In this document: piece by piece, positions 1-64,000 of the stretch
Numbering within the stretch: the stretch's first letter is position 1
Layout of the letters: every line of letters starts with the position of its first letter
Source: an uncultured Clostridia bacterium
Lineage (GTDB): Bacteria; Bacillota; Clostridia; TANB77; CAG-508
Assembly: GCA_947601495.1 (NCBI GenBank)
Contig: CANQGE010000006.1
Span: 8,190-72,189 of the forward strand
Reading direction: 5' to 3'
Length of the DNA stretch: 64,000 nt
The notes under the pieces: generated by a model
Told to the model about the DNA's origin: nothing
Seen by the model: the letters and a program-made list of their open reading frames with translations, nothing else
Databases searched by the model: none
Translations under genes and position numbers: made by a program

Positions 1-1499
1 TCCATTGGTTAGATAACATTCAAGACTGGTGTATATCTCGTCAATTATGGTGGGGACATAGAATACCAGCATATTATTGCGAAGATTGTGGGAAAATTAT
101 TGTATCTAAAAATTCTCCAGAAAAATGTACAAAATGTGGAAGCAAAAATTTAAAACAAGATCCAGATACATTGGACACTTGGTTTAGCTCAGCATTATGG
201 CCATTTTCTACATTAGGCTGGCCAAATGAAAATTCAGAAGATTATAAAGAATTTTATCCAACACAAACATTAGTTACAGGATTTGATATTATAACTTTCT
301 GGATTTCTAGAATGATGACTCAAGGCTTAGAGTTTACAAATCAAGTACCATTTAAAGATGTTTTAGTTCACGGAATTGTAAGAGATAATCTTGGAAGAAA
401 AATGTCTAAAACACTTGGAAATGGAATAGATCCATTAGATGTAATAGAAGAACATGGAACAGATGCTTTAAGATTTTCACTTCTTTCTGGAACAACAATG
501 GGAAATGATATTAGATTTATGCCAGAAAAAGTAGAACAAGCTTCAAACTTTGCAAACAAAATTTGGAATGCTGCAAAATTTATAACTATGAATTTAGCTG
601 ATGATGAAAAAGTAAAAGAGTTTGAACTTGAAGTATTTGAAAAAAACCATAAATATAATCCAAATCTATTAAAAATAGAAGACAAATGGATTTTAAATAA
701 ATTAGATAAATTAATTGCAGATGTTACTAAAAACATTGATAATTACGACTTAGGAATTGCACTTGATAAAATTTATTCATTTATTTGGAATGAATTTTGC
801 GATTGGTATATTGAAATGGTTAAACCAAGAATTTATAGTGAAGACGAAGAAACAAAAATTGAAGTAAGTTACGTTTTAAATCATGTTTTTACATCTTCTT
901 TAAAACTACTACATCCATTTATGCCTTTTGTAACTTCTGAAATATATTCAAAATTAATATGCTCTGGAACAACAGATTTAATGATAAGTAGTTGGCCAAA
1001 CATCATTGAGGAATTTGCATTTGAAGAAGAGGAACAAACTGTTGAAAAATTGAAAAAGTTAATAGCAGAAATAAGAAATGTTAGAACAAAAATGAATGTT
1101 CATCCATCTAAGAAATCAAAATTATTAATTATTTCAAGCAAGCTAGATAAAGAATTAAAAGAATCTGAAGGATTTTTAATTAAACTTGGATTTGCAAATG
1201 AAATTGTTTTTGTAAAAAATGAAAAAGAAATTCCTCAAAATGCTGTTTCAATAGTAGTAGATGATTTAAAAGTATTTATTCCTTTTGAAGAATTAGTAGA
1301 TATTGAAGAAGAAATAAAAAGGCTTGAGGGAGAGAAAACAAAACTTGAAGCAGAAGTTTTAAGAGGAGAAAAAATGCTTTCAAATCCAGGCTTTGTAAAT
1401 AAAGCGCCAGAGAAAAAAGTAAATGAAGAAAAAGCAAAATTAGAAAACTATAAACAAATGCTTATAAACGTTGAAGAAAGACTAAACAGTTTGACATAA
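1..1499 (+). CDS. valS: valine--tRNA ligase, 3' portion (5' end upstream of window)
   Basis: Frame 3 open from window edge (HWLDNIQDWCISRQLWWGHRIPAYY...), KMSKT class-I signature, long C-terminal coiled coil typical of ValRS; stop TAA 1497-1499. Confidence 0.93.
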   Translation, partial: HWLDNIQDWCISRQLWWGHRIPAYYCEDCGKIIVSKNSPEKCTKCGSKNLKQDPDTLDTWFSSALWPFSTLGWPNENSEDYKEFYPTQTLVTGFDIITFWISRMMTQGLEFTNQVPFKDVLVHGIVRDNLGRKMSKTLGNGIDPLDVIEEHGTDALRFSLLSGTTMGNDIRFMPEKVEQASNFANKIWNAAKFITMNLADDEKVKEFELEVFEKNHKYNPNLLKIEDKWILNKLDKLIADVTKNIDNYDLGIALDKIYSFIWNEFCDWYIEMVKPRIYSEDEETKIEVSYVLNHVFTSSLKLLHPFMPFVTSEIYSKLICSGTTDLMISSWPNIIEEFAFEEEEQTVEKLKKLIAEIRNVRTKMNVHPSKKSKLLIISSKLDKELKESEGFLIKLGFANEIVFVKNEKEIPQNAVSIVVDDLKVFIPFEELVDIEEEIKRLEGEKTKLEAEVLRGEKMLSNPGFVNKAPEKKVNEEKAKLENYKQMLINVEERLNSLT

Positions 1500-1519
1500 G
1501 TGCAAAATTATGGTATAAT
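1491..1519 (+). promoter_or_regulatory. sigma-A type promoter TTGACA-17-TATAAT with TG extension; -35 abuts the valS stop codon
   Basis: TTGACA 1491-1496, TG 1511-1512, TATAAT 1514-1519, facing the GC-rich ORF at 1603. Confidence 0.55.
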
Positions 1520-1602
1520 AATATTGAATTTGCGAGTATTTTACCGCAAATGGTATCAAAGCCATGCAATGCGACCTGTAAAGAAGAAAGGAGTGAATAA
1601 AC

Positions 1603-2082
1603 ATGGCTAACTCGGAGGATTTGACTTGTTACCTTGTGGGGCGGTACATCAAGAAGAACTATCACATCAAGTTCATCACCGATGAGGACTTGATTGAGGT
1701 TCCGAATGGAAAGTACAGTGCCTTTGGCATGAACAGGGAGAGAGTGTTCGTTGTCTGGGTTGGACACACACTGGTTGTTGCGTCCGTATTCCAGAACGGT
1801 AGTTACGTTACTCGAGACTACGACATGACCTACAAGGGCGAAGAAGGCGATCGCTCCGTCCATTACTACGAGTTCTATTCCTACGACGAATACAAGAAGA
1901 CGATCGCCAAGGTATTGGAAATGATGAATGACGAGTGCGATACCAAGAAGATTAGCGAGGATGAGGTGATTAAAGTTCCTGGAGCGTATCCAGTGTACGT
2001 GGCCTGTTTCGGCGAGTTTCTCGTTATGGCACGGGTTTACACGAGCACCAACATCGAGGTCGAAACTCGATACATCAACTGA
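1603..2082 (+). CDS. hypothetical protein, 159 aa, compositionally foreign (about 50% GC)
   Basis: AAGGAG 1588-1593 upstream of ATG; 159 uninterrupted codons using AAG/ATC/GAG/TAC instead of host AAA/ATA/GAA/TAT; GC hairpin terminator follows; no family recognised. Confidence 0.7.
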   Translation: MANSEDLTCYLVGRYIKKNYHIKFITDEDLIEVPNGKYSAFGMNRERVFVVWVGHTLVVASVFQNGSYVTRDYDMTYKGEEGDRSVHYYEFYSYDEYKKTIAKVLEMMNDECDTKKISEDEVIKVPGAYPVYVACFGEFLVMARVYTSTNIEVETRYIN

Positions 2083-2098
2083 TAGTCAAATCCTTCAG

Positions 2099-2127
2099 CG
2101 CCCTTCTCATGAGAGGGGCGTTTGAAA
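2099..2127 (+). terminator. rho-independent terminator of the 159-aa ORF
   Basis: CGCCCTTCTC / GAGAGGGGCG inverted repeat followed by TTTGAAATTTT. Confidence 0.7.
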
Positions 2128-2165
2128 TTTTAATAATAAATATAGGGGCAAAGAAAGGAAAATTT

Positions 2166-2921
2166 ATGAAAAACTTTGTCCCTAATTTTTTTATTTTAAT
2201 AAAAGAAATTTCTAAAAAAATAAATAACTTATTTTTCCACAACATATGCAATATATGTGGAAAGCCAAATGAAAATTTTATTTGTGAAAATTGCCAAAAA
2301 AGAATTAAAAAATTTGAAAAATATAAAATAATAAATTCAAAAACATTAGAACGTCAAATATTAAATTTTTATCAAACTAAATCTTATGATGAATTTCAAT
2401 CAAATTATAATTCAAAAATTTATTTTAATAATCTTTTTTACTGTTTCGAATATAAAGGATTAATTAGAAAATTGCTTTTAAAATATAAATTTTCAGGAGC
2501 ATCATACTTTTGTCACTTTTTTGCAAATGTAATATTAAATAACAAAAAAATTAATGAAATTTTAAAATTTTATGATATAATGATTCCAGTTCCGATGGAT
2601 AAAATTAAAAAGCTTAAAAGAGGCTATAATCAAACAGAACTTATAGCAAATATCATAAAAAAAGAAAAGAAATTAACAGTAAAAGCTGATGCTATAAAGA
2701 AAATAAAACCTACAAAAACTCAGAGCAAATTAAATTTTTTTGAAAGACAAGAAAACATAAGAGAAGCTTTTTTTATAGAAAACAAAGAAGCCATAAAAAA
2801 CAAAAATATAGTTTTATTTGATGATATTTATACAACAGGAGCAACAGTAAATGAAATTTCAAAAATACTAAAGCAGGTTGGAGCAAAGAAAATCTTAGTT
2901 TTAGTTATTGCTAAAGATTAA
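2166..2921 (+). CDS. comFC: ComF family protein / amidophosphoribosyltransferase-like (ComFC)
   Basis: N-terminal CxxC...CxxC (CNICGK..CENCQK) and C-terminal PRPP-binding loop VLFDDIYTTGATVNE; start moved to ATG 2166 behind AAGAAAGGAAA. Confidence 0.8.
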   Translation: MKNFVPNFFILIKEISKKINNLFFHNICNICGKPNENFICENCQKRIKKFEKYKIINSKTLERQILNFYQTKSYDEFQSNYNSKIYFNNLFYCFEYKGLIRKLLLKYKFSGASYFCHFFANVILNNKKINEILKFYDIMIPVPMDKIKKLKRGYNQTELIANIIKKEKKLTVKADAIKKIKPTKTQSKLNFFERQENIREAFFIENKEAIKNKNIVLFDDIYTTGATVNEISKILKQVGAKKILVLVIAKD

Positions 2922-2971
2922 AATATCGGTTTTTACACCAAATAAAAATACCAAAACTAAAGGAGGATTAG

Positions 2972-4945
2972 ATGGAAGATTTAGTAGAAAGCATATTAGA
3001 TTATGTAAGAGCAGATTATACAGACTATGCCATAATGATAAATGGTGAATGGGGTAGTGGAAAAACTTATTTTTGGAATAATAAAATAAGAAATAAAATA
3101 GATTCATTATCTTTAAATGGAAAAAAATATTCAACTATATATATGTCTTTATATGGAATTTCTAACTTAGAAGATATAAGCAAAAAAATATTTATTGAAA
3201 CTACTCAATTAATGGATAAAGACATGAAAAAATATATGATGGCACATGATACAACATCTATTCCAGAGTATGCTAAAACAGGGCTAGATATGGCACATCT
3301 TTTTGGAGCAAAACAAACTGGAGATAAATTTGATTATGGTCAATTTTTCTCAACAGATGATAAGGTTTTATGCTTTGATGACTTAGAGAGAGCAAACGTA
3401 GATGTTATAGATATTTTAGGATATATTAACAATTTTGTTGAGCATGACCACATTAAAACAATTATTATTTGTAATGAAAAAGAGCTTGCAACAAAACTTA
3501 AAAGCTCTAACTTAGAGATGAAAACTTTTATAGCAACATATCTTTTAGATAAAGAAGGAACTCTTTTAAATGCAGATAAACCACTAGTTGAAAAAATTAC
3601 TGAGAAAATTGAATATATATTTGACAAAGCAAATGATTATGAAAGAATAAAAGAAAAACTTATTGGTGAAACTTTTGAATATGCTCCACAGTTTAGCTAT
3701 ATAATTAATGGACTTTTAATGAGATATGAGTCAAATCCAGATTTAATTAGATTTTTAAGAGAACACACAAATTTAATTACAAATACTTTTATAAAATCTG
3801 GAACTAGAAATTTAAGAATTTTGAAACATGCTTTAAACGATTTCAAAAAGATTTATGAAACAGTAAATAAATTTTATCCAAACACAAATTTAAGAGTTTT
3901 ACAAACTATGCTAATATTTACAATTGCTGTATCTTTTGAAATAAAAGCAGGAAAAATTACTAAAGATAAATTTGTAAATATTAATTCAAATGAAGAATAT
4001 AAAGCAATATTAGTTTCTTCAAGAGTTTTAATGGATAATAGACAATTTTATATAAAAGAATTCGATAACAACTATTATTTCAATTTTAAATCAGAATATA
4101 GATTCTTCAAATTCATAGAAATGTATGTAAGAGACAGAATATTTGATATGAAAGTATTCAAACAAGATATGGAAATGATAATTGAAACAATAGATACAGA
4201 AAAACTACCAGGATATAAAAGACTACTTATTGAAGAATATTGGAAAATATCAGATGACCAATTTCCAGCAGTTATTGAGGAAGTAATTGAAAATGTGGAA
4301 AATGGAGATTTAACACTTATTGAACTTGTTAAATTATTTGCATATTTTAGCTATTTTTCAAGAAAAAATTTAATTCCTTATGATATGCCAACAATAAAAG
4401 AAAAATTTTTAGAAGGAATGGATTTAGTTGCAGAAAAATCAGAATATTGTAGCAATATATCAGAAGAACTTTCAAGAATAGGAATTGATGTTGGCGAAGA
4501 CATGAAAGATATTTTAAAACATTTCCATGAACTTAATAAAGAATTAAAGAAAAAAATGTATAAAGATAAAGCAGAAGAAATATTTAAATGTATACCAATG
4601 AAAATGGAAGTATTTTATGACAAGTTTACTTCTGAATGTATGGAAAAACCAATATTAAATTATTATGATACTTATAAAATGGTACAGAGAATTACTTGTG
4701 CAAGCAATGAAGATATAGTTAAAATAAAAGAAATGCTATTAGATAGAGCAAGAAAAAATAAATCACAATTGTCATCAGAATTAGATTTTATGGTAGATTT
4801 AAAATCAGAGCTTGAAAAATATTATAAAGATAAAGAAACAAGTATAAAAACAGTTATGATAAAAGAATTTACAGAAGATTTGCAAACAATAATAGATATT
4901 TATAGTGATATGCCAAAGAAAACTATATTTACAAGAAAAAAGTAG
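2972..4945 (+). CDS. KAP-family P-loop NTPase-like protein
   Basis: Walker A GEWGSGKT near N-terminus and KAP-type Walker B CFDDLER; AAAGGAGG RBS; 657 aa with long helical C-terminal region. Confidence 0.65.
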   Translation: MEDLVESILDYVRADYTDYAIMINGEWGSGKTYFWNNKIRNKIDSLSLNGKKYSTIYMSLYGISNLEDISKKIFIETTQLMDKDMKKYMMAHDTTSIPEYAKTGLDMAHLFGAKQTGDKFDYGQFFSTDDKVLCFDDLERANVDVIDILGYINNFVEHDHIKTIIICNEKELATKLKSSNLEMKTFIATYLLDKEGTLLNADKPLVEKITEKIEYIFDKANDYERIKEKLIGETFEYAPQFSYIINGLLMRYESNPDLIRFLREHTNLITNTFIKSGTRNLRILKHALNDFKKIYETVNKFYPNTNLRVLQTMLIFTIAVSFEIKAGKITKDKFVNINSNEEYKAILVSSRVLMDNRQFYIKEFDNNYYFNFKSEYRFFKFIEMYVRDRIFDMKVFKQDMEMIIETIDTEKLPGYKRLLIEEYWKISDDQFPAVIEEVIENVENGDLTLIELVKLFAYFSYFSRKNLIPYDMPTIKEKFLEGMDLVAEKSEYCSNISEELSRIGIDVGEDMKDILKHFHELNKELKKKMYKDKAEEIFKCIPMKMEVFYDKFTSECMEKPILNYYDTYKMVQRITCASNEDIVKIKEMLLDRARKNKSQLSSELDFMVDLKSELEKYYKDKETSIKTVMIKEFTEDLQTIIDIYSDMPKKTIFTRKK

Positions 4946-4989
4946 ATGAAAATTAAAGAACAAAATACTTTTTTAAGAAAGGAAATAAT

Positions 4990-5823
4990 ATGTTTAAAAT
5001 AGGTTGTCATTTATCTGCATCTAAAGGATATCTAGATATGGCAAATGTTAGCGAAAAAATCGGAGCAAATACTTTTCAATTTTTTACTAGAAATCCTAGA
5101 GGCGGGCAAGCTAAAGATATAGATGAAAATGATGTAAAAGCATTTTTAGAAAAAGCAAAAGAAATTGGAATAGAAGTTATTTTAGCACATGCACCATATA
5201 CATTAAATTGTGCTTCAAGCGATGAAAAAATTAGAAATTTTGCTAAAGAAACGATGAAAGATGATTTAATGAGAATGGAATATACTCCAAATAATTTATA
5301 CAATTTTCATCCAGGAAGTCACGTTGGACAAGGTGCCGATGTAGGAATAAAATATATTATTGAAATTTTAAATGAAGTATTAAAGGAAGACCAAACAACA
5401 ACTGTTTTATTAGAAACTATGGCTGGAAAAGGTTCTGAAATAGGTAGAAATTTTGAAGAACTAAAACAAATTATAGACGGAGTAAAATTAAAAAATAAAC
5501 TTGGTGTTTGCTTAGATACTTGCCATGTAAATGATGCAGGATATGATATTGTAAATAATTTAGATGGTGTACTTGAAGAATTTGATAGAATTATAGGACT
5601 TGACAAATTAAAAGCTATTCACATAAACGATAGTAAAAATCCACTTGGAGCACACAAAGATAGACATGAAAAAATTGGAGAAGGCACAATTGGAATAGAA
5701 GCTTTTGAGCGAATTATTAATCACGAAAAATTAAGAAACTTACCATTTTTCTTAGAAACACCAAATGAATTAGATGGATATGAAAAAGAAATAAAATTAT
5801 TAAAAAATTTATATAAAAATTAA
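4990..5823 (+). CDS. nfo: deoxyribonuclease IV (endonuclease IV)
   Basis: Collinear with E. coli Nfo: [47 protein letters not shown]. Confidence 0.92.
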
Positions 5824-5965
5824 TAAATTTTTAAGGTTAATTTAAGAATCATCGTATAAAATTATTTCATACTAAAGAGAAGGGAGAGATGCGATGGTTC
5901 TTTAATTTTATGTACAAAAAGAAGAATAACAAAAAAATAAATAAAATCCCCAAATAAATAAAAAA

Positions 5966-6000
5966 AGAAGGTTCTTATTTAATAAGAATCTTCTTTTTTT
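5966..6000 (+). terminator. rho-independent terminator
   Basis: AGAAGGTTCTTATT / AATAAGAATCTTCT stem followed by T7. Confidence 0.75.
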
Positions 6001-6005
6001 CGCTT

Positions 6006-6173
6006 CTTATAGTACATATATATTATTTTTCTAAGTTACTTGTTGTCGCAATCTTTTTATTAAAAATCTTAAATTTAAAATAATAATAATAAAGATTGCT
6101 CCAATCGCCCTTCGCTTACGCTTCGGTTGGTCGCTACGCGTAACTTTAAAAAATAATATATATGTACTATAAG
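6006..6173 (+). repeat. structured intergenic repeat, copy 1 (34-bp palindromic arms around a conserved GC-rich core)
   Basis: Arms CTTATAGTACATATATATTATTTTTCTAAGTTAC (6006-6039) and their reverse complement (6140-6173). Core TTGTTGTCGCAATCTT...AAGATTGCTCCAATCGCCCTTCGCTTACGCTTCGGTTGGTCGCTACGCG is nearly identical to 47922-48013 and 50745-50834. Confidence 0.88.
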
Positions 6174-6325
6174 AACGTTATATATAAATATTATGAAAAA
6201 CTATAAAATTTATTATTTATAAACTCTATAAATTTATATAAAATACCAGAATTTAAATTTACAAAATATCTTTACAAATATATGTAAAATTGATAAAATA
6301 TGAAAAAATTTAAAGGAGATAAAAA

Positions 6326-7240
6326 ATGAAGCATGTAATTGATATTAAGGATTTATCCGTTGAAGAAATCGATAGTTTGATTAAAGTAGCTAAAGATATT
6401 ATCAATCACAAAGAGAAATATTCTCATAAATGTGATGGTAAGAAATTAGCTACTTTATTTTTTGAGCCAAGTACTAGAACAAGATTAAGTTTTGAATCAG
6501 CAATGATGGAATTAGGTGGAAATGTAATAGGATTTTCAGAAGCCTCATCAAGTTCTGTTTCAAAAGGAGAAACAGTAGCAGATACAATAAGAGTTGTAGG
6601 ATGTTATAGTGACATCATAGCAATGAGACATCCAAAAGAAGGAGCTCCTTATGTTGCATCAATGAAATCAGAAGTTCCAATTATAAATGCTGGAGATGGT
6701 GGACATAACCATCCAACACAAACTTTAACAGATTTACTAACAATAGAATGTGAAAAAGGAAGACTAGATAATTTAACAATAGGACTTTGTGGAGACTTAA
6801 AATTTGGTAGAACGGTTCATTCTTTAATAACAGCTATGTCAAGATATAAAAATATAAAATTTGTACTTATTTCACCAGATGAATTAAAGCTTCCAGAGTA
6901 TATTAAAAAAGATATTTTGGAGAAAAATAATATAGAATATGTAGAAACAAAAAGTATGGATGAATATATGAAGGATTTAGACATCCTTTATATGACAAGA
7001 GTACAAAGAGAAAGATTCTTTAATGAAGAAGATTATGTACGTTTAAAAGATTACTATATTTTAAATAAAGCAAAATTAGAAAATGCTAAAAAAGATTTAT
7101 GCATTTTGCATCCATTACCAAGAGTTAATGAAATTTCAACAGATGTTGATGATGATCCAAGAGCTTGCTATTTTAAACAAGTAAGATATGGAAAATATAT
7201 TAGAATGGCATTAATTTTAAAATTATTGGAGGTAAAATAA
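6326..7240 (+). CDS. pyrB: aspartate carbamoyltransferase catalytic subunit
   Basis: STRTR, HPTQ and HPLPR motifs; AAAGGAG RBS. Confidence 0.95.
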
Positions 7241-7665
7241 TGAATATAGATAGTATAACAAACGGATATGTAATAGATCACATTAAAGCAGGAAATGCAA
7301 TGAAAATATATGAGCTTCTTAATTTAAATAAACTAGATTGTCAAGTAGCAATTATAACAAATGCAAAAAGCCAAAAAACTGGAACAAAAGACATTATAAA
7401 AATAGATAAAGATATAGATATCGATTTTGAAACCTTAGGATTTTTAGACCATAATATTACTGTAAATATAGTAAAAGACAGCAAAATAATTGAAAAAAGA
7501 AAATTAGACTTACCAGAAACTATTATTAATGTTGCAAAGTGCAATAATCCAAGATGTATAACTTCAATAGAAAAATATTTAGATCAAATTTTTGTTTTAA
7601 CAGATAAAGAAAATGAAGTTTATAGATGCAAATATTGTGAAATGAGTTTAAAAAACAAAGAATAA
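7240..7665 (+). CDS. pyrI: aspartate carbamoyltransferase regulatory subunit
   Basis: Overlaps pyrB stop; N-terminal GYVIDHI and C-terminal Zn cluster CNNPRC...CKYC. Confidence 0.9.
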   Translation: MNIDSITNGYVIDHIKAGNAMKIYELLNLNKLDCQVAIITNAKSQKTGTKDIIKIDKDIDIDFETLGFLDHNITVNIVKDSKIIEKRKLDLPETIINVAKCNNPRCITSIEKYLDQIFVLTDKENEVYRCKYCEMSLKNKE

Positions 7666-7759
7666 ATAATCATTGAAATTTTTATAATTTACAAAAAAAT
7701 GTATATTTTTTTCCTTTTTTGTCATACTAAGAATATAAAAACAAAATAAGGAGGAATTT

Positions 7760-8314
7760 ATGAAAGCAACAGGAGTAGTAAGAAGAATAGATGATTTAGG
7801 TAGAGTGGTTATTCCAAAGGAAATTAGAAAAGTTCACAGAATAAAAGAAGGAGATCCACTTGAAATTTTTACAGATAAAGAAGGAGAAATTATATTAAAA
7901 AAATATTCTCCAATAGGTGAACTTACAGAATTTGCTTCAACTTATGCAGATACTATATCAAAAACAACAGGGCACATTGCTTGTATTACAGATAAAGATA
8001 CAGTTATCGCGGTTGCTGGTGGACCTAAAAAAGAATTTTTAGAAAAAAACTTAAGCAAAGAGCTAGAAGAAGTAATGGAAAATAAGGAAATTTTCAAAAG
8101 CAAAGAAAATAATGAAATTGCTATACCTATAACTCAAAATGAGGGAAGAGAAAGAATTTATAATTCTCAAGTTATATATCCAATAATCACAGATGGTGAT
8201 GTTGTTGGAAGTGTTATACTTCTTTCAAAAGAACCTAATCAAAAAATGGGGGATGCAGAAGATAAAGTTGCACAATCAGCAGCTGGATTTTTAGGAACTC
8301 ATTTAGAAATTTAA
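7760..8314 (+). CDS. spoVT: stage V sporulation protein T (AbrB-family regulator with GAF-like domain)
   Basis: MKATGVVRRIDDLGRVVIPKEIR...EIILKKYSP is near-identical in pattern to B. subtilis SpoVT; length 184 aa. Confidence 0.92.
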   Translation: MKATGVVRRIDDLGRVVIPKEIRKVHRIKEGDPLEIFTDKEGEIILKKYSPIGELTEFASTYADTISKTTGHIACITDKDTVIAVAGGPKKEFLEKNLSKELEEVMENKEIFKSKENNEIAIPITQNEGRERIYNSQVIYPIITDGDVVGSVILLSKEPNQKMGDAEDKVAQSAAGFLGTHLEI

Positions 8315-8334
8315 TAAAATATTGCTTTAGATTG

Positions 8335-8386
8335 AAGTGAGCCCAAACTATTAGGAAAAAGCCTAGTAGAAAGGGTTCATTTTTAA
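8335..8386 (+). terminator. rho-independent terminator after spoVT
   Basis: Nested hairpin GTGAGCCC..CTATTAGG / CCTAGTAG..GGGTTCAT followed by TTTTT. Confidence 0.6.
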
Positions 8387-8541
8387 TCTTTAATTACTAA
8401 TTTATATTATCAAATTCTTCAAATATATTTTGTATCTAAAATGTATTATTAATGTAACATAAAATTTATAGTAAAAAATGTAAAGAAATGTTAAAATCAA
8501 TAAAAAATGAGTGATAAATTCATTTTAGGGAGGACAAAAAT

Positions 8542-9045
8542 ATGGGAATTAATATAAAAGAACTTGAAGAATTAGCGGGAAATGGCGATGTAGGAGCTAT
8601 TTTTGAACTTGGAAAAGCATATTTCGAAGGAAACGGAGTAGAAGCTAACTTCGAAAAAGCTAGAGGATATTTCGAAGTTGCAGCTGAAAGAGGTTCTCAA
8701 ATTTCTAATTATTACTTAGGAAAAATGTATTATAATGGAAATGGTGTAGCAACAAATCATTTAAAAGCAAAAGAATATTTTGAAAAATCAGCTTCAGCAG
8801 ATAATGTATTTTCTACATACTATTTAGGAAAATTATATTACTGGGGAGATGGAGTTGAAAAAGACTACAATAAAGCAAATGAATACAAAAATTCAATATT
8901 AAATAAACCACTATATACAAATCAAAACGCAGGACTTCAAGAATTCTATAGTGTAACAGATTTTGAAGGATTAACAAAAGACTTTGTAGATGAATTGCAA
9001 AACAAAGTTTTATCTGAATATAAAGGTTTATATGGAAAAGAATAG
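8542..9045 (+). CDS. Sel1-like (SLR/TPR) repeat protein
   Basis: Repeated G.GV..(D/N)..KA..YFE.AA....S.YYLGKMYY units. Confidence 0.75.
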   Translation: MGINIKELEELAGNGDVGAIFELGKAYFEGNGVEANFEKARGYFEVAAERGSQISNYYLGKMYYNGNGVATNHLKAKEYFEKSASADNVFSTYYLGKLYYWGDGVEKDYNKANEYKNSILNKPLYTNQNAGLQEFYSVTDFEGLTKDFVDELQNKVLSEYKGLYGKE

Positions 9046-9209
9046 AATAAAATAATATATAACGAAAAGATTTGGATTAAAAAATTCAAATCTTTTTTTG
9101 TTCTTAAAAACACTTTATTAATATTTTTTATTTACATAAATACTTGAAAAATGTAGTAGTTTATAATATAATCTATGAAGTTATTTAAGAGAAATAAGGG
9201 GAGAAAATT

Positions 9210-10961
9210 ATGAAAGCAATAGAGATTAGAAACAAGTATTTAAATTTTTTCAAAAATCATGGTCATAGTATTATACCTTCAGCACCAGTAATACCAGAAA
9301 ACGATCCTTCTGTTTTATTTACTACAGCTGGAATGCAACCATTAGTACCATATCTTTTAGGACAAAAGCACCCAGCGGGAACAAGATTAGCAGATTATCA
9401 AAAATGTGTTAGAACAGTTGATATAGATGAAGTTGGTGACAATCGTCATTTAACTTATTTTGAAATGCTTGGAAATTGGTCTTTAGGAGATTATTTTAAA
9501 GAAGAATCAATAGCTATGAGCTATGAATTTTTAACAAAAGAATTAGAAATTCCAGCTGAAAAAATATCTGTTACATGTTTTGCAGGAGATGATGATTGTA
9601 GCAAAGATGAAGTTGCTTATTCTGCATGGAAAAAAGCAGGAATTCCAGATGAAAGAATTTATTTCTTTGGTAAAGATGATAACTGGTGGATAGCAGGAGA
9701 AGAAGGACCTTGCGGACCAGATACAGAAATGTTTTATGATACAGGAAAACCAAAATGTTCTCCAGAATGTAATCCATCTTGTGATTGCGGAAAATATGTA
9801 GAAATTTGGAATAATGTTTTTATGGAATTCTATAAAGATAAAAATGGTTATTCAAAACTTGCTAAACAAAATGTTGATACAGGACTTGGACTTGAAAGAA
9901 TGACAATGCTTTTACAAGGTAAAGAAACTCCTTTTGAAATAGAATTATTCTCACCAGTTATGGATGAATTAGTAAAATTACAAAAGGTTGACAACATTCA
10001 AAGTAGAAGAATAGTTGCTGAACATTTACGTTCTAGCATTATGATTATAAATGATGGTGGAAGACCAAGTAATGTAGATAGAGGATATATTTTAAGAAGA
10101 TTACTTCGTAGGATGACAAGACACTTAAATAAACTAGAAATAGATTTAGAAAAATTAGGAGAAATAATTGATATATCAATAGATGCATTAAGAGAGTTAT
10201 ATCCAGAATTATTAGAAAATAGAGAAACTATAAAAAGTGTAATAATCGAAGAAAAAAATAAATTTATTAAAACTCTTCAAAATGGAGAAAGAGAGTTTGA
10301 AAAACTTGCAACTAGAACAAAAAATAGTGGTAAAAAAGTTCTAGAAACAGAAGCCGTATTTAATCTATATGAAACTTATGGATTTCCACCAGAAATGACA
10401 GAAGAGCTTGCTAAAGAAGAGGGATTAGAAGTTGATATGTCTGATTATCAAAGACTATTTAAAGAACATCAAGAAAAATCAAGATTAGGAAGTGAGCAAA
10501 AATTTAAAGGTGGTTTAGCTTCAACAGGTGAAATAGAAACTAAATATCATACAGCAACACATCTTTTAAATGCAGCTTTAAAAGTAGTTTTGGGACCTCA
10601 TGTTCATCAAAAAGGAAGCAACATAACAGCTGAAAGAATGAGATTTGACTTCTCTCATGGAGCTAAAATGACAGATGAAGAAAAACAAAAAGTAGAAGAT
10701 TTAGTTAATGAATATATTTCTAGAGACATTAAAGTTGAAAAAATGGAAATGAAAAAAGAAGAAGCATTGGCTATGGGAGCAGAAGCTATGTTCTTAGACA
10801 AATATGGTGATGTTGTTACAGTATATAAAATAGGAGATGTATCTTTAGAACTTTGTGGTGGACCACACGTTGAAAGTACTGGAAAACTAGGACATTTCAA
10901 AATTAAAAAAGAAGAGGCATCATCTTCTGGAGTAAGAAGAATTAAAGCAATTCTAGAATAA
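9210..10961 (+). CDS. alaS: alanine--tRNA ligase, short form (583 aa, no C-Ala domain)
   Basis: IRNKYLNFFKNHGH, LFTTAGMQP, FEMLGNWSLGDYFK, editing-domain HTATHLL and CGGPH motifs; ORF ends directly after the editing domain. Confidence 0.8.
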   Translation: MKAIEIRNKYLNFFKNHGHSIIPSAPVIPENDPSVLFTTAGMQPLVPYLLGQKHPAGTRLADYQKCVRTVDIDEVGDNRHLTYFEMLGNWSLGDYFKEESIAMSYEFLTKELEIPAEKISVTCFAGDDDCSKDEVAYSAWKKAGIPDERIYFFGKDDNWWIAGEEGPCGPDTEMFYDTGKPKCSPECNPSCDCGKYVEIWNNVFMEFYKDKNGYSKLAKQNVDTGLGLERMTMLLQGKETPFEIELFSPVMDELVKLQKVDNIQSRRIVAEHLRSSIMIINDGGRPSNVDRGYILRRLLRRMTRHLNKLEIDLEKLGEIIDISIDALRELYPELLENRETIKSVIIEEKNKFIKTLQNGEREFEKLATRTKNSGKKVLETEAVFNLYETYGFPPEMTEELAKEEGLEVDMSDYQRLFKEHQEKSRLGSEQKFKGGLASTGEIETKYHTATHLLNAALKVVLGPHVHQKGSNITAERMRFDFSHGAKMTDEEKQKVEDLVNEYISRDIKVEKMEMKKEEALAMGAEAMFLDKYGDVVTVYKIGDVSLELCGGPHVESTGKLGHFKIKKEEASSSGVRRIKAILE

Positions 10962-11082
10962 GAAATATTTTCTTAAAATTTTAAAAATATTTTCTTAAAA
11001 TTTCAAAAAAAAAATGTCAATATGATATAAAATATGTTATAATTAATATATAGGTATATATTAAAAGTAAGGAGATAAAAAT

Positions 11083-11796
11083 ATGTTAAATAGTAAATAT
11101 AGTAATATTTTAACAATGGTTTTGGTAGTCCTTATAGTTGGAATAATAGGAATAATAGGTTATTTTGGATATGACTTACTTCATACAAAAAAAGTAAATA
11201 CTGATGCACAAGATACACTAGATGAATTTAGTAGAGCTATTGAAAGAGAAACTGTTCAAAATACAGATAATAGCAACACATTAGAAAATGTTACAAATCC
11301 ATTAGATTTACTAGGAGAAACTGAACCACAAGAAACAGTAGAAGAAACTGAACCAGAAAAAGTTTATATGGAAAATTATGAAGTTAAAGGAAGAATACAA
11401 ATACCAAGAACAAAAGTAGATTATCCTATTCTAGAAACAGTTACAAAGAAAACTTTGGAAATAGCAGTAGGTATAGCTTATACCACAGCTGAAAATGATC
11501 AATATCCATTAAATGAACCAGGAAATACAGTAATTTATGGACATAACTTTAGAAATGGTTTGTTCTTCTCAGATAATAAAAAACTACAAAATGGAGATAA
11601 AGTTTTAATAACAGATGTAAAAAATAGAACAACTACATATATCATTTATAATATATATCAAACAGATGCAAATGATGCAAGCTTCTTTACTAGAGATACA
11701 GAAGGAAGAAGAGAAATATCATTGCAAACTTGTACAGACGATAGCAAAGCAAGAATAATTATATGGGCTGCAGAGGAAGGAACTGTACAACCATAA
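11083..11796 (+). CDS. sortase family transpeptidase
   Basis: N-terminal membrane anchor, VIYGHN histidine motif, LQTC catalytic Cys motif, downstream Arg. Confidence 0.8.
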   Translation: MLNSKYSNILTMVLVVLIVGIIGIIGYFGYDLLHTKKVNTDAQDTLDEFSRAIERETVQNTDNSNTLENVTNPLDLLGETEPQETVEETEPEKVYMENYEVKGRIQIPRTKVDYPILETVTKKTLEIAVGIAYTTAENDQYPLNEPGNTVIYGHNFRNGLFFSDNKKLQNGDKVLITDVKNRTTTYIIYNIYQTDANDASFFTRDTEGRREISLQTCTDDSKARIIIWAAEEGTVQP

Positions 11797-11809
11797 AAAA
11801 ATAGATTTT

Positions 11810-11843
11810 AAAGAGTTCAAAGAAATTTGAACTCTTTTTTTTG
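11810..11843 (+). terminator. rho-independent terminator
   Basis: AGAGTTCAAA / TTTGAACTCT stem followed by T8. Confidence 0.75.
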
Positions 11844-11969
11844 TATTTATTAGCTTAGTAATATAAAGAATTATAGATAACCCATCAAAAAAATGATAGA
11901 ATTGATGCAACTAATTTAAACGTCCAAAATATCTAATAAGTATACTGATGAAAATATGGAGGTATAGTT

Positions 11970-12491
11970 TTGGAAGAACTCGTAGAAAAAGCCAAAAAGA
12001 ATGATGAAGAAGCATTTAATAAACTTATAATACTAGTGCAAGAAGAAATGTATTTGATAGCAAAAAGCAAATTAAAAAACGAAGATGATGTAGCAGATGC
12101 AATTCAAGAAGCAATTTTATTGTGCTATAAAAATGTAAGAAAATTAAGAGATAACAAATTTTTTAAAACTTGGCTAATAAAAATTTTAATAAATGAATGT
12201 AATAAAATTTATAAAAAGCGAAAGAAAAACCATGTATCTTATGAAGAAGAAAATATAGAAAATTACCTAAAAGTAGAAGAAACTAACTTTCAAAATATTG
12301 GTTTTGATATTTTAATAAGAAATTTAAGAGATGATGAAAAATTAATACTAAGCTTATATTACTATTCGGAATACTCTACCAAAGAAATCAGTAAGATTTT
12401 AAAAATAAAAGAATCTACAATAAAAAGTAAAATATTTAGAGCAAGAGAAAAACTTAAAAATCAGTATAAGGAAGGAGGTTATTATGAATAA
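11970..12491 (+). CDS. ECF-type RNA polymerase sigma-70 family factor
   Basis: Region 2 (ADAIQEAILLCYKN) and region 4 HTH (YSTKEISKILKIKESTIKSKIFRAREKL); TTG start behind GGAGG. Confidence 0.85.
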   Translation: MEELVEKAKKNDEEAFNKLIILVQEEMYLIAKSKLKNEDDVADAIQEAILLCYKNVRKLRDNKFFKTWLIKILINECNKIYKKRKKNHVSYEEENIENYLKVEETNFQNIGFDILIRNLRDDEKLILSLYYYSEYSTKEISKILKIKESTIKSKIFRAREKLKNQYKEGGYYE

Positions 12492-13998
12492 TATTGACAT
12501 TATTATAGAATGTGTAAAAAATAATCACATAGAAATACCAGCAAAAGTTCAAAATAGAATAAATTACACATTACAAAACAAAACTAAAAAAGTAAATTAT
12601 TTTAAAAGATTTGCTGTTGCAGTAGCCTCTTTATGCTGTGTTTTGCTGGGAAGTTTTGGAGTTTATGCAGTAACAGGAGGAACAATAGAAGGGATTCCAG
12701 CATTAGATTGGCTTGGCATTAAATTTTCAGATAAATATGTTGACTATAAAAAACCAGTTGAAGGTCAAAAAATGGTTTTCGAAAATACAAGTGTTGAGCT
12801 TACATCAACTGTATGTAATGAAGGTTTAACAATATTAGAATTTGACTTAAAATTAAGTAATGAAGATAAAGAAAAATTGAAAATAGGCAAAAGTGTTGTT
12901 ACAGAAGAGCAAGCAAAAGAACATGAAGAAGAAAAAAATAGATTAAAAAATAAAGTTTCACTTGAATTAAAAGCGAAAAAATATGCTCAAGAATCTAAAG
13001 ATAATAAAGAATTAGATTATAATAGTATTGTTGTTTCAGAAAGTGAAATAAACGAAGAGTATGAGAAACAATTAGAAGAATTAGATAAGGGATATAAATG
13101 GAGAGAAAATACAACTTATATTCCAGTACTTTCGCTTAATTATGATCAAAAAGGTGGACAATATAATTACAATATATTTGCTCCAAACACAGATTGGTAC
13201 GCAAGTATTTTTATAGATGATGAACCATACTATATTAGAAACTTTGAAAAAGTAGAACAAGTTAATGAAAATGAATATAAGATTTATGTTTTGTATTTCA
13301 TAAGTGATGAAATTTTAAATGGAAAAAATGAATTTAAAATAACTTTAAAAAACAACAAATTATTAAATTTAGCAAATGTTACAAATACTTCTTGGAGAAA
13401 TGATTGCCAAGGCTTTGCAAGAAATACAGATGCTCAAATGCTACGAGTAGAAGATTCTTATATAATAGATTTACCAAACGATTTTACTGTTAATGTTTCT
13501 AAAGATGATATTTTAAAAGATAGTATTGTTATGGAAAATTTAAATATAAAATCTGAATTTAGAAATATTACACAAACAGTTGAAAAGGTTGTTGTATCTC
13601 CAATTCAAACAATTGTAAGAATTAATCATTCAGCAAATAAGCAATCTTCGAAAGCTTTCGCAAATAAGTATGATGATCCAAACATAGAACATTTGCCTTT
13701 TCCTAGAGAGTATAAAGTTTATGATGATAAAGACCATGAGTTAGATTGTTTCTCTTCATTTAATAAAAGCACATTAATTTATTCTGATGGAACTAGAGAA
13801 GATTATGATACACATGATATACCAAATAAAAAATATGATAATGCAACTTGGGAACAAATTGAATATTTGCTAATAGAAAATAGTGATACAAAATACTTAA
13901 AAATAGTTCCAGTAGAAAACATTGTAAATCCAGTAGATGGAGAAGACAAATTAAGAAGTGGATATGAAATGGAACCACTTATAATTAATTTAAAATAA
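12484..13998 (+). CDS. putative membrane-anchored anti-sigma factor (DUF4179-like)
   Basis: Overlaps sigma gene stop, GGAGG RBS, single TM helix FAVAVASLCCVLLGSFGVYAV about 45 aa from N-terminus, large extracytoplasmic domain. Confidence 0.6.
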   Translation: MNNIDIIIECVKNNHIEIPAKVQNRINYTLQNKTKKVNYFKRFAVAVASLCCVLLGSFGVYAVTGGTIEGIPALDWLGIKFSDKYVDYKKPVEGQKMVFENTSVELTSTVCNEGLTILEFDLKLSNEDKEKLKIGKSVVTEEQAKEHEEEKNRLKNKVSLELKAKKYAQESKDNKELDYNSIVVSESEINEEYEKQLEELDKGYKWRENTTYIPVLSLNYDQKGGQYNYNIFAPNTDWYASIFIDDEPYYIRNFEKVEQVNENEYKIYVLYFISDEILNGKNEFKITLKNNKLLNLANVTNTSWRNDCQGFARNTDAQMLRVEDSYIIDLPNDFTVNVSKDDILKDSIVMENLNIKSEFRNITQTVEKVVVSPIQTIVRINHSANKQSSKAFANKYDDPNIEHLPFPREYKVYDDKDHELDCFSSFNKSTLIYSDGTREDYDTHDIPNKKYDNATWEQIEYLLIENSDTKYLKIVPVENIVNPVDGEDKLRSGYEMEPLIINLK

Positions 13999-14071
13999 GT
14001 ACATGAAATAACTTAATATGATATAGCTAAAGTATTATCGAAAAGTAAATAAAATTTGAAGGAGAAAATTT

Positions 14072-14692
14072 ATGAAAAAAGCAATAATCGGTGTAGTAGT
14101 AATAATTATAATAATTTTTGGATTATTATTTTTCCAAAAACCATTAAAAGAAAAATTTTTAAGTACGAATAGCAATGAATTATCACAAGAAAACAACAAC
14201 GAAAATACTGAACCAAATGCAATCAAATGTGAATATATAGTAGAAAGAAAAGAAATATCTACAAGTAAACTTTATAGTATTGATGGGCATAGCTCATATT
14301 ATGAAGTAGATTTAATGCAAAATGATATGATTTGGAATAATGAATGTGCTTTATATCATAAATTAATAACTAATAAAGAAGATTATGATAAATATAACGA
14401 AAGAATAGAATTACCAGAAATTGATTTTAGTAAAAATTTTATTGTTGTTATATCAGATGAAAATTTAAAACAAGCAGATGAGGTAGATTTACTTATATAT
14501 GAAGTAGTTGCAGATGATACAACAACACATATAAAAATGAGACAAAGAGAAAATCCAGTTGTTTACACAGATGAAGGTTCATTAAGATCAAGTTCAGACG
14601 ACAGAATTTATTATAGTGATAATAATGTTTTTTGGGCTGTTGTAGATAATTCTCAATTAAGAGATAAAGCAGATGTTACTATTGAACATTAA
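14072..14692 (+). CDS. hypothetical membrane-anchored protein
   Basis: GAAGGAG RBS, N-terminal hydrophobic anchor IIGVVVIIIIIFGLLFF; no family recognised. Confidence 0.6.
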   Translation: MKKAIIGVVVIIIIIFGLLFFQKPLKEKFLSTNSNELSQENNNENTEPNAIKCEYIVERKEISTSKLYSIDGHSSYYEVDLMQNDMIWNNECALYHKLITNKEDYDKYNERIELPEIDFSKNFIVVISDENLKQADEVDLLIYEVVADDTTTHIKMRQRENPVVYTDEGSLRSSSDDRIYYSDNNVFWAVVDNSQLRDKADVTIEH

Positions 14693-14713
14693 AAATTATT
14701 TATTAAAAAAGTA

Positions 14714-14828
14714 TTGACAAAAATGGGTTACAATTGTAAACTAATTATAAGGTAAGTTACAAATGTAACTCATTTATTTTATTCGAATAAAATTTAAAAG
14801 AGAGGAGAGTACAATTTTATAATTGTAC
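14714..14828 (+). promoter_or_regulatory. promoter (TTGACA 14714-14719) with three TACA/TGTA palindromes, candidate BlaI-type operators
   Basis: GTTACAATTGTAAC(14727-14741), GTTACAAATGTAAC (14756-14769), GTACAATTTTATAATTGTAC (14809-14828); BlaI/MecI boxes are TACA-N-TGTA dyads. Confidence 0.6.
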
Positions 14829-14838
14829 GAAATATAAT

Positions 14839-15213
14839 ATGCAAGATAAATTTGATATAACAGATGCTGAATTAGAAATAATGCAAGTACTTTGGAGCAA
14901 AGGGGAAAGTACACTTACAGAAATTATAACAGAATTAAATAAAACTAAAGAAAGAAATAAAAATACTGTAAAAACATTACTATATAGATTAGTTGACAAA
15001 AACACAGTTAAATCTAAAAAAGCTACAAGTCAAGGATTTTTATATAGTGCAACAATTACAGAAAAGCAATATTTAACTAAAGCAAATAAATCTTTTTTAA
15101 AAAAATTATATGAAGGAAGTGTAGAAAAACTTTTGCTAAACTTTGTTGAAGATAAAACAGTTTCAAAAGAAGAGCTAAAAAAATTAGTTGATATGTTAGA
15201 AAGCGAGGAATAA
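14839..15213 (+). CDS. BlaI/MecI/CopY family transcriptional repressor
   Basis: ELEIMQVLWSKGESTLTEIITEL...NTVKTLLYRLVDK winged-helix signature; 124 aa. Confidence 0.88.
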   Translation: MQDKFDITDAELEIMQVLWSKGESTLTEIITELNKTKERNKNTVKTLLYRLVDKNTVKSKKATSQGFLYSATITEKQYLTKANKSFLKKLYEGSVEKLLLNFVEDKTVSKEELKKLVDMLESEE

Positions 15214-15215
15214 AT

Positions 15216-17408
15216 ATGTTCCAAGAAATTTTAAGTAAAATATATTTTATTTCACCTCTATTTTACAAAGTACTATATATGACAATAGTTGGAAGTTTAG
15301 TAGGAATAATAGTTTATTTTATAAGAAATTTATTTGATAAAAAAATATCTGGAAAGTGGAAATGTATAATGTGGTGCATAGTTTTACTTGCTTTAGTCCT
15401 TCCTATCAGATTTGAAATAAAAACTAATAAATTAACTATGCAAAACACTGTGGTAGATAAAATAGAAGAAATAAAATACATACCAAGCACTTTAGTAGAA
15501 ACAAATGAATTTAATGATTCCAGCAATGTAGAAGCAAATGAAAATTTAGATATTCAAAAAGAAGAAAGCAATGATTTTATAGAAAATCAAGATATCGCTG
15601 AAACACAAGAAAATATTGATAAAGGTTATGCTAAAATCAATCTTAAAAATATAGTTCTAAATTATATTTTGCCAGGCATTTGGCTTGTTGGAGTTATTGC
15701 ATTTATTTTAACATTTTTAAGTGGTATAAGAAAAATAAGCAAGAAAAATTCAAGAAGAGAATATAGAGATGAGCGATTAAGCAGTATTTTAGAAAAATGT
15801 AAAGCAGATTTAGAAATTAAAAGAAAAATAAAAATAATTTTACAAGATTATAAAAAAGTTCCAAGTATATTTGGAATATTTAATCCTGTAATATTAATAA
15901 AAAAAGATTTATTAAATGAAAGTGATGAAACAATACAATATATTTTTCTACATGAATTATCACACTATAAAAGAAAAGATATTTTATTTAATTTTTGCTT
16001 ATTATTAGTTTTGTCAATTCATTGGTTCAATCCAATTGTGTGGTTTTTATTTAAAAAAATTAGACAAGATATGGAAATTGGAGCAGATGAATTGGCTTCA
16101 AAGAAATTAAATAAAGAAGAGAAAAAACAATATGGAATGGTTTTAATAAATCTATTAAGAAATAGTATGCAAGAAAACTATACAGCAAGTATGCTTTGTA
16201 TGTCTGACACAGGAAAAAATATGGAAAGGAGAATACTTATGATAAAAGGAAAAACCAAAAGTATTGTCTTAAGTGTATTAGTTGTAGTTATAGTTTTTGG
16301 AATAATTGCAGGTTTTGTGTTTGTAAAAACAAGTAATACATCACAAAATGCAGATGTATTAGAAAATAATTCGGAAGAAAATCAAGAACAAAATGAAGAA
16401 GTAACAAATGAAGAAACTGTAAATGAAACTAAAGTGATAGAGGAATCTAGTAATGAAAATAATAATTCTAAAACTCAAAGCAATAAAATAACAAAAGTAG
16501 GAAATTTATCTTTAAATTTAACAGGATGTGAGTTCTTTTCAGAAGGACTTGCATGGGTGGCAGATGATAATAATAATGGACTTTATATAGATAAAGAAGG
16601 AAATAGAATTATAGAAGGAAATAATGGAGCAATAGGAACTACTTTTAGAAATGGACTTGCACGTGCAGTTAAAGATATAGGAAATAATAGCAATCATATT
16701 TATAAATATGGATTTATTAATAAAAATGGAGAGATTGCAATAGATTTTATTTATGATGACGCTTTTGACTTTTTAGATGGACTAGCCCCAGTGGAAAAAG
16801 ATGGAAAAGCAGGTTTTATTGATACAAAAGGAAATTGGGTATTAGATGCACCAGAAGAAAAAATTCCAAATTATTTTTCAGAAGGATTATGTGGAACATT
16901 TAAGAATAATAAATATGGATTTATAGATAAACAAGGAAATACTGTTATAGATTTTATATATAATACAGGCTCAATGTTTCATGAAGGATTAGCATGGGTT
17001 GAAAAAGATGGAAAATATTATTATATAGATAAAGAAGGAAATATTGTTATTGATATAAGTACTATTCCAGGAATAGAAACAGGAAAATCTGAAGAAAGTT
17101 ATCCAAATGTTTTTTCAGATGGGTTGGCACTAATTCGTAGAAATGGAAAATATGCTTATATAGATAAAACAGGAAATGTTGTTTTAGAAAGTCCGTATTC
17201 AAAGGCTGGAAGTTTTTCAGAAGGCTTTGCTTGGTCATATAAAGATGGCAAATATGGTTTTATAGATAAGCAAGGAAATGTTGCTGTTGATTTTGAGTAT
17301 GATAGTATTCAAAGTGATTTTTCTGAAGGACTTGCCGGAGTTGAAAAAAATGGAAAATGTGGATATATAAATTATGATGGAACAGTTATAATAGGAAATT
17401 TAAAATAA
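15216..17408 (+). CDS. BlaR1/M56-family membrane metalloprotease with C-terminal WG-repeat sensor region
   Basis: HELSHYKRKD (HExxH) after four TM helices. The C-terminal half consists of repeated (F/Y)SEGLA.V..(D/N)GK.G(F/Y)ID..GN units, with no penicillin-binding motifs. Confidence 0.8.
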   Translation: MFQEILSKIYFISPLFYKVLYMTIVGSLVGIIVYFIRNLFDKKISGKWKCIMWCIVLLALVLPIRFEIKTNKLTMQNTVVDKIEEIKYIPSTLVETNEFNDSSNVEANENLDIQKEESNDFIENQDIAETQENIDKGYAKINLKNIVLNYILPGIWLVGVIAFILTFLSGIRKISKKNSRREYRDERLSSILEKCKADLEIKRKIKIILQDYKKVPSIFGIFNPVILIKKDLLNESDETIQYIFLHELSHYKRKDILFNFCLLLVLSIHWFNPIVWFLFKKIRQDMEIGADELASKKLNKEEKKQYGMVLINLLRNSMQENYTASMLCMSDTGKNMERRILMIKGKTKSIVLSVLVVVIVFGIIAGFVFVKTSNTSQNADVLENNSEENQEQNEEVTNEETVNETKVIEESSNENNNSKTQSNKITKVGNLSLNLTGCEFFSEGLAWVADDNNNGLYIDKEGNRIIEGNNGAIGTTFRNGLARAVKDIGNNSNHIYKYGFINKNGEIAIDFIYDDAFDFLDGLAPVEKDGKAGFIDTKGNWVLDAPEEKIPNYFSEGLCGTFKNNKYGFIDKQGNTVIDFIYNTGSMFHEGLAWVEKDGKYYYIDKEGNIVIDISTIPGIETGKSEESYPNVFSDGLALIRRNGKYAYIDKTGNVVLESPYSKAGSFSEGFAWSYKDGKYGFIDKQGNVAVDFEYDSIQSDFSEGLAGVEKNGKCGYINYDGTVIIGNLK

Positions 17409-17432
17409 AAATTTTAAACTTAAGAGCACATC

Positions 17433-17490
17433 AAAAAAGAGTCAGCTGAAGAAAGTTAATTGTTACTTACTTCAATCTTGACTCTTTTTT
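17433..17490. terminator. bidirectional hairpin terminator between convergent genes
   Basis: AAGAGTCA...TGACTCTT outer stem with inner TGAAGAAAGT/ACTTACTTCA; A-run before and T-run after. Confidence 0.7.
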
Positions 17491-17513
17491 ACTATTATAA
17501 CAATTTATATGAG

Positions 17514-17942
17514 CTATTTTTTTAAGAATTTTAGCATTTTTTCATAAATTTTTTCTTTTTTTACTTCTGCTTGCAAATTATTCTCATTAACAGTATCCTG
17601 TTTTTTTGTATTTTCTTTCTTGAAAACATCCACACTATATTTTTTCTTCTTTTCTTCATTTATAATTTGCATATCATATTGTTCTTTTGCTCTTATTTTT
17701 GCTTTCTCTTCAGGAGTTGCCCAATAATCTCTATATATATTTGCTAGTATTGCTTTTGTTTCAACTAATAATTCTTGTTCTTCAAAAGTTTTATTTATAT
17801 CAACAGAAAAATGATAATTATTATCCATTTTAGCATAAAATGTATCAATCATAGTTTGTGGTATTTTATTAACACTTTCTTTTGGAACATATTTTAATAT
17901 TTCCAATATTTCTTTGTATGCTTTAGGATAATTATTCTCCAT
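17514..17942 (-). CDS. hypothetical protein, 142 aa, translationally coupled to the upstream transglutaminase-like gene
   Basis: AAGGAG RBS inside the 3' end of the upstream gene; 11-nt overlap; no family recognised. Confidence 0.6.
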   Translation of the reverse strand: MENNYPKAYKEILEILKYVPKESVNKIPQTMIDTFYAKMDNNYHFSVDINKTFEEQELLVETKAILANIYRDYWATPEEKAKIRAKEQYDMQIINEEKKKKYSVDVFKKENTKKQDTVNENNLQAEVKKEKIYEKMLKFLKK

Positions 17943-19314
17943 CTACACTTACTCCTTTTTTCTGGTTTTCTTCTGCTTCAAGCTCTTTAACGTCTGCGTT
18001 TACTATTGCTTGTGCTTCTTCTTTTTTGGTAGTAGGTATATTTTCCGTATTTTTTCCTATTTCATTTGGAGAAATTTCAAAACTTGTTGTTCCAGTTGAA
18101 CCAGTAGTATTAGCTATAGTAGTTGGTTTTGATTCACTTTCTTCTACTTGTTTAACATAAGTTATTGGAGGATATGTAAATTCTATTCCATATTTTTCCA
18201 ATTTCTCTCTTGATTTTTTTAATTCTTCTCTAGGAAATTGTTCTGGTTGTAATGGTAATTTTAATGGTAATGCTGTTGGAGCATGGGATTTATTTGGAGT
18301 ATCCATTTTTTCAAGTTCTTTTGTTCCAAATAAAATAAATCCATCAAAAAATTCAGTTGCTTTTAAATTTCCACTTACTCTATTAGGATTTCTCGTAACT
18401 CCCCATGTTGTATCTAAGCCATATGCTTTTCCATCAATATAAATTACATTATAAACATGACAAGGTCCGCCCATTAATCTACAATTTACATTCATTTTTG
18501 GATTATTTAACATTAACATTGCAATTTTTGAAAATGCTTGGCAGTGACCAATATGATGTTTTAACATTGTGCTAGCACTACTAAAACTTCCATAATCTCC
18601 TTCATGTATCCCTTCTGCACGATATGTTTTCCCAGCAGCATGTGAATTTTGTCCTTGAACATATTGCATATTTTTTTGCAAATAGTTAGCTACTAATACG
18701 ATTTTATCTACAGGTGTTAAATCTGGAATTTTTTCTAACCACTCATCAATTTCTTTTTCTACTAACTCCATATTTTCTTTTGAAAAATCATTTGAATCAA
18801 GTCCAGATAAATTAATAGAAACTATTTCGGGGTTTGCTGGTACTTTATAATGTTCAGATTTTATTCCCCATTGAGAATATTCAGGTGGCACTTCAATATT
18901 ATCATAAACTAATCCATCAAGTTCAATATTTGATCTATCTTTATTTTCAAAATCATCAATTAATAGTGCAGATAATTCTACTTTTGGTGATGATGTAGGC
19001 GAATCTATCGCTTCTTTTAAAATAGAAGAAAGATATTTAATATATTCTGGATTTCTTGCTCTGACTTGTATTTCTTTTAAATTTGGTGATAATTGTGGTG
19101 ATAGTGATTTTTTTAAGATTTCGACCTTTTTTCTAATACTTTCTTTATCATCTTTATCTATGCTATCAACTTGTATTAATAATGTAGCTGTATCTTTTAA
19201 TTTTTCTTCAGTAATTTCTTCAGTAATGTTATTCCAGTTACAAAATCTGGTATATAGTGTTATACCAACAACCCTTGGTTTTCTATCCGAACTGACACGA
19301 TTACTAGAACTCAT
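17932..19314 (-). CDS. transglutaminase-like cysteine protease superfamily protein
   Basis: Cys-His-Asp core pattern GHCQAFSKIAMLML ... CHVYNVIYIDGKAYGLDTTW; start moved to ATG 19314 behind AAAGGAGG. Confidence 0.65.
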   Translation of the reverse strand: MSSSNRVSSDRKPRVVGITLYTRFCNWNNITEEITEEKLKDTATLLIQVDSIDKDDKESIRKKVEILKKSLSPQLSPNLKEIQVRARNPEYIKYLSSILKEAIDSPTSSPKVELSALLIDDFENKDRSNIELDGLVYDNIEVPPEYSQWGIKSEHYKVPANPEIVSINLSGLDSNDFSKENMELVEKEIDEWLEKIPDLTPVDKIVLVANYLQKNMQYVQGQNSHAAGKTYRAEGIHEGDYGSFSSASTMLKHHIGHCQAFSKIAMLMLNNPKMNVNCRLMGGPCHVYNVIYIDGKAYGLDTTWGVTRNPNRVSGNLKATEFFDGFILFGTKELEKMDTPNKSHAPTALPLKLPLQPEQFPREELKKSREKLEKYGIEFTYPPITYVKQVEESESKPTTIANTTGSTGTTSFEISPNEIGKNTENIPTTKKEEAQAIVNADVKELEAEENQKKGVSVDGE

Positions 19315-19483
19315 AAAATATTCCTCCTTTAAATAATTACTTAAGTTATGTAGCATATTTAGAAAGTAATACTAGAAATATTTCAGCTAATGCTTTAGCT
19401 TAAGCAGTTCATTTTACAAAAAATTATCATATTTAACTACTTCCAAAATTGTTTTAATGAAAGTGTAAATATGATAATTATTT

Positions 19484-19558
19484 TGGCTGGGCTGGCTAGA
19501 TTCGAACTAGCGCGTGCCAGAGTCAAAGTCTGGTGCCTTACCACTTGGCTACAGCCCA
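19484..19558 (-). tRNA. tRNA-Gln (anticodon UUG)
   Basis: Reverse complement TGGGCTGTAGCCAAGTGGTAAGGCACCAGACTTTGACTCTGG...GCCCAGCCA; cloverleaf with CTTTGAC anticodon loop; encoded CCA. Confidence 0.93.
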
Positions 19559-19572
19559 ATATTAAATTTTAG

Positions 19573-19650
19573 TGGGGTGGAAGATGGGACTCGAACCCAC
19601 GGTCTTCAGTGCCACAAACTGACGCGTTAACCAACTACGCTACATCCACC
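19573..19650 (-). tRNA. tRNA-His (anticodon GUG)
   Basis: Reverse complement GGTGGATGTAGCG...TCAGTTTGTGGCACTGA...GTGGGTTCGAGTCCCAT...CCACCCCA; extra 5' G typical of tRNA-His. Confidence 0.9.
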
Positions 19651-19680
19651 ATATATTAGGTGTTTTTACAACGCTATTTT

Positions 19681-19709
19681 ATTTTAAAACAAAATTAGCT
19701 ATTTGTCAA
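19681..19709 (-). promoter_or_regulatory. promoter of the tRNA-His/tRNA-Gln unit
   Basis: On the minus strand TTGACA (19704-19709), 17-bp spacer, TAAAAT (19681-19686). Confidence 0.6.
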
Positions 19710-19803
19710 TGTTTTTTAAGAAAAATAAAAATTACATTTTATTAAAAACAATTTTATGGTATACTAATATTATAATTTTCTATGAAATGAGGAAAAGCTA
19801 AAC

Positions 19804-20865
19804 GTGTCTAGTATTTTAGAAAAAATTGCTATAAATAAAAGAAATATCATAATAGCAATAATTGCTTTAATATTAATAACTTTTTCTATTATATTAATTT
19901 CAAAAATATATGCTTATATAAGAGATAACGTAGATGTTTCAAATGCTATTCATGGTGTTATTATAGAAGAAAATGTAGTTTTTTATAGAAGCCCAAAAGA
20001 ATCAAAATGGCGAGATATAAGAAATTTTGATTTGGGCGAATTTGTATATGTTTTAGAAACCAGAATAGATAAAAACGGGAAAGAATGGTATAAAGTAAAA
20101 GCAAAAGATAGAGTTGGATTTGTTTTAAAAGAAAAAGTAGATAACTTTAAATTTTCCGATGAAAATAAAAGAGTTTTGATGTCTGATGTTTCAAAGTTTA
20201 ACATAATTTATAAGCACTTTAAAAATTCAGGAGAATATGCAGCATTTTTACTAAATAGTAATATGAATTATGCATATATAAGAATAGGTGGAAGAGGGTA
20301 TGGTGAAGAAGGAAACTTCTATACAGACCCTAATTATAAGCTATTCATAGAAGCTTGTGAATATTTAAGAATGCCTTATGGATTTTACTATATAGATGAA
20401 GCAATAACTTTGGAAGAATTAGATGAAGAAGTTGAATTTGTTAAAAAAATATTAGATAAAAATAAAAGTTCTTTATGTTCTTTGCCACTAGTTATTGATG
20501 TTGAAGACCATGAAGGAGATGGTAGAGCAGATGAAATTTGGGAAGAAAGAGCAAGCCTTGTTTCAGAACTTGTAAATAAATTTAAAGAAAAAAATATAGA
20601 AACATTAATTTATAGTAATGCAAAAATAGCAAATGAATATTTATATACTATAGATTCTAAATTTTGGATAGCATATTATACTTTAGAAAATAAAATACCA
20701 GATTATTGGTATACAAATACAGACCAAGAGCCAGTGGAAAATGTAGAGTTTATGAATAAAGTAGTAGCTTGGCAATTTACAGAAAGTGGTGCTGGAGAAG
20801 AAATAGGAAAAAAGGTAGATGCAAGTTTAGTAGATAATTCTTATTTTAAAAAATTTGTGAAATAA
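19804..20865 (+). CDS. membrane-anchored SH3b + GH25-like muramidase (putative)
   Basis: N-terminal TM, SH3b-like segment (FYRSPKES...WYKVKAKDRVGFV), then GH25-like pattern DVSKFN...YAYIRIGGRGYG...GFYY...VIDVED; GTG start. Confidence 0.55.
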   Translation: MSSILEKIAINKRNIIIAIIALILITFSIILISKIYAYIRDNVDVSNAIHGVIIEENVVFYRSPKESKWRDIRNFDLGEFVYVLETRIDKNGKEWYKVKAKDRVGFVLKEKVDNFKFSDENKRVLMSDVSKFNIIYKHFKNSGEYAAFLLNSNMNYAYIRIGGRGYGEEGNFYTDPNYKLFIEACEYLRMPYGFYYIDEAITLEELDEEVEFVKKILDKNKSSLCSLPLVIDVEDHEGDGRADEIWEERASLVSELVNKFKEKNIETLIYSNAKIANEYLYTIDSKFWIAYYTLENKIPDYWYTNTDQEPVENVEFMNKVVAWQFTESGAGEEIGKKVDASLVDNSYFKKFVK

Positions 20866-20880
20866 TTAACTGGGGGAAGA

Positions 20881-22074
20881 ATGAGACTAAAAAAAATTAA
20901 AATTCTGATTTTTAATTTTATAATTTTACAGCTTTTATTTTTTAATATATGTTTTGCATATGAAATTTCAAATGAACGAATAAAGGTTGTGTTAAACGAG
21001 AATGATAAAATTCTTAATCATATTGAAGAAGAGCCAGAAGTTAAAATATATTCTGAATCAGCTATATTAATAGAAAAAAGAACAGGAAAAATTCTTTATG
21101 AAAAAAACGTTCATGATAAAAAGTATCCTGCGAGCACAACAAAAATATTAACAGCAATTATAGCTCTAGAAAATTGTGATTTGAACGAGACTCAAACTGC
21201 AAGTGCAGAAGCAATTAATTCGGTAAAATCTGGGTATTCAACAGCCAATATTCAAATTGGTGAAACATTTACAATAGGAGAACTTCTAGATGTTATGATG
21301 ATACATTCTGCAAATGAAGCAGCAAACATAATTGCAGAACACATATCTGGAAGCATACCAGAATTTGCAAAATTAATGAATGAAAGAGCAAAAGAATTAG
21401 GTTGTTTTGATTCAAATTTTGTAAATCCAAACGGAATGCATGATGAAAATCATTATTCAACTGCATATGATTTAGCACAAATCGCAAGACACTGTATGAA
21501 AAATGAGAAGTTTAGAGAAATAGTAACGAAAATGGAATGTAGTCTTCCTACAACAGATTTATGGCAGGAAGAAAGAGTATTTAAAAACACAAATAGCTTA
21601 ATGCTTTCAGATAATAGATACTATTATCCATACTGTAATGGAATTAAAACTGGATTTACAACACCAGCTAAAAACTGTTTAATTGCAAGTAGCAATAAAG
21701 ACGGATTTGAAGTAATATCTGTTATTTTACATGCAGAATCAACAGAAGATGGATTAAGTGCAAGATATTTAGATACAATAAATTTATTTGAATATGGATA
21801 TAATCATTACAACATAAATGACATTTTGGAAGAATATGATTTAATAGAATATAATAGTGATGGGCAAAAAAATAAAAGTATGATAGGAACGGTTTTTGAT
21901 AATGGTATAAGAAAAGATAAAAATAATAAATCTAATTTAGATAATTGGATAAAAATTATTGCTGGTATTTTAATTATTCTGTTAATTGTTCTATATTATG
22001 TGCTACAAAAAGTTTTAAAAGCAAAAAGATTAAAGTTATTAGCTAGCAGAAATTATAAAAATACATTACTTTAA
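20881..22074 (+). CDS. D-alanyl-D-alanine carboxypeptidase (S11, PBP5-type)
   Basis: SxxK (ASTTK), SxN (SANE) and KTG (IKTGFT) motifs; signal peptide and C-terminal membrane anchor. Confidence 0.88.
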   Translation: MRLKKIKILIFNFIILQLLFFNICFAYEISNERIKVVLNENDKILNHIEEEPEVKIYSESAILIEKRTGKILYEKNVHDKKYPASTTKILTAIIALENCDLNETQTASAEAINSVKSGYSTANIQIGETFTIGELLDVMMIHSANEAANIIAEHISGSIPEFAKLMNERAKELGCFDSNFVNPNGMHDENHYSTAYDLAQIARHCMKNEKFREIVTKMECSLPTTDLWQEERVFKNTNSLMLSDNRYYYPYCNGIKTGFTTPAKNCLIASSNKDGFEVISVILHAESTEDGLSARYLDTINLFEYGYNHYNINDILEEYDLIEYNSDGQKNKSMIGTVFDNGIRKDKNNKSNLDNWIKIIAGILIILLIVLYYVLQKVLKAKRLKLLASRNYKNTLL

Positions 22075-22081
22075 TTATAAA

Positions 22082-22126
22082 AAATAGAGATTGAACTAAA
22101 AAATTCAAATCTCTATTTTTTATTTT
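22082..22126. terminator. bidirectional terminator between convergent genes
   Basis: AATAGAGATTGAA / TTCAAATCTCTATT stem flanked by an A-run and a T-run. Confidence 0.7.
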
Positions 22127-22168
22127 ATCACAATATTCTTTCTATTATAAATATTAAAATTAAAAGTT

Positions 22169-24040
22169 TTATTTTTCTGAATCGGTTTGGTTTGGAACTT
22201 CAAATAGTGTAGTTAATTTATTCTTTTTATCAAACATATTGTTAAATTGTAGATAATGATAATTTTCTATTAATTCAGAATAATCAGTTTGTTCTGAAAA
22301 GTCATGATATAAACCAGTTTTATCCATATAGCCATTTCCAGTAATAATAGGTATTTCAGCTCTTAATTCATCAAGAAATTCTAGATAAGGTGTTTTTTGT
22401 AAGTTTGCAACGTCAAGAAGCAAAGAAGCCAAATAATTAGCACTAATATCTGTTATATCTTTATATTTTTCAGTATCAATATCATAATTTGCCCAAATTA
22501 TAAAAGGTGTAATATATTTTTTCTCAATAGCTTCTTTTGAAGTTGGATCTGCATAACTTTTTGAAAGAAGAGAATTGTAAAATTCATCTTCAACATAAGG
22601 TTGATGATCTCCAAAAAGCAAAATTATTGTAGGTTCTTCTTGATTTGAAAAATAATTAATTAAGTATTCTAAAGAACTATCTGCAATTTTTAAAAGAGAT
22701 AAATACTGATTTAACTTAGGATAGATTCCATTTTCAGCAATTACAGAGCTTTGAAAGTTTTCATCTGTGTAACTGCCATGATTCTGCATTGTTAAAGTAA
22801 AGTTAAACATTTTTTCATCATCTTTTTTATTTTCATATATGTCTATAATGTTTTTATATGTACTTAAATCGCTAGGATATTCTCTAATATAGTCTAAATC
22901 TTTAAGTGTGTTTATATGAAGAAAAGTATTAAATCCAAGTCTAGGATATGCTAAATTTCTATTATATCCTTGTGGGTAGTAACAATGTATTGCGGTTGTG
23001 TTATATCCTTGCTCTTTTAAAATTGATGCAAGTGAATAAGATTTTCTTAAAACATATTGTTGATAAGGAACGGTTCTTTTAGGAACAAATGCCATAGAAT
23101 TTGAAGTTAAAAATTCCCACTCACTGTTAGGTGTTGTTGCTCCAAAAATAGATACATGAAGATTTCCCTTTATAGTGTTTTCAGATAGAGAATTAAAGAA
23201 TGGTAAATATTCTGTGTTTGTAGAAAAATCTCCTATTCTTTTAAGCTCTGCAAAAGATTCATTCATTATCGCAATAATATTTGGATACTCAAAATCTTCT
23301 TCGTGCTCCACGATTGGAACTTCTATTGTTTTAGATAAATCACTTACAGAATTTATATCGTATCCTTCAGGAGTATGTATTATAAGATTTCTAGATTGCT
23401 TAAAAAGACTAGCAATTAAGCCATTATTATGGTATTCCTCTTTAGGATCCCAATTTTCATCTAATTTAAATATTTCTATCATATTTGTAAAGTAAAATGC
23501 ATAAGTAAATATTATAATAATAACTAGTACAGAAATTCTATAAATAATTTTAAATTTATTATTTTTAAAACTTGTAAAATTAACTTTTTTCAAAATTAAG
23601 AATGCAAGAAGGAAAAATATTATTCCTAAAATTAGCTTAAAAGATATGTGAAAAGTAAATGTTGGTAAAACAGTTAGGGCAACATTTAATGAAAAAATAT
23701 CCCATGGAACTAACGGAGTGCCTCTAAAAGCTGTTAAAAAGTGATTTACAAAGCCTACTATAAAAGTAATAATTGTAGTAACATATAAACTAATTTTAAT
23801 TTTTCCAGTAATAACATAAATAAATCCAATGATTAAATAAATAAGTAGAAAATTTAAAATCATTCTTCCACATTCAAAGATAAATTTTCCATTTGAAAAA
23901 AATTCGCTATATATGTAAATTAGAAGAGGTACAACAATTAAAGTAATAATTTTTTTAACAGTATCTTTACTAATTTTTATATTAAATTTTTTAAAATATT
24001 TTCCAAGCTTTTCCTTAATAACTTGTAGTTTATTTGACAT
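22169..24040 (-). CDS. LTA synthase family sulfatase-like membrane protein
   Basis: Five N-terminal TM helices followed by an alkaline-phosphatase/sulfatase-like domain (IMNESF, TTPNSEWEF, GDHQP); start moved to ATG 24040 behind AAAGGGGAAA. Confidence 0.7.
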   Translation of the reverse strand: MSNKLQVIKEKLGKYFKKFNIKISKDTVKKIITLIVVPLLIYIYSEFFSNGKFIFECGRMILNFLLIYLIIGFIYVITGKIKISLYVTTIITFIVGFVNHFLTAFRGTPLVPWDIFSLNVALTVLPTFTFHISFKLILGIIFFLLAFLILKKVNFTSFKNNKFKIIYRISVLVIIIIFTYAFYFTNMIEIFKLDENWDPKEEYHNNGLIASLFKQSRNLIIHTPEGYDINSVSDLSKTIEVPIVEHEEDFEYPNIIAIMNESFAELKRIGDFSTNTEYLPFFNSLSENTIKGNLHVSIFGATTPNSEWEFLTSNSMAFVPKRTVPYQQYVLRKSYSLASILKEQGYNTTAIHCYYPQGYNRNLAYPRLGFNTFLHINTLKDLDYIREYPSDLSTYKNIIDIYENKKDDEKMFNFTLTMQNHGSYTDENFQSSVIAENGIYPKLNQYLSLLKIADSSLEYLINYFSNQEEPTIILLFGDHQPYVEDEFYNSLLSKSYADPTSKEAIEKKYITPFIIWANYDIDTEKYKDITDISANYLASLLLDVANLQKTPYLEFLDELRAEIPIITGNGYMDKTGLYHDFSEQTDYSELIENYHYLQFNNMFDKKNKLTTLFEVPNQTDSEK

Positions 24041-24252
24041 TTTATTTCCCCTTTTAAAATTAGCTTGTAAATAAATTACATTTCTATTAAAATAATATAA
24101 CATAAATTTTAATAAAAGTGAAGTAAAAAAGTTTTTAATTTTTAAAATTTTAAAACGCATGAAACACATGACTTTAAAGACTTTTTAAGGTAAAAAAGAA
24201 GTACACATAAAAAATTTATATAAATACAAATGTAATCATTTTGAAAAAATTC

Positions 24253-24319
24253 TGTGAATAAATTGTGTCGAAAAAAGTATTAAATATAGTTATTCACAGG
24301 GTTATCCACATTATCCACA
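24253..24319. promoter_or_regulatory. cluster of four DnaA boxes
   Basis: TGTGAATAA (24253-24261, inverted), TTATTCACA (24290-24298), TTATCCACA (24302-24310), TTATCCACA (24311-24319); the last two match the consensus exactly and are tandem. Confidence 0.7.
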
Positions 24320-24472
24320 ATTAACTTTTTTCATAAATTAAGTTTTCATAAAGCAAATTTACTTAACATAAAATATTTTTTATATAAAAAATTAAATTAT
24401 TGAATAATTTGTAAAACTGTGATATAGAAATATTATAGAAAAGCATATTTAGAAAGAGAAAGGAAATATTTT

Positions 24473-25093
24473 ATGAACTATTATTTAGATTTTGATAATA
24501 CTTTATATGAAACATCTAAGCTAACTGCAAGAATGTTAGAGAAAATTGCAAATTTTGTTTTAGAAAAAAGTGAAAATGTTGGCGAAGAAATATTTAATGA
24601 AGTAACTCAAAACTTTAATTCTACAACAGGCAATATTTTTCTATATGCAGAGAGCATTGCTGCTAAATATAATTTAGATAAAGATGAAATAAAATTACAT
24701 ATAAAAAATATAATTGACAATGGAGAGGATATGGTCTTTGAAGATGCTAAGAGATTTTTAGAAAGATTAAAATCTAATGGGCATAAAATAATTCTTTTAA
24801 CATATGTTCCAGATGAGAAAAACAAAGATTATCAAAACGAAAAAATAATAGGCTCTGGTTTAAAAGAATATTTTGACAAAATAATAATAACATCAGAATA
24901 TAAATTCACAATTGATTTAGACTATAAAAATGGAATTTTTATAGATGACGATCCTAGAGACCTATTAGGACTTTATGAAAAAAATCCAATTAAAGTTATA
25001 AGAATTAGAAAGAAAAATAATAAAAGATCAAAAATAGATATAGAAAATAAAGATATTCTAGAATATGAATCTTTTGATGATATTGAAATTTAA
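24473..25093 (+). CDS. HAD-superfamily hydrolase
   Basis: Motif I DFDNT at the N-terminus (YLDFDNTLY), motif IV-like FIDDDPRD. Confidence 0.65.
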   Translation: MNYYLDFDNTLYETSKLTARMLEKIANFVLEKSENVGEEIFNEVTQNFNSTTGNIFLYAESIAAKYNLDKDEIKLHIKNIIDNGEDMVFEDAKRFLERLKSNGHKIILLTYVPDEKNKDYQNEKIIGSGLKEYFDKIIITSEYKFTIDLDYKNGIFIDDDPRDLLGLYEKNPIKVIRIRKKNNKRSKIDIENKDILEYESFDDIEI

Positions 25094-25154
25094 AAACATG
25101 AATAATTACACTGCATATATTGACTTTGATGAATAATTATTGTAAAATAAGTAA

Positions 25155-25366
25155 CGTAAATTATATGAATTGCGTTGAAAAAGAGGAAATATATAATAAA
25201 AAAATTTAAAGTGAGTTTGTGCCAGTGAGAAACAAATAATTTTTAATATATTTTGGAACTTTGGAGCAATATTAATTAAGGTGGGTATTTTTAAAATACC
25301 AATTAGGGTGGAACCGCGTAAGTAGAACTTACGTCCCTAGCTTTATGCTAAGGATGTAAGTTTTTT
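25155..25366 (+). promoter_or_regulatory. T-box leader (glycine, specifier GGA) with terminator
   Basis: Promoter TTGACT(25120)-17-TAAAAT(25143); TTGCGTTGA...AGTGAG stem I elements; UUUGGAACUUUGGAGCA specifier context (GGA 25255-25257); T-box AATTAGGGTGGAACCGCG 25301-25318; terminator hairpin 25328-25366. Confidence 0.88.
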
Positions 25367-25442
25367 GTTTTGCAAAAAACTTATCCTTAGAAAATATGAA
25401 GAAAGCCATATCTTCATAAAAAATAAAGAGGAGGTTTTAATT

Positions 25443-26825
25443 ATGGTAGAATCAATGGAAAAAATTGTAAGTTTATGCAAGTCTAGAGGATATATATATC
25501 CTGGTTCAGAAATTTATGGAGGTTTAGCAAATACTTGGGATTATGGCCCTTTAGGAGTGGAATTAAAAAATAATGTAAAAAAAGCCTGGCTTAAAAAATT
25601 TGTGCAAGAAAGCAAATACAATGTAGGCTTAGATACAGCAATACTTATGAATCCAGAAACATGGGTAGCATCTGGACATGTTGGAGGTTTTTCAGATCCA
25701 CTTATTGATTGCAAAGAATGCAAAACAAGACATAGAGCAGATAAACTTATTGAAGAATGGGCACATGCAAATGGAAGAGATATGATTGCTGATGGAATGT
25801 CAGATGAAGCAATGGTTAATTTCATAAATGAAAATAAAATAGTATGCCCAAGTTGTGGAAAATTAAATTTCACATCAATTAGAAAATTTAATTTAATGTT
25901 CAAAACATTTCAAGGTGTAACAGAAGATTCTAAAGCAGAAATATTTTTAAGACCAGAAACTGCACAAGGAATATTTGTAAACTTTAAAAATGTACAAAGA
26001 ACAACAAGAAGAAAAATACCAATGGGAATTGCTCAAATTGGTAAAGCATTTAGAAATGAAATAACACCTGGAAACTTTACTTTTAGAACAAGAGAATTTG
26101 AGCAAATGGAGCTTGAATTTTTCTGCAAACCAGGAACAGATATGGAATGGTTTGACTATTGGAGAAAATATTGCAAGCAATTCTTATTAAATTTAGGAAT
26201 TGAAGAAAAGAATATAAGATTAAGAGACCACTCTCCAGAAGAATTAGTTTTTTATAGCAAAGGTACAACAGACATAGAATTTGCTTTCCCATTTGGATGG
26301 GGAGAATTATGGGGAATTGCTGATAGAACAGATTATGATTTGTCAAGACATATGGAACATTCAAAACAAGATTTAACATATTTAGACCCAGAAACAAATG
26401 AAAAATATGTGCCATACTGTATTGAACCATCACTTGGTGCAGATAGAGTAACACTTGCATTTTTATGCAATAGCTATTTTGAAGAAGAGGTAGGAGAAGG
26501 AGATGTTAGAACTGTACTTAAATTACATCCATTTTTAGCACCTTATAAAGTTGCTGTTTTACCATTATCTAAAAAATTATCAGAAAAAGCAGATGAAGTA
26601 TATACAGAGCTTTCAAAACATTTTATGTGTGATTATGATGAGGCAGGAAGCATAGGAAAAAGATATAGAAGAGAAGATGAAATAGGAACACCTTATTGTG
26701 TTACAATAGATTTCGACACATTAGAAGATGGATGTGTTACAGTAAGATATAGAGACACTATGGAACAAGTAAGAATTAAAATTGAAGAAGTAAAAAATTA
26801 TATAGAAGAAAAAATAAATTTCTAA
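25443..26825 (+). CDS. glyQS: glycine--tRNA ligase (dimeric GlyQS type)
   Basis: [34 protein letters not shown], class II motifs; start moved to ATG 25443 behind AAAGAGGAGG. Confidence 0.93.
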
Positions 26826-26845
26826 AAAAATTATTGGAGAAAAAA

Positions 26846-28543
26846 ATGAATATAATATCTTCTAAAGAACAAGTAAGTCGTATGGCTGATGGAATTAATA
26901 CAATTCTATCACTACCAGAAGAAGAATATAAAATGTTTATAAAAAGAATGTGGCCAAGTGAAAGCATTGAAGAATTACGCTTTTTTTATCTAACAGATAA
27001 ATGTGAAATGCCAACAAACCCAACTCAAATAGGACTAGAAAAAATGCATGATGAAGATTATCATTTTATAGCCAGAGGATATTTTGGTGGAGAAAACTTT
27101 TCAATGCATGAAATATTGGAACATTGCAAAAGTATATTAAATAATTATCCTACAGACTCAATAGAATATTCTAGAATAAGTGAAATTATTCAATCAAGAG
27201 GTTTAGAAGCATTTAAACAGCTTTATTCTGATAAAAATGGTTTTAATTCTCAAGTAGTTGATAAAGCTTTTCAAATATTACTAGATGATGATATGCTTTC
27301 AAAATTTTTAAATTACAATGAAAATAAAGAAGCATTTGAAATTGAAGGAGAAGAAATATCACAACTTGATTATTTAAAAGTGTTAGGAAAAATTTTAGGA
27401 AAAAGAAATGACCAGGGCGAATTAAATTTAGAAAAAAGAATTTCAAAAGACTTTTTAATACCAGAATTTGAAGGAATAAAAAATAGATATTTTCAAATTT
27501 TAGATAATATAAATATGGATAGATTTTCAAATCCCAAATATACTTTTACAGAAGTAGAACGATTTGACGAAAAAATTATTAGAGAAGGAGATGAGCCAGA
27601 TTGGGCAATTTCTCCAGAAGTTTATCAAGAAATTTTTCAAGATATGCCACAAGATTTATCTTTAGAAGAAAAAGCAATGTATATCTATTGCAAAATGTGT
27701 CAAGTATTTCAATATGATGAAGGATATGCCTATAAAAATAGATTAAATAAAGTGAATTATGAATCCACTTTTTCAAAAGAACATTTGGAAAGTTTAAAAC
27801 CTGGAGACAAAGTTACATGCTATGATTTTGCAAGAATGTATGCAAAATTAATTAATGAACTTGATGGAGATATAACAGCTGTAATGATTTTACAAGGAAT
27901 AAATGAAGGACATGCGTTAGCCGGATTTTATACTGAAAATGTATCAGCAACAGTTGAGGCTATAAATATTAACTCTAATACGGATGCTACAAATGATTTA
28001 ATGAAAGCAAAAAATGGTATAAAATTAAGTGGAATAAAACCTATTTCTGATAGAAAAGGTATTTTAGAGAAAGCTATTAATAAAGTATATTCACAAATCT
28101 TAGGAGAAAAGCCAAAATCAATAAAAGAGTATATAGAACATTTAAGAAGCACTCAGCAAGAGCAAGATGTGCCAGAAGATATAGCTTTAAGATTACAATC
28201 TTTCTTAGAAGTTATGAAATCAAAACAAATATCTGGAAACGAGCTTACTCAAACTTTATGGGGAATAAATAAAACAAAATGGTTTAGAAATGCTCAATTA
28301 GAAATGGCATATTTAGGAGAATTAAGAGAAGATGAAAAAAGATACAAGCGTCACATTTTACTAAGACAAAAAGATAAAGAGGCAAGAGCTAATCCAAGAG
28401 AAGTATATTTAATAGATACAGATACTTTAGATTTTACAATATCTTCAGAAGAGGAAATTATTGCTAAATTAAATTCAGGTGAATTAATTTATGAAAGAAA
28501 AGATCATAAACTTCCTGGAATAGATAAGGAGGAAGATAGATGA
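26846..28543 (+). CDS. hypothetical protein with possible transglutaminase-like core
   Basis: KVTCYDFARMYAKLINEL ... NEGHALAGFY resembles the Cys/His core; start moved to ATG 26846 behind GGAG. Confidence 0.5.
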   Translation: MNIISSKEQVSRMADGINTILSLPEEEYKMFIKRMWPSESIEELRFFYLTDKCEMPTNPTQIGLEKMHDEDYHFIARGYFGGENFSMHEILEHCKSILNNYPTDSIEYSRISEIIQSRGLEAFKQLYSDKNGFNSQVVDKAFQILLDDDMLSKFLNYNENKEAFEIEGEEISQLDYLKVLGKILGKRNDQGELNLEKRISKDFLIPEFEGIKNRYFQILDNINMDRFSNPKYTFTEVERFDEKIIREGDEPDWAISPEVYQEIFQDMPQDLSLEEKAMYIYCKMCQVFQYDEGYAYKNRLNKVNYESTFSKEHLESLKPGDKVTCYDFARMYAKLINELDGDITAVMILQGINEGHALAGFYTENVSATVEAININSNTDATNDLMKAKNGIKLSGIKPISDRKGILEKAINKVYSQILGEKPKSIKEYIEHLRSTQQEQDVPEDIALRLQSFLEVMKSKQISGNELTQTLWGINKTKWFRNAQLEMAYLGELREDEKRYKRHILLRQKDKEARANPREVYLIDTDTLDFTISSEEEIIAKLNSGELIYERKDHKLPGIDKEEDR

Positions 28544-28863
28544 CTGAACTAAATGAATTAAAATTAATTAATGAATCAAACATAGTATATTTAAAAAAAG
28601 TAAATGCTAATTATGAAAGAAATGAAATAATAAAAAATATTTTAGAAGATGAAGCATGCTTTTTTAAAATGAGCAAAGATGATGCGTATTTAATTTTACA
28701 AGATATAGGAATTCTAAATGAGGAAGTTGAAAACACATATCAAAAATTAATATCATTTGATGAATTTTATAGATTATTTAAATGTAAGAAAATTGATTTA
28801 AATGATAAAGAAATAGTAATAAAATATCCAATTTATAATGCAGATGATGTATTTAAAAATTAA
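28540..28863 (+). CDS. hypothetical protein, 107 aa, translationally coupled
   Basis: AAGGAGG RBS inside the upstream gene; ATGA stop/start overlap. Confidence 0.55.
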   Translation: MTELNELKLINESNIVYLKKVNANYERNEIIKNILEDEACFFKMSKDDAYLILQDIGILNEEVENTYQKLISFDEFYRLFKCKKIDLNDKEIVIKYPIYNADDVFKN

Positions 28864-28869
28864 AACAAT

Positions 28870-28929
28870 AAAAAATATATGCTTTGAAGTGCACATTTTT
28901 AAGCTCACTTCAAAAGCATATATTTTTTT
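28870..28929. terminator. bidirectional terminator
   Basis: About 20-bp stem AAAAATATATGCTTTGAAGTG / CACTTCAAAAGCATATATTTTT. Confidence 0.75.
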
Positions 28930-28930
28930 G

Positions 28931-30370
28931 TTATTTTATTTCAGTTCCGCCCCATTCAACAGCTACAAACCCATTTCTTTCTGGTGTCGTTAATTGTTGT
29001 TCTTGCACTTTGATAGGTTTTTCTAAGCCTTTAAATGTCATTAAAACTCTTATAACCGTATCTGGATTCGGATTTATTTCTAATGGCATATTAGCATTTA
29101 TTTCATCTAAGGTAGCAAATCTTATATAATTGTATTTATTAGCTTCCAATTTTGGCAACCAATAAACAATAAATTCCTCGGATTCTCTTTCTGTTAGTCC
29201 TAGAATGTCCAATTTTTCTTCTAAAAATGTTGCAACATCTTTTCCTTTAACTATAAATCCATCATTTTCAACTTTAAAATTTACACTGCTTTCACATTCA
29301 TAATATAATGAGTATAAATTTCTATTTGTTGATAAATCTATTAAGGAACCATCTTCTTTTGCTAATACATTCCAAGCAGTAGTATATTTAGGATAAGAAA
29401 CTGTTATCATATCATCATGCAATAACTTTACTGAAACTTCTTCTTCATTTGCTGGATATAAATATATTATTGGTTTATCAATTGATGAATTTGGCATCAT
29501 AATAGCAATAAAGGTAATGAAACCAAAGAATATTACTATTAAGACTAATATTCCTATTACAATTCTAAAAAATATTTTTTTAATTGGTTTTTCAGTTTTT
29601 GATTTATTATCAACTTTCTTATTATGACTTATTACAAACATTGAAACAATTATTATTACTGCTATTAATATAACAAATGTAGTAACAAAAAAGATGTCAA
29701 AATCTATTTCAAAACTATTATTCGTTGTTTTTCTATAAATATCAAAATCAACATGATTAATACTTTTATCCAATACTATAAAATTAATATCGGTAATAGG
29801 TGCCAAATCGCCACCATATGTATGAAAATCATCTTCTATATTAACAGTTATTTGCGTATCTTCTTGAGTTACACTAACTATTGAATAGTCATGATTAGAA
29901 GAAGAGTAATCACTCATTTGAACTGCTAGATTATTATTTTCAAAAAAATTGTCATTAAAATAAGTTAATGCTGGTTGATTATTTACAGTTATTTTATCTA
30001 GCAAAGATGTTTGATCTTGTTCTTGTACTTCAGTAGAATAACTAGACTCTGATGACGCAAAGTATTTTAGTAGGTACGTTTTCAATTCTTCATTAGAAGT
30101 TACAAAAAAATTTTCTAAATTATCGCTTCCATAACCACTTGAATGTAATACGGTATATTTTACATTAGATTTTTTAGGTATTTTCTTTGTAAAAGTATCT
30201 GCATATAAAGTTGTTGTACTTGTTGAGCCTGTAGTTGATGCAACGTAACTATGTGGTGCAATTAATATGTGTTGTATAAAAAATATTATTCCAAAAATAA
30301 TAGCTAATACAGCTATAATAATTAAAATAGTTTGCATTAAAGTAATTTTTTTTATCTTTTTTTCTTTCAA
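28931..30370 (-). CDS. hypothetical membrane protein, 479 aa
   Basis: TTG start behind AGGAGG; TM helices near residue 10, near 225 and near 270; no family recognised. Confidence 0.6.
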   Translation of the reverse strand: MKEKKIKKITLMQTILIIIAVLAIIFGIIFFIQHILIAPHSYVASTTGSTSTTTLYADTFTKKIPKKSNVKYTVLHSSGYGSDNLENFFVTSNEELKTYLLKYFASSESSYSTEVQEQDQTSLLDKITVNNQPALTYFNDNFFENNNLAVQMSDYSSSNHDYSIVSVTQEDTQITVNIEDDFHTYGGDLAPITDINFIVLDKSINHVDFDIYRKTTNNSFEIDFDIFFVTTFVILIAVIIIVSMFVISHNKKVDNKSKTEKPIKKIFFRIVIGILVLIVIFFGFITFIAIMMPNSSIDKPIIYLYPANEEEVSVKLLHDDMITVSYPKYTTAWNVLAKEDGSLIDLSTNRNLYSLYYECESSVNFKVENDGFIVKGKDVATFLEEKLDILGLTERESEEFIVYWLPKLEANKYNYIRFATLDEINANMPLEINPNPDTVIRVLMTFKGLEKPIKVQEQQLTTPERNGFVAVEWGGTEIK

Positions 30371-30429
30371 TTTTTAACCTCCTGTATCTTTAGTAAACTT
30401 ATAATGGCATATTAGTGCTTTCATTCATG

Positions 30430-31200
30430 TTATTCTCCGACATCTCGTCCTTCTTTTTGTTTATGTATTAGAGCTTCTGCTTCAGAAATTGTTTTAGCTT
30501 CTGCCTCTAATGAAGACAATTCTTCTTCTTTTTTACCTAGTTCAGTTTTTTGATATTCTAAAAAATTTCTATGTCTTCTTAAAGCTTCTTTACTTTCATA
30601 AAATGTATCCTCTTCGTCACAATATACAAGCCCTAGATCTTCAACTGCTGTTTCGTAATCGAATGAACTCTCATTTACCGTATAAGTAGGATTAGATTCA
30701 CTTTCCAACTCAGGATTTTCTTTAAGAAACTTATGAATAGGAATAGATATTATGTGCCACTTATTTAGATATGCAAAAAGTATTTCTGATTTAGATTTAT
30801 ATTTATTACATGGTATATCTTGCATTCTAAAATCAGATATTTTACTTAGAAAAAAATTTTTTACCTCGTCAACAGTGGTTTGTTCTGTTATAGGCATATG
30901 TAAATGTATAACTTTACCACTGTCATGCTCATAACACATTTCGGCAATTCCTTCTTTAATTTTTTGCTGTACTATCTTTTTATTTTCTTCTGACAATTTA
31001 TCATAGAAAATAGATAGCCACGCGGTACCATTAACATTCGTTTTATTTGCTGATGACATACAAGTTAATATGTTTTTATCATATAAACTTTCTACAACTT
31101 CTACTAATGGTTCTTCAATAAAATCTCTTAAATTTTCTCGTGTAATCGTTTCTGAAGATTTCAGTATTTGTTGAACTTCTGATACTTTTTTCATATTCAT
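30430..31200 (-). CDS. hypothetical protein, 256 aa
   Basis: GGAG RBS; acidic coiled-coil C-terminus; no family recognised. Confidence 0.55.
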   Translation of the reverse strand: MNMKKVSEVQQILKSSETITRENLRDFIEEPLVEVVESLYDKNILTCMSSANKTNVNGTAWLSIFYDKLSEENKKIVQQKIKEGIAEMCYEHDSGKVIHLHMPITEQTTVDEVKNFFLSKISDFRMQDIPCNKYKSKSEILFAYLNKWHIISIPIHKFLKENPELESESNPTYTVNESSFDYETAVEDLGLVYCDEEDTFYESKEALRRHRNFLEYQKTELGKKEEELSSLEAEAKTISEAEALIHKQKEGRDVGE

Positions 31201-31341
31201 ATATTATCTCCATTCTTTTTATTTATTTTAATATATCATTCAATTTATTATTTTACAATATATTAGTCATTAATATTATTTAGCAATATATATTTTTATA
31301 TAATTTTAAATACAAAAAAACCTGAGATTTCTCTCAGGTTT

Positions 31342-31429
31342 TGGTGCAGATGGCCGGAATCGAACCGGCACGGATTATTCGTCCGCAGGATTTTAAGTCC
31401 TGTGCGTCTACCAGTTCCGCCACATCTGC
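31342..31429 (-). tRNA. tRNA-Leu (anticodon UAA)
   Basis: Reverse complement GCAGATGTGGCGGAACTGGTAGACGCACAGGACTTAAAATCCTG + long variable arm + GGTTCGATTCC...CTGCACCA; hairpin terminator CCTGAGA..TCTCAGG at 31321-31338. Confidence 0.93.
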
Positions 31430-31450
31430 ATTCTTGAACTGACAACAGTT

Positions 31451-31479
31451 ATTATACTATCTAAAATTTTATATGTCAA
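31451..31479 (-). promoter_or_regulatory. promoter of tRNA-Leu
   Basis: Minus strand TTGACA (31474-31479), 17-bp spacer, TATAAT (31451-31456). Confidence 0.65.
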
Positions 31480-31561
31480 GAACTTTTAAAAAAATAAATT
31501 CATATTTTGAGCATTTTTTATTAAAATTTTTAGAAAATTATTTTATTTAAATTAGCACTTT

Positions 31562-31603
31562 CTATTTTTTTTAAAATAAAGAACCCCTCCCGTTTGGGAG
31601 AGG
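31562..31603 (-). terminator. terminator of the 67-aa GC-rich ORF
   Basis: CCTCTCCCAAACGGGAGGGG hairpin on the minus strand followed by a T-rich run. Confidence 0.55.
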
Positions 31604-31631
31604 AAAAGAAATAGATTCTTTTTGGAAAAAC

Positions 31632-31835
31632 CTAGCAGTAAAAGGATCTGCATATCATCCGCTCGTTCAACGGCTTTTTGACGGTGAAGACGGCGCCATC
31701 TTTGTAAATGGCATAGACCTTGTCTTCTGAATCGGTCGGAATTTCGACCATGCATACTGCTTCGAGCACGGTCAATTCTGGGCCACCTTGCCGTTTGAAT
31801 TCGGATACGGCTTGCTTAGCTAGACTTTTTTCCAT
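31632..31835 (-). CDS. hypothetical small protein, 67 aa, compositionally foreign
   Basis: AAGGGGGA RBS 6 nt before ATG 31835; GC-type codons; no family recognised. Confidence 0.6.
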   Translation of the reverse strand: MEKSLAKQAVSEFKRQGGPELTVLEAVCMVEIPTDSEDKVYAIYKDGAVFTVKKPLNERMICRSFYC

Positions 31836-31929
31836 GATCAATCCCCCTTAATCGATGATAGTTCCTGTTGTACTCGGCCGGTGCGATTGAGTTACTGTAC
31901 TAGTACGTTACTACGTACAAAGTACTACT

Positions 31930-32038
31930 ATTATACATAATTTTACATAAAAAGTCAACAATGTCATTATAAAACTGACAAATACTTGTAACAACAGAAT
32001 TTGCAAAAGTTGAAAGTTTACTTAAAAAGTGATATAAT
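31930..32038. promoter_or_regulatory. divergent near-consensus promoters of the GC-rich two-gene patch
   Basis: Minus strand TTGACT (31953-31958)-17-TATAAT (31930-31935); plus strand TTGAAA (32010-32015)-17-TATAAT (32033-32038) with TG extension. Confidence 0.6.
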
Positions 32039-32115
32039 ATATGTTAGGGTACATCGGTACTTTTATATATAACCTCCAGAGCGAAATACAATATGAGAAA
32101 GAGGGGAATTCAACA

Positions 32116-32493
32116 ATGTTCGTTTTGGTCTTGGTCAGTCTCATGGACAGCGTGATTATTGAAAAAATAGCCAAGCTGCTCAAGCTCGCGAGTCCGATTA
32201 CCGAAGTGCTGATCCCGTTGTTAACCTGCATGTTGCTTACGAGCGTGTTCAAATCAGCTTACGCAGCAACATCTGAGGAAAGCCGGGATGTGATTCAGCT
32301 AATTCGGGCGACGATTTTGACGATTGGAAAGGCGATTGGCGGAGCCCTAATGAAACTGGAACTCTGCATAGAACGACCGACGATAAGATTATTCAGGAGG
32401 CTTAGAGGCTTTTTCAACAAGGTATTGCCTCGAAGTGTTAGCGAACTGCTGGCAATCTTCCTGATTTCCATCATTTTGACCGCAATAATTTAA
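32116..32493 (+). CDS. hypothetical hydrophobic/amphipathic protein, 125 aa, compositionally foreign
   Basis: AGAGGGGAA RBS before ATG 32116; hydrophobic N- and C-terminal segments (MFVLVLVSL..., LLAIFLISIILTAII); hairpin terminator follows. Confidence 0.6.
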   Translation: MFVLVLVSLMDSVIIEKIAKLLKLASPITEVLIPLLTCMLLTSVFKSAYAATSEESRDVIQLIRATILTIGKAIGGALMKLELCIERPTIRLFRRLRGFFNKVLPRSVSELLAIFLISIILTAII

Positions 32494-32514
32494 GGAGGGA
32501 TTTTCAGAAACACA

Positions 32515-32560
32515 AGCGTATAGACCCGTTAGGCTACTAACGGGTCTGTGTTCATTTTAT
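32515..32560 (+). terminator. rho-independent terminator
   Basis: AGACCCGTTA / TAACGGGTCT stem followed by GTGTTCATTTT. Confidence 0.65.
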
Positions 32561-32641
32561 AAAACTGTGTTAATAATTGAATACAATTTTAATAAAATCT
32601 TTTTTTAAAATAATATAATAACTTCATATAATAAACTACAA

Positions 32642-33304
32642 CTAAATTCTATTTACAATTTCAGAAATTAATGTTTTAGTTGTTATTTTATCACAAAATT
32701 GCGAGCTAAAATTTTTAAAATTTGAATTGATTTTTACCGAATTTATTGAACGAATAATAGCCCATTTTACATTATCTGGCTTTACATCATAAATTTTTGC
32801 AACATATGGATAAATTTCTTGTTTTAGATTTTCAAATAAATATTTATCTTTATTCATATAGGAATAAACAATAGCTTCTAAAAGATAATTTGTTCCGTTT
32901 AATTTAAAGTCAAAGTTAAGTTTTTCTAGAACCTTATAAACTTTTTTACGAGTAGTTCTATCACACAACTTTAATATAAAATTCTGAAATTGCTCATAAA
33001 TATAAGAATCACTTGATTGCAAAGACAGATTTAACATATATTTAGAATTTCTTATATTAGTATTTTTATTGCAAAACATAACTTTATTTTCGATATTTTT
33101 TAATAAATGTTGAACTTGCGAATTTTTTAAATCCATTTCTGATAATACAACCATATTTATTTTGTAAGAACTTAAAGCTTTGTTAAATTCTTCTAAATTA
33201 TCAAATATGCCAATTAATTTAATATTATTAGATTTAGAGAAAAGACAATTACAAGTTTTTTTAATTATTTCTAAATTATTACTATAGATTATTGCTTTAT
33301 ACAT
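32642..33304 (-). CDS. Spo0A C-terminal-domain-like DNA-binding protein with degenerate receiver domain
   Basis: GTNYLLEAIVYSY...EIYPYVAKIYDVKPDNVKWAIIRSIN aligns with the Spo0A effector-domain pattern (G..YLREAI...LYP.IAKK....VERAIRHAI). The N-terminal half is receiver-like but acidic pocket and phospho-Asp positions read SNN and LSEMD. Confidence 0.65.
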   Translation of the reverse strand: MYKAIIYSNNLEIIKKTCNCLFSKSNNIKLIGIFDNLEEFNKALSSYKINMVVLSEMDLKNSQVQHLLKNIENKVMFCNKNTNIRNSKYMLNLSLQSSDSYIYEQFQNFILKLCDRTTRKKVYKVLEKLNFDFKLNGTNYLLEAIVYSYMNKDKYLFENLKQEIYPYVAKIYDVKPDNVKWAIIRSINSVKINSNFKNFSSQFCDKITTKTLISEIVNRI

Positions 33305-33392
33305 TTTATTTCTCCTTTATCATTTATATTAATAAAACAATTTAAATGATAAAAAAGTGACAAAAATTTTTTAAAATTTGAAGGTAACTAAA

Positions 33393-33911
33393 ATGAATAT
33401 TGAATTTAGTACGAAGAAATTAATTGATAATTACTCTAGTATGATTTTTCATATAGCATTAGGATATTTAAGAAACAAAGAAGATGCTGAAGACTTGGTG
33501 CAAGAAGTTTTTATTAATTATATTAAATACATAAAAAAGAATAATAAATTTACAGATGAAAATCACGAGAAATATTGGATAATAAGAGTAACGCTAAATT
33601 TGTGCAATAATCAATTAAAAACATATAAAAAGAAAGACAAATTTTATTCTAATGATGAAACATTACAAGAATTTAATTTTAATGAAGATGAAATTTGCCT
33701 ATTAGATTGTATAAGTAAATTAAAAGCAAAATATAGAGACGTGTTTGAATTATTTTATATAAAAGAATTTAAAATTTCAGAAATAAGTAAAATTTTAAAC
33801 ATTAGTGAATCTAATGTGAAAACGAGACTAAAAAGAGCAAGAGAAAGCTTGAAAATGACTTTACAGAGTGGAGGTGACAATCAAAGTGAAAGATTTGGAA
33901 AAAGAAATTAA
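33393..33911 (+). CDS. ECF-type RNA polymerase sigma-70 family factor
   Basis: Region 2 DAEDLVQEVFINY and region 4 FKISEISKILNISESNVKTRLKRARESL. Confidence 0.82.
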   Translation: MNIEFSTKKLIDNYSSMIFHIALGYLRNKEDAEDLVQEVFINYIKYIKKNNKFTDENHEKYWIIRVTLNLCNNQLKTYKKKDKFYSNDETLQEFNFNEDEICLLDCISKLKAKYRDVFELFYIKEFKISEISKILNISESNVKTRLKRARESLKMTLQSGGDNQSERFGKRN

Positions 33912-34566
33912 TAATGTTAAAAATAAGATAAATAACATAGATTTAGATGAAAATTTTAAAGAAGAATTAAACCATAAACTTACATTAGAATATGAAAAAG
34001 AGAATAAAAATAATAAGAAGAAAATTTTTTATTTTCCCAAACAAGTTGTGGCAGCAATATTATGCATTGTGATTTTGTCAAGTTGTGTATTTGCAGATGA
34101 AATTGAACAATTTGTTTTAGGTCTTTTCCATAATACAGATATTAGTATTGAAGAGATTTTAGAAAATAAAAATTTACAAAAATTCGATATGGAATATGTA
34201 GAAAAAGATGGAATAAAGATGAAGATAGATTACGCTTTAGTAGAAAAAGATTCTATTTATTTAGTATTTAATGTACTGAGTGAAGAAAATATTGATAAGA
34301 TTTACCTTGATAAATTTGCTTTAATGGATGAAAATAAAAATATTATATTTGACAGTACTCATTTAAAAAGTTCAAGATATGCATTATATAACAAAAAAAT
34401 TGATGATAAAAATTCAGTTTGTATATTAGAAATAAATAATGTGAAAACCATTAAAAGAGTTAGTCAATTAGATATAAATATATCATCAATTATAATATTA
34501 AGTAATGAAAAAATGAATCAAATAAATAATGAATGGATTTTTTATATAAATTTAATAAATAAATGA
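33886..34566 (+). CDS. putative membrane-anchored anti-sigma factor
   Basis: Overlaps the sigma gene 3' end; GGAGGTG then GTG 33886; single TM VVAAILCIVILSSCVFA; start uncertain (ORF opens at 33868). Confidence 0.5.
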   Translation: MKDLEKEINNVKNKINNIDLDENFKEELNHKLTLEYEKENKNNKKKIFYFPKQVVAAILCIVILSSCVFADEIEQFVLGLFHNTDISIEEILENKNLQKFDMEYVEKDGIKMKIDYALVEKDSIYLVFNVLSEENIDKIYLDKFALMDENKNIIFDSTHLKSSRYALYNKKIDDKNSVCILEINNVKTIKRVSQLDINISSIIILSNEKMNQINNEWIFYINLINK

Positions 34567-34606
34567 AAAAAGCCCAACTCTGGTTTCACAGTGTTGGGCT
34601 TTGCTT
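34565..34606. terminator. bidirectional terminator
   Basis: AGCCCAAC / GTTGGGCT stem with an A-run before and a T-rich run after. Confidence 0.7.
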
Positions 34607-34645
34607 TAGTTTAAAGCTTTACGATGCAGAGCTTAGATGCTTACT

Positions 34646-35122
34646 TTACTTCCATGAATAATATGTGAGGGTTACCTTTATAGCGGTATTTCCCTCATTA
34701 ACGATTTTGAATTGGTATTTTTCGCCGGTTGAGTAAAGGTCTATATGGTCATTCTTGTATGGGGTTCCATCTGCAACGCCACCAATACCAGTTATTGGAA
34801 CGGTGACGTTATACACGAGATACACCGAATATAGCACGGACGTCGCTTGACCATTCGTGCCGGTAGCGCTCATTTCGTACGCAAAATACCGGTCAGGTAT
34901 TACGAACTTGGCGGTGTAGGTGGTTACTCCAACGTTCACAGTGTAGGTGTTTTGCTCCCACATGGCTGGCATGATTTCGGCATTACCGCCGGGCGCAATG
35001 TTCAGAGTGACAGTGTGCTCCTCGAGAGAGGAATGCAACTCGTCTTCGCTTGCGAAAGCAGTTACCGCGAAGAGCGAAAAGCACATAATCAAAACGAGAA
35101 GCATGGAAATGATCTTTTTCAT
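34646..35122 (-). CDS. hypothetical secreted protein, 158 aa, compositionally foreign
   Basis: GGAGG RBS; signal peptide MKKIISMLLVLIMCFSLFAVTAFA/SED; beta-rich mature part; GC-type codons; no family recognised. Confidence 0.7.
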   Translation of the reverse strand: MKKIISMLLVLIMCFSLFAVTAFASEDELHSSLEEHTVTLNIAPGGNAEIMPAMWEQNTYTVNVGVTTYTAKFVIPDRYFAYEMSATGTNGQATSVLYSVYLVYNVTVPITGIGGVADGTPYKNDHIDLYSTGEKYQFKIVNEGNTAIKVTLTYYSWK

Positions 35123-35445
35123 AATCTACCTCCATCAGGTCGTCACGGGCAATACTCACAGGACAACAGCAGCTCTGCATCGATGCCATTCATCGTGGGA
35201 ATATAGTCTAATTGCCCCACTAGAATGACTTTTCAAAGGCTTTAATAAAGCTAAAGCAAAAGTATTATAAAACGGTAAAATTTGGGCAATAATTTCAGGT
35301 GGCGAAAAGCGTTGATTGATAAGGAATGCAAGATTTAAGAAAAATAAAACAGCAAAAAAACACATCACTTTTCATCAATTTTTTACACAAAGAAAAAAAG
35401 ATATGATAATCTAAGAAAATCTTATTATAAAAAAGGAGAGTACAT

Positions 35446-36330
35446 ATGACGAAAGTAAATAAAAATTTAGACACAACAGAGGATTTTACGAAACCAACTT
35501 TTAAGGATGTTATGCATATAATTATTTCAATACTTGGAATAACAATTGCAACAATAGAAACTCTTGACATAAGAAATATTTTACAAATTAACCACACTAG
35601 AATAGCAATCTATAATATCATGCATTGTTTAATAATTATAGTAATAACATACTTCGCTTTTTCAAACAAACATAAAGAAATAAAGGCTAAAAATAGCATC
35701 AAGGAATTAGAGCAGAAAAACAAAAATCTATTAGAAATAAATGATGATGTAAAATGCTTTAAACATGATTTTAATAATATTATGCAGGCAATAAATGGAT
35801 ACATAGATTTAAAAGATATGAATTCTTTAGAAAAATATTTTAATTCTATTATAAAAGACTGTCGCCATATTAACACAGTAGAATTATTAAATTATAAAGC
35901 AACAGAAAATCCAGCAATTTATTCAGTATTATTAGATAAATATACAATGGCAAGAGAAAAGAATATTAATATAAATATTGATATATGTCTTAATTTAAAT
36001 GTTTTTACAGAAAAGGTTTATAGTATTTCTAGAATACTTGGAATATTGTTAGATAATGCAATAGAAGCAACAAATGAAACAGCAGAGAAAATAATAAATA
36101 TCGAGCTAAGAAAAGAGAAAAATAAGAATTTAATAGTAATAGAAAATACTTTTTTAGAAAAAGAAATAAACGTAAATAAAATATTTGAAAAGGGATATAC
36201 AAGCAAGAAGAATAACTCTGGTTTGGGATTATGGAAAATTAGAAAAATAATTGAAAAAGATAATTCTTTAAATTTAATAACTACTATTGAAAATAAAATG
36301 TTCAAACAAGTAGTAGAATTATCAGATTAA
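35446..36330 (+). CDS. GHKL sensor histidine kinase, AgrC/HPK10-like, short sensor region
   Basis: H-box FKHDFNNIMQAINGY, N-box LGILLDNAIEA, G-box NSGLGLW; only about two N-terminal TM helices; no adjacent response regulator. Confidence 0.75.
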   Translation: MTKVNKNLDTTEDFTKPTFKDVMHIIISILGITIATIETLDIRNILQINHTRIAIYNIMHCLIIIVITYFAFSNKHKEIKAKNSIKELEQKNKNLLEINDDVKCFKHDFNNIMQAINGYIDLKDMNSLEKYFNSIIKDCRHINTVELLNYKATENPAIYSVLLDKYTMAREKNININIDICLNLNVFTEKVYSISRILGILLDNAIEATNETAEKIINIELRKEKNKNLIVIENTFLEKEINVNKIFEKGYTSKKNNSGLGLWKIRKIIEKDNSLNLITTIENKMFKQVVELSD

Positions 36331-36514
36331 AGTTTTTAAAATACACAAAATTTTCAATGTAAATTTTGCAAAACTTCTTGATTTTTACTATAAAAGCTGT
36401 TATAATGTCATAGTTATTAAATAACACACATAGAAGGAGTTTTAAATTGTGCTTTTTTAAAGTTGTTTAAAATGTTGAATTCTATGGAGGAAAAACAAAA
36501 AGGAGGAATAAAAA

Positions 36515-37333
36515 ATGGCAGTAGTTGCAATGAAACAATTACTTGAAGCTGGTGTTCATTTTGGACATCAAACAAGAAGATGGGATCCAAAAATGGCTGA
36601 ATATATTTTTCAAGCTAGAAATGGAATCCATATAATAGACTTACAAAAAACTTCAAAAAAATTAGATGAAGCTTATAAGTTTATTAAAGAAAGAGCAGAA
36701 GAAGGAAAAACAGTTCTTTTTGTAGGAACTAAAAAACAAGCACAAGAGTGCATTAAAGAAGCTGCTCAAAAATGTAATATGTATTACGTAGATCAAAGAT
36801 GGTTAGGCGGAATGCTAACAAACTTTAACACAATTCAAGGAAGAATTCAAAGATTAAGAGACTTAGAAACAATGTCTCAAGATGGTACATTTGATGTATT
36901 ACCTAAAAAAGAAGTTATGGGACTTAAAAACGAAATGGAGAAACTAGAAAAAAATCTTGGTGGTATTAAAGAAATGAAAGAAATGCCAGGAGTTATGTTC
37001 GTAGTAGATCCTAAAAAAGAAAGAATAGCAGTATTAGAAGCTAAAAAATTAGGAATACCAGTAGTAGGTTTAGTAGATACAAACTGCAATCCAGAAGATG
37101 TTGATTATGCTATACCAGGAAATGATGATGCAATAAGAGCTGTTAAATTAATAGCAGATGTTATGGCAAATGCAGTTATTGAAGGTAGACAAGGAGAAGA
37201 TGCAGAAATTCCTGAAGAAATGTCTTCAAATGATGAAGAAGCAAAAGATATAGAAGAAGTTGTTGCTGAAGAAAAAGAAGAAGTTAAAGAAGAAGCTTCT
37301 GAAGAAAAAGCAGAAAATAAAGTAGAAGAATAA
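36515..37333 (+). CDS. rpsB: 30S ribosomal protein S2
   Basis: [18 protein letters not shown]..., acidic C-terminal tail. Confidence 0.96.
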
Positions 37334-37413
37334 TAAAACTTATTTAAGGGCGCTATTACTATTTTGTTAAGTAAACACGCCCTAATTTTAAAATAAAATA
37401 GGGGGTATCTAAT

Positions 37414-38289
37414 ATGATAACAGCAGAATTAGTAAAACAACTAAGAGAAAAAACTGGTGCAGGAATGATGGACTGCAAAAAAGTTTTAACAGAAACAGAT
37501 GGAGATATGGAAAAAGCAACTGAATTATTAAGAGAAAGAGGAATAGCTAAAGCAGCTAAGAAATCAGGAAGAATTGCTGCTGAAGGTTTAGTTACTACAT
37601 ATATTTCAGACAATAAAAAAGTAGGAGCTGTTGTTGAAGTAAATGCTGAAACAGACTTCGTTGCTAAAAATGATGAATTCATTAATTTTGTAAATGATGT
37701 AGCTAAAATAGTTGTAGATTCAAACCCAGCTAATTTAGATGCTTTATTAGAAACAAAATATAATAATACAGATAAAACAGTTAAAGAAGTTCTAACAGAA
37801 AAAATAGCTACTATTGGTGAAAATATGTCAATAAGAAGATTCGAAAGATTTGAATCAGAAGGATTTGTAGAAAGCTATATACATGGAGCTGGAAAAATAG
37901 GAGTTCTAGTTGATGTTAAAGCAGGAAAAGAAGAACTTGCAAAAGATATTTGTATGCAAATAGCTGCTGCAAGACCAGAATATTTAAATAGAGAATCAGT
38001 TCCACAAGAAAGAGTAGCAAAAGAAATGGAAATTTTAAAAGCTCAAGCTATGAATGAAGGAAAACCTGCAGAAATAGCTGAAAAAATGGTTCAAGGTAGA
38101 ATTGGAAAATTCTATGGAGAAATTTGCTTACTAGATCAAGAATTTGTAAAAGATCCAAATACAAAAGTTGGAGATTTAATAAAAAGCCAAAATGCTGAAA
38201 TAGTAAGATTTGCTAGATTTGAAAAAGGCGAAGGAATTGAGAAAAAAGAAGAAAACTTTGCAGAAGAAGTAATGAAGCAATTAAAATAG
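37414..38289 (+). CDS. tsf: translation elongation factor Ts
   Basis: ITAELVKQLREKTGAGMMDCKKVL N-terminal UBA-like motif; follows rpsB. Confidence 0.96.
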   Translation: MITAELVKQLREKTGAGMMDCKKVLTETDGDMEKATELLRERGIAKAAKKSGRIAAEGLVTTYISDNKKVGAVVEVNAETDFVAKNDEFINFVNDVAKIVVDSNPANLDALLETKYNNTDKTVKEVLTEKIATIGENMSIRRFERFESEGFVESYIHGAGKIGVLVDVKAGKEELAKDICMQIAAARPEYLNRESVPQERVAKEMEILKAQAMNEGKPAEIAEKMVQGRIGKFYGEICLLDQEFVKDPNTKVGDLIKSQNAEIVRFARFEKGEGIEKKEENFAEEVMKQLK

Positions 38290-38302
38290 AAATTTATTTA
38301 AA

Positions 38303-38333
38303 GGAGTGTTAAAAAAAACACTCTTTTTTTTTA
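38303..38333 (+). terminator. rho-independent terminator after tsf
   Basis: GGAGTGTT / AACACTCT stem followed by T9. Confidence 0.8.
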
Positions 38334-38395
38334 TTTTTTATTGAAAAAAGTTTATTATTTGATAGAATTATATAAAAATTGTTTAGGAGAAGCAT

Positions 38396-39637
38396 ATGAA
38401 AATAAAGAAAAAAATTTTAATAATAGCACTAATTTTTGCATTATTTTTTATATTTAATAAAGTAAGTTCATACGCTCAAGAAAATGAATTGGTTTCAATA
38501 GAGTATGATATTAAAGTTAGATCAAATGGCGATATGGATGTAGTGGAAACTTGGCAGGTTTATATAGATCAGTTAGCAAGTATACACAAATATTTTGAAA
38601 CTACAGAAGACAACACACTTAGTAATATTCAAAATATTAGACTTACTGAAGTTATTGATAATCAAGAAATAAGCTTTGAAGAAGGTACTATAACTAACGC
38701 AAATTTATCTGAAGATAATTATTTTGCGATACAAGCAAGTCCTTCAAAGATGTTTATTACCTGGAACCCAAAACAAAAAAGTACTGCTTATGTTGATACA
38801 AAAATATACAAAATATATTATACAATTAAAAATGCCTTAAAAATGTATAATGACTGCGCAGAAATTGAATGGGACTTTTTTGATTCAGAAGATTCAATGC
38901 CTGTAAAAGGGGTTGCCGGAATGATATCTTTAGAGGAATTATCAACTCGTTTCGAAAATGTTCGAGTTTGGGGCCATGATGATTTAGAGGATAAATTAGT
39001 AAAAGTTACAGAAGGTGATATTTCTTTCGACAGATCTTATCCTTATAAAACAATAGATGAATTAGGATTTAGAATTGTTACTGATACAAATATTAAATAT
39101 ACAGGGCAAAATAAAATAAATAGAAATATGCTAACATCCATTTTAGAAGAGGAACCAACTTTAATTGAATCTAGAGTAAATGATATTTATTATAATGATA
39201 ATGATGAAGACTATGATGATGACTATTATTATGGCGATTATGATTACAATTACGATTACGATGATAATAACTTAGATGATATGGATGATTGGCCGGAATT
39301 ATATGAAAATTTTTCAGGAGCATCAGAATTACTTAAGGCTCTTTTTGCTTATGTAGTAGTGCTTATAATTGTTATTACAGTCTTAAAGATTTTTGCTCCA
39401 TTTTATAAAATAGAAAATAATTTTAAATTAAAAAATAGATATAATTATTCTACCTATAGAAACAATAATTATAGAAAAAAAGCTCCAATATATGATGAAG
39501 AAATAAATACAATAACAAATGATGATGATAATGTTATAAAAGATTACAATAATAGTGCTTCTGGCTACATTGAGCTAATCTTATTTATAATATTAATTGT
39601 GGTTATTGCTTATTTTATTATTCAAAAAATAAGATAA
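38396..39637 (+). CDS. DUF2207-like membrane protein with Asp/Tyr-rich tract
   Basis: Signal peptide, YDIKVRSNGDMDVVETWQVY N-terminal domain pattern, C-terminal TM helices, low-complexity YYNDNDEDYDDDYYYGDYDYNYDYDD. Confidence 0.55.
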   Translation: MKIKKKILIIALIFALFFIFNKVSSYAQENELVSIEYDIKVRSNGDMDVVETWQVYIDQLASIHKYFETTEDNTLSNIQNIRLTEVIDNQEISFEEGTITNANLSEDNYFAIQASPSKMFITWNPKQKSTAYVDTKIYKIYYTIKNALKMYNDCAEIEWDFFDSEDSMPVKGVAGMISLEELSTRFENVRVWGHDDLEDKLVKVTEGDISFDRSYPYKTIDELGFRIVTDTNIKYTGQNKINRNMLTSILEEEPTLIESRVNDIYYNDNDEDYDDDYYYGDYDYNYDYDDNNLDDMDDWPELYENFSGASELLKALFAYVVVLIIVITVLKIFAPFYKIENNFKLKNRYNYSTYRNNNYRKKAPIYDEEINTITNDDDNVIKDYNNSASGYIELILFIILIVVIAYFIIQKIR

Positions 39638-39712
39638 TAAAACTACTTGATTTTTATAAAAAAGTATAGTAGAATTTCTATTAATGTAAGTAAAATGAAA
39701 GGAAAATATAGG

Positions 39713-39820
39713 ATGTTAAAGTTAACAAGCAAAACAAGTAACAAAATAGGTGCTAACGCTATAGGTTCAATAGTTTTATTTACAATTTCAATTTTTAAAA
39801 TTAATAATTTTTGCTATTAA
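39713..39820 (+). CDS. possible small hydrophobic peptide, 35 aa (speculative)
   Basis: AAAGGAAAA before ATG 39713; MLKLTSKTSNKIGANAIGSIVLFTISIFKINNFCY; its own hairpin terminator AAAAACACTAA/TTAGTGTTTTTTTT at 39820-39850. Confidence 0.3.
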   Translation: MLKLTSKTSNKIGANAIGSIVLFTISIFKINNFCY

Positions 39821-39909
39821 AAACACTAATTTATTTAGTGTTTTTTTTAAAATGCAATAAAACAAACCATTAAGAAAATCTAAATTCTAAATAAAGAAAG
39901 GAAGAAAAA

Positions 39910-40995
39910 ATGGTAGGGTATCTAGTACTAGAAAATGGAGAAATTTTTGAAGGAGAAAGAATTGGCTACAATGTAGATACTGCATGCGAAGTAGTATTTA
40001 ATACTGGAATGGCAGGATATATAGAAACTTTTACAGATCCTTCTTATGCTGGACAAGGTATAGTTATGACATATCCTCTAATTGGAAATTATGGAATTAT
40101 ACCAGAAGATTATGAATCAAATGGCATTTATGCAAAAGCTGTTTTCATTCATGAATTAGCAGAATTCGAGAGTAACTTTAGAAGTAAATTCAATTTAGAC
40201 AAATTTTTAAGAGACTACAAAATACCAGGACTTACAGACGTTAATACTAGAAAACTAACAAAAATACTTAGAGATGCTGGAACAATGAGAGGCTATCTTA
40301 CATCAAATATTAACAACATTGATGAAATAATGGAAACAATAAAAAAATATGATATAGGAAAAATAGTTGACAAAGTAACATCAAAAGAAGTTCAAATTTA
40401 TGGAAGAAGAAAACCTATAAGAATAGCATTAATGGATTATGGAATGAAGCACAACATAGTAAATTCTCTATTAAAAAGAGGGGCAGAAGTTACTGTTTTT
40501 CCAGCAGATACTCCAGCTGAAAAAGTAATTGCAATAAAACCAGATGGAATAATGCTTTCAAATGGACCAGGAAATCCAGAGGAGTGCACATTCCAAATAA
40601 ACACAATAAAGAAACTATATCAAACAGATATACCAATACTTGGAATTTGTTTAGGACATCAACTTATGGCTCTTGCAAATGGAGCTAAAACTGCAAAATT
40701 AAAATATGGACATAGAGGACCAAACCATCCAGTTAAAGATTTAAAGGAAAATAGAGTTCATATTACATCTCAAAATCATGGATATTATGTAGTAGAAAAC
40801 AGCGTAAATCCTAAAATTGCAGAAGTTTCTCATATTAATTTAAATGATGGAACAGTAGAAGGATTAAGATATAAGAATAAAGACATATTCACAGTTCAGT
40901 TTCATCCAGAAGCTTGTCCAGGACCAGAAGATACAGCATACATATTTGACGAATTTATAGATTTAATAAAGGAGAAAAAAGATGCCAAAAAATAA
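39910..40995 (+). CDS. carA: carbamoyl-phosphate synthase small (glutaminase) subunit
   Basis: GICLGHQ catalytic Cys motif, FHPE near C-terminus. Confidence 0.95.
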   Translation: MVGYLVLENGEIFEGERIGYNVDTACEVVFNTGMAGYIETFTDPSYAGQGIVMTYPLIGNYGIIPEDYESNGIYAKAVFIHELAEFESNFRSKFNLDKFLRDYKIPGLTDVNTRKLTKILRDAGTMRGYLTSNINNIDEIMETIKKYDIGKIVDKVTSKEVQIYGRRKPIRIALMDYGMKHNIVNSLLKRGAEVTVFPADTPAEKVIAIKPDGIMLSNGPGNPEECTFQINTIKKLYQTDIPILGICLGHQLMALANGAKTAKLKYGHRGPNHPVKDLKENRVHITSQNHGYYVVENSVNPKIAEVSHINLNDGTVEGLRYKNKDIFTVQFHPEACPGPEDTAYIFDEFIDLIKEKKDAKK

Positions 40996-43900
40996 AAATA
41001 TTAAAAAAGTTTTAGTTATTGGATCAGGACCTATTATAATAGGCCAAGCAGCAGAATTTGATTATGCTGGAACACAGGCTTGTAGAGAGCTTAAAAAAGA
41101 AGGAATAGAAGTTGTTTTAATTAACTCAAATCCAGCAACAATTATGACAGATAAAAACATGGCAGATAAAATTTACATAGAACCTCTAACAGTAGAAACA
41201 GTAAAGAAAATAATTGAAATAGAAAAACCAGATAGTATTCTTCCAAACTTAGGTGGACAAACAGGACTTAATTTGGCTATGGAACTTGCAGAATCAGGAT
41301 TTTTACAAGAAAAGAAAGTTAGACTTTTAGGAACAGGTGTAGATGGGATTAGAAATGCAGAAGATAGACAATGCTTTAAAGATATGATGGAATCTATAAA
41401 TGAGCCTTGCACAGCAAGCAAAGTTGTTCACACAGTTGAAGATGCAATAGAATTTACAAAAGAAATAGGACTACCAGTTATTATAAGACCAGCATACACC
41501 TTAGGAGGTACTGGTGGTGGAATAGCCACAACAATGGAAGAACTTGAAGAAATTGCAGGTTCTGGAATAAGAATGTCAAGAGTAAATGAAATATTAGTAG
41601 AAAAATGTATTACAGGTTGGAAAGAAATAGAATATGAAGTAATGAGAGATAGCAACGGAAACTGTATAACAATTTGTAATATGGAAAATATAGATCCAGT
41701 TGGAGTACACACAGGAGATAGTATAGTTGTTGCTCCATCACAAACTTTATCAGATAAAGAATATCAAATGCTTAGAACATCAGCTATAAAAATTATTTCT
41801 TCATTAAAAATTGAAGGTGGATGTAATGTTCAATTCGCATTAAATCCAAATAGTTTTGAATATGCAGTAATAGAAGTAAATCCTAGAGTAAGTCGTTCAT
41901 CAGCATTAGCTTCAAAAGCAACTGGTTATCCAATTGCTAAAGTTGCAACAAAAATAGCTTTAGGTTATACATTAGATGAAATTAAAAATGAAGTTACAGG
42001 AAAAACATATGCTTGCTTTGAACCAGTTCTTGACTATGTGGTAGTTAAAATACCAAAATGGCCATTTAAAAAATTCCTTACAGCAAATAGAGTTTTAGGA
42101 ACACAAATGAAAGCAACTGGTGAAGTTATGGCTATAGCTCCTAACTTAGAAGCAGGCCTAATGAAAGCAGTTCGTTCTCTTGAAGAAAATGTTGACTATT
42201 TAAGCTTAGATAAATTAAAAGACTTAGAAAAACTTGAATTAGAAGAAAGATTAAAACAAGTTGATAATGAAAGAATTTTTGTTATAGCAGAAGCAATAAG
42301 AAAAGAAATTTCTGTTGAAAGAATACATGAAATTACTACAATAGACAGATTTTTCATAGGAATTGTTTATAAATTAGTAAAAATGGAAAGAGAGCTTGAG
42401 CTTAATAAAATGAATTCTAAGATGCTTGAAAAAGCTAAAAAATTAGGATTTACAGATAAAGTAATAGCAAAACTTTCTGGAAAAACTGAAAAAGAAATTA
42501 GAGATTTAAGATTAAAAAATGGAATAGTAGCTAATTTCAAAATGGTAGATACTTGTAGTGCTGAATTTGAAGCAAAAACACCTTACTATTATTCTAGTTA
42601 TGATGATGAAAATGAAGCAAAACGAACAAATAAGAAAAAAGTTATAGTATTAGGTTCTGGTCCAATAAGAATAGGCCAAGGCATAGAATTTGATTATTGC
42701 AGTGTTCATGGAGTTTGGTCTTTAAAAAAGCAAGGATATGAAACAATAATTGTAAACAACAATCCAGAAACTGTAAGTACAGACTTTGATATAGCAGATA
42801 AATTATATTTTGAACCATTAACCCCAGAAGATGTTGAAAACATTATAGATGTTGAAAAGCCAGATGGAGCAATAGTTCAATTTGGAGGACAAACTGCTAT
42901 AAAATTAACAAAAGCTTTATCAGATATGGGTGTTCACATTATGGGAACACAAGAAGTAGACATGGATAGAGCAGAAGATAGAAAAGAATTTGATGAAGCT
43001 TTAAATAATTGTGGAATATTAAGGCCAAAAGGAAGCACAATTTACACAGTAGATGAAGCAATAAAAGTAGCAAATAACTTAGGATACCCAGTTCTGGTAA
43101 GACCTTCTTATGTTCTTGGTGGACAAGGAATGGCAATTGCTTATGATGATAAAGAAATAACAGAATATGTAAATGAAATAAACACAATAGCACAAGAACA
43201 TCCAATATTAGTAGATAAATATATAATGGGTAGAGAAGTAGAAGTTGATGCAATTTGTGATGGAGATGATGTTTTAATTCCTGGAATAATGGAGCACTTA
43301 GAAAGAGCAGGAGTTCATTCAGGAGATAGCATTTCTGTTTATCCAACACAAAATGTAGAAAAAGAGCATGAAAAAACAATAATAGAATATACTACTAAAA
43401 TTGCTAAAGAATTGAATGTAATTGGAATTTTAAATATACAATTTATTATAAGTGAAGGAAAAGTTTACATTATAGAAGTAAATCCACGTTCAAGTAGAAC
43501 AGTTCCATATATTAGTAAAGTTACAAATCTTCCAATGATAGATATTGCAACAAAAGTTATTCTTGGAGAAAAGTTAAAAGATTTAGGATATGGAACAGGA
43601 TTATATAAAAAGAGTGATTACATATGTGTTAAAATGCCAGTATTCTCTTTTGAAAAAATTAAAAATGCAGACACGAGTTTAGGACCAGAAATGAAATCAA
43701 CAGGAGAAGTTTTAGGTGTAGCTAAAAAGTTTGAAGATGCTGTTTTAAAAGCTTTTATAGGTAGTGGTGCAAATGTTTCAACAACTGGTTCAATATTAAT
43801 AACAGTAAGAGATAAAGATAAAGAAGAAATGCTTCCTATAGCTAGAAAATTTAAGAAAAAGGGATTCTCAATTTATGCAACATCAGGAACAGCAAAATTT

Positions 43901-44179
43901 TTACAACTACACGGGGTAGAATCTACTGTAATTGAAAAATTATGGGAAGGAAAAAATAGCATAATAGATTTAATAGAATCTGGAAAAATTAATTTTGTTA
44001 TAAATACTCCAACAAAAGGAAAACAAGCTAATAGAGATGGATTTAAAATTAGAAGAATGGCAGTTGAATGCAAAATACCTTGCTTTACATCATTAGATAC
44101 TGTAAATGCTTTATATCAAGCTATTGAAGATGAAACTGGAGAGCAAGATTTAACACCTGTTGACATTACCAAAATTTAA
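40982..44179 (+). CDS. carB: carbamoyl-phosphate synthase large subunit
   Basis: Duplicated ATP-grasp halves (VLVIGSGPIIIGQAAEFDY / VIVLGSGPIRIGQGIEFDY); 1065 aa; MGS-like C-terminus. Confidence 0.97.
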   Translation: MPKNKNIKKVLVIGSGPIIIGQAAEFDYAGTQACRELKKEGIEVVLINSNPATIMTDKNMADKIYIEPLTVETVKKIIEIEKPDSILPNLGGQTGLNLAMELAESGFLQEKKVRLLGTGVDGIRNAEDRQCFKDMMESINEPCTASKVVHTVEDAIEFTKEIGLPVIIRPAYTLGGTGGGIATTMEELEEIAGSGIRMSRVNEILVEKCITGWKEIEYEVMRDSNGNCITICNMENIDPVGVHTGDSIVVAPSQTLSDKEYQMLRTSAIKIISSLKIEGGCNVQFALNPNSFEYAVIEVNPRVSRSSALASKATGYPIAKVATKIALGYTLDEIKNEVTGKTYACFEPVLDYVVVKIPKWPFKKFLTANRVLGTQMKATGEVMAIAPNLEAGLMKAVRSLEENVDYLSLDKLKDLEKLELEERLKQVDNERIFVIAEAIRKEISVERIHEITTIDRFFIGIVYKLVKMERELELNKMNSKMLEKAKKLGFTDKVIAKLSGKTEKEIRDLRLKNGIVANFKMVDTCSAEFEAKTPYYYSSYDDENEAKRTNKKKVIVLGSGPIRIGQGIEFDYCSVHGVWSLKKQGYETIIVNNNPETVSTDFDIADKLYFEPLTPEDVENIIDVEKPDGAIVQFGGQTAIKLTKALSDMGVHIMGTQEVDMDRAEDRKEFDEALNNCGILRPKGSTIYTVDEAIKVANNLGYPVLVRPSYVLGGQGMAIAYDDKEITEYVNEINTIAQEHPILVDKYIMGREVEVDAICDGDDVLIPGIMEHLERAGVHSGDSISVYPTQNVEKEHEKTIIEYTTKIAKELNVIGILNIQFIISEGKVYIIEVNPRSSRTVPYISKVTNLPMIDIATKVILGEKLKDLGYGTGLYKKSDYICVKMPVFSFEKIKNADTSLGPEMKSTGEVLGVAKKFEDAVLKAFIGSGANVSTTGSILITVRDKDKEEMLPIARKFKKKGFSIYATSGTAKFLQLHGVESTVIEKLWEGKNSIIDLIESGKINFVINTPTKGKQANRDGFKIRRMAVECKIPCFTSLDTVNALYQAIEDETGEQDLTPVDITKI

Positions 44180-44193
44180 CTTAAAGTAAATCC

Positions 44194-44261
44194 TTGCAAA
44201 AAGTTGTAGAATTTTATATAATAATACAAAATCTTGTAGAATATAAAAAACAAGATTTTGT
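44194..44261 (+). promoter_or_regulatory. promoter plus perfect 12-bp inverted repeat upstream of tetR (operator or carB terminator)
   Basis: TTGCAA (44194-44199)-17-TATAAT (44217-44222); ACAAAATCTTGT (44226-44237) / ACAAGATTTTGT (44250-44261). Confidence 0.45.
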
Positions 44262-44286
44262 ATTTTTAATTTATGGGTGAAAATAT

Positions 44287-44871
44287 ATGAATAAAACCAA
44301 AAGGAAAATTTTTGAAACATCATTAAAACTTTTTTCAGAAAAAGGGTATGATGCAACTAGCATTGAAGAAATAACAGCTACTGTTGGTGTTGCAAAAGGA
44401 ACTCTATATTATCACTTTAATAGTAAAGAAGAAATATTTAATTTTCTTATTGAAGAAGGAATGAAACTTTTAAAAAATAGCATAGAAATTAAAATTTCAA
44501 AATGTGATAATGTACTTGACAAAATTAAAGCAGTTTCATTAATTCAGTTAAAGGCAGTAAAAAAATATGAAAATCTATTAACAATTGTAATGAGCCAAAC
44601 CTGGGGAAATGAAACAAGAAATGTTTTTTGCAAAGAAAAAGTTATTGAATATATTGATGTTATTAAAAACATAGTGCAAGAAGGTGTAGACAATGGAGAT
44701 ATAGTAAAATGTGATGCGGAAATATTAGCATCTGAAATTTTTTCTTTAACTTGCTCTACTCTTATATACAAAAGAAAAGTAGGAATGCAAGAAATTGACA
44801 TACAAAAAATTTATTCAGAATATGAAAAAACTTTATTTAATAAAATAGAAGTGGGAAGGAAAGAAGAATAA
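44287..44871 (+). CDS. TetR/AcrR family transcriptional regulator
   Basis: N-terminal HTH IFETSLKLFSEKGYDATSIEEITATVGVAKGTLYYHF. Confidence 0.9.
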   Translation: MNKTKRKIFETSLKLFSEKGYDATSIEEITATVGVAKGTLYYHFNSKEEIFNFLIEEGMKLLKNSIEIKISKCDNVLDKIKAVSLIQLKAVKKYENLLTIVMSQTWGNETRNVFCKEKVIEYIDVIKNIVQEGVDNGDIVKCDAEILASEIFSLTCSTLIYKRKVGMQEIDIQKIYSEYEKTLFNKIEVGRKEE

Positions 44872-44872
44872 A

Positions 44873-46609
44873 ATGGGAGAAAGAATTTACCAAGGTTGCG
44901 AAAGAATATTTAAAGCAAAAAAATTTAACAATATCAAAGAAATGATGAATAATACTAAAAAGGAATTTGGAACATCAGTTGCATTTAAATTTAAAACACC
45001 AGACGTTATGAAAACAATGACTTATGATGAATATCTTGATGATGTAAATGCTTTAGGAACTGCTTTAGTTAGTATAGGACTTAAAGATAAAAGAATAGGC
45101 GTTATATCAGAAAACAGATATGAATGGGAAGAAGCATATTTGTCAATAGTTTGTGGAACAGGAGTTGTAGTTCCACTAGATAAAGCTTTACCAGAGAATG
45201 AAATTTTTAGTTTAATGGAACGTTCTGAAATTGAAGCAATTTTTTATTCATCTAAGTATGATGAAATAATGAAAAAAGCAAAGCTTAAAAGTATAGGAAA
45301 AGTAAAATTCTTTATTTCAATGGACAATGAAGAAAAGCAGGGAGAAATATATTCACAAAAAGAATTAATAAAATTAGGAAAAGATTTAATTAAAAACGGA
45401 GCAAAAACATTTTTAGATGCTGAAATAGATAATGAAGCTATGTCAATACTTTTATTCACATCAGGAACAACAGCTGCATCTAAAGCTGTTCAATTATCTC
45501 ATAAAAATATTTGTACAAATCTTTATGATATAGGATCTGTTTTTGATTGTAATAAAGACGATACATTTTTATCTTTTTTACCGTTACACCATGTTTTTGA
45601 GTGCACAGTAGGATTTTTATATCCAGTAAGTGTAGGTGCTTCCATTGTATTCTGTTCAGGAATTAGACATATTGCAGAAAATTTAAAAGATTATCAAGTT
45701 AGTGTTATGATTTCTGTTCCTGTTCTATTTGAAAGTATGTATAAAAAAGTAATGAAATCAATTGAAGAAAAAGGAAAATTAGGAACTGTAAAATTTGGAA
45801 GAAAATTAGGAAATGCATTAAAATTTTTAGGAATTGATATAAGAAAAAAATTGTTTAAAGAAATACATGAAAACTTAGGCGGAAAAGTAAGATTATTTGT
45901 TGCAGGTGCAGCAGCATTTGACAAAGAAGTTGAAAAAGCATTTAACGAAATGGGAATAGATACATTCCAAGGTTATGGATTAAGTGAAGCATCTCCAGTT
46001 GTTGCAGCAGAACATAAAACTTGTACAAAACTAGGTTCAATTGGACAGCCTTTTCCTAGTTTACAAGCAAAAATAATAGAACCAAATGAATTGGGAATTG
46101 GAGAGCTTGCCGTTAAAGGCGATAGCGTTATGTTAGGATATTATAATTATTTTGAAAAAGGAGTTACAGATGACGGATGGCTACTTACAGGAGATTTAGG
46201 ATATATTGATAGTGAAGGATTCATTTTTTTAACAGGTCGTAAAAAGAGTGTTATAGTGTTAAAAAATGGAAAAAATGTATATCCAGAAGAAATAGAAACT
46301 TTAATAGATAAAATTCCTGGAGTAAAAGAATCTTTTGTATTTGGAAGACCAGAAAAAGATGACGAAAGCACTGTAAAACTTGGAGTTAAAATTGTTTATG
46401 ATAAAGAAATTGTAAAAGAGCAGTATAAAGTAGAAAACATCGAAGAAATAAGAAAAGTTTTATGGGAAAAAGTAAAAGAAGTAAACAGAAAAATGCCAAC
46501 ATATAAATACATAAAAGAAATGATTTTAACAGAAGAAGAACTAATAAAAACAACTACATTAAAGGTAAAAAGATTTGAAGAAATCAAAACTGTTTTAGAA
46601 GTAAAATAA
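44873..46609 (+). CDS. long-chain fatty acid--CoA ligase (AMP-binding enzyme)
   Basis: AMP-binding motif LLFTSGTTAASKAV, YGLSEA, TGDLG...GR.K motifs. Confidence 0.88.
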   Translation: MGERIYQGCERIFKAKKFNNIKEMMNNTKKEFGTSVAFKFKTPDVMKTMTYDEYLDDVNALGTALVSIGLKDKRIGVISENRYEWEEAYLSIVCGTGVVVPLDKALPENEIFSLMERSEIEAIFYSSKYDEIMKKAKLKSIGKVKFFISMDNEEKQGEIYSQKELIKLGKDLIKNGAKTFLDAEIDNEAMSILLFTSGTTAASKAVQLSHKNICTNLYDIGSVFDCNKDDTFLSFLPLHHVFECTVGFLYPVSVGASIVFCSGIRHIAENLKDYQVSVMISVPVLFESMYKKVMKSIEEKGKLGTVKFGRKLGNALKFLGIDIRKKLFKEIHENLGGKVRLFVAGAAAFDKEVEKAFNEMGIDTFQGYGLSEASPVVAAEHKTCTKLGSIGQPFPSLQAKIIEPNELGIGELAVKGDSVMLGYYNYFEKGVTDDGWLLTGDLGYIDSEGFIFLTGRKKSVIVLKNGKNVYPEEIETLIDKIPGVKESFVFGRPEKDDESTVKLGVKIVYDKEIVKEQYKVENIEEIRKVLWEKVKEVNRKMPTYKYIKEMILTEEELIKTTTLKVKRFEEIKTVLEVK

Positions 46610-46751
46610 TATTACAAAATGTTACAAAAAATAAACAATTGTGTAATAAAAATGTAATAGAAAAAGTCGAAAAAACTCTTGTGGTTTTACGGAAAACGAT
46701 ATATAATAACTTTAGTATTTGATTAGATTGTTACGAAGGAGGTAGTTTACA

Positions 46752-47684
46752 GTGTCATTTTTTAATAAATCAGGCATAGTAAACGTGAAGATGGTGATCA
46801 CGGAAGAGAAAATATTATCAAACATCGATAAAATTCAAAAATTAATAAATCCAAATAGTAAAAAACAAATAGTTCAACTAGAAGATGATTCATACTTTAA
46901 GGATTTAGTAGAATCAATAAAAACATATCTTTTAGAATATCCTAATAAAAAGAACTTTCCAAGTAGTGTTTATAAAGCTGCTTATGATTTAGTTGAATAT
47001 GCAACAAATCAATTCGAGGAAAATACTAAAAAAATAGAAGAATTAATAAGACAAAGAGAGAAAAACATAAAATTAGCTAGTATTTTAAGAGATGCTACAG
47101 CGGCAGTTGAAGCAAAAGCTAAAAATTGGAAAGAAATTGTTAAGAAAGTTGAAGCAAAATATCCAGCAGATGTTGCAGAAGCATTAACAATAATAGGAAA
47201 ATCTAAAGATAAAGAATCTGAAGAATATGAAAATGCTTTAAAATTAATTGAAGCAAAAGCAAACAACTTAGAAGGCAACTTACATATCGAAATAGATATG
47301 GAAAGAATAGAAGATAGAAGCAAAGCTTTAAGCTATATTGGAATTGAAGTTGCAGAAGCATTAAAATATATTCCAGCTCCATTAGATGATGGAATATTAG
47401 ATGCTAAGATTCAAGAAAATACAAATCAATCAGTTATAGAAGAAATTGATGGACTAGAAGATAATAAAGAAGAAGTAGAAGAAGATGCAGAAGAAACTGC
47501 AGAGCAAAATGGTGCTATGGCTGAAATGGATACATATTTTGAAGAAACTAGATTTGAAGCAAAACCTTCTTTGTGGCAAAGAATCAAAAACAGTAAATTC
47601 GTTAGAACTATTAGATATATAATGCAAATAAGAGTTGTATTAGATTATCCAGCTTTACCAGAAGGAAAAGGAGATAATTATTAA
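46752..47684 (+). CDS. hypothetical protein, 310 aa
   Basis: GTG start 9 nt after GGAGG; helical, acidic; no family recognised. Confidence 0.55.
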   Translation: MSFFNKSGIVNVKMVITEEKILSNIDKIQKLINPNSKKQIVQLEDDSYFKDLVESIKTYLLEYPNKKNFPSSVYKAAYDLVEYATNQFEENTKKIEELIRQREKNIKLASILRDATAAVEAKAKNWKEIVKKVEAKYPADVAEALTIIGKSKDKESEEYENALKLIEAKANNLEGNLHIEIDMERIEDRSKALSYIGIEVAEALKYIPAPLDDGILDAKIQENTNQSVIEEIDGLEDNKEEVEEDAEETAEQNGAMAEMDTYFEETRFEAKPSLWQRIKNSKFVRTIRYIMQIRVVLDYPALPEGKGDNY

Positions 47685-47695
47685 TATAAAACATA

Positions 47696-47727
47696 TTTAA
47701 AAAAGTAGCTATATGCTACTTTTTTTG
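47696..47727 (+). terminator. rho-independent terminator
   Basis: AGTAGC / GCTACT stem extended by an A-run and T7. Confidence 0.7.
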
Positions 47728-47740
47728 TTTTGCACATTTT

Positions 47741-47943
47741 TTTAAAATAATTTTATTTAAAAAAATATTTTTATATAACGATTCTGTCTCTTAATGTATT
47801 TTATCTTTTTAATAAGTAACTTGGTGTCGCAATCTTCTTTTTTTAAAATAATTTTATTTAAAAAAATATTTTTATATAACAATTTTGTCTCTTAATGTAT
47901 TTTATCTTTTTTATAAGTAACTTGGTGTCGCAATCTTTTTTTT
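47741..47943 (+). repeat. two-unit tandem duplication (about 101-102 bp) of the left arm plus left core of repeat copy 2
   Basis: TTTAAAATAATTTTATTTAAAAAAATATTTTTATATAAC(G/A)ATT(C/T)TGTCTCTTAATGTATTTTATCTTTT..ATAAGTAACTTGGTGTCGCAATCTT occurs at 47741 and again at 47843 with a few substitutions. Confidence 0.88.
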
Positions 47944-48052
47944 TTTTTGAAATTAATTAAAAGGAAGATTGCTCCAATCGCCCTTCGCTTACGCTTCGGT
48001 TGGTCGCTTACGCGTTACTTATTCAAAAGATAAAATACATTAAGAGACAAAA
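47884..48052 (+). repeat. structured intergenic repeat, copy 2
   Basis: Arms 47884-47921 / 48014-48052 are reverse complements (about 36 of 39); core 47922-48013 is near-identical to copies 1 and 3. Confidence 0.88.
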
Positions 48053-48095
48053 TCTTTGAAAAAGAAATATAAAAAAATATTTAAATAAAAAAATA

Positions 48096-48145
48096 TTGAC
48101 AAAAAGAAGTATTTTATTTATAATGAATATATGAACAATTATTCA
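48096..48145 (+). promoter_or_regulatory. cadC-cadA promoter with dyad TGAACAATTATTCA (candidate ArsR/SmtB operator)
   Basis: TTGACA (48096-48101)-17-TATAAT (48119-48124); imperfect dyad 48132-48145 just downstream. Confidence 0.5.
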
Positions 48146-48180
48146 AATATTCAAATATAATAATACAAAGGAGCAAAAAT

Positions 48181-48540
48181 ATGAATGAAGAATTAAATAA
48201 TGAAGACATTCAAATTGTAGATGAAGAAAAAGTTTCTAGAGTAAGAGAAACACTTCCAAATGATGAATTAATTTTTGATTTAGCAGAACTTTTTAAAGTT
48301 TTTGGAGACTCTACAAGAATGAAAATTATATGTGCATTGTTAGAAGAAGAACTATGTGTTGGAGATATTGCTTGCATTACAAATTCAACTGCTTCTGCAA
48401 TTTCACATCAATTAAGAGTTTTAAAGCAATCTAAATTAGTTAAATATAGAAAAGAAGGAAAGACAGTATATTATTCTCTAGATGATGATCACGTTAAACA
48501 AATATTTGAGAAAGGACGTGAGCACATTGAAGAAATATAG
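48181..48540 (+). CDS. cadC: ArsR/SmtB family metalloregulator (CadC-like)
   Basis: ELCVGDIACITNSTASAISHQLRVLKQSKLV winged-HTH signature; precedes the P-type ATPase. Confidence 0.85.
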   Translation: MNEELNNEDIQIVDEEKVSRVRETLPNDELIFDLAELFKVFGDSTRMKIICALLEEELCVGDIACITNSTASAISHQLRVLKQSKLVKYRKEGKTVYYSLDDDHVKQIFEKGREHIEEI

Positions 48541-50569
48541 TTTTATCTTAAAAGACTTAGACTGTGCAGATTGTGCAAATAAAATTCAAAATAAATTATC
48601 AGAAAATGAAAACTATAAAAATGTTGTAGTTAATTTTAATACTTTAAAATTAAGCTTTGAGTCTGAACTGAATGATGTAAAACCGGATATCGTAAAAACA
48701 ATATCTGAATTAGAGCCAGAAGTTGAAGTTCTAGATATTGACGAAAAAGTTAAAGAAGGAAAAAATTATAATTTAATTAGACTTATAGTTGGAATTATAG
48801 TTATGGTTTTAGCATTAGTAGTTCCAATGCCTGGATATTTAAATTTAATTTTCACAATACTTGCTTATGTAATTTTGCTTTATAGAACTGCTAAAAATGC
48901 TATAAAGTTATTAAAAAAGAAAACAATAGATGAAAACTTTTTAATTACAGTTTCTTGTATTGGGGCATACTTTATAAACAAACAATCAGAAGGTTTAATG
49001 GTTATATTTTTATATGAGATTGGAAAATTATTAGAAGAAAAAGCTATTAATAATACTAGAAAATCTATTGCAAATTTAATGGATATAAAACCGGAATATG
49101 CTAATTTAAAGCATGAAAATCATGAGCACAAAGTAAAGCCAGAAGAAGTAAATATTGGAGATATAATTGTTGTAAAGCAAGGAGAAAAAATACCATTAGA
49201 TGGTATAGTAACTTTTGGAAATGCATCTTTAAACACAGCTTCTTTAACTGGTGAAAGTGTATTAAGAGAAGTAAAAGAAAATGATAGTGTTATTTCTGGA
49301 AGCATAAATGAAAAAGGTTTAATAGAAATAAAAGTAACAGAAAAATATGAAAATAGTACAGTAAGAAAAATATTGGATTTAGTGGAAAATGCTACAGATA
49401 AAAAGGCAAAAACTGAAACTTTTGTAAACAAAGCATCTAGAATTTATACACCAATAGTAATTGTTCTTGCAATATTAGTTGGAATTTTTTCACCAATACT
49501 TTTCAAAATTCCATTTGAAGAAGGAATATATAGAGCACTAATTTTCTTAGTTGTTTCTTGTCCTTGTGCAATAGTTATATCAGTTCCACTTAGCTATTTT
49601 ACAGGAATTGGTAAAGCATCAAAAAATGGAATATTAATTAAAGGAAGTAACTACCTAGATTCTTTAAAAAATATTAATCAAATTGTTTTTGATAAAACTG
49701 GAACTTTAACTAAAGGCGAATTTGGAGTAGAAAAAATAGAAACATATTCAAATAAATATACAGAAGAACAAATTTTAGAATATTCAGCTTTAGGCGAAGC
49801 AAATTCAAATCATCCAATAGGAATGGCAATTTTAAAGAAATATGGAAAAACAGTAAATAAAGAAAATATAAAAGATTTTGAAGAAGTTTCTGGAAAAGGA
49901 ATAACTTATAAGGTAGAAAATAAAACTATTAAAATAGGAAATTCTGATTTTGTAGAAACCAAAAAAGAAAATGAAATTGGTACAGTTATATATGTAAAAG
50001 TAAACGAAGAAGTTGCAGGATATCTTGTTCTTAATGATATTTTAAAACCAGAATCAAAAGAAGTGATTAAAAAATTAAAAAGTTTAAAAATATTAACCAA
50101 GATGTTCACAGGAGACAATAAAGAAATTGGAACTAAAATAGGAAAAGAACTTGAACTTGACGAAGTAAGAACAGATATGTTGCCACAAGATAAATATAAT
50201 GAATTAGAAAAATTAATTAATCCGAACTCAAAAGGAAAAGTAGCTTTTGTTGGAGATGGAATTAATGATTCACCAGTACTTGCAATTTCAGATGTTGGAA
50301 TTTCAATGGGTGGAATTGGAGCAAGCTCTGCTATTGAAGCTTCTGATGTAGTTATTATGACAGATGATTTAAATAAAATAGAAACAGCAATTGAAATTTC
50401 AAAAAGAACAAATAAAATTATTAAGCAAAATTTGTTATTTGCATTAATTATAAAAGTATTAGTGCTAATATTAAGTACATTTGGAGTATCAGAAATGTGG
50501 GAAGCAGTTTTTGCCGATGTTGGTGTTACACTAATTACAATATTTAATACATTGAGAATTTTAAAATAA
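48527..50569 (+). CDS. cadA: heavy-metal translocating P1B-type ATPase (Cd/Zn/Co type)
   Basis: HMA domain with CADC, CPC in TM6 (SCPCAIVIS), DKTGTLT, GDGINDSP; start uncertain (TTG 48527 chosen; ORF opens at 48482 inside cadC). Confidence 0.88.
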   Translation: MKKYSFILKDLDCADCANKIQNKLSENENYKNVVVNFNTLKLSFESELNDVKPDIVKTISELEPEVEVLDIDEKVKEGKNYNLIRLIVGIIVMVLALVVPMPGYLNLIFTILAYVILLYRTAKNAIKLLKKKTIDENFLITVSCIGAYFINKQSEGLMVIFLYEIGKLLEEKAINNTRKSIANLMDIKPEYANLKHENHEHKVKPEEVNIGDIIVVKQGEKIPLDGIVTFGNASLNTASLTGESVLREVKENDSVISGSINEKGLIEIKVTEKYENSTVRKILDLVENATDKKAKTETFVNKASRIYTPIVIVLAILVGIFSPILFKIPFEEGIYRALIFLVVSCPCAIVISVPLSYFTGIGKASKNGILIKGSNYLDSLKNINQIVFDKTGTLTKGEFGVEKIETYSNKYTEEQILEYSALGEANSNHPIGMAILKKYGKTVNKENIKDFEEVSGKGITYKVENKTIKIGNSDFVETKKENEIGTVIYVKVNEEVAGYLVLNDILKPESKEVIKKLKSLKILTKMFTGDNKEIGTKIGKELELDEVRTDMLPQDKYNELEKLINPNSKGKVAFVGDGINDSPVLAISDVGISMGGIGASSAIEASDVVIMTDDLNKIETAIEISKRTNKIIKQNLLFALIIKVLVLILSTFGVSEMWEAVFADVGVTLITIFNTLRILK

Positions 50570-50628
50570 AAAAAACGTTTAACTATTTTGAAGCTGTAAG
50601 AAAAAGAGTAGACACAAAAATTCTATTT

Positions 50629-50665
50629 AAACCCTAATTGAATTTTATATTCAATTGGGGTTTTA
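50629..50665 (+). terminator. rho-independent terminator after cadA
   Basis: AACCCTAATTGA / TCAATTGGGGTT stem followed by TTTT. Confidence 0.75.
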
Positions 50666-50708
50666 TGATTTATGTCTATTATGTTTGAAATTCTTATAAC
50701 TTGCAATT

Positions 50709-50869
50709 CCTTATAAAGATTAAAATATATTATTATTGAATAACTTGGTGTCGCAATCTTCTTTTTTTTAAATAAAGAAAAAGGAAGATTGCTCCAATCG
50801 CCCTCCGCTTACGCTTCGGTTGGTCGCTTACGCGTTATTCTATAATAATATATTTTAATCTTTATAAGG
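50709..50869 (+). repeat. structured intergenic repeat, copy 3
   Basis: Arms CCTTATAAAGATTAAAATATATTATTATTGAATAA (50709-50743) and reverse complement (50835-50869) with one mismatch; core 50745-50834 is near-identical to copies 1 and 2. Confidence 0.88.
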
Positions 50870-51036
50870 ACTCTATTATAAGAATTGGAAAATATAAGGA
50901 CTATATTATAAGAATAGAAAAATTATAAAATATAAGAATTTTAAAAATAAAACTTCAAATGTTAAAAATGTTGATTTTTTGGGAATTTTAAGGTATAATA
51001 TTAAAGTATTTTAAATTGTGGAAGAGGAAAAAAATT

Positions 51037-52032
51037 ATGGAAAAGAAAATTATATTAAGTGGAATTCAAGCAACTGGCTCACTAACACTTGGAAATTATT
51101 TAGGAGCATTAAATAATTGGGTAGAAATGCAGAACAATTATGACTGCTATTATATGATTGCAGATTTGCATACTCTAACAATTAGAAACAATCCTGAAAC
51201 TTTAAGAGAAAACACATTAAAATTAATTGCACTATATGTTGCTTCTGGATTAGATCCAGATAAAAATACAATTTTTATTCAATCACACATTCCTGCACAC
51301 CCAGCACTTTCATGGATTTTAAATTGCTATACTTATATGGGTGAACTTAATCGTATGACACAATTTAAAGATAAATCTGCAAAACATGCAGATAATATAA
51401 ATAGCGGATTATTTACATATCCAGTATTAATGGCAGCAGATATTTTGGCATATAATGCCGATTTAGTTCCAGTTGGCGAAGACCAAAAGCAGCATTTGGA
51501 AATAACGAGGGATATAGCTGAAAGATTTAATTCACTATATGGAAATACTTTTAAAATTCCTGAACCATACATAAAAAAGACCGGAGCACGAATAATGGGA
51601 CTACAAAATCCAACTGCAAAAATGAGCAAAAGTGCTACAGACCCAATGGATAAAATTTTGCTAACAGATTCACCAGATGAAATTAGAAAGAAATTTAAAA
51701 AAGCAGTTACAGATTCTGAAAATTGTGTTAGATATGATGTAGAAAACAAGCCAGGTGTAAGTAATTTAATGACAATTTATGGAATTATTAAAAATAAATC
51801 TATGGAAGATATAGAAAAAGAATTTGAAGGAAATGGCTATGGAAATTTCAAAACAGCTGTTGCAGAAGCTGTTGTAGAAAGACTAGAACCACTTCAAAAG
51901 AAATATAATGAGCTTTTAGAAAATCCAGATAAATTAAAAGCAATTTATGAAAAAGGAGATAAAAAAGCTAAAGAAAAAACAGATAAACTATTAAAAGAAG
52001 TATATAAAAAAGTTGGTTTAGTTGTAGACTAA
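51037..52032 (+). CDS. trpS: tryptophan--tRNA ligase
   Basis: ILSGIQATGSLTLGNYLG (HIGH-region equivalent), KMSKS; start moved to ATG 51037. Confidence 0.93.
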   Translation: MEKKIILSGIQATGSLTLGNYLGALNNWVEMQNNYDCYYMIADLHTLTIRNNPETLRENTLKLIALYVASGLDPDKNTIFIQSHIPAHPALSWILNCYTYMGELNRMTQFKDKSAKHADNINSGLFTYPVLMAADILAYNADLVPVGEDQKQHLEITRDIAERFNSLYGNTFKIPEPYIKKTGARIMGLQNPTAKMSKSATDPMDKILLTDSPDEIRKKFKKAVTDSENCVRYDVENKPGVSNLMTIYGIIKNKSMEDIEKEFEGNGYGNFKTAVAEAVVERLEPLQKKYNELLENPDKLKAIYEKGDKKAKEKTDKLLKEVYKKVGLVVD

Positions 52033-53334
<1,302 letters not shown>

Positions 53335-53335
53335 A

Positions 53336-54694
53336 ATGAGAGAAATAGTAGAAGATTTATTTAAAATATATGTATCTGCAATAGATAGCAATACTGGTAA
53401 AATTATACAAAACATAAATGAAAAATATACACTTATAGATAAATCTATGATTTCAACATACTTATACTTTAAAATATTAAACAATTTAAAAATTGAAAAT
53501 GAAGATTCAAAAACTGTTTTAATGAACTATTTAGTAAAACAAGTTATTTATGGAGAAACTGGAAATTTAAGCTTAGAAATTTCTGATAATTCCAGAAAAG
53601 AATTATATGATGAAATTATAAATAAATTAATAATAGAGCAATTTGAATATAAAAATAGAATTTTAAAATGCTTGAAATATAATTATGTTCAAATGGATAA
53701 CAACATATATTGTGATTTATTAGAATTTTGTGAAAAAATTGCAGAATACTATATTCTAGATAAGTTTGTTAGAAGAGGCAATCAAGAAGCAAAAGAATTA
53801 ATGGCACAAGAAAAAAACAAATTTAAAATTAATAAAAAGAATTTAAAAAATAAAATTAAAGAAATTTGTAAAGCAAAAAGTGAAACTGAAAATAATGCTG
53901 AAGAAGTTGAAAAAAGTAAAAAAGCTATAGATGAAAATATTGAGAAAATAGAAAAAGAAAAATTAAACTTATTAAATTTAATATTAAAAAATAAATTTAA
54001 AAACACAGAATATTATAATTTAATTCAAGTATCATTAAAATTAAAAGATGTTTATAGATATTCTACTTTAACAAGTGTAGTACCTGAAGATGTGCTTTTT
54101 CACCAATATAGCATGACTTTAGTTAATATGACTTTAGCAGATTATATGATTAAAAATGGTGAAAATATAGATAAATATGAACTAGTTAAGAAGTGCTTAT
54201 TTCACGATTTTAGTGAATATAAAGGAAATGAAATTGTGGCACAAATAAAAGTTTATAGTGATGAAACAAAGAAAATGTTTGCTGAAATAGAAGAAAAAGA
54301 TGAGCAAGAGCTAAAGGATCTTTTAGGAGAAGACTTATACATAATTATTAAAGAATATAAAAAAGGCAAAGAAGGCTACATTGCAGAAATAATAGATAAA
54401 TTTACTGGAATGATGAAACTTTGGGTAGAAGCCGGATATATGAATAATTATACATACATAAAATCAGTTTGCTCTGTTTATCAAGAAAGATTTAAAAAAT
54501 TTAATGATACTTCTAGAATTGATGATTTTAAAGATAAACTATTTTTGCAAAAATTATTAAAAGAAATTTTTATTTATATAAAAGAAAATTTAGTAAATTT
54601 AGATCCAAGAATTTTAACAAGATACTTTACAAGTGCTGAAATAAAGAGCTTTAAGAGGGAATTGAAATCTTTGAAGAAAAAAGAAATAATATAA
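53336..54694 (+). CDS. hypothetical protein with possible HD-domain core
   Basis: LFHQYSM ... CLFHDFSEYKGNE resembles the H...HD...D metal-binding pattern; start uncertain (53306 or 53336, no clear RBS). Confidence 0.45.
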   Translation: MREIVEDLFKIYVSAIDSNTGKIIQNINEKYTLIDKSMISTYLYFKILNNLKIENEDSKTVLMNYLVKQVIYGETGNLSLEISDNSRKELYDEIINKLIIEQFEYKNRILKCLKYNYVQMDNNIYCDLLEFCEKIAEYYILDKFVRRGNQEAKELMAQEKNKFKINKKNLKNKIKEICKAKSETENNAEEVEKSKKAIDENIEKIEKEKLNLLNLILKNKFKNTEYYNLIQVSLKLKDVYRYSTLTSVVPEDVLFHQYSMTLVNMTLADYMIKNGENIDKYELVKKCLFHDFSEYKGNEIVAQIKVYSDETKKMFAEIEEKDEQELKDLLGEDLYIIIKEYKKGKEGYIAEIIDKFTGMMKLWVEAGYMNNYTYIKSVCSVYQERFKKFNDTSRIDDFKDKLFLQKLLKEIFIYIKENLVNLDPRILTRYFTSAEIKSFKRELKSLKKKEII

Positions 54695-54752
54695 AAATAA
54701 AACTTTTGTTTGACAAATCAAATGTTTTGTGATAACATCTCTATAATAAAAA

Positions 54753-54764
54753 GAACGGAAGTTC
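54753..54764 (+). promoter_or_regulatory. LexA (Cheo/SOS) box
   Basis: GAACGGAAGTTC matches the Firmicute GAAC-N4-GTTC core, immediately upstream of lexA and downstream of TATAAT 54742-54747. Confidence 0.75.
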
Positions 54765-54788
54765 TATAAAAAGAAATGGGGTTATGTG

Positions 54789-55445
54789 ATGAGAAAAAAA
54801 GATCCAAATAGTTTAAATAAAAGAGAAAAAGCAATTTTAAAATTTATTGAAAAACAAATTAGCACAAATGGTTATCCACCATCTGTAAGAGAAATTGGAA
54901 AAGCAGTAGATTTAAAATCAACTGCAACTGTTCATGGATATATTTCTTCTTTAGAGAAAAAAGGATATATCAAAAAGGAAAGCCAAAAAGGTAGAACTCT
55001 TAAACTACTAAAAGGCGGGGCTATGGAAGGAGAGCAAATTGCTTTCGATAAACAAGCATATTCTAGTAGAGAAATGGTAGATGTACCAGTAATTGGAAAA
55101 ATTACAGCAGGAGAACCAATTCTAGCTGTTGAAAATGTTACCGATACTTTCCCAATTCCATTAGACTTTGTTGGAACAGGAGAAAGCTTTATGCTTACTG
55201 TTAGAGGAGAAAGTATGATAGAAGCTGGTATTTTAGATGGAGATTACATTCTAGTTAGAAAACAAAATACAGCAAACAATGGAGAAATAGTTGTAGCTTT
55301 AATAGGAGAAGAAGCAACAGTTAAAACTTTTTATAAAGAAAAAGATCACATTAGATTACAACCAGAAAATTCAACAATGGACCCAATAATAGTTCCAACT
55401 TGTGAAATTTTAGGAAAAGTATCAGGAGTATTTAGAAAAATATAA
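54789..55445 (+). CDS. lexA: LexA repressor
   Basis: N-terminal wHTH (GYPPSVREIGKAV), AG cleavage site, GESM catalytic Ser, VKTF Lys; GTG 54786 is an alternative start. Confidence 0.94.
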   Translation: MRKKDPNSLNKREKAILKFIEKQISTNGYPPSVREIGKAVDLKSTATVHGYISSLEKKGYIKKESQKGRTLKLLKGGAMEGEQIAFDKQAYSSREMVDVPVIGKITAGEPILAVENVTDTFPIPLDFVGTGESFMLTVRGESMIEAGILDGDYILVRKQNTANNGEIVVALIGEEATVKTFYKEKDHIRLQPENSTMDPIIVPTCEILGKVSGVFRKI

Positions 55446-55520
55446 ACCAGCAAAATATAATGTGAAGTATAGGTTAGTAAAAATTGAAAATACTAGCAAA
55501 AATATTCAAAAAATAAAATG

Positions 55521-55554
55521 GGCTTTTAAACTTATAAGTTTAAAAGCCTTTTTT
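55521..55554. terminator. bidirectional terminator between lexA and mutS2
   Basis: GGCTTTTAAACTT / AGTTTAAAAGCC stem followed by T-run. Confidence 0.75.
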
Positions 55555-55624
55555 AATAATATATTAAACTTCTATGTTAAATAGTTCACTATTTTAATTT
55601 TTAAAGTCATTCTTAATTTCATAA

Positions 55625-57964
55625 TTATTTTAATTCCACAATAGTAACTCCCATTTCGCCTTCGCCAAAAGTACCAATTCTAAAAGATTTCACGTGTGGG
55701 TGAGTTTTTAAAAATTTATGAATGCCTTCTCTTAAAGCACCAGTACCTTTTCCATGAACAATTCTAACATTTAGTAAGCCAGCTAAATAGCAATTATCTA
55801 AGTATTTATCTATTTCAAAACAAGCTTCATCAACATTTTGACCAATAACATTTATTTCTGGAGAAACCGATTTTACTACAAATTCTTTTCTAGAAGAACT
55901 ATAGCTTTTTTCAACTTTTTTAGTTTTTTTACTATCTATTAGTTCTAAATCTTCTAGATTAAAAAACATTTTTCCAAGACCAAGTTCAACTTGAATTTTG
56001 CCTTCTTTAGAAATTGAAATAATTTTTCCAACTTGATTTATCTTATTTACAAAAACTTCCATTCCAACAGATAAATCAGATAAATTTAAGCTTTTTTGAG
56101 CACTAGATTCTTTGAAATCAACATTTAAATTATTTATTTTATCATTTAATTTTTTTCTTAAATTATTTGATTCTTTATTAGTTGAAGAGTTTTCAATTTC
56201 CTTAATTATTTCATTTGCATCTTCTTTTGCAGAAAGAAGAATATTTCTAGCTTCTTGTTTAGCATTATTTATAATTTCTTTTTGTTCTTCTTTTAAATTT
56301 GAAAAATCAAATTCTAGAGATTTCTTTAAATCTGCAACTTCTTTTGAATTTTTTAAGATTTTTTCTTTTTCATATTCTATTTCTTGCTTATCTTTATAAA
56401 TATTTGTAAGAAGTTCTTCAATGTTTATTTTTTCTGTTGAAATTAATTTTTTTGCATTTTCAATTATTTCTTCAGAAATTCCAAGTTTCTTACTTATAGA
56501 AAATGCATTACTGGTTCCTGGAACACCAAGTAGCAATTTATATGTTGGAGACAAAGTATTTAAATTAAATTCTACACTGGCATTTTCAAAACCATTATTA
56601 ACTAAAGCAAAATGCTTAATTTCTGGATAATGAGTGGTTGAGATAGTTAGACAATCTATAGAATTTAATTTTTGTAAAATACTTATTGCTAAACTTGAAC
56701 CTTCAATAGGATCTGTACCAGAGCCTAACTCATCTAATAAAACTAAACTATTTTCAGTTACATTATTTAAAATAAAAGCAATGTTTGTTATATGTGATGA
56801 AAATGTACTTAATGAATCTAAAATACTTTGCTCATCACCAATATCTGCAAAAATATTATCAAAAGCGAAAATTTTACTTCCTTCATTTGCCGGAATGTGA
56901 AGACCACTAAGAGCCATTAAAGTCAATAATCCAGCTGTTTTTAAAGTAACAGTTTTACCGCCAGTGTTTGGACCAGTAATAATTAAACTGTTATATTCTT
57001 TTCCAATAATAATATCATTTTTTACAGCTAATTTTTTGTCTATTAAAGGATGCCATGCCTGTTTTAAATAAAGCTCTTTTTTATCAGTAATTATTGGCTC
57101 TGTGGCATCTATAGAATTTGAATATTTAGCTTTAGCAAATATGAAATCAATAATTCCAATTAAATTAACGTTGTTTTCAATATTTGGAATTATATTAAAA
57201 AATAAAGATGATAGCTTTTGTAAAATTTTTTCAATTTCAATGTTTTCTTCATTTTTTAAATTATTTAAATCATTATTTAAATCAAAAACAGAAATGGGCT
57301 CAATAAAAACAGTAGAACCACTTGAAGAAATGTCATGAATAAATCCTTTTACTTCAGAGCGATATTCATTTTTAACTGGAATAACAAAACGACCAGAACG
57401 TATTGTTACAACAGGTTCTTGAATATATTTAGAATGTAGAAAAGAATTTAATTTTGAACGTATTTCTTGTTCTTTATTTTTAATATTTCTTCTTATATTA
57501 TTTAATTCTTTTGATGCATTATCTGAAACGGTATTCTCATCTATGATTGCAGAAAAGATAGCTTTTTGAGTTGAAGGATTTATATATAAATTATTAAATA
57601 ATCCTTCTAAATTTACAAATTCAGACATATCAATTTCTGTAGAGAAAAAATAATCTTTTAAATCAGAACATAATTTTAAAATATTTGCTAAGTCTAATAA
57701 TTGCTTTATATTTAAAAATAAATTACTATTTAATTTTTTTATATGTTCTGTAGTATTTTCAATTTCACACATAGGAATAGAGCCTTTTCTATATAAAAGA
57801 ATAGAGGCCTCTGTTGTTTGCTTTTGAGCTTTTACTATTTCATTTATGGAAGATAGAGTTTTAAGATTATTTGAATAATTTTTGCCAATATAAGTAACAG
57901 CAAAGCTTTCTAGTATTTTGCAAATTTTATTAAATTCTAATTTTTCTATATTTTTTAAATTCAT
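55625..57964 (-). CDS. mutS2: endonuclease MutS2 (MutS domain + C-terminal Smr)
   Basis: Walker A GPNTGGKT, DELGSGTDP, C-terminal Smr (VRIVHGKGTGALR); 779 aa. Confidence 0.94.
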   Translation of the reverse strand: MNLKNIEKLEFNKICKILESFAVTYIGKNYSNNLKTLSSINEIVKAQKQTTEASILLYRKGSIPMCEIENTTEHIKKLNSNLFLNIKQLLDLANILKLCSDLKDYFFSTEIDMSEFVNLEGLFNNLYINPSTQKAIFSAIIDENTVSDNASKELNNIRRNIKNKEQEIRSKLNSFLHSKYIQEPVVTIRSGRFVIPVKNEYRSEVKGFIHDISSSGSTVFIEPISVFDLNNDLNNLKNEENIEIEKILQKLSSLFFNIIPNIENNVNLIGIIDFIFAKAKYSNSIDATEPIITDKKELYLKQAWHPLIDKKLAVKNDIIIGKEYNSLIITGPNTGGKTVTLKTAGLLTLMALSGLHIPANEGSKIFAFDNIFADIGDEQSILDSLSTFSSHITNIAFILNNVTENSLVLLDELGSGTDPIEGSSLAISILQKLNSIDCLTISTTHYPEIKHFALVNNGFENASVEFNLNTLSPTYKLLLGVPGTSNAFSISKKLGISEEIIENAKKLISTEKINIEELLTNIYKDKQEIEYEKEKILKNSKEVADLKKSLEFDFSNLKEEQKEIINNAKQEARNILLSAKEDANEIIKEIENSSTNKESNNLRKKLNDKINNLNVDFKESSAQKSLNLSDLSVGMEVFVNKINQVGKIISISKEGKIQVELGLGKMFFNLEDLELIDSKKTKKVEKSYSSSRKEFVVKSVSPEINVIGQNVDEACFEIDKYLDNCYLAGLLNVRIVHGKGTGALREGIHKFLKTHPHVKSFRIGTFGEGEMGVTIVELK

Positions 57965-58035
57965 AATTATTTCCTTTTACAATTGATATTAATATAATAG
58001 CATAAATTAGGCATAAATAAAAGAGAATAAGCCAT

Positions 58036-58081
58036 AAAAAACAAGCGCCGGGGATTTACTTTTTAAGGTAAAGCCCCGGCT
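58036..58081 (-). terminator. terminator of the 97-aa GC-rich ORF
   Basis: GCCGGGG / CCCCGGC stem; on the minus strand followed by GCTTGTTTTTT. Confidence 0.65.
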
Positions 58082-58090
58082 TATCCGGTT

Positions 58091-58384
58091 TTAGCACCAA
58101 ACACTAATTAGGTGGACGATGGAGCATATTCCGGAAATGACGAAGATTAGGATTCCTATGGATGTTATCGGGCAACGTCGGAAAGTTATCTTTTTGTTAT
58201 ACGCCAACACCACATCCGCGCGTTCGGCAAGCGCAAAGGCGATGGTCCAGAAAAAGGACGAGACGGCAACAGACAGCGCCCTGCTTGATTCGGGAAAAGA
58301 AATTATGAAGAAGTATCCCAGAGCAATGCTGAATAAAGTTGCCGCAACATAGCGCAGGAGTTTCTTGCTGATTCTAAGCTTCAT
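58091..58384 (-). CDS. hypothetical small membrane protein, 97 aa, compositionally foreign
   Basis: AGGAGG RBS before ATG 58384; three predicted TM segments; preferred over the antisense ORF 58119-58352, which lacks an RBS. Confidence 0.6.
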   Translation of the reverse strand: MKLRISKKLLRYVAATLFSIALGYFFIISFPESSRALSVAVSSFFWTIAFALAERADVVLAYNKKITFRRCPITSIGILIFVISGICSIVHLISVWC

Positions 58385-58665
58385 GTAAAACGCCTCCTAT
58401 TGTTCGCACATTGCATATGCCATAAAATTAGGAACTAAACCATGTCAACCAACCCCCTCAAATTATTGATATCTATATAAAATAGAGCACATAGCTCTTT
58501 ATAGTATAGTGGAATGGATTTTTTTCTAAACAGGTTACCTTTTGGTATTTTAACACCAAAAGAGTAAAAAGTCAATTTATGTAAACATTTTAAAATTAAA
58601 TATTGGAAAAAATTAAAAATAATGGTAAAAGAAAAAATTAAAAAAAGCGAGTCATATATGAAAAA

Positions 58666-58694
58666 TTGATTTATAAGCTTTTTTTTGATATAAT
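58666..58694 (+). promoter_or_regulatory. promoter TTGATT-17-TATAAT (TG-extended)
   Basis: TTGATT 58666-58671, TGATATAAT 58686-58694; hairpin AACAGAAC/GTTCTGTT follows in the 5' UTR (58719-58746). Confidence 0.55.
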
Positions 58695-58783
58695 ATATAT
58701 AACCACTGGTTGGAGGTAACAGAACAAAAATTGGAGTTCTGTTAGAATTAGGCTATCGACGACGGAAGAAAGGAAGATGAAGA

Positions 58784-59593
58784 ATGGCCAAGATTTGTCG
58801 GGTTAGCAACTGGAACTACATCATGGAGAATGGAGGAACTTGCAGGAAGTGCCCCAACTGGAAGAACTGCCCCAGCTGGAAACGACGGATAAGGAATCAG
58901 CAGGCTCAGAAAGCCACAATGAGGGCACTCGCCGTGATTTTCGTCATCTTGGTTGTGGTTCTCGGACTGCTGCTGGGATTGGCGATTAAGACGGTTGCCT
59001 CGCACATCTTTGCGCCCGAGCCTCACGTGCTCATGCCCCAAGCGGATTTCAGACCCGCTGTCACCCAGGCTCCGCAGATACGCGAATTCAGGACGCAGGA
59101 GGAACAGGAAATCTGGGAGATGGTTGAGGAACTCATGCCAATTCCGTCTCTTAGTCCGGAAGGACCGAGTGAAGCTTACTACTATCGACTGGACGCTGAC
59201 GAAAAGATGTGGATAGCAAAGTTGGTCTTTGTTGAGGCAAAAGATCTCACGTTCGAGGAGAAGGTGGCAGTTGCCAGCGTGGTGATAAATCGCTACTTCT
59301 ATGCGGACGAGCGATTCAACAGAGAGTCAGTAAGGTCTGTTGTTATTCAGCCAGGACAGTTCAAGAGTGTAGCAAACGTTACCACGGACGACGTAAATTC
59401 TGTACCAGACTGCATGAGGGCTGTTCAAACGGCGTGCAAGGGATGGGATCCTACTAGGAGAAAATTCCCGAATGGTGCGAAGTTTTTCTTCTTCGACGCT
59501 GTTATCGATTGCGTCGACGCTGCAAAACTTCAGAATGCGAACTACTACTCACTGGGAAGACTGCACTTTTCTGAAGACCCAATCGACTACTAA
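58784..59593 (+). CDS. membrane-anchored SleB/CwlJ-family cell wall hydrolase (Hydrolase_2) with Cys-rich N-terminus
   Basis: WIAKLVFVEAKDLTFEEKVAVASVVINR, VVIQPGQFKSV, GWDP aligns with B. subtilis SleB catalytic-domain motifs. N-terminal CRVS..CRKCPNWKNCPSW followed by TM helix ALAVIFVILVVVLGLLLGLAI. Confidence 0.8.
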   Translation: MAKICRVSNWNYIMENGGTCRKCPNWKNCPSWKRRIRNQQAQKATMRALAVIFVILVVVLGLLLGLAIKTVASHIFAPEPHVLMPQADFRPAVTQAPQIREFRTQEEQEIWEMVEELMPIPSLSPEGPSEAYYYRLDADEKMWIAKLVFVEAKDLTFEEKVAVASVVINRYFYADERFNRESVRSVVIQPGQFKSVANVTTDDVNSVPDCMRAVQTACKGWDPTRRKFPNGAKFFFFDAVIDCVDAAKLQNANYYSLGRLHFSEDPIDY

Positions 59594-59656
59594 TTCTAAA
59601 GCAAGCGACGGAGCAGGGCGAATACCCAGCACCGTCGCTTACTGCGTTTATAAAAT

Positions 59657-59685
59657 TTTACAAGTTAACGTAAACGTGATATAAT
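59657..59685 (+). promoter_or_regulatory. promoter TTTACA-17-TATAAT (TG-extended)
   Basis: TTTACA 59657-59662, TGATATAAT 59677-59685; preceded by hairpin AGCGACGG/CCGTCGCT 59604-59639. Confidence 0.55.
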
Positions 59686-59768
59686 ATATACGTAGCCTGT
59701 TTAATGGTCTCCATGTTGGCTTTCACTTCAAGTGATTGCAACAAATAATTTTAAGGAGGGTTGTGACC

Positions 59769-60551
59769 ATGGCCAAGACTACTTTGAAACTCGTAGAACT
59801 GATGCGAACAGGCTCAATCAGGATCTACGACGGTATGGAAATCGTTGTCCCACAGCTCAACCGGACCGACGAGATTCACCTAGGTGGCTCGGACAAGCCT
59901 ACCGGGGCCTACAGCATTCGCAATGGATCAGTCGCGTTTTGCTGGGATGGTGACCTGTACGTTTGCCCTGACACCGCCTCGAACGTAACCGTACTGCGTG
60001 AAGCAGGATTCGAACGACGCTACTTCGACGTGCCACTTTCTAACGGAGAGTATCCGGCTAGGGAGGCAAAAAAATGGCAAGAACTGCTCAACAAGGCTGG
60101 AGAGGAGGATTCTCGAGAATATGAGATGATGTGCAGAAGGTTCTGCAACCAGAGAGGCATAATGCCCATTCCCAGAGAAGAGCTTTCGCTGTGCCTCGAG
60201 GTGCCGAAAACCGGAATACTCGTGAAGCACCCGTACTACAGCGATGTCGTTTACCCCATGTTGCTGGGAAAGCACTTCGGTAAGAGGGAACAGGACCTGT
60301 TGGGACGCTACAGCGTCATTGGTGACTTTTTGGCCTACGTGCACGTAGACGGAAAAACCTACGTAACACGTCGAGGCTTTGAGGCAGAGCTCAAACATTT
60401 CGGATATAGGAGGGATCATTTCTGCGTTCCGTTCTCGAATGGTGAGAAGATTGTCGACCCTGTCTTAGCCGAAAGGTGGGAGGAATTGCTCAAGCGAGAA
60501 CTCGAGTGGGAGCTGATGTGCTCGAACGCGAGCAAGAACGACAGAGGCTGA
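59769..60551 (+). CDS. hypothetical protein, 260 aa, two homologous half-domains, compositionally foreign
   Basis: AAGGAGG RBS before ATG 59769; internal duplication (see findings); no family recognised. Confidence 0.7.
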   Translation: MAKTTLKLVELMRTGSIRIYDGMEIVVPQLNRTDEIHLGGSDKPTGAYSIRNGSVAFCWDGDLYVCPDTASNVTVLREAGFERRYFDVPLSNGEYPAREAKKWQELLNKAGEEDSREYEMMCRRFCNQRGIMPIPREELSLCLEVPKTGILVKHPYYSDVVYPMLLGKHFGKREQDLLGRYSVIGDFLAYVHVDGKTYVTRRGFEAELKHFGYRRDHFCVPFSNGEKIVDPVLAERWEELLKRELEWELMCSNASKNDRG

Positions 60552-60581
60552 CGCCAATGGTCTTGATGTGCATTGCATGTC

Positions 60582-60622
60582 AAAAAAGACGGAGAATGGG
60601 AAACCAATCTCCGTCTTTTCTT
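60582..60622. terminator. bidirectional terminator between the GC-rich ORF and tRNA(CAU)
   Basis: AGACGGAGA / TCTCCGTCT stem with an A-run before and a T-run after. Confidence 0.75.
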
Positions 60623-60699
60623 TGGTGCGCCCTCAAGGATTCGAACCTTGGACCAACCGGTTATGAGCCGGTTGCTCTGACCAACTGAGCTAAGGGCGC
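60623..60699 (-). tRNA. tRNA with CAU anticodon (elongator Met or lysidine-modified Ile2)
   Basis: Reverse complement GCGCCCTTAGCTCAGTTGGTCAGAGCAACCGGCTCATAACCGGTTGGTCCAAGGTTCGAATCCTTGAGGGCGCACCA; lacks the initiator features (no 1:72 mismatch, no GGG/CCC anticodon stem). Confidence 0.9.
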
Positions 60700-60724
60700 A
60701 TCTTTTATTTCTAAGACAAGACTT

Positions 60725-60753
60725 ATTATAAACGATTGAGATTAATATGTCAA
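60725..60753 (-). promoter_or_regulatory. promoter of tRNA(CAU)
   Basis: Minus strand TTGACA (60748-60753), 17-bp spacer, TATAAT (60725-60730). Confidence 0.65.
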
Positions 60754-60911
60754 GAGAATTTAAAAAAAATCTTGTTTTATTTGACACAATAGTTTTTTTA
60801 AATATAAACTTAAAATAGCAATAATAGCAAAGTTTAATATTGACAAAAATAAATTAAGGTTATAAAGTTGTTTTACAAAATAATAAAGTATTTAAGAAAT
60901 GGAGAATTTTT

Positions 60912-61826
60912 ATGATATTAATAAATGTAACAGTAGCTCTGTTTATAATAGGAGTTGTTCTTTTAGGAATAAGTTTAGTAAATAAAAATAAAAAGTTAAA
61001 AATAGCAGGAATATCAATTTTAATTCTGTTAGTTACAGGATTTATAGCATTTGTTTTTTATGCACTTTATGAAGAAGATCAAGAAATGATTAATCAATTT
61101 GGAACAGGGTATGAAAATAGTTCAGATTATATGAACTCTCTTGATAACACTAATAATATTGATAATCCAAATACTCAGAACAATGAGAATGTTCTTGATA
61201 GTACAAATACTTTTGACAATGTTAATTCTTTTAATGATGCGAATACTACAAATAATGAATTACCAGTTGAATATTCAGGAATAGTTCAAAATATTGGGAA
61301 TTCTTCAATTGAATGTGGACCACTTAAATCATTTTTAACAAATTTAATTTCATTAAATGAAGAAACAAAAATTTTAAATTATTTAACTAATAAAGAAATG
61401 AAATTAGAAGATATAAAGCAAGGAGACTGCATTAAAATAATAGGAACCAAACTAGAACCAAATAATGATTTAGAAAAGATTTATGCTAAAGAAATATATG
61501 TTTATACAAAAAATGAAATAAAAAATGAGGCTGGAAAATATATAGTAGATACTTATAGAATAGATGATTCAAGCATTAGCTATTTTAATGTGGATTCATC
61601 TGGAGAAGGATATATAATTTGTGAAATAAATGTAGAGAATTTTTCTTATCCAATAAAACTAAATGTTAACAAATCTACAGAAACATTTTTAGGATACTCA
61701 ATGCATTTACAATCTAACTATGGCTACATTCCACATGAAATGTGCTGGATTACAATGGACACAAAAGTAGAAGATATAGATAATATAAAAGGATATGTAA
61801 AAATGATTGAATATATAGCAGATTAA
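60912..61826 (+). CDS. hypothetical membrane-anchored protein, 304 aa
   Basis: GGAG RBS; two N-terminal TM helices; Asn-rich linker; no family recognised. Confidence 0.55.
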   Translation: MILINVTVALFIIGVVLLGISLVNKNKKLKIAGISILILLVTGFIAFVFYALYEEDQEMINQFGTGYENSSDYMNSLDNTNNIDNPNTQNNENVLDSTNTFDNVNSFNDANTTNNELPVEYSGIVQNIGNSSIECGPLKSFLTNLISLNEETKILNYLTNKEMKLEDIKQGDCIKIIGTKLEPNNDLEKIYAKEIYVYTKNEIKNEAGKYIVDTYRIDDSSISYFNVDSSGEGYIICEINVENFSYPIKLNVNKSTETFLGYSMHLQSNYGYIPHEMCWITMDTKVEDIDNIKGYVKMIEYIAD

Positions 61827-61981
61827 GCTTGAAATACTATAAAATATATACTAATGTAAAAGTAATAATTATCGAAAAACGATAAAAAAATATTGACAAA
61901 CGAAAAATAAAGTGATATATTTTTCCCATAAAGTTTATAATTATAATTTTATAAAAAACATAGAAGAAAAGAGGAGTAGAA

Positions 61982-62446
61982 TTGGAAATTTTTGGTAAAA
62001 AAGGAATTGGAAACTTTTTAAAAATTCTTTTAGAAATAGTTTTAGTTTTAGGAATTTTAATTTTATTAAGTTTTCCAATTATAATAAATAAAACAAATAT
62101 TCAAATAAATCCAAATATTATAATGTTCTATCCTAATGCAATTTGCTTACTAATTATAATATATCAATTTATTGGGCTATTTGATAGTTTGAAAAAAGAA
62201 AATCCGTTTTGCGAAAACACAGTAAAAAGATTAAGCAGATCTGGAAAAATATGTGGCATAGCATCTATTTTTTGGATATTAGATTTTTTATATGAATTAT
62301 TAATTGTAAAAGCAAATATACCATTCATATTGGCCTTAGCATTTTTAGTTATTCTATTTATTGGCGTTACAATAGCTTTATTCATTTTATCAGAACTATT
62401 TAGCAAAGCACTAGAATATAAAAATGAAAATGACTTAACAATTTAA
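61982..62446 (+). CDS. DUF2975-like membrane protein
   Basis: TTG start behind GAGGAG; four TM helices; sits directly upstream of a YozG-type HTH gene, the usual partner. Confidence 0.55.
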   Translation: MEIFGKKGIGNFLKILLEIVLVLGILILLSFPIIINKTNIQINPNIIMFYPNAICLLIIIYQFIGLFDSLKKENPFCENTVKRLSRSGKICGIASIFWILDFLYELLIVKANIPFILALAFLVILFIGVTIALFILSELFSKALEYKNENDLTI

Positions 62447-62478
62447 AAAATGAGAAGAATTTTAAGGGGGCAAAGTTA

Positions 62479-62685
62479 ATGATAGTTGTAAATTTAGATG
62501 TTATGATGGCAAAACGAAAAATATCTTCTCTTGAATTAGCCGAAAAAATAGGAATAACTCAAGCAAATTTATCTATATTAAAAACAAATAAAGGAAAAGC
62601 AATTAGATTTTCAACCCTAGATCAAATTTGCAAAGTGCTAAATTGTATGCCAGGAGATATTTTAGAATATAGAGAGGGAGAATAA
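62479..62685 (+). CDS. YozG-like XRE-family HTH transcriptional regulator
   Basis: MIVVNLDVMMAKRKISSLELAEKIGITQANLSILKTNKGKAIRFSTLDQICKVLNCMPGDILEY closely parallels B. subtilis YozG. Confidence 0.85.
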   Translation: MIVVNLDVMMAKRKISSLELAEKIGITQANLSILKTNKGKAIRFSTLDQICKVLNCMPGDILEYREGE

Positions 62686-62689
62686 AATA

Positions 62690-64000
62690 ATGAGTAGTAT
62701 ATTTGTTAGTGCACTACTCTTTGCTATATGGAGCGTAGTATTGTTCGTTGGCAAGAGCATAGGACTTTCAATGCTTCTATTTGTAGTGCCTTTATCATAT
62801 GTTTTAATAAAATTATTAGAAAAAAATAAGAAAGTAAATTTTGAAAAAGCAAAATTATTAATTATACCAATTACATTACTTTCAAGTACATATTTTATAT
62901 ATAATAACGAATTTTTTAATGGACTAAATATTTTTATCATACCATTACTTGTATTATTAATGATAATAAATTTATTAGAAAAAGATTTGAAAATTGAAAA
63001 TTTTATAGAAAGAATAACAGAACTCATTTTTAATCCAATAGCTTACTTTGAACTAACAATGGGAAAACTTGCAGAGCTTATAAGAATAAAATTAAAAATG
63101 AAGAATACATCTAAAAAGCATGGATTTTTTAAAGGAATTTTATTAACAATACCAATAGTATTAGTAATAATAATTCTATTATCATCAGCAGATGAAATAT
63201 TTGGAAAAATTTTTATAAATATATTTGCTAAATGTATAGACAAACTAATAACATTTAAATTTGGAGAAATATTTTTAAGAGTTTTAATTGCAATATTAGT
63301 GTTTTTATATTTAAGTTGTTTTTTAGATAACTTAGTAAATAGATATGAGGCAGATGAGAAAAAAGAACAAGTTTCAAAAGAAACAAAAAGCGAAACCACA
63401 ACAATAAAAATGATTTTAACTACATTAAATATTGTTTATATTTTATTTTGCATAATACAAATTAAATCTTTGTTTATGAAAGTAAATATTGAAAATTATG
63501 CACAATATGCAAGAAAAGGCTTTTTTCAATTAATGATTGTGTCTGTTATTAATTTAATAGTTATATTAATTGCTAAAATTAATAAAAAAGACAAATTTAT
63601 AAATGCTATGTGTTTATTTATGATAGCCTGCACCTTTATAATACTTCTTTCATCTGCATATAGAATGAGAGTATATGAAAGCACATTTGGATATACGCTT
63701 TTAAGATTATTAGTTTATGTTGCTTTATTTACAGAAAGTATTTTATTAATTCCAACTATTATATATGTTTTAGATAAACCAATTAAGCTTTTAAAAGTAT
63801 ATTTTATAATAACTCTTTTTGTTTATGTTTGTATTAATTTTGCAAATATAGATAATATAATTGCAAGAAAAAATGTTGACAGATATTTTGCAACGGGAAA
63901 AATAGATTTTTATTATTTGAAAGATAATACTGGAACAGATGCAATAGGTCAAATAATTAGAATAAGAGATTCAGAAGCTGAAACAGAAGAGGAAAAAGAA
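62690..64000 (+). CDS. polytopic membrane protein (DUF4153/DUF4173-like), 3' end beyond window; not in the supplied ORF track
   Basis: ATG 62690 behind GAGGGAG; frame read by eye and open to the window end (MSSIFVSALLFAIWSVVLFVGKSIGLSMLLF...QYARKGFFQLMIVSVINL...); many hydrophobic segments. Confidence 0.7.
   Translation, partial: MSSIFVSALLFAIWSVVLFVGKSIGLSMLLFVVPLSYVLIKLLEKNKKVNFEKAKLLIIPITLLSSTYFIYNNEFFNGLNIFIIPLLVLLMIINLLEKDLKIENFIERITELIFNPIAYFELTMGKLAELIRIKLKMKNTSKKHGFFKGILLTIPIVLVIIILLSSADEIFGKIFINIFAKCIDKLITFKFGEIFLRVLIAILVFLYLSCFLDNLVNRYEADEKKEQVSKETKSETTTIKMILTTLNIVYILFCIIQIKSLFMKVNIENYAQYARKGFFQLMIVSVINLIVILIAKINKKDKFINAMCLFMIACTFIILLSSAYRMRVYESTFGYTLLRLLVYVALFTESILLIPTIIYVLDKPIKLLKVYFIITLFVYVCINFANIDNIIARKNVDRYFATGKIDFYYLKDNTGTDAIGQIIRIRDSEAETEEEKE

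Follow-up and report, generated by a model that had tools for sequence, protein, structure and literature searches.

GC-rich accessory gene cassettes in an AT-rich gut Clostridia chromosome have a base composition tied to the transcribed region

INTRODUCTION

Why does a very AT-rich chromosome carry gene-sized patches of GC-rich DNA? The question is raised by a 64,000-nucleotide stretch (here referred to as the window) from an uncultured rabbit-gut Clostridia lineage, a very AT-rich relative of Ca. Scatovivens. The original prediction had described five such patches with seven open reading frames (ORFs), here named p1 to p7, and explained them as decayed remnants of one or more elements from a single higher-GC donor, as a dispersed, envelope-directed accessory gene set, or as an assembly artefact.

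RESULTS

Composition of the patches and the host chromosome

Sliding windows placed the GC-rich DNA at positions 1551-2150, 31601-31950, 32051-32550, 34651-35250, 58051-58450 and 58701-60620, where 100-nt windows reach 41 to 62% GC against a background of approximately 20 to 30%. The figure of 23% GC given for the chromosome is too low, the window mean being nearer 26%. GC3 separates two classes of genes without overlap: when all nonoverlapping window ORFs of at least 100 aa were analysed, with the short p2 and p5 scored separately (0.59 and 0.56 to 0.57, respectively), the seven ORFs of the five patches had values of 0.55 to 0.67 and all 47 of the 47 others values of 0.08 to 0.18, with none in between. 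The patches are thus real. Within their ORFs, third codon positions have the highest GC, and the excess spans all three codon positions and the untranslated regions (UTRs).

The codon switch that had been described was confirmed by counts (patch versus host: AAG, 63% versus 10%; ATC, 38% versus 3%; TAC, 67% versus 10%; CTG, 24% versus 1%). The patch genes of the window have near-flat codon usage (AGG, 27%; CGA, 29%; ATA, 25%), the wider p7 family avoids ATA, CTA, CGA and AGG, and no single codon-level rule fits both. The dinucleotide signature is clearly similar only between p6 and p7. A match to the codon usage of highly expressed host genes, which would have counted against the original prediction, was not found: in related hosts HU, SpoVG and a GroEL-like ORF have a GC3 of only 0.09 to 0.16, which is not elevated, and the GC offset is therefore not ordinary expression bias.

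Independent assemblies across the junctions

Stitching of GC-rich reads of other organisms into an AT-rich contig would explain the abrupt composition switches and the tendency of short conspecific contigs to end within patches. However, patches 1, 3 and 4 are recovered with both junctions in independent ENA and Logan assemblies, patch 5 with its two ends, and patch 2 with its right side only; Logan contig L134 spans both p4 junctions, and conspecific contigs L051 to L053 reproduce the right junction of p3. The contigs that span junctions come from several samples and from two assembly pipelines, and they are 99.9 to 100% identical to the window. In addition, related species have homologous GC-rich genes in the corresponding position, and the patch promoters follow the host style. 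Because independent assemblies span most of the junctions, we reject a chimera, the chance of which is negligible.

Anatomy of the cassettes

Each cassette would combine a strong promoter of the extended -10 sigma-A type, a leader of 70 to 150 nt, a strong Shine-Dalgarno sequence, a small ORF and an intrinsic terminator, and the cassettes occupy intergenic gaps between housekeeping genes, two of them adjoining tRNA genes. The features are as follows, with promoters, transcription starts and terminators all called by sequence pattern match.

1491..2127, +, cassette p1, between valS and comFC
1491-1519, +, p1 promoter, TTGACA-17-TGgTATAAT
1527-1602, +, p1 5' UTR, 5' hairpin TTTGCG..CGCAAA, Shine-Dalgarno AAGGAG
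1603-2082, +, p1 ORF, 159 aa, GC3 0.67
~2093-2127, +, p1 terminator hairpin
31584..31958, -, cassette p2, adjoining tRNA-Leu(UAA) at 31342-31429
31958-31930, -, p2 promoter, TTGACT-17-TATAAT
31923-31842, -, p2 5' UTR
31841-31632, -, p2 putative ORF, 69 aa, GC3 0.59, called as coding from ORF, Shine-Dalgarno and composition alone
31605-31584, -, p2 terminator
32010..32551, +, cassette p3, divergent from p2
32010-32038, +, p3 promoter, TTGAAA-17-TGaTATAAT
32045-32115, +, p3 5' UTR
32116-32493, +, p3 ORF (start corrected from 32041), 125 aa, GC3 0.57, hydrophobic N-terminal, middle and C-terminal segments
32518-32551, +, p3 terminator
34567..35235, -, cassette p4, between anti-sigma-like and histidine-kinase-like genes
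35235-35123, -, p4 GC-rich leader
35122-34646, -, p4 ORF, 158 aa, GC3 0.55, N-terminal signal peptide MKKIISMLLVLIMCFSLFAVTAFA
~34607-34567, -, p4 terminator hairpin
58036..58575, -, cassette p5, directly upstream of the mutS2 start
58575-58547, -, p5 promoter, TTGACT-17-TGtTAAAAT
58540-58385, -, p5 leader
58384-58091, -, p5 ORF, 97 aa, GC3 0.56-0.57, three hydrophobic segments
~58090-58040, -, p5 terminator
58600..60620, no strand, divergent block, highly diverged between close relatives
58666..59650, +, cassette p6
58666-58694, +, p6 promoter, TTGATT-17-TGaTATAAT
58701-58783, +, p6 5' UTR
58784-59593, +, p6 ORF, 269 aa, GC3 0.60, four-Cys motif, one transmembrane segment, Hydrolase_2 / SleB-CwlJ-type domain
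~59600-59650, +, p6 terminator
59657..60622, +, cassette p7
59657-59685, +, p7 promoter, TTTACA-17-TGaTATAAT
59692-59768, +, p7 conserved leader RNA, hairpin containing CUCC, then AAGGAGG
59769-60551, +, p7 ORF (corrected start), 260 aa, GC3 0.62, two tandem ~115-aa modules, VPFSNGE..W motif
60583-60622, +, p7 terminator, abutting the 3' end of tRNA-Met
60623..60699, -, tRNA-Met(CAU), right border of the variable mutS2-tRNA gap, conserved in the window, L003, L004 and L005

The claim that every patch gene has its own sigma-A promoter with a 17-bp spacer was upheld by a promoter scan for six of the seven genes (p1, 12/12, with TG; p2, 11/12; p3, 11/12; p5, 10/12; p6, 10/12; p7, 11/12) and failed for p4, for which the scan found no consensus promoter. 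The GC hairpin terminators that had been described were found for p1 to p7, flagged by the scan for p2 and p3 and read directly from the sequence for p1, p4, p5, p6 and p7. The composition switch does fall inside the transcription unit: promoters and spacers have 16 to 23% GC, predicted 5' UTRs 34 to 47%, ORFs 46 to 52% and 3' ends 40 to 54%, with the rise starting at the predicted transcription start and stopping at the terminator. Also as originally described, no mobility gene or flanking repeat accompanies the patches, since Pfam annotation of their neighbours revealed no integrase or transposase and searches at the patches found no flanking direct repeat or att repeat.

The patch genes and their variation

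The comparative evidence covers p1, p5, p6 and p7, not p2, p3 and p4. Among 1.84e9 protein representatives, the sole match to p1 was p1 itself, which makes it a true orphan. The exact protein occurs in five contigs, every time at the valS-comFC site, and seven synonymous and no nonsynonymous strain differences, at a divergence equal to that of the flanks, point to purifying selection. The p5 copy in the close relative L003 is 94% identical, with a dS of 0.044 that is similar to that of mutS2 (0.076); both p1 and p5 evolve at the rate of their flanks. Family searches with p2 gave no match. As predicted, p6 is the only one of the seven proteins with a recognisable domain. It matches Pfam PF07486 (Hydrolase_2; E=5.4e-13) and the SleB catalytic-domain structures PDB 4F55/4FET (E of ~1e-3), scores 48.6 bits against TIGR02869 (cutoff, 236.5), and is predicted to be a membrane-anchored protein with a SleB/CwlJ-type cell-wall hydrolase domain. 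The p7 family has 19 invariant columns and a confidently predicted fold (pLDDT of 92) for which a structural search gave no match; p7 defines a protein family whose predicted fold is new. None of the patch proteins showed similarity to a known immunity or defence family.

The comparison of the mutS2-tRNA(CAU) gap that had been proposed showed that the window, L003 and L005 all have p6 and p7 in one position, between mutS2 and tRNA-Met. Between the window and L003, identity is 97 to 98% up to ~58600 (mutS2 and p5), 0.7 to 0.8 in p6 and its promoter, and 0.55 to 0.65 in p7, and is back to at least 0.94 at the tRNA. The dS of p6 is 0.73 versus 0.076 for mutS2, and that of p7 is several-fold above the flanks in conspecific pairs. 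In strain L046, p1 is followed by a second cassette, whose promoter and 5' UTR are 82% identical to those of p1 and whose terminator is duplicated, with a protein only 33% identical to p1; the nontranscribed spacer DNA inside cassette arrays, including this one, is AT-rich. Comparison of these sequences thus shows cassette turnover, for the p6-p7 block and for the extra p1-like cassette.

Persistence of the GC level

Among 59 metagenome loci, p7 homologues have a median GC3 of 0.50, compared with 0.17 for host genes. Copies in mid-GC hosts (GC3 of ~0.48) reach 0.74 to 0.81, and a single GC-favouring coefficient S of ~1.6, fitted on AT-rich hosts, predicts 0.82 for these hosts. The GC3 of p7 is 0.62, 0.60 and 0.66 in the window, L003 and L005, respectively. 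For mutS2, the window and L005 differ by a dS of 0.66, over which, in a two-state decay model, even a GC3 of 1.0 falls to 0.24 to 0.32. The deep synteny of p6-p7 is based on three genomes, and, as the block has been swapped between close relatives, the same-site alleles could be repeated imports and not vertical descendants. Inferred synonymous changes in p7 clades are nearly balanced (S>W 80 to 90 versus W>S 73 to 78 in one comparison and 8 to 11 versus 6 to 7 in the other), whereas neutral decay would give 4-6:1; the ratio is suggestive, not proof, since it comes from parsimony on partly saturated sites and a mutS2 control revealed a strong parsimony bias at skewed composition. Syntenic p6 copies form a GC3 gradient (0.60, 0.54, 0.37, 0.30 and 0.19) that looks like amelioration or unequal pressure. 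Other GC3-elevated ORFs in relatives, mostly unknown accessory genes, have values spread continuously between 0.2 and 0.67, the pattern expected under classical lateral transfer.

DISCUSSION

The seven patch genes are real, chromosomally inherited accessory genes of an AT-rich gut Clostridia lineage, and their excess GC is stable throughout a family and follows the transcribed region, which the original prediction had not foreseen. Sequences from relatives suggest that the level of about 50% GC is actively maintained in the transcripts and is not the fading mark of a recent foreign origin. Our preferred reading, to which we give a probability of roughly 0.45, is that the patches are moron-like accessory cassettes in which a GC pressure at the level of the transcript keeps synonymous sites near 50% GC. 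It is placed on the transcript because the GC is confined to transcripts, recurs in the same families across AT-rich hosts, and persists past neutral equilibration. Such a pressure would act via the stability or structure of the mRNA, or via a special mode of translation, and would offset the AT-biased mutation of the host at synonymous sites; we infer that the force is selection on RNA. Strains and species gain, lose or swap whole cassettes by recombination through their conserved flanks, as seen for the p6-p7 block and the extra p1-like cassette. Of the earlier proposals, a dispersed accessory set fits best, its envelope-directed part holding for the hydrophobic p3, p5 and p6 and for p4 with its signal peptide, but not for p1, p2 and p7, which look cytosolic. 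The proposal that an element of a single higher-GC donor decayed into these patches is not supported, given the lack of a donor, phage or plasmid relative, the orphan status of p1, the intact genes under purifying selection, the presence of p6-p7 at the same site in related species, and the restriction of dinucleotide likeness to p6 and p7.

The main rival is recurrent import from an unseen GC-richer pool, that is, repeated independent transfers from GC-richer organisms or an unsampled mobile gene pool into permissive intergenic sites without mobility genes, with inserts at varied stages of amelioration and hypervariable sites re-supplied by allele replacement. The foreign look of composition and codon usage, the two tRNA-adjacent patches, the swapped p6-p7 block with a p6 dS ten times that of mutS2, the p6 gradient and accessory-gene continuum, the p7 homologues near integrase or recombinase genes (L037 and L038), and the high GC3 of p7 in mid-GC hosts would all fit. 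However, no GC-rich donor was found, p1 has no relative in the database searched, and searches of IMG/VR, INPHARED and PLSDB found no relatives. The relatives of p7 come nearly all from AT-rich hosts, the mid-GC copies share no more than 61% identity with any copy from these, and AT-host copies only 34 to 55% identical still have a GC3 of 0.43 to 0.66. The flank-like rates of p1 and p5, the balanced changes and the AT-rich spacers in cassette arrays also speak against import, which we rate below the preferred reading but as a serious contender.

As discussed in PMC5303225, bacteria have been proposed to undergo GC-biased gene conversion; at recombination hot spots, G/C-biased heteroduplex repair would raise GC without benefit to the cell. 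Frequent recombination (the replaced p6-p7 block, cassette gain or loss in L046, and the raised p7 dS), an excess in all codon positions and UTRs, and near-stationary changes agree with this. Against it, the excess ends at promoters and intercassette spacers although these are part of the recombining block (at 58600-58700 and in the spacer of L046), whereas conversion should ignore transcript boundaries unless promoter constraint masks its bias, and p1 and p5 are equally GC-rich without a sign of excess recombination. The shift required, from a GC3 of 0.12 to 0.6, far exceeds the effects reported for bacteria, and we regard this mechanism as improbable. That the patches are structured noncoding RNAs with accidental ORFs is more improbable by far: the classical explanation of a GC-rich island in an AT-rich genome is an RNA gene, the patches contain long antisense ORFs, and p7 has a leader that forms a conserved structured RNA, but an Rfam search gave no match even at E values up to 10, a Pfam domain is present in p6, conservation in the p7 family is at the protein level and its predicted fold is confident, the p1 strain differences are all synonymous, and GC peaks at the third codon position. 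Such a reading may hold for p2 alone.

Returning to moron-like cassettes under transcript-level pressure, the closest known systems are phage morons (the Hendrix/Juhala concept), extra prophage genes that carry a promoter and terminator of their own and differ from their neighbours in composition. Like the patches, they are single small genes, each transcribed autonomously from a sigma-70-type promoter to a factor-independent terminator, inserted between conserved genes and sharply different from their flanks in composition. In contrast to morons, the patches are flanked by housekeeping chromosome (valS/comFC, mutS2/tRNA-Met, and sigma/anti-sigma/kinase genes) and not by prophage, no phage relatives were found, and the composition offset is not incidental but conserved between species. 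Arrays that combine orphan immunity or accessory genes with repeated intergenic modules, such as integron cassettes and the recombinase-associated acquired interbacterial defence clusters of gut Bacteroidales, likewise contain small, fast-diverging genes of unknown function that vary in presence between strains, and, as in the L046 tandem pair, a common promoter/5' UTR and terminator surround unrelated-looking ORFs. The patches, however, lack an integrase or recombinase, attC-like sites and long arrays, and have a strong promoter for each gene. With SleB/CwlJ cortex-lytic enzymes, p6 shares the Hydrolase_2 catalytic domain in its C-terminal half, but a four-Cys motif and a membrane anchor take the place of the N-terminal peptidoglycan-binding domain, and its score is far under the equivalog cutoff.

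Hildebrand in 2010 and Raghavan in 2012 are said to have described selection for higher synonymous GC in bacteria, and GC-rich coding sequences are linked to higher mRNA levels. Such selection, like GC-biased gene conversion in bacteria (Lassalle 2015, as cited in PMC5303225), involves a GC-favouring force that opposes AT-biased mutation; these known effects are genome-wide and small, whereas that in the patches would be gene-specific, very large in GC3 (0.12 to 0.6) and limited to a few accessory families. Finally, the laterally acquired islets and ORFans of the amelioration model of Lawrence and Ochman (summarised in PMC5303225) resemble the patches: their GC and codon usage are atypical, their functions are for the most part unknown, their distribution is patchy, and their sites adjoin tRNA genes. 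Unlike them, the patches have no detectable donor and show no decay toward host composition where measurable, and their GC excess follows transcript boundaries. Moreover, according to PMC5303225, foreign DNA usually exceeds its host in AT content, whereas the patches are GC-richer.

Composition of the patches

Sliding windows across the 64 kb, together with GC content by codon position, bear out the five GC-rich patches described in the original prediction. Six GC peaks lie in the five patches (1551-2150; 31601-31950 and 32051-32550; 34651-35250; 58051-58450; 58701-60620), where GC content rises to 41-62% from a background of about 20-30%. The patches carry seven ORFs, here called p1 to p7.

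p1, 1603-2082, plus strand, 159 aa (patch 1)
p2, 31632-31841, minus strand, 69 aa (patch 2)
p3, 32116-32493, plus strand, 125 aa; start corrected from 32041 (patch 2)
p4, 34646-35122, minus strand, 158 aa; signal peptide (patch 3)
p5, 58091-58384, minus strand, 97 aa; three hydrophobic segments (patch 4)
p6, 58784-59593, plus strand, 269 aa (patch 5)
p7, 59769-60551, plus strand, 260 aa; start corrected (patch 5)

When every non-overlapping ORF of at least 100 aa in the window was split by codon position, the GC content of third positions (GC3) was 0.08-0.18 in the host ORFs (n = 47) and 0.55-0.67 in the patch ORFs, and the gap between them was empty; the shorter p2 and p5, computed separately, gave 0.59 and 0.56. 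Third positions are A.21, C.32, G.27, and T.20 in patch genes and A.50, C.06, G.06, and T.38 in host genes, and the codon switch that had been claimed is real: patch and host genes differ in their use of AAG (63% versus 10%), ATC (38% versus 3%), TAC (67% versus 10%), and CTG (24% versus 1%). Codon use in the patch genes of the window is nearly even, AGG, CGA, and ATA included, and these are exactly the codons shunned by the wider p7 family, a combination that resists any simple rule. A clear match in dinucleotide signature was seen between p6 and p7 alone (delta* 31), the remaining patches being too short to judge, and one common donor is not supported.

The GC excess tracks the predicted transcript and, as far as promoters and terminators can be placed from sequence, starts and stops with it. 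Predicted 5' untranslated regions (UTRs) have 34-47% GC, ORFs 46-52%, and 3' ends with their terminators 40-54%, while the promoters, the divergent p2/p3 promoter region, the p5-p6 spacer, and the 41-nt p7 promoter have 16-23%. The ends of three low-coverage conspecific contigs (L051-L053) lie in or beside GC-rich ORFs at window positions 31975, 32229, 32429, and 34954, which suggests that short-read assemblies tend to break where composition switches.

Authenticity and chromosomal setting

An assembly artefact had been raised as one option for the patches, but independent ENA and Logan contigs reproduce the junctions, independent cover being absent only for the left side of patch 2. Identical copies of the p6 and p7 proteins are encoded on one ENA and one Logan contig, whose alignments to the window cover 52615-59707 and 58525-60662 at 99.9-100% identity. 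Five contigs from different samples carry p1, each time between valS and comFC; p4 is present with both of its neighbours on one Logan contig, and p3 with its right neighbour on three ENA contigs.

The coding status of p1, p6, and p7 is well supported: all strain differences in p1 are synonymous (n = 7), a Hydrolase_2 domain is detected in p6 (E = 5e-13), and p7 belongs to a conserved family with a confident fold. For p5, 94% identity in the sister species, with a dN of 0.028 and a dS of 0.044, is moderate evidence of coding. The ORF, the Shine-Dalgarno sequence, and GC enrichment at third positions make p2, p3, and p4 putative genes. A reading of the patches as structured RNA was rejected, as Rfam at gathering score matched only four tRNAs in the window and, at E values up to 10, gave nothing credible over 57800-60900.

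A scan for MutS2, in which each species was represented by a single genome, yielded 34 loci. Almost all belong to uncultured Clostridia metagenome-assembled genomes from the gut of rabbits, ruminants, chickens, and humans, Candidatus Scatovivens among them. Lapin-015 bin83, the sister species (here L003), matched best, at 97% amino acid identity, and GC content is 24-30% in every close relative. The patches are flanked by ordinary genes of the chromosome, among them valS, comFC, a KAP NTPase gene, pyr genes, alaS, a Spo0A_C-domain gene and, by Pfam, an ECF-type sigma factor (sigma70) with its partner, a kinase, lexA, mutS2, and tRNAs. As claimed originally, no recombinase was found among the patch ORFs, all of which were listed and scanned, and no direct repeat of at least 13 nt brackets any patch. 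A phage origin was set aside when PHROGs, three IMG/VR scans, INPHARED (tblastn and blastn), and a BFVD fold search revealed nothing beyond the hydrolase domain, and a plasmid origin when PLSDB gave no match (tblastn and blastn).

The window also holds AT-rich repeated intergenic elements at 47737-48105, 50670-50950, and 5961-6218. The first contains two 101-nt units in tandem (96% identical; 47737-47938) and, at 48014-48066, an inverted copy, the second has 37-nt inverted arms that are 97% complementary (50708-50744 and 50834-50870), and the third has 79-nt inverted arms (5961-6039 and 6140-6218). The three sites cross-match one another and the corresponding sites in L003 and in a further related locus, L004.

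Organization of the expression cassettes

The claim that every patch has its own promoter holds for six of the seven genes, which have near-consensus promoters with 17-bp spacers; a scan found no consensus promoter for p4. A pattern match placed an extended -10 element in five of these six, and the three occurrences of the exact 13-mer TGATATAATATAT in the window coincide with the -10 regions of p3, p6, and p7. The GC hairpin terminators stood at the level of pattern, with all seven genes ending in a GC-rich hairpin followed by a T run. In a sample of AT-rich loci (about 1.3 Mb, skewed toward p7 loci), the DNA that follows 33% of extended -10 consensus promoters (TGnTATAAT plus a -35-like hexamer) had a GC content of 40% or more, a level reached by only 5.7% of windows. 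A spacer motif, TTTTATGTAAAT, is common to p2 and several unrelated GC-elevated families.

One strain, represented by a Logan contig (DRR848825; L046, 1245-1952), has an extra GC-rich cassette inserted after window position ~2140, directly after p1. The insert comprises an AT-rich spacer, a promoter and 5' UTR that are 82% identical to those of p1, a 160-aa ORF of up to 60% GC, and a duplicate of the p1 terminator, and so repeats the transcript-bound GC pattern of the window patches. The 5' hairpin is retained through G-U and compensatory changes, and the ORF encodes a distant p1 paralogue (33% identity over 80 residues). The two strains thus differ by a presence/absence polymorphism at the level of the cassette, and it is the whole expression cassette that is gained or lost. 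In another contig (ENA ERZ27249546; L043, 2619-2951), p1 codons 1-36 are joined in frame to a fragment of a T2SSE-type ATPase gene, which reflects either a genuine rearrangement or chimerism of the metagenome contig.

Protein families

The p6 protein has a conserved four-Cys motif and one membrane segment, which make up its N terminus, and a SleB/CwlJ-type Hydrolase_2 domain (PF07486; 49.9 bits against a gathering cutoff of 27; E = 5.4e-13), which places it in that domain family; SleB catalytic domains in the PDB match at an E of ~1e-3. It was rejected as a SleB orthologue (TIGR02869), as the match scored 48.6 bits against a cutoff of 236.5, covered residues 135-236 only, and lacked the peptidoglycan (PG)-binding domain. 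This partial match was the sole NCBIfam result for the seven proteins.

The p7 family has 28 clusters in a collection of 5.8 billion proteins and 203 metagenome loci, none of them named and none with a Pfam domain. The protein is built from two tandem modules of ~115 residues, each ending in VPFSNGE(K/Y)I.DP.L...W, and the number of modules varies, with two in the window (260 aa) and three in L003 (7055-8176, minus strand; 373 aa). No sequence match was found in Pfam, NCBIfam, or the PDB, and the AlphaFold model (pLDDT 92) had no Foldseek neighbour at an E of ≤0.001 in the PDB (best E, 0.39) or BFVD. Taken together, the model and the searches suggest a protein family with a new fold and no named function, widespread in gut Clostridia. 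In a human-gut contig (L098, 3540-7889) and its close relatives, from a common gut species, a p7 homologue lies upstream of gatC/gatA within a run of unnamed genes, several of which (299-aa and 86-aa ORFs) are likewise GC3 elevated.

No relatives of p1 were found among 1.84 billion representatives, its single-sequence AlphaFold model is of too low confidence to be used (pLDDT 35), and kinship with the p7 family was dismissed after hhalign found no relationship. A 24-nt repeat (83% identical; 59465-59488 and 60432-60455) codes for F(P/S)NG(A/E)K in p6 and p7 and may reflect either a short motif common to both or coincidence. The genes had been called envelope directed, which fits the four proteins predicted to be membrane bound or secreted (p3, p4, p5, and p6) and not the other three. 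Known anti-phage defence systems were ruled out, as PADLOC gave no match at E values up to 0.1 for the seven proteins or the L046 paralogue.

Leader RNAs

A conserved leader RNA of ~85 nt lies upstream of p7-family genes, and its conservation exceeds that of the protein. It was located at the following positions.

Window, 59692-59768, plus strand, p7 leader
L003, 8174-8258, minus strand, p7 leader
L005, 8165-8247, minus strand, p7 leader
L037, 9917-10003, p7 leader
L038, 9918-10004, p7 leader
L042, 2363-2449, p7 leader

Its hairpin (GATC-TC-CATG-TT-AGC / loop / GCT-T-CATG-AT-GATC) is paired in 87% of cells and has compensatory changes in five pairs, and none of 500 shuffles reached the observed covariation. 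A CUCC within the hairpin could pair alternatively with the Shine-Dalgarno sequence, which suggests that the leader may be a translational switch. It has no Rfam family, and a common regulon was rejected, as the covariance model matches p7-family leaders only. A second conserved leader of ~140 nt (GTTAAC..GTTAACGGTAACAGTCAAACTCGACATAGACC..GCCCAGACTTACA..TCTGGGAACGAAAGTATAGAC), with no Rfam match, lies upstream of another GC3-elevated unnamed family ("IIFITKxPQEF").

L009, ~15782-15890, second leader
L013, ~14467-14600, second leader
L023, ~16051-16180, second leader
L030, ~17678-17813, second leader

Evolutionary behaviour

Within the species, p1 is 98.5% identical with no amino acid changes, and its flanks are 97-98% identical. 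Comparison of the window with L003 gives 97-98% identity for mutS2 and p5 (dS, 0.076 and 0.044); identity falls sharply at ~58600 to 0.7-0.8 across p6, including its promoter, is 0.55-0.65 across p7, and is back to at least 0.94 at the tRNA-Met gene. The dS of p6 is 0.73, tenfold that of the flank, and the p6-p7 region is an allele-replacement block.

In a more distant relative, L005 (MutS2, 80% identity; mutS2 dS, 0.66), p6 and p7 keep their order and their place before the tRNA found in the window. Promoter and leader of p7 are still recognizable there (75% DNA identity; covariance-model score, 77 bits), while the p6 and p7 proteins are only 36-39% identical to those of the window. GC3 of p7 is 0.62 in the window, 0.60 in L003, and 0.66 in L005; a two-state model over the window-L005 divergence brings a neutral gene to 0.19-0.32 from any start. 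Across 59 metagenome loci with usable flanks, p7 homologues have a median GC3 of 0.50, compared with 0.17 for other ORFs of the same contigs. The 53 distinct copies from AT-rich hosts have a GC3 of 0.28-0.66 and mutual identities down to 34%. Among the 59 loci, four contigs stand apart in coming from mid-GC hosts, and two of these have a host GC3 of ~0.48 and p7 genes at 0.74 and 0.81; with one GC-favouring coefficient (~1.6) fitted to the AT-rich hosts, the value expected at a host GC3 of 0.48 is 0.82, near what is observed. Since no mid-GC copy exceeds 61% identity to an AT-host copy, there has been no recent transfer between the two groups.

Parsimony counts of synonymous third-position changes gave 80-90 G/C-to-A/T (S>W) against 73-78 reverse (W>S) changes in one p7 clade, which is partly saturated, and 8-11 against 6-7 in a shallow clade, where neutral decay would be expected to give 4-6:1; as the mutS2 control revealed that parsimony is biased under very skewed composition and the deep clade is partly saturated, this near equality is supportive only. 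Highly expressed genes of related AT-rich hosts are not elevated (GC3 of 0.09 for HU, 0.16 for SpoVG, and 0.09 for a GroEL-like ORF), so the patches do not share the codon usage of such genes, and the excess is not ordinary translational codon bias.

Discussion

The patches are, we conclude firmly, genuine, intact, chromosomally inherited accessory genes packed as autonomous cassettes and not, as had been suggested, remnants of one mobile element; it is equally firm that recombination at a small number of intergenic sites drives cassette turnover. The observation behind the original prediction is confirmed, and its interpretation is partly supported.

For the GC richness, we favour, at a probability of roughly 45%, a GC-favouring pressure that would act on the transcript of the accessory cassettes, because the excess starts and stops with the transcript, recurs throughout a family at a roughly constant offset from the host, and appears not to have decayed where time can be gauged. 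The main rival, recurrent import from an unsampled GC-richer pool, is possible though doubtful; it would be in keeping with the replaced p6-p7 block, with the GC3 gradient among syntenic p6 copies (0.60, 0.54, 0.37, 0.30, and 0.19), and with the continuum formed by GC3-elevated unnamed accessory ORFs of relatives. With respect to amelioration, GC3 is kept at a mutS2 dS of 0.66 and S>W changes are about as frequent as W>S changes in p7 clades, results that speak against it but are to be read with the biased parsimony control and the documented allele replacement in mind. GC-biased gene conversion at recombination hot spots is quite improbable, as it leaves unexplained the AT-rich spacers inside recombining DNA and the GC-rich yet non-recombining p1 and p5. 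Amelioration, biased gene conversion, and the usual AT-richness of foreign DNA have been treated as general background (PMC5303225), and we found no account in the literature of GC-rich cassettes in these organisms or of the composition of these hosts.

If a transcript-level pressure is taken further, it is conceivable, although we think it rather unlikely, that very AT-rich gut Clostridia carry autonomous accessory cassettes whose transcripts are held at ~50% GC by gene-specific selection, with housekeeping genes, including highly expressed ones, at ~10% GC3, and that these transcripts have a distinct mRNA fate and family-specific leader switches, such as the p7 anti-Shine-Dalgarno hairpin. 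This would amount to an "isochore-like" mRNA design, which might, for example, shield the transcripts from AU-directed RNases, make them unusually stable or allow their storage, or tie them to decoding that is rarely used. Atypical composition is routinely taken as a time stamp of recent horizontal transfer, and in the p7 family a GC3 of ~0.3 above the host recurs in dozens of species, with the excess bounded by the transcript. If this holds, composition-based island detection would misdate such genes, and the cassettes would offer a natural, gene-sized system to test whether and why mRNA GC content is under selection in bacteria, a long-standing question otherwise reachable only via weak genome-wide trends. 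Also newly defined are the p7-family protein, with its new fold, and its conserved leader RNA, both with no assigned function. The surprise is mainly for specialists in genome evolution; it is directly testable, and the mechanism is inferred.

Among known systems, a tRNA-linked integrative genomic island has an integrase or recombinase and an att repeat of the tRNA 3' end at its far border, neither of which was found at the patches. Integron gene cassettes are promoterless ORFs with an attC site, arrayed by intI, whereas the genes here have their own promoters, and intI and a shared 3' recombination site were not found. The tandem p1-like pair with its shared regulatory modules recalls cassette arrays, but without a recombinase or att site. 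SleB enzymes combine an N-terminal PG-binding domain with Hydrolase_2, of which p6 shares only the latter. The units resemble ORFan islets but appear to lack the expected decay, and no donor was found. They are akin to phage morons in being autonomous, compositionally distinct inserts: at the level of pattern, they have their own promoters (six of seven) and factor-independent terminators (seven of seven), and their GC3 of 0.55-0.67 is unlike the 0.08-0.18 of flanking genes. Morons, however, sit in prophages among conserved phage genes, whereas the patches sit among chromosomal genes and have no phage match. Taken together, the patches appear to be compositional islets or morons whose atypical composition is maintained rather than inherited from a donor.

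Follow-up and report, generated by a model that had tools for sequence, protein, structure and literature searches.

A lineage-specific palindromic repeat of rabbit-gut Clostridia with a conserved core that inverts between its arms

A 64-kb stretch of DNA (hereafter, the window) from a spore-forming, uncultured Clostridia lineage of the rabbit gut carries a repeat, in three full copies and one half copy, that belongs to a real, lineage-specific and previously undescribed family. Each full copy is a DNA palindrome with arms of at least 35 nt, interrupted by an asymmetric core of ~90 nt that consists of a small hairpin and a GC-rich block. The element is an insertion that some genomes carry and others lack at orthologous intergenic sites, and its core, together with the inner part of the arms, repeatedly inverts between the arms. 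Judged from their sequences, the arms are homologous between copies and evolve in concert. We assign a probability of roughly 0.55 to the reading that the element is a MITE-like, non-coding, non-autonomous, lineage-specific palindromic repeat in which recombination or template switching between the arms both inverts the core and homogenises the arms. What is new within the palindromic-repeat or MITE kind is the inside-out pattern of conservation combined with the flip-flop core.

In the 64-kb window there are three matches, with at most one mismatch, to the conserved right half of the core (positions 6092-6135, 47965-48008 and 50785-50828), against a chance expectation of 0 in 100 shuffles. 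The left half, TTGGTGTCGCAATCTT, occurs four times; the fourth occurrence, at 47821-47836, was overlooked in the preliminary description and is part of a tandem duplication that precedes copy 2 (Table 1). Apart from this extra half copy, the three copies with an asymmetric core and self-complementary arms are as that description had them, and so are the pairings inside the core, of GCAATCTT with AAGATTGC and of CCAATCG with CGGTTGG. The direct repeat reported in the core, TCGCTTACGC, is present twice in copies 2 and 3, and in copy 1 the second unit reads TCGCTACGC instead. The GC-rich block of 31 nt, TCGCCCTTCGCTTACGCTTCGGTTGGTCGCT, is near-invariant across species.

The size of the repeat ranges from ~165 bp up to ~260 bp, in a window with a GC content of 27.6%, and arm complementarity in the window copies continues, more weakly, out to 53-80 nt per arm. 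The arm limits of copy 2 were taken by direct reading of the sequence, the aligner having given longer alignments (85-87% over 53 nt, and 50/57). The arm mismatches of copy 1 are T:T and C:A, 8-9 nt from the core; the arms of copy 3 differ by one T:T mismatch only, 8 nt from the core. No inverted repeat of comparable quality was found elsewhere in the 64 kb.

Table 1. Parts of the repeat copies in the window
Feature	Positions	Strand	Description
Copy 1, left arm	6004-6039	+	36 nt; reverse complement of 6140-6175 at 34/36
Copy 1, asymmetric core	6040-6139	+	inner hairpin 6048-6099 (GCAATCTT...AAGATTGC); GC-rich, near-invariant 31-nt block 6105-6135
Copy 1, right arm	6140-6175	+	36 nt
Copy 2, first unit of tandem duplication	47737-47837	+	101 bp; flank, second left arm 47781-47820, left core half TTGGTGTCGCAATCTTC 47821-47837
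Copy 2, proximal left arm	47882-47921	+	40 nt; complementary to 48014-48053
Copy 2, core	47922-48013	+	GC-rich block 47978-48008
Copy 2, right arm	48014-48053	+	40 nt
Copy 3, left arm	50708-50744	+	37 nt; 97% complementary to 50834-50870
Copy 3, core	50745-50833	+	inner hairpin with 17-bp stem; GC-rich block 50798-50828
Copy 3, right arm	50834-50870	+	37 nt

An exact 22-mer of the core was found at 25 loci in GTDB species genomes, all of them in rabbit-gut Clostridia MAGs with the sole exception of one Clostridium sp. MAG. The nearest public sequences to the window are likewise Lapin MAGs and ENA rabbit assemblies. A profile search of the window and the 25 loci recovered 36 copies, 23 of them in MAG Lapin-015_bin83, which extends the family well past the three copies first described. 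All complete canonical copies carry their own self-complementary arms of 34-40 nt, with a mean identity of 94% within a copy and 66% between copies. All 36 copies are intergenic and none lies within a long ORF. The distant variants L012, L014/L016, L010/L024, L030 and L031 retain the 31-nt block, TCGCCCTtCGCTTACGCTTCGGTTGGTCGCT, and in these variants the inner hairpin has changed in sequence and kept its pairing. The CCAATCG/CGGTTGG helix is lost in L014/L016, L030 and L032, where the block sequence is retained. A scan of metagenomes added no more than two distant variants (L030 and L031). Assemblies of metagenomes break at the core of the element.

Since an exact 22-mer from the 31-nt block was used to find the copies, part of the conservation of that stretch follows from the search itself; over the 32 core positions that the 22-mer does not cover, copies are 93% identical to one another, and the orthologue L032 has three changes within the 22-mer. 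The window and five variant loci gave no match in Rfam at the gathering score, and at E up to 10 copies 1 and 3 gave only generic hairpin matches, far under threshold. Blastn of the core against plasmids and phages returned no match, an exact scan of viral contigs 0 matches, and a literal search for the core sequence in papers 0 matches, in agreement with the earlier claim that the family had gone unrecognised.

Orthologous loci were gathered through TrpS homologues and contig look-ups. In a sister species with 93% TrpS identity (L041/L042/L049), site 2 measures 147 bp and lacks the element, the upstream terminator running directly into the arsR/cadC-cadA operon promoter, a conserved TTGACA-17-TATAAT. 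The empty site 3 of the same species measures 186 bp. Neither arm was found at the empty sites 2 and 3, and the arms therefore come with the insertion. For these two sites we rejected on the same ground, the empty sites being without both arms, an origin of the arms as an inverted duplication of flanking DNA and an origin as a pre-existing target palindrome. At a fourth site, which lies downstream of a GntR gene, strains that share protein P0121 carry the element and two sister species (L064-L075) do not. This presence/absence polymorphism supports the earlier suggestion of a foldback-type mobile element.

L013a and L013b are paralogues separated by 5 kb within a single genome; they have the core in common, as well as both arms over all 39 nt, but their flanks are unrelated. 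In the subfamily formed by L013a, L013b, L018 and L023, similarity stops sharply at AAGCTCTTA / TAAGAGCTT. No direct repeat that would mark a target-site duplication is evident at these ends, a call that the AT-rich palindromic flanks make unsafe, and the element has fuzzy outer ends. A search of 435 kb for arm palindromes standing alone, with no core between them, found none.

Both orientations of the core were observed at five of seven orthologous sites, where the flanks are collinear and the element is reversed; this supports the inverted-repeat-flanked invertible segment put forward as one hypothesis in the preliminary description. The inverted segment comprises the core and ~10-15 nt of the inner arm. 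In the pair L032 and L034 the flanks are 99.5% identical, and the inverted segment is identical save one SNP; in the pair L008 and L059 flank identity is 98.8%. Inversions also separate L045/L046 (98% TrpS) from copy 3 of the window, L017 from copies 2 and 3 of the window, L013 from L018 and, in a divergent subfamily, L014 from L016. Independent assemblies of the species of L032 and L034 repeat both orientations, with L032, L033 and L035 on one side and L034, L053 and L054 on the other. The two unflipped sites are those of copy 1, compared with its orthologue L003 in MAG Lapin-015_bin83, and of L010, compared with L024. Copy 3 has the same orientation in the same-strain contigs L026 and L027 and is absent in L041, and same-strain contigs from 2-4 samples, which are consensus assemblies, show a single orientation each.

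Asymmetries of the inner arms move with the core, which places the exchange points inside the outer, perfectly matching part of the arms. An assembly artefact is an unlikely cause of the flips, since assembly k-mers and reads both exceed the arms in length and several samples gave the same result. Spontaneous and enzyme-driven inversion would both randomise orientation at these levels of divergence, and the data fit either.

The arms were compared across 20 independent copies. At positions 1-24 from the core, identity between copies is ~0.70 and pairing within a copy is 0.97-0.98, except at positions 7-12, where the two values are ~0.72 and 0.84. At positions 25-34 identity between copies is 0.50-0.56 and pairing within a copy 0.85-0.95. 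Positions 13-24 combine 66-71% identity between copies with 98% complementarity within a copy; shuffled arms, the control for the between-copy values, are ~40-42% identical. Small indels 6-10 nt from the core degrade ungapped per-position pairing statistics, and gapped comparisons were used instead. The consensus of the inner arm is roughly TATATAnnTTTTATtAGTGAC, its innermost 6 nt (AGTRAC) are conserved, and an outer-arm consensus CTCTTAnG is common to about half of all copies. The arms had been described as near-perfectly complementary within each copy and almost completely different between copies. The first statement stands; the second does not, as the inner 24 nt are ~70% identical between copies against ~40% when shuffled, and the contrast with MITEs that was built on it proves overstated, the arms being homologous between copies.

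In four-way alignments of 10 related pairs, 71 arm differences are mirrored in both arms and 52 are unmirrored, where independent decay would yield almost no mirrored changes. Single conversion events can be seen among orthologues: an A:C mismatch common to L045, L046 and L017 is corrected in the window. Roughly half of the copies have a T:T mismatch at ~7-10 nt from the core; a 3-bp TTA target duplication was considered as its source and rejected, as it fits ~7/20 copies and fails for window copy 3 and L020. With inner arms ~30% diverged between copies and yet almost fully paired within a copy, homogenisation is required. Homologous recombination between the arms would homogenise them and invert the spacer. 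Template switching between inverted repeats is described in PMC8604942 as causing the same two effects, arm homogenisation and spacer inversion. Because the inversion of the core indicates that arm recombination or template switching occurs, the selection on a hairpin that had been invoked for the preserved pairing is not needed.

The MITE-like reading joins these observations in a single process. Inversion would arise when the two arms undergo homologous recombination or when replication switches template from one to the other, and the same events would copy one arm onto the other. Within a copy the arms would hence keep 95-98% complementarity, and between copies they would drift apart to 50-70% identity. 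The 31-nt block may be held by selection across species as a recognition site, which is suggested by its conservation in copies found with an exact 22-mer of the block. A putative protein that recognises the block, encoded elsewhere, would propagate the element, and ectopic conversion together with selection for propagation would keep the core and the block constant. In some copies the outermost 10-15 nt of the arms may be host terminator stems, with the element inserted in the loop.

Several observations fit this reading poorly. No transposase or recombinase domain was found among the window ORFs (Pfam, all 56 ORFs), and an all-against-all blastp of the locus ORFs found no multi-copy protein in the fetched loci. 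An autonomous parent, with the core halves split by a gene, was sought and rejected, only the truncated copy L015 and the tandem half copy at copy 2 having been seen. The lack of a clear target-site duplication and the fuzziness of the outer ends count against the MITE-like reading, as does having the centre conserved and the ends variable, since ordinary MITEs have it the other way round. The recurrent T:T mismatch is not explained by random homogenisation. Finally, the outer arms of L008a and L008b, taken as host terminators split at the loop, would explain complementarity without homogenisation.

This last point leads to an unlikely alternative, in which the mobile unit is the core with ~20-24 nt of its own inverted repeats and inserts in the loops or centres of host palindromes, for example intrinsic terminators. 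The outer arms would then be target DNA, with no homogenisation needed. L008a and L008b have subfamily-specific inner arms in common (TATATTrTTTTATaAGTACC), and their unrelated outer arms resemble terminators right after stop codons (AAAAAGAAAGTAGC...GCTACTTTCTTTTT and AAAAGACAGTGATTG...CAATCACTGTCTTTTT). Identity between copies falls beyond ~24 nt from 0.70 to ~0.5, inner-arm mismatches are inherited along with the core, long AT-rich terminator palindromes are present in these genomes, and A-tracts and T-tracts lie beside several copies, all as insertion into palindromes would have it. The orthologues downstream of the GntR gene, compared with terminator-loop insertion in mind, have unrelated palindromes in the sister species, an outcome that favours neither reading. 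However, the empty sites contain no matching palindrome, though they come from fairly distant species. Each window copy has a separate, intact upstream terminator. The arms of L013a and L013b are identical over 39 nt, and the CTCTTAnG consensus belongs to the outer arm. Inner arms that are 30% diverged between copies and 98% complementary within them still require homogenisation.

Quite unlikely, in our view, is a set of programmed invertons, in which a dedicated recombinase would recognise the conserved inner arm and core and flip ~25-30 loci, changing the directional signal of the core. Both orientations do occur at flanks of 99.5% identity, repeatedly in independent assemblies; 35-40-nt inverted repeats around ~90 nt are of typical size; AGTRAC and the core are conserved; and there is a hotspot of mismatch or mutation at a fixed 7-10 nt from the core. 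Like the Mpi loci of Bacteroides fragilis and the RecV switches of Clostridioides difficile, the element is a segment of ~100-200 bp bounded by 20-40-nt inverted repeats; closely related strains show it in either orientation (at five of the seven orthologous sites), and there are many loci per genome. Known multi-locus inverton sets have a common inverted-repeat sequence and differing interiors, whereas here the interior is shared and the repeats differ between loci, their common consensus being AGTRAC only. The window encodes no recombinase, a cognate invertase being absent from its 56 ORFs, and the core contains no convincing promoter or terminator that could face a gene. The host promoters lie downstream of the element, so that a flip should not switch trpS, cadCA or pyrBI; no link to a controlled gene was found, and many copies lie between convergent genes. 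Same-strain assemblies from 2-4 samples show one orientation, and spontaneous inversion between 35-nt repeats would also randomise orientation over these divergence times.

A more speculative proposal, which we consider improbable, is that the 31-nt block is the landing site of a structure-dependent enzyme, such as a hairpin-recognising recombinase or an HUH-type nuclease, that acts on the whole extruded palindrome. It would either flip the core in a programmed manner at ~25-30 loci or mobilise the hairpin, with host terminator stems gained on insertion into hairpin loops, and the fixed T:T mismatch would be part of the signal. If true, this would add to the known modes of bacterial DNA mobility or phase variation one with a substrate set by structure and not by arm sequence.

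The gene context of the copies bears on a possible regulatory role. Within the window all copies have the same orientation and lie between a terminator and a promoter, as first described; the other copies vary in context and orientation. They occupy tandem, convergent and divergent intergenic regions, many of them between convergent genes, and in tandem contexts 12 copies are co-oriented and 7 anti-oriented. The host terminators of the window (5960-6000, ~47700-47727 and 50629-50663) and its host promoters (~48096-48124 and 50971-50999) are all external to the elements. In the sister species, where the sites are empty, the two promoters that precede arsR/cadC and trpS have been retained, and no consensus promoter or terminator was found inside the core. 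With the native terminators and promoters outside the element and these promoters retained where it is missing, the proposed link to pyrBI, cadCA and trpS is not supported. Copy 3 folded as DNA reaches -41.9 kcal/mol (z = -10.7), an extreme stability that arises because the element is a palindrome; the + strand core folded as RNA gives z down to -4.4.

A structured-RNA reading, with the element serving as sRNA, cis-regulatory leader or hairpin for RNase III or mRNA stability and with RNA-level selection keeping the arms paired, is very improbable: the very stable predicted fold, the G:T positions of the inner hairpin and of CCAATCG/CGGTTGG that are wobble pairs on the + strand only, and the inner hairpin pairing kept with different sequence in L012, L014/L016 and L031 stand against a core orientation that is free relative to neighbouring genes and flips between strains, the loss of the CCAATCG/CGGTTGG helix in distant variants with the block sequence fixed, the absence of an Rfam covariance-model match, of a fixed strand relative to a transcription unit and of a promoter or terminator of the core's own, a 37-bp perfect stem far beyond the needs of RNA function, and the ability of an arm-homogenising DNA palindrome to give covariation without any RNA. 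The suggestion of an RNA gene, or of an attenuator of pyrBI, cadCA or trpS, is not supported.

Among known repeats, the element resembles Correia/NEMIS of Neisseria, ERIC/IRU of enterobacteria and RUP of pneumococcus in being 100-250 bp long, non-coding, multi-copy and intergenic, in its long arms around a centre that make one long hairpin, in its presence/absence polymorphism and in having no enzyme of its own. Correia/NEMIS, ERIC/IRU and RUP have conserved terminal repeats, sharp ends and a target-site duplication. Unlike them, the present element has a conserved centre (~93%), arms that are 50-70% alike between copies and fuzzy ends, and no duplication or parent IS was found. It shares with MITEs a short, non-coding, multi-copy and dispersed nature, inverted repeats and presence/absence polymorphism; terminal repeats that are conserved between copies and match the ends of a parent IS or transposase are the MITE feature not seen here.

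Two further classes were considered and rejected. REP/REPIN sequences are conserved imperfect palindromes of 20-40 nt, often GTAG- or CGTC-tagged, that occur singly or as inverted doublets in genomes with a RAYT; in the present element the palindromic parts are AT-rich and copy-specific, the conserved block is non-palindromic, and the window has no Y1 transposase. Integron attC sites have conserved R''/L''...L'/R' end boxes (GTTRRRY core) around a variable centre and form cassette arrays beside intI. Here, conversely, it is the centre that is conserved and the ends that vary; the GTAAC/GTTAC junctions do not match GTTRRRY, the copies are scattered, and no integrase is encoded in the window.

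Other likenesses concern shape or process. The flip/flop hairpins of parvoviruses (AAV ITR) also combine a long stem, two small internal hairpins and an asymmetric interior in two configurations, a likeness of shape only. AAV ITRs are the ends of a linear ssDNA virus and are made by hairpin transfer in replication, whereas the structure here is internal to a bacterial chromosome. Quasipalindrome template-switch mutagenesis, as presented in PMC8604942 and PMC7202029, combines the arm homogenisation and spacer inversion that are both seen here. The process has been described for short repeats in genes or reporter constructs and is not known to shape a whole dispersed family; the spacer of 90 nt here is long. 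The GC clusters of yeast mitochondria (PMC4478555) are short, GC-rich, partly palindromic mobile blocks that lie between the genes of an AT-rich genome and have no known enzyme. They differ from the present element in being eukaryotic and organellar, in lacking sequence similarity to it, and in having neither long AT-rich self-complementary arms nor a flip-flop core.

If the MITE-like reading is true, the family offers a natural experiment on how inverted repeats evolve in concert, replicated at dozens of independent loci, in which one process inverts the spacer and homogenises the arms. It would also show that compensatory "covariation" and a highly stable fold can arise without RNA function, which calls for caution in RNA-motif discovery in AT-rich genomes. 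Read-based or deep-learning tools would flag the element as an inverton. The block that is invariant across species points to a putative DNA-binding or DNA-processing protein in an uncultured gut lineage.

Exchange of cores between copies by ectopic conversion is partly shown. Orthologues with identical arms differ in the loop of the inner hairpin, and non-orthologous copies share loop types. The copy at the GntR site in L058 matches its neighbour L008a in loop type, in the CGTTTGG variant and in the inner right arm, which indicates ectopic conversion. The same L058 copy carries a 19-bp tandem duplication between its two TCGCTTACGC repeats. Rearrangement breakpoints cluster in the inner hairpin, as in the half-duplication of copy 2 and the truncated copy L015, and the 101-bp duplication at copy 2 is polymorphic among near-identical strains, being present in L046 and absent from L045.

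Independent metagenome contigs repeatedly terminate within the core of the palindromic element: some start and others end there (see table). The element thus fragments assemblies of this Clostridia lineage. In L058, a strain carrying a copy at the site downstream of the GntR gene, the GC block contains a 19-bp tandem duplication, CGCTTACGCTTCGTTTGGT x2 (positions ~1940-1990), which arose between both TCGCTTACGC direct repeats. This duplication shows that the element core undergoes slippage.

Repeats are also found around the arms. In L003, the orthologue of copy 1 (window ~6004) has a tandem array directly beside its left arm, at 3231-3495. The array comprises four units, each about 47-52 bp long; every unit contains TTCTTATAG and an AT palindrome, and the four repeats are missing in the window. 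Many element copies show several occurrences of the motif TTCTTATAR (reverse complement YTATAAGAA) within or near their arms; those to the left are direct, those to the right inverted. This sequence may act as a subterminal binding motif or a favoured target, or may be no more than a common AT-rich word.

The GntR-downstream sites of two sister species (L064 1855-1925 and L068 1880-1950) are empty, and hold unrelated nested AT-rich palindromes. Their arms measure 14-15 bp with spacers of 31-47 nt, and they lack the GC block. These palindromes may be ordinary terminators or relatives of the element without the core.

Positions of features in the window, and loci and contigs sharing a feature
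Feature	Position or locus	Strand	Context
TTCTTATAR occurrences	50684-50935; flanks of L001, L006		
Contigs starting inside element core	L026, L028, L029		
Contigs ending inside element core	L036, L047, L048, L061-L063		
Class-II aminoacyl-tRNA synthetase gene	25365-26825		T-box-like sequence immediately upstream
tRNA	31345-31429	-	beside 841-bp gap
ORF, Hydrolase_2 cell-wall hydrolase domain (Pfam)	58784-59593		GC-rich island
tRNA	60626-60699	-	adjoins GC-rich island

Elsewhere in the window, CCAATTAGGGTGGAACCGCGTAAG... at 25299-25343 resembles the conserved T-box motif; Rfam gave no T-box there at gathering score. A patch of ~330 bp at roughly 50% GC (31574-31907) lies inside an 841-bp gap. 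The ORFs of this region reach only 67-69 aa, a Pfam scan of one of them (31632-31841) gave no match, and the patch may be the leftover of a foreign gene. A larger GC-rich island spans 58000-61000 (40-49% GC versus 27.6% window-wide); its ORF at 59736-60551 is without a Pfam match. This island is probably DNA gained horizontally.
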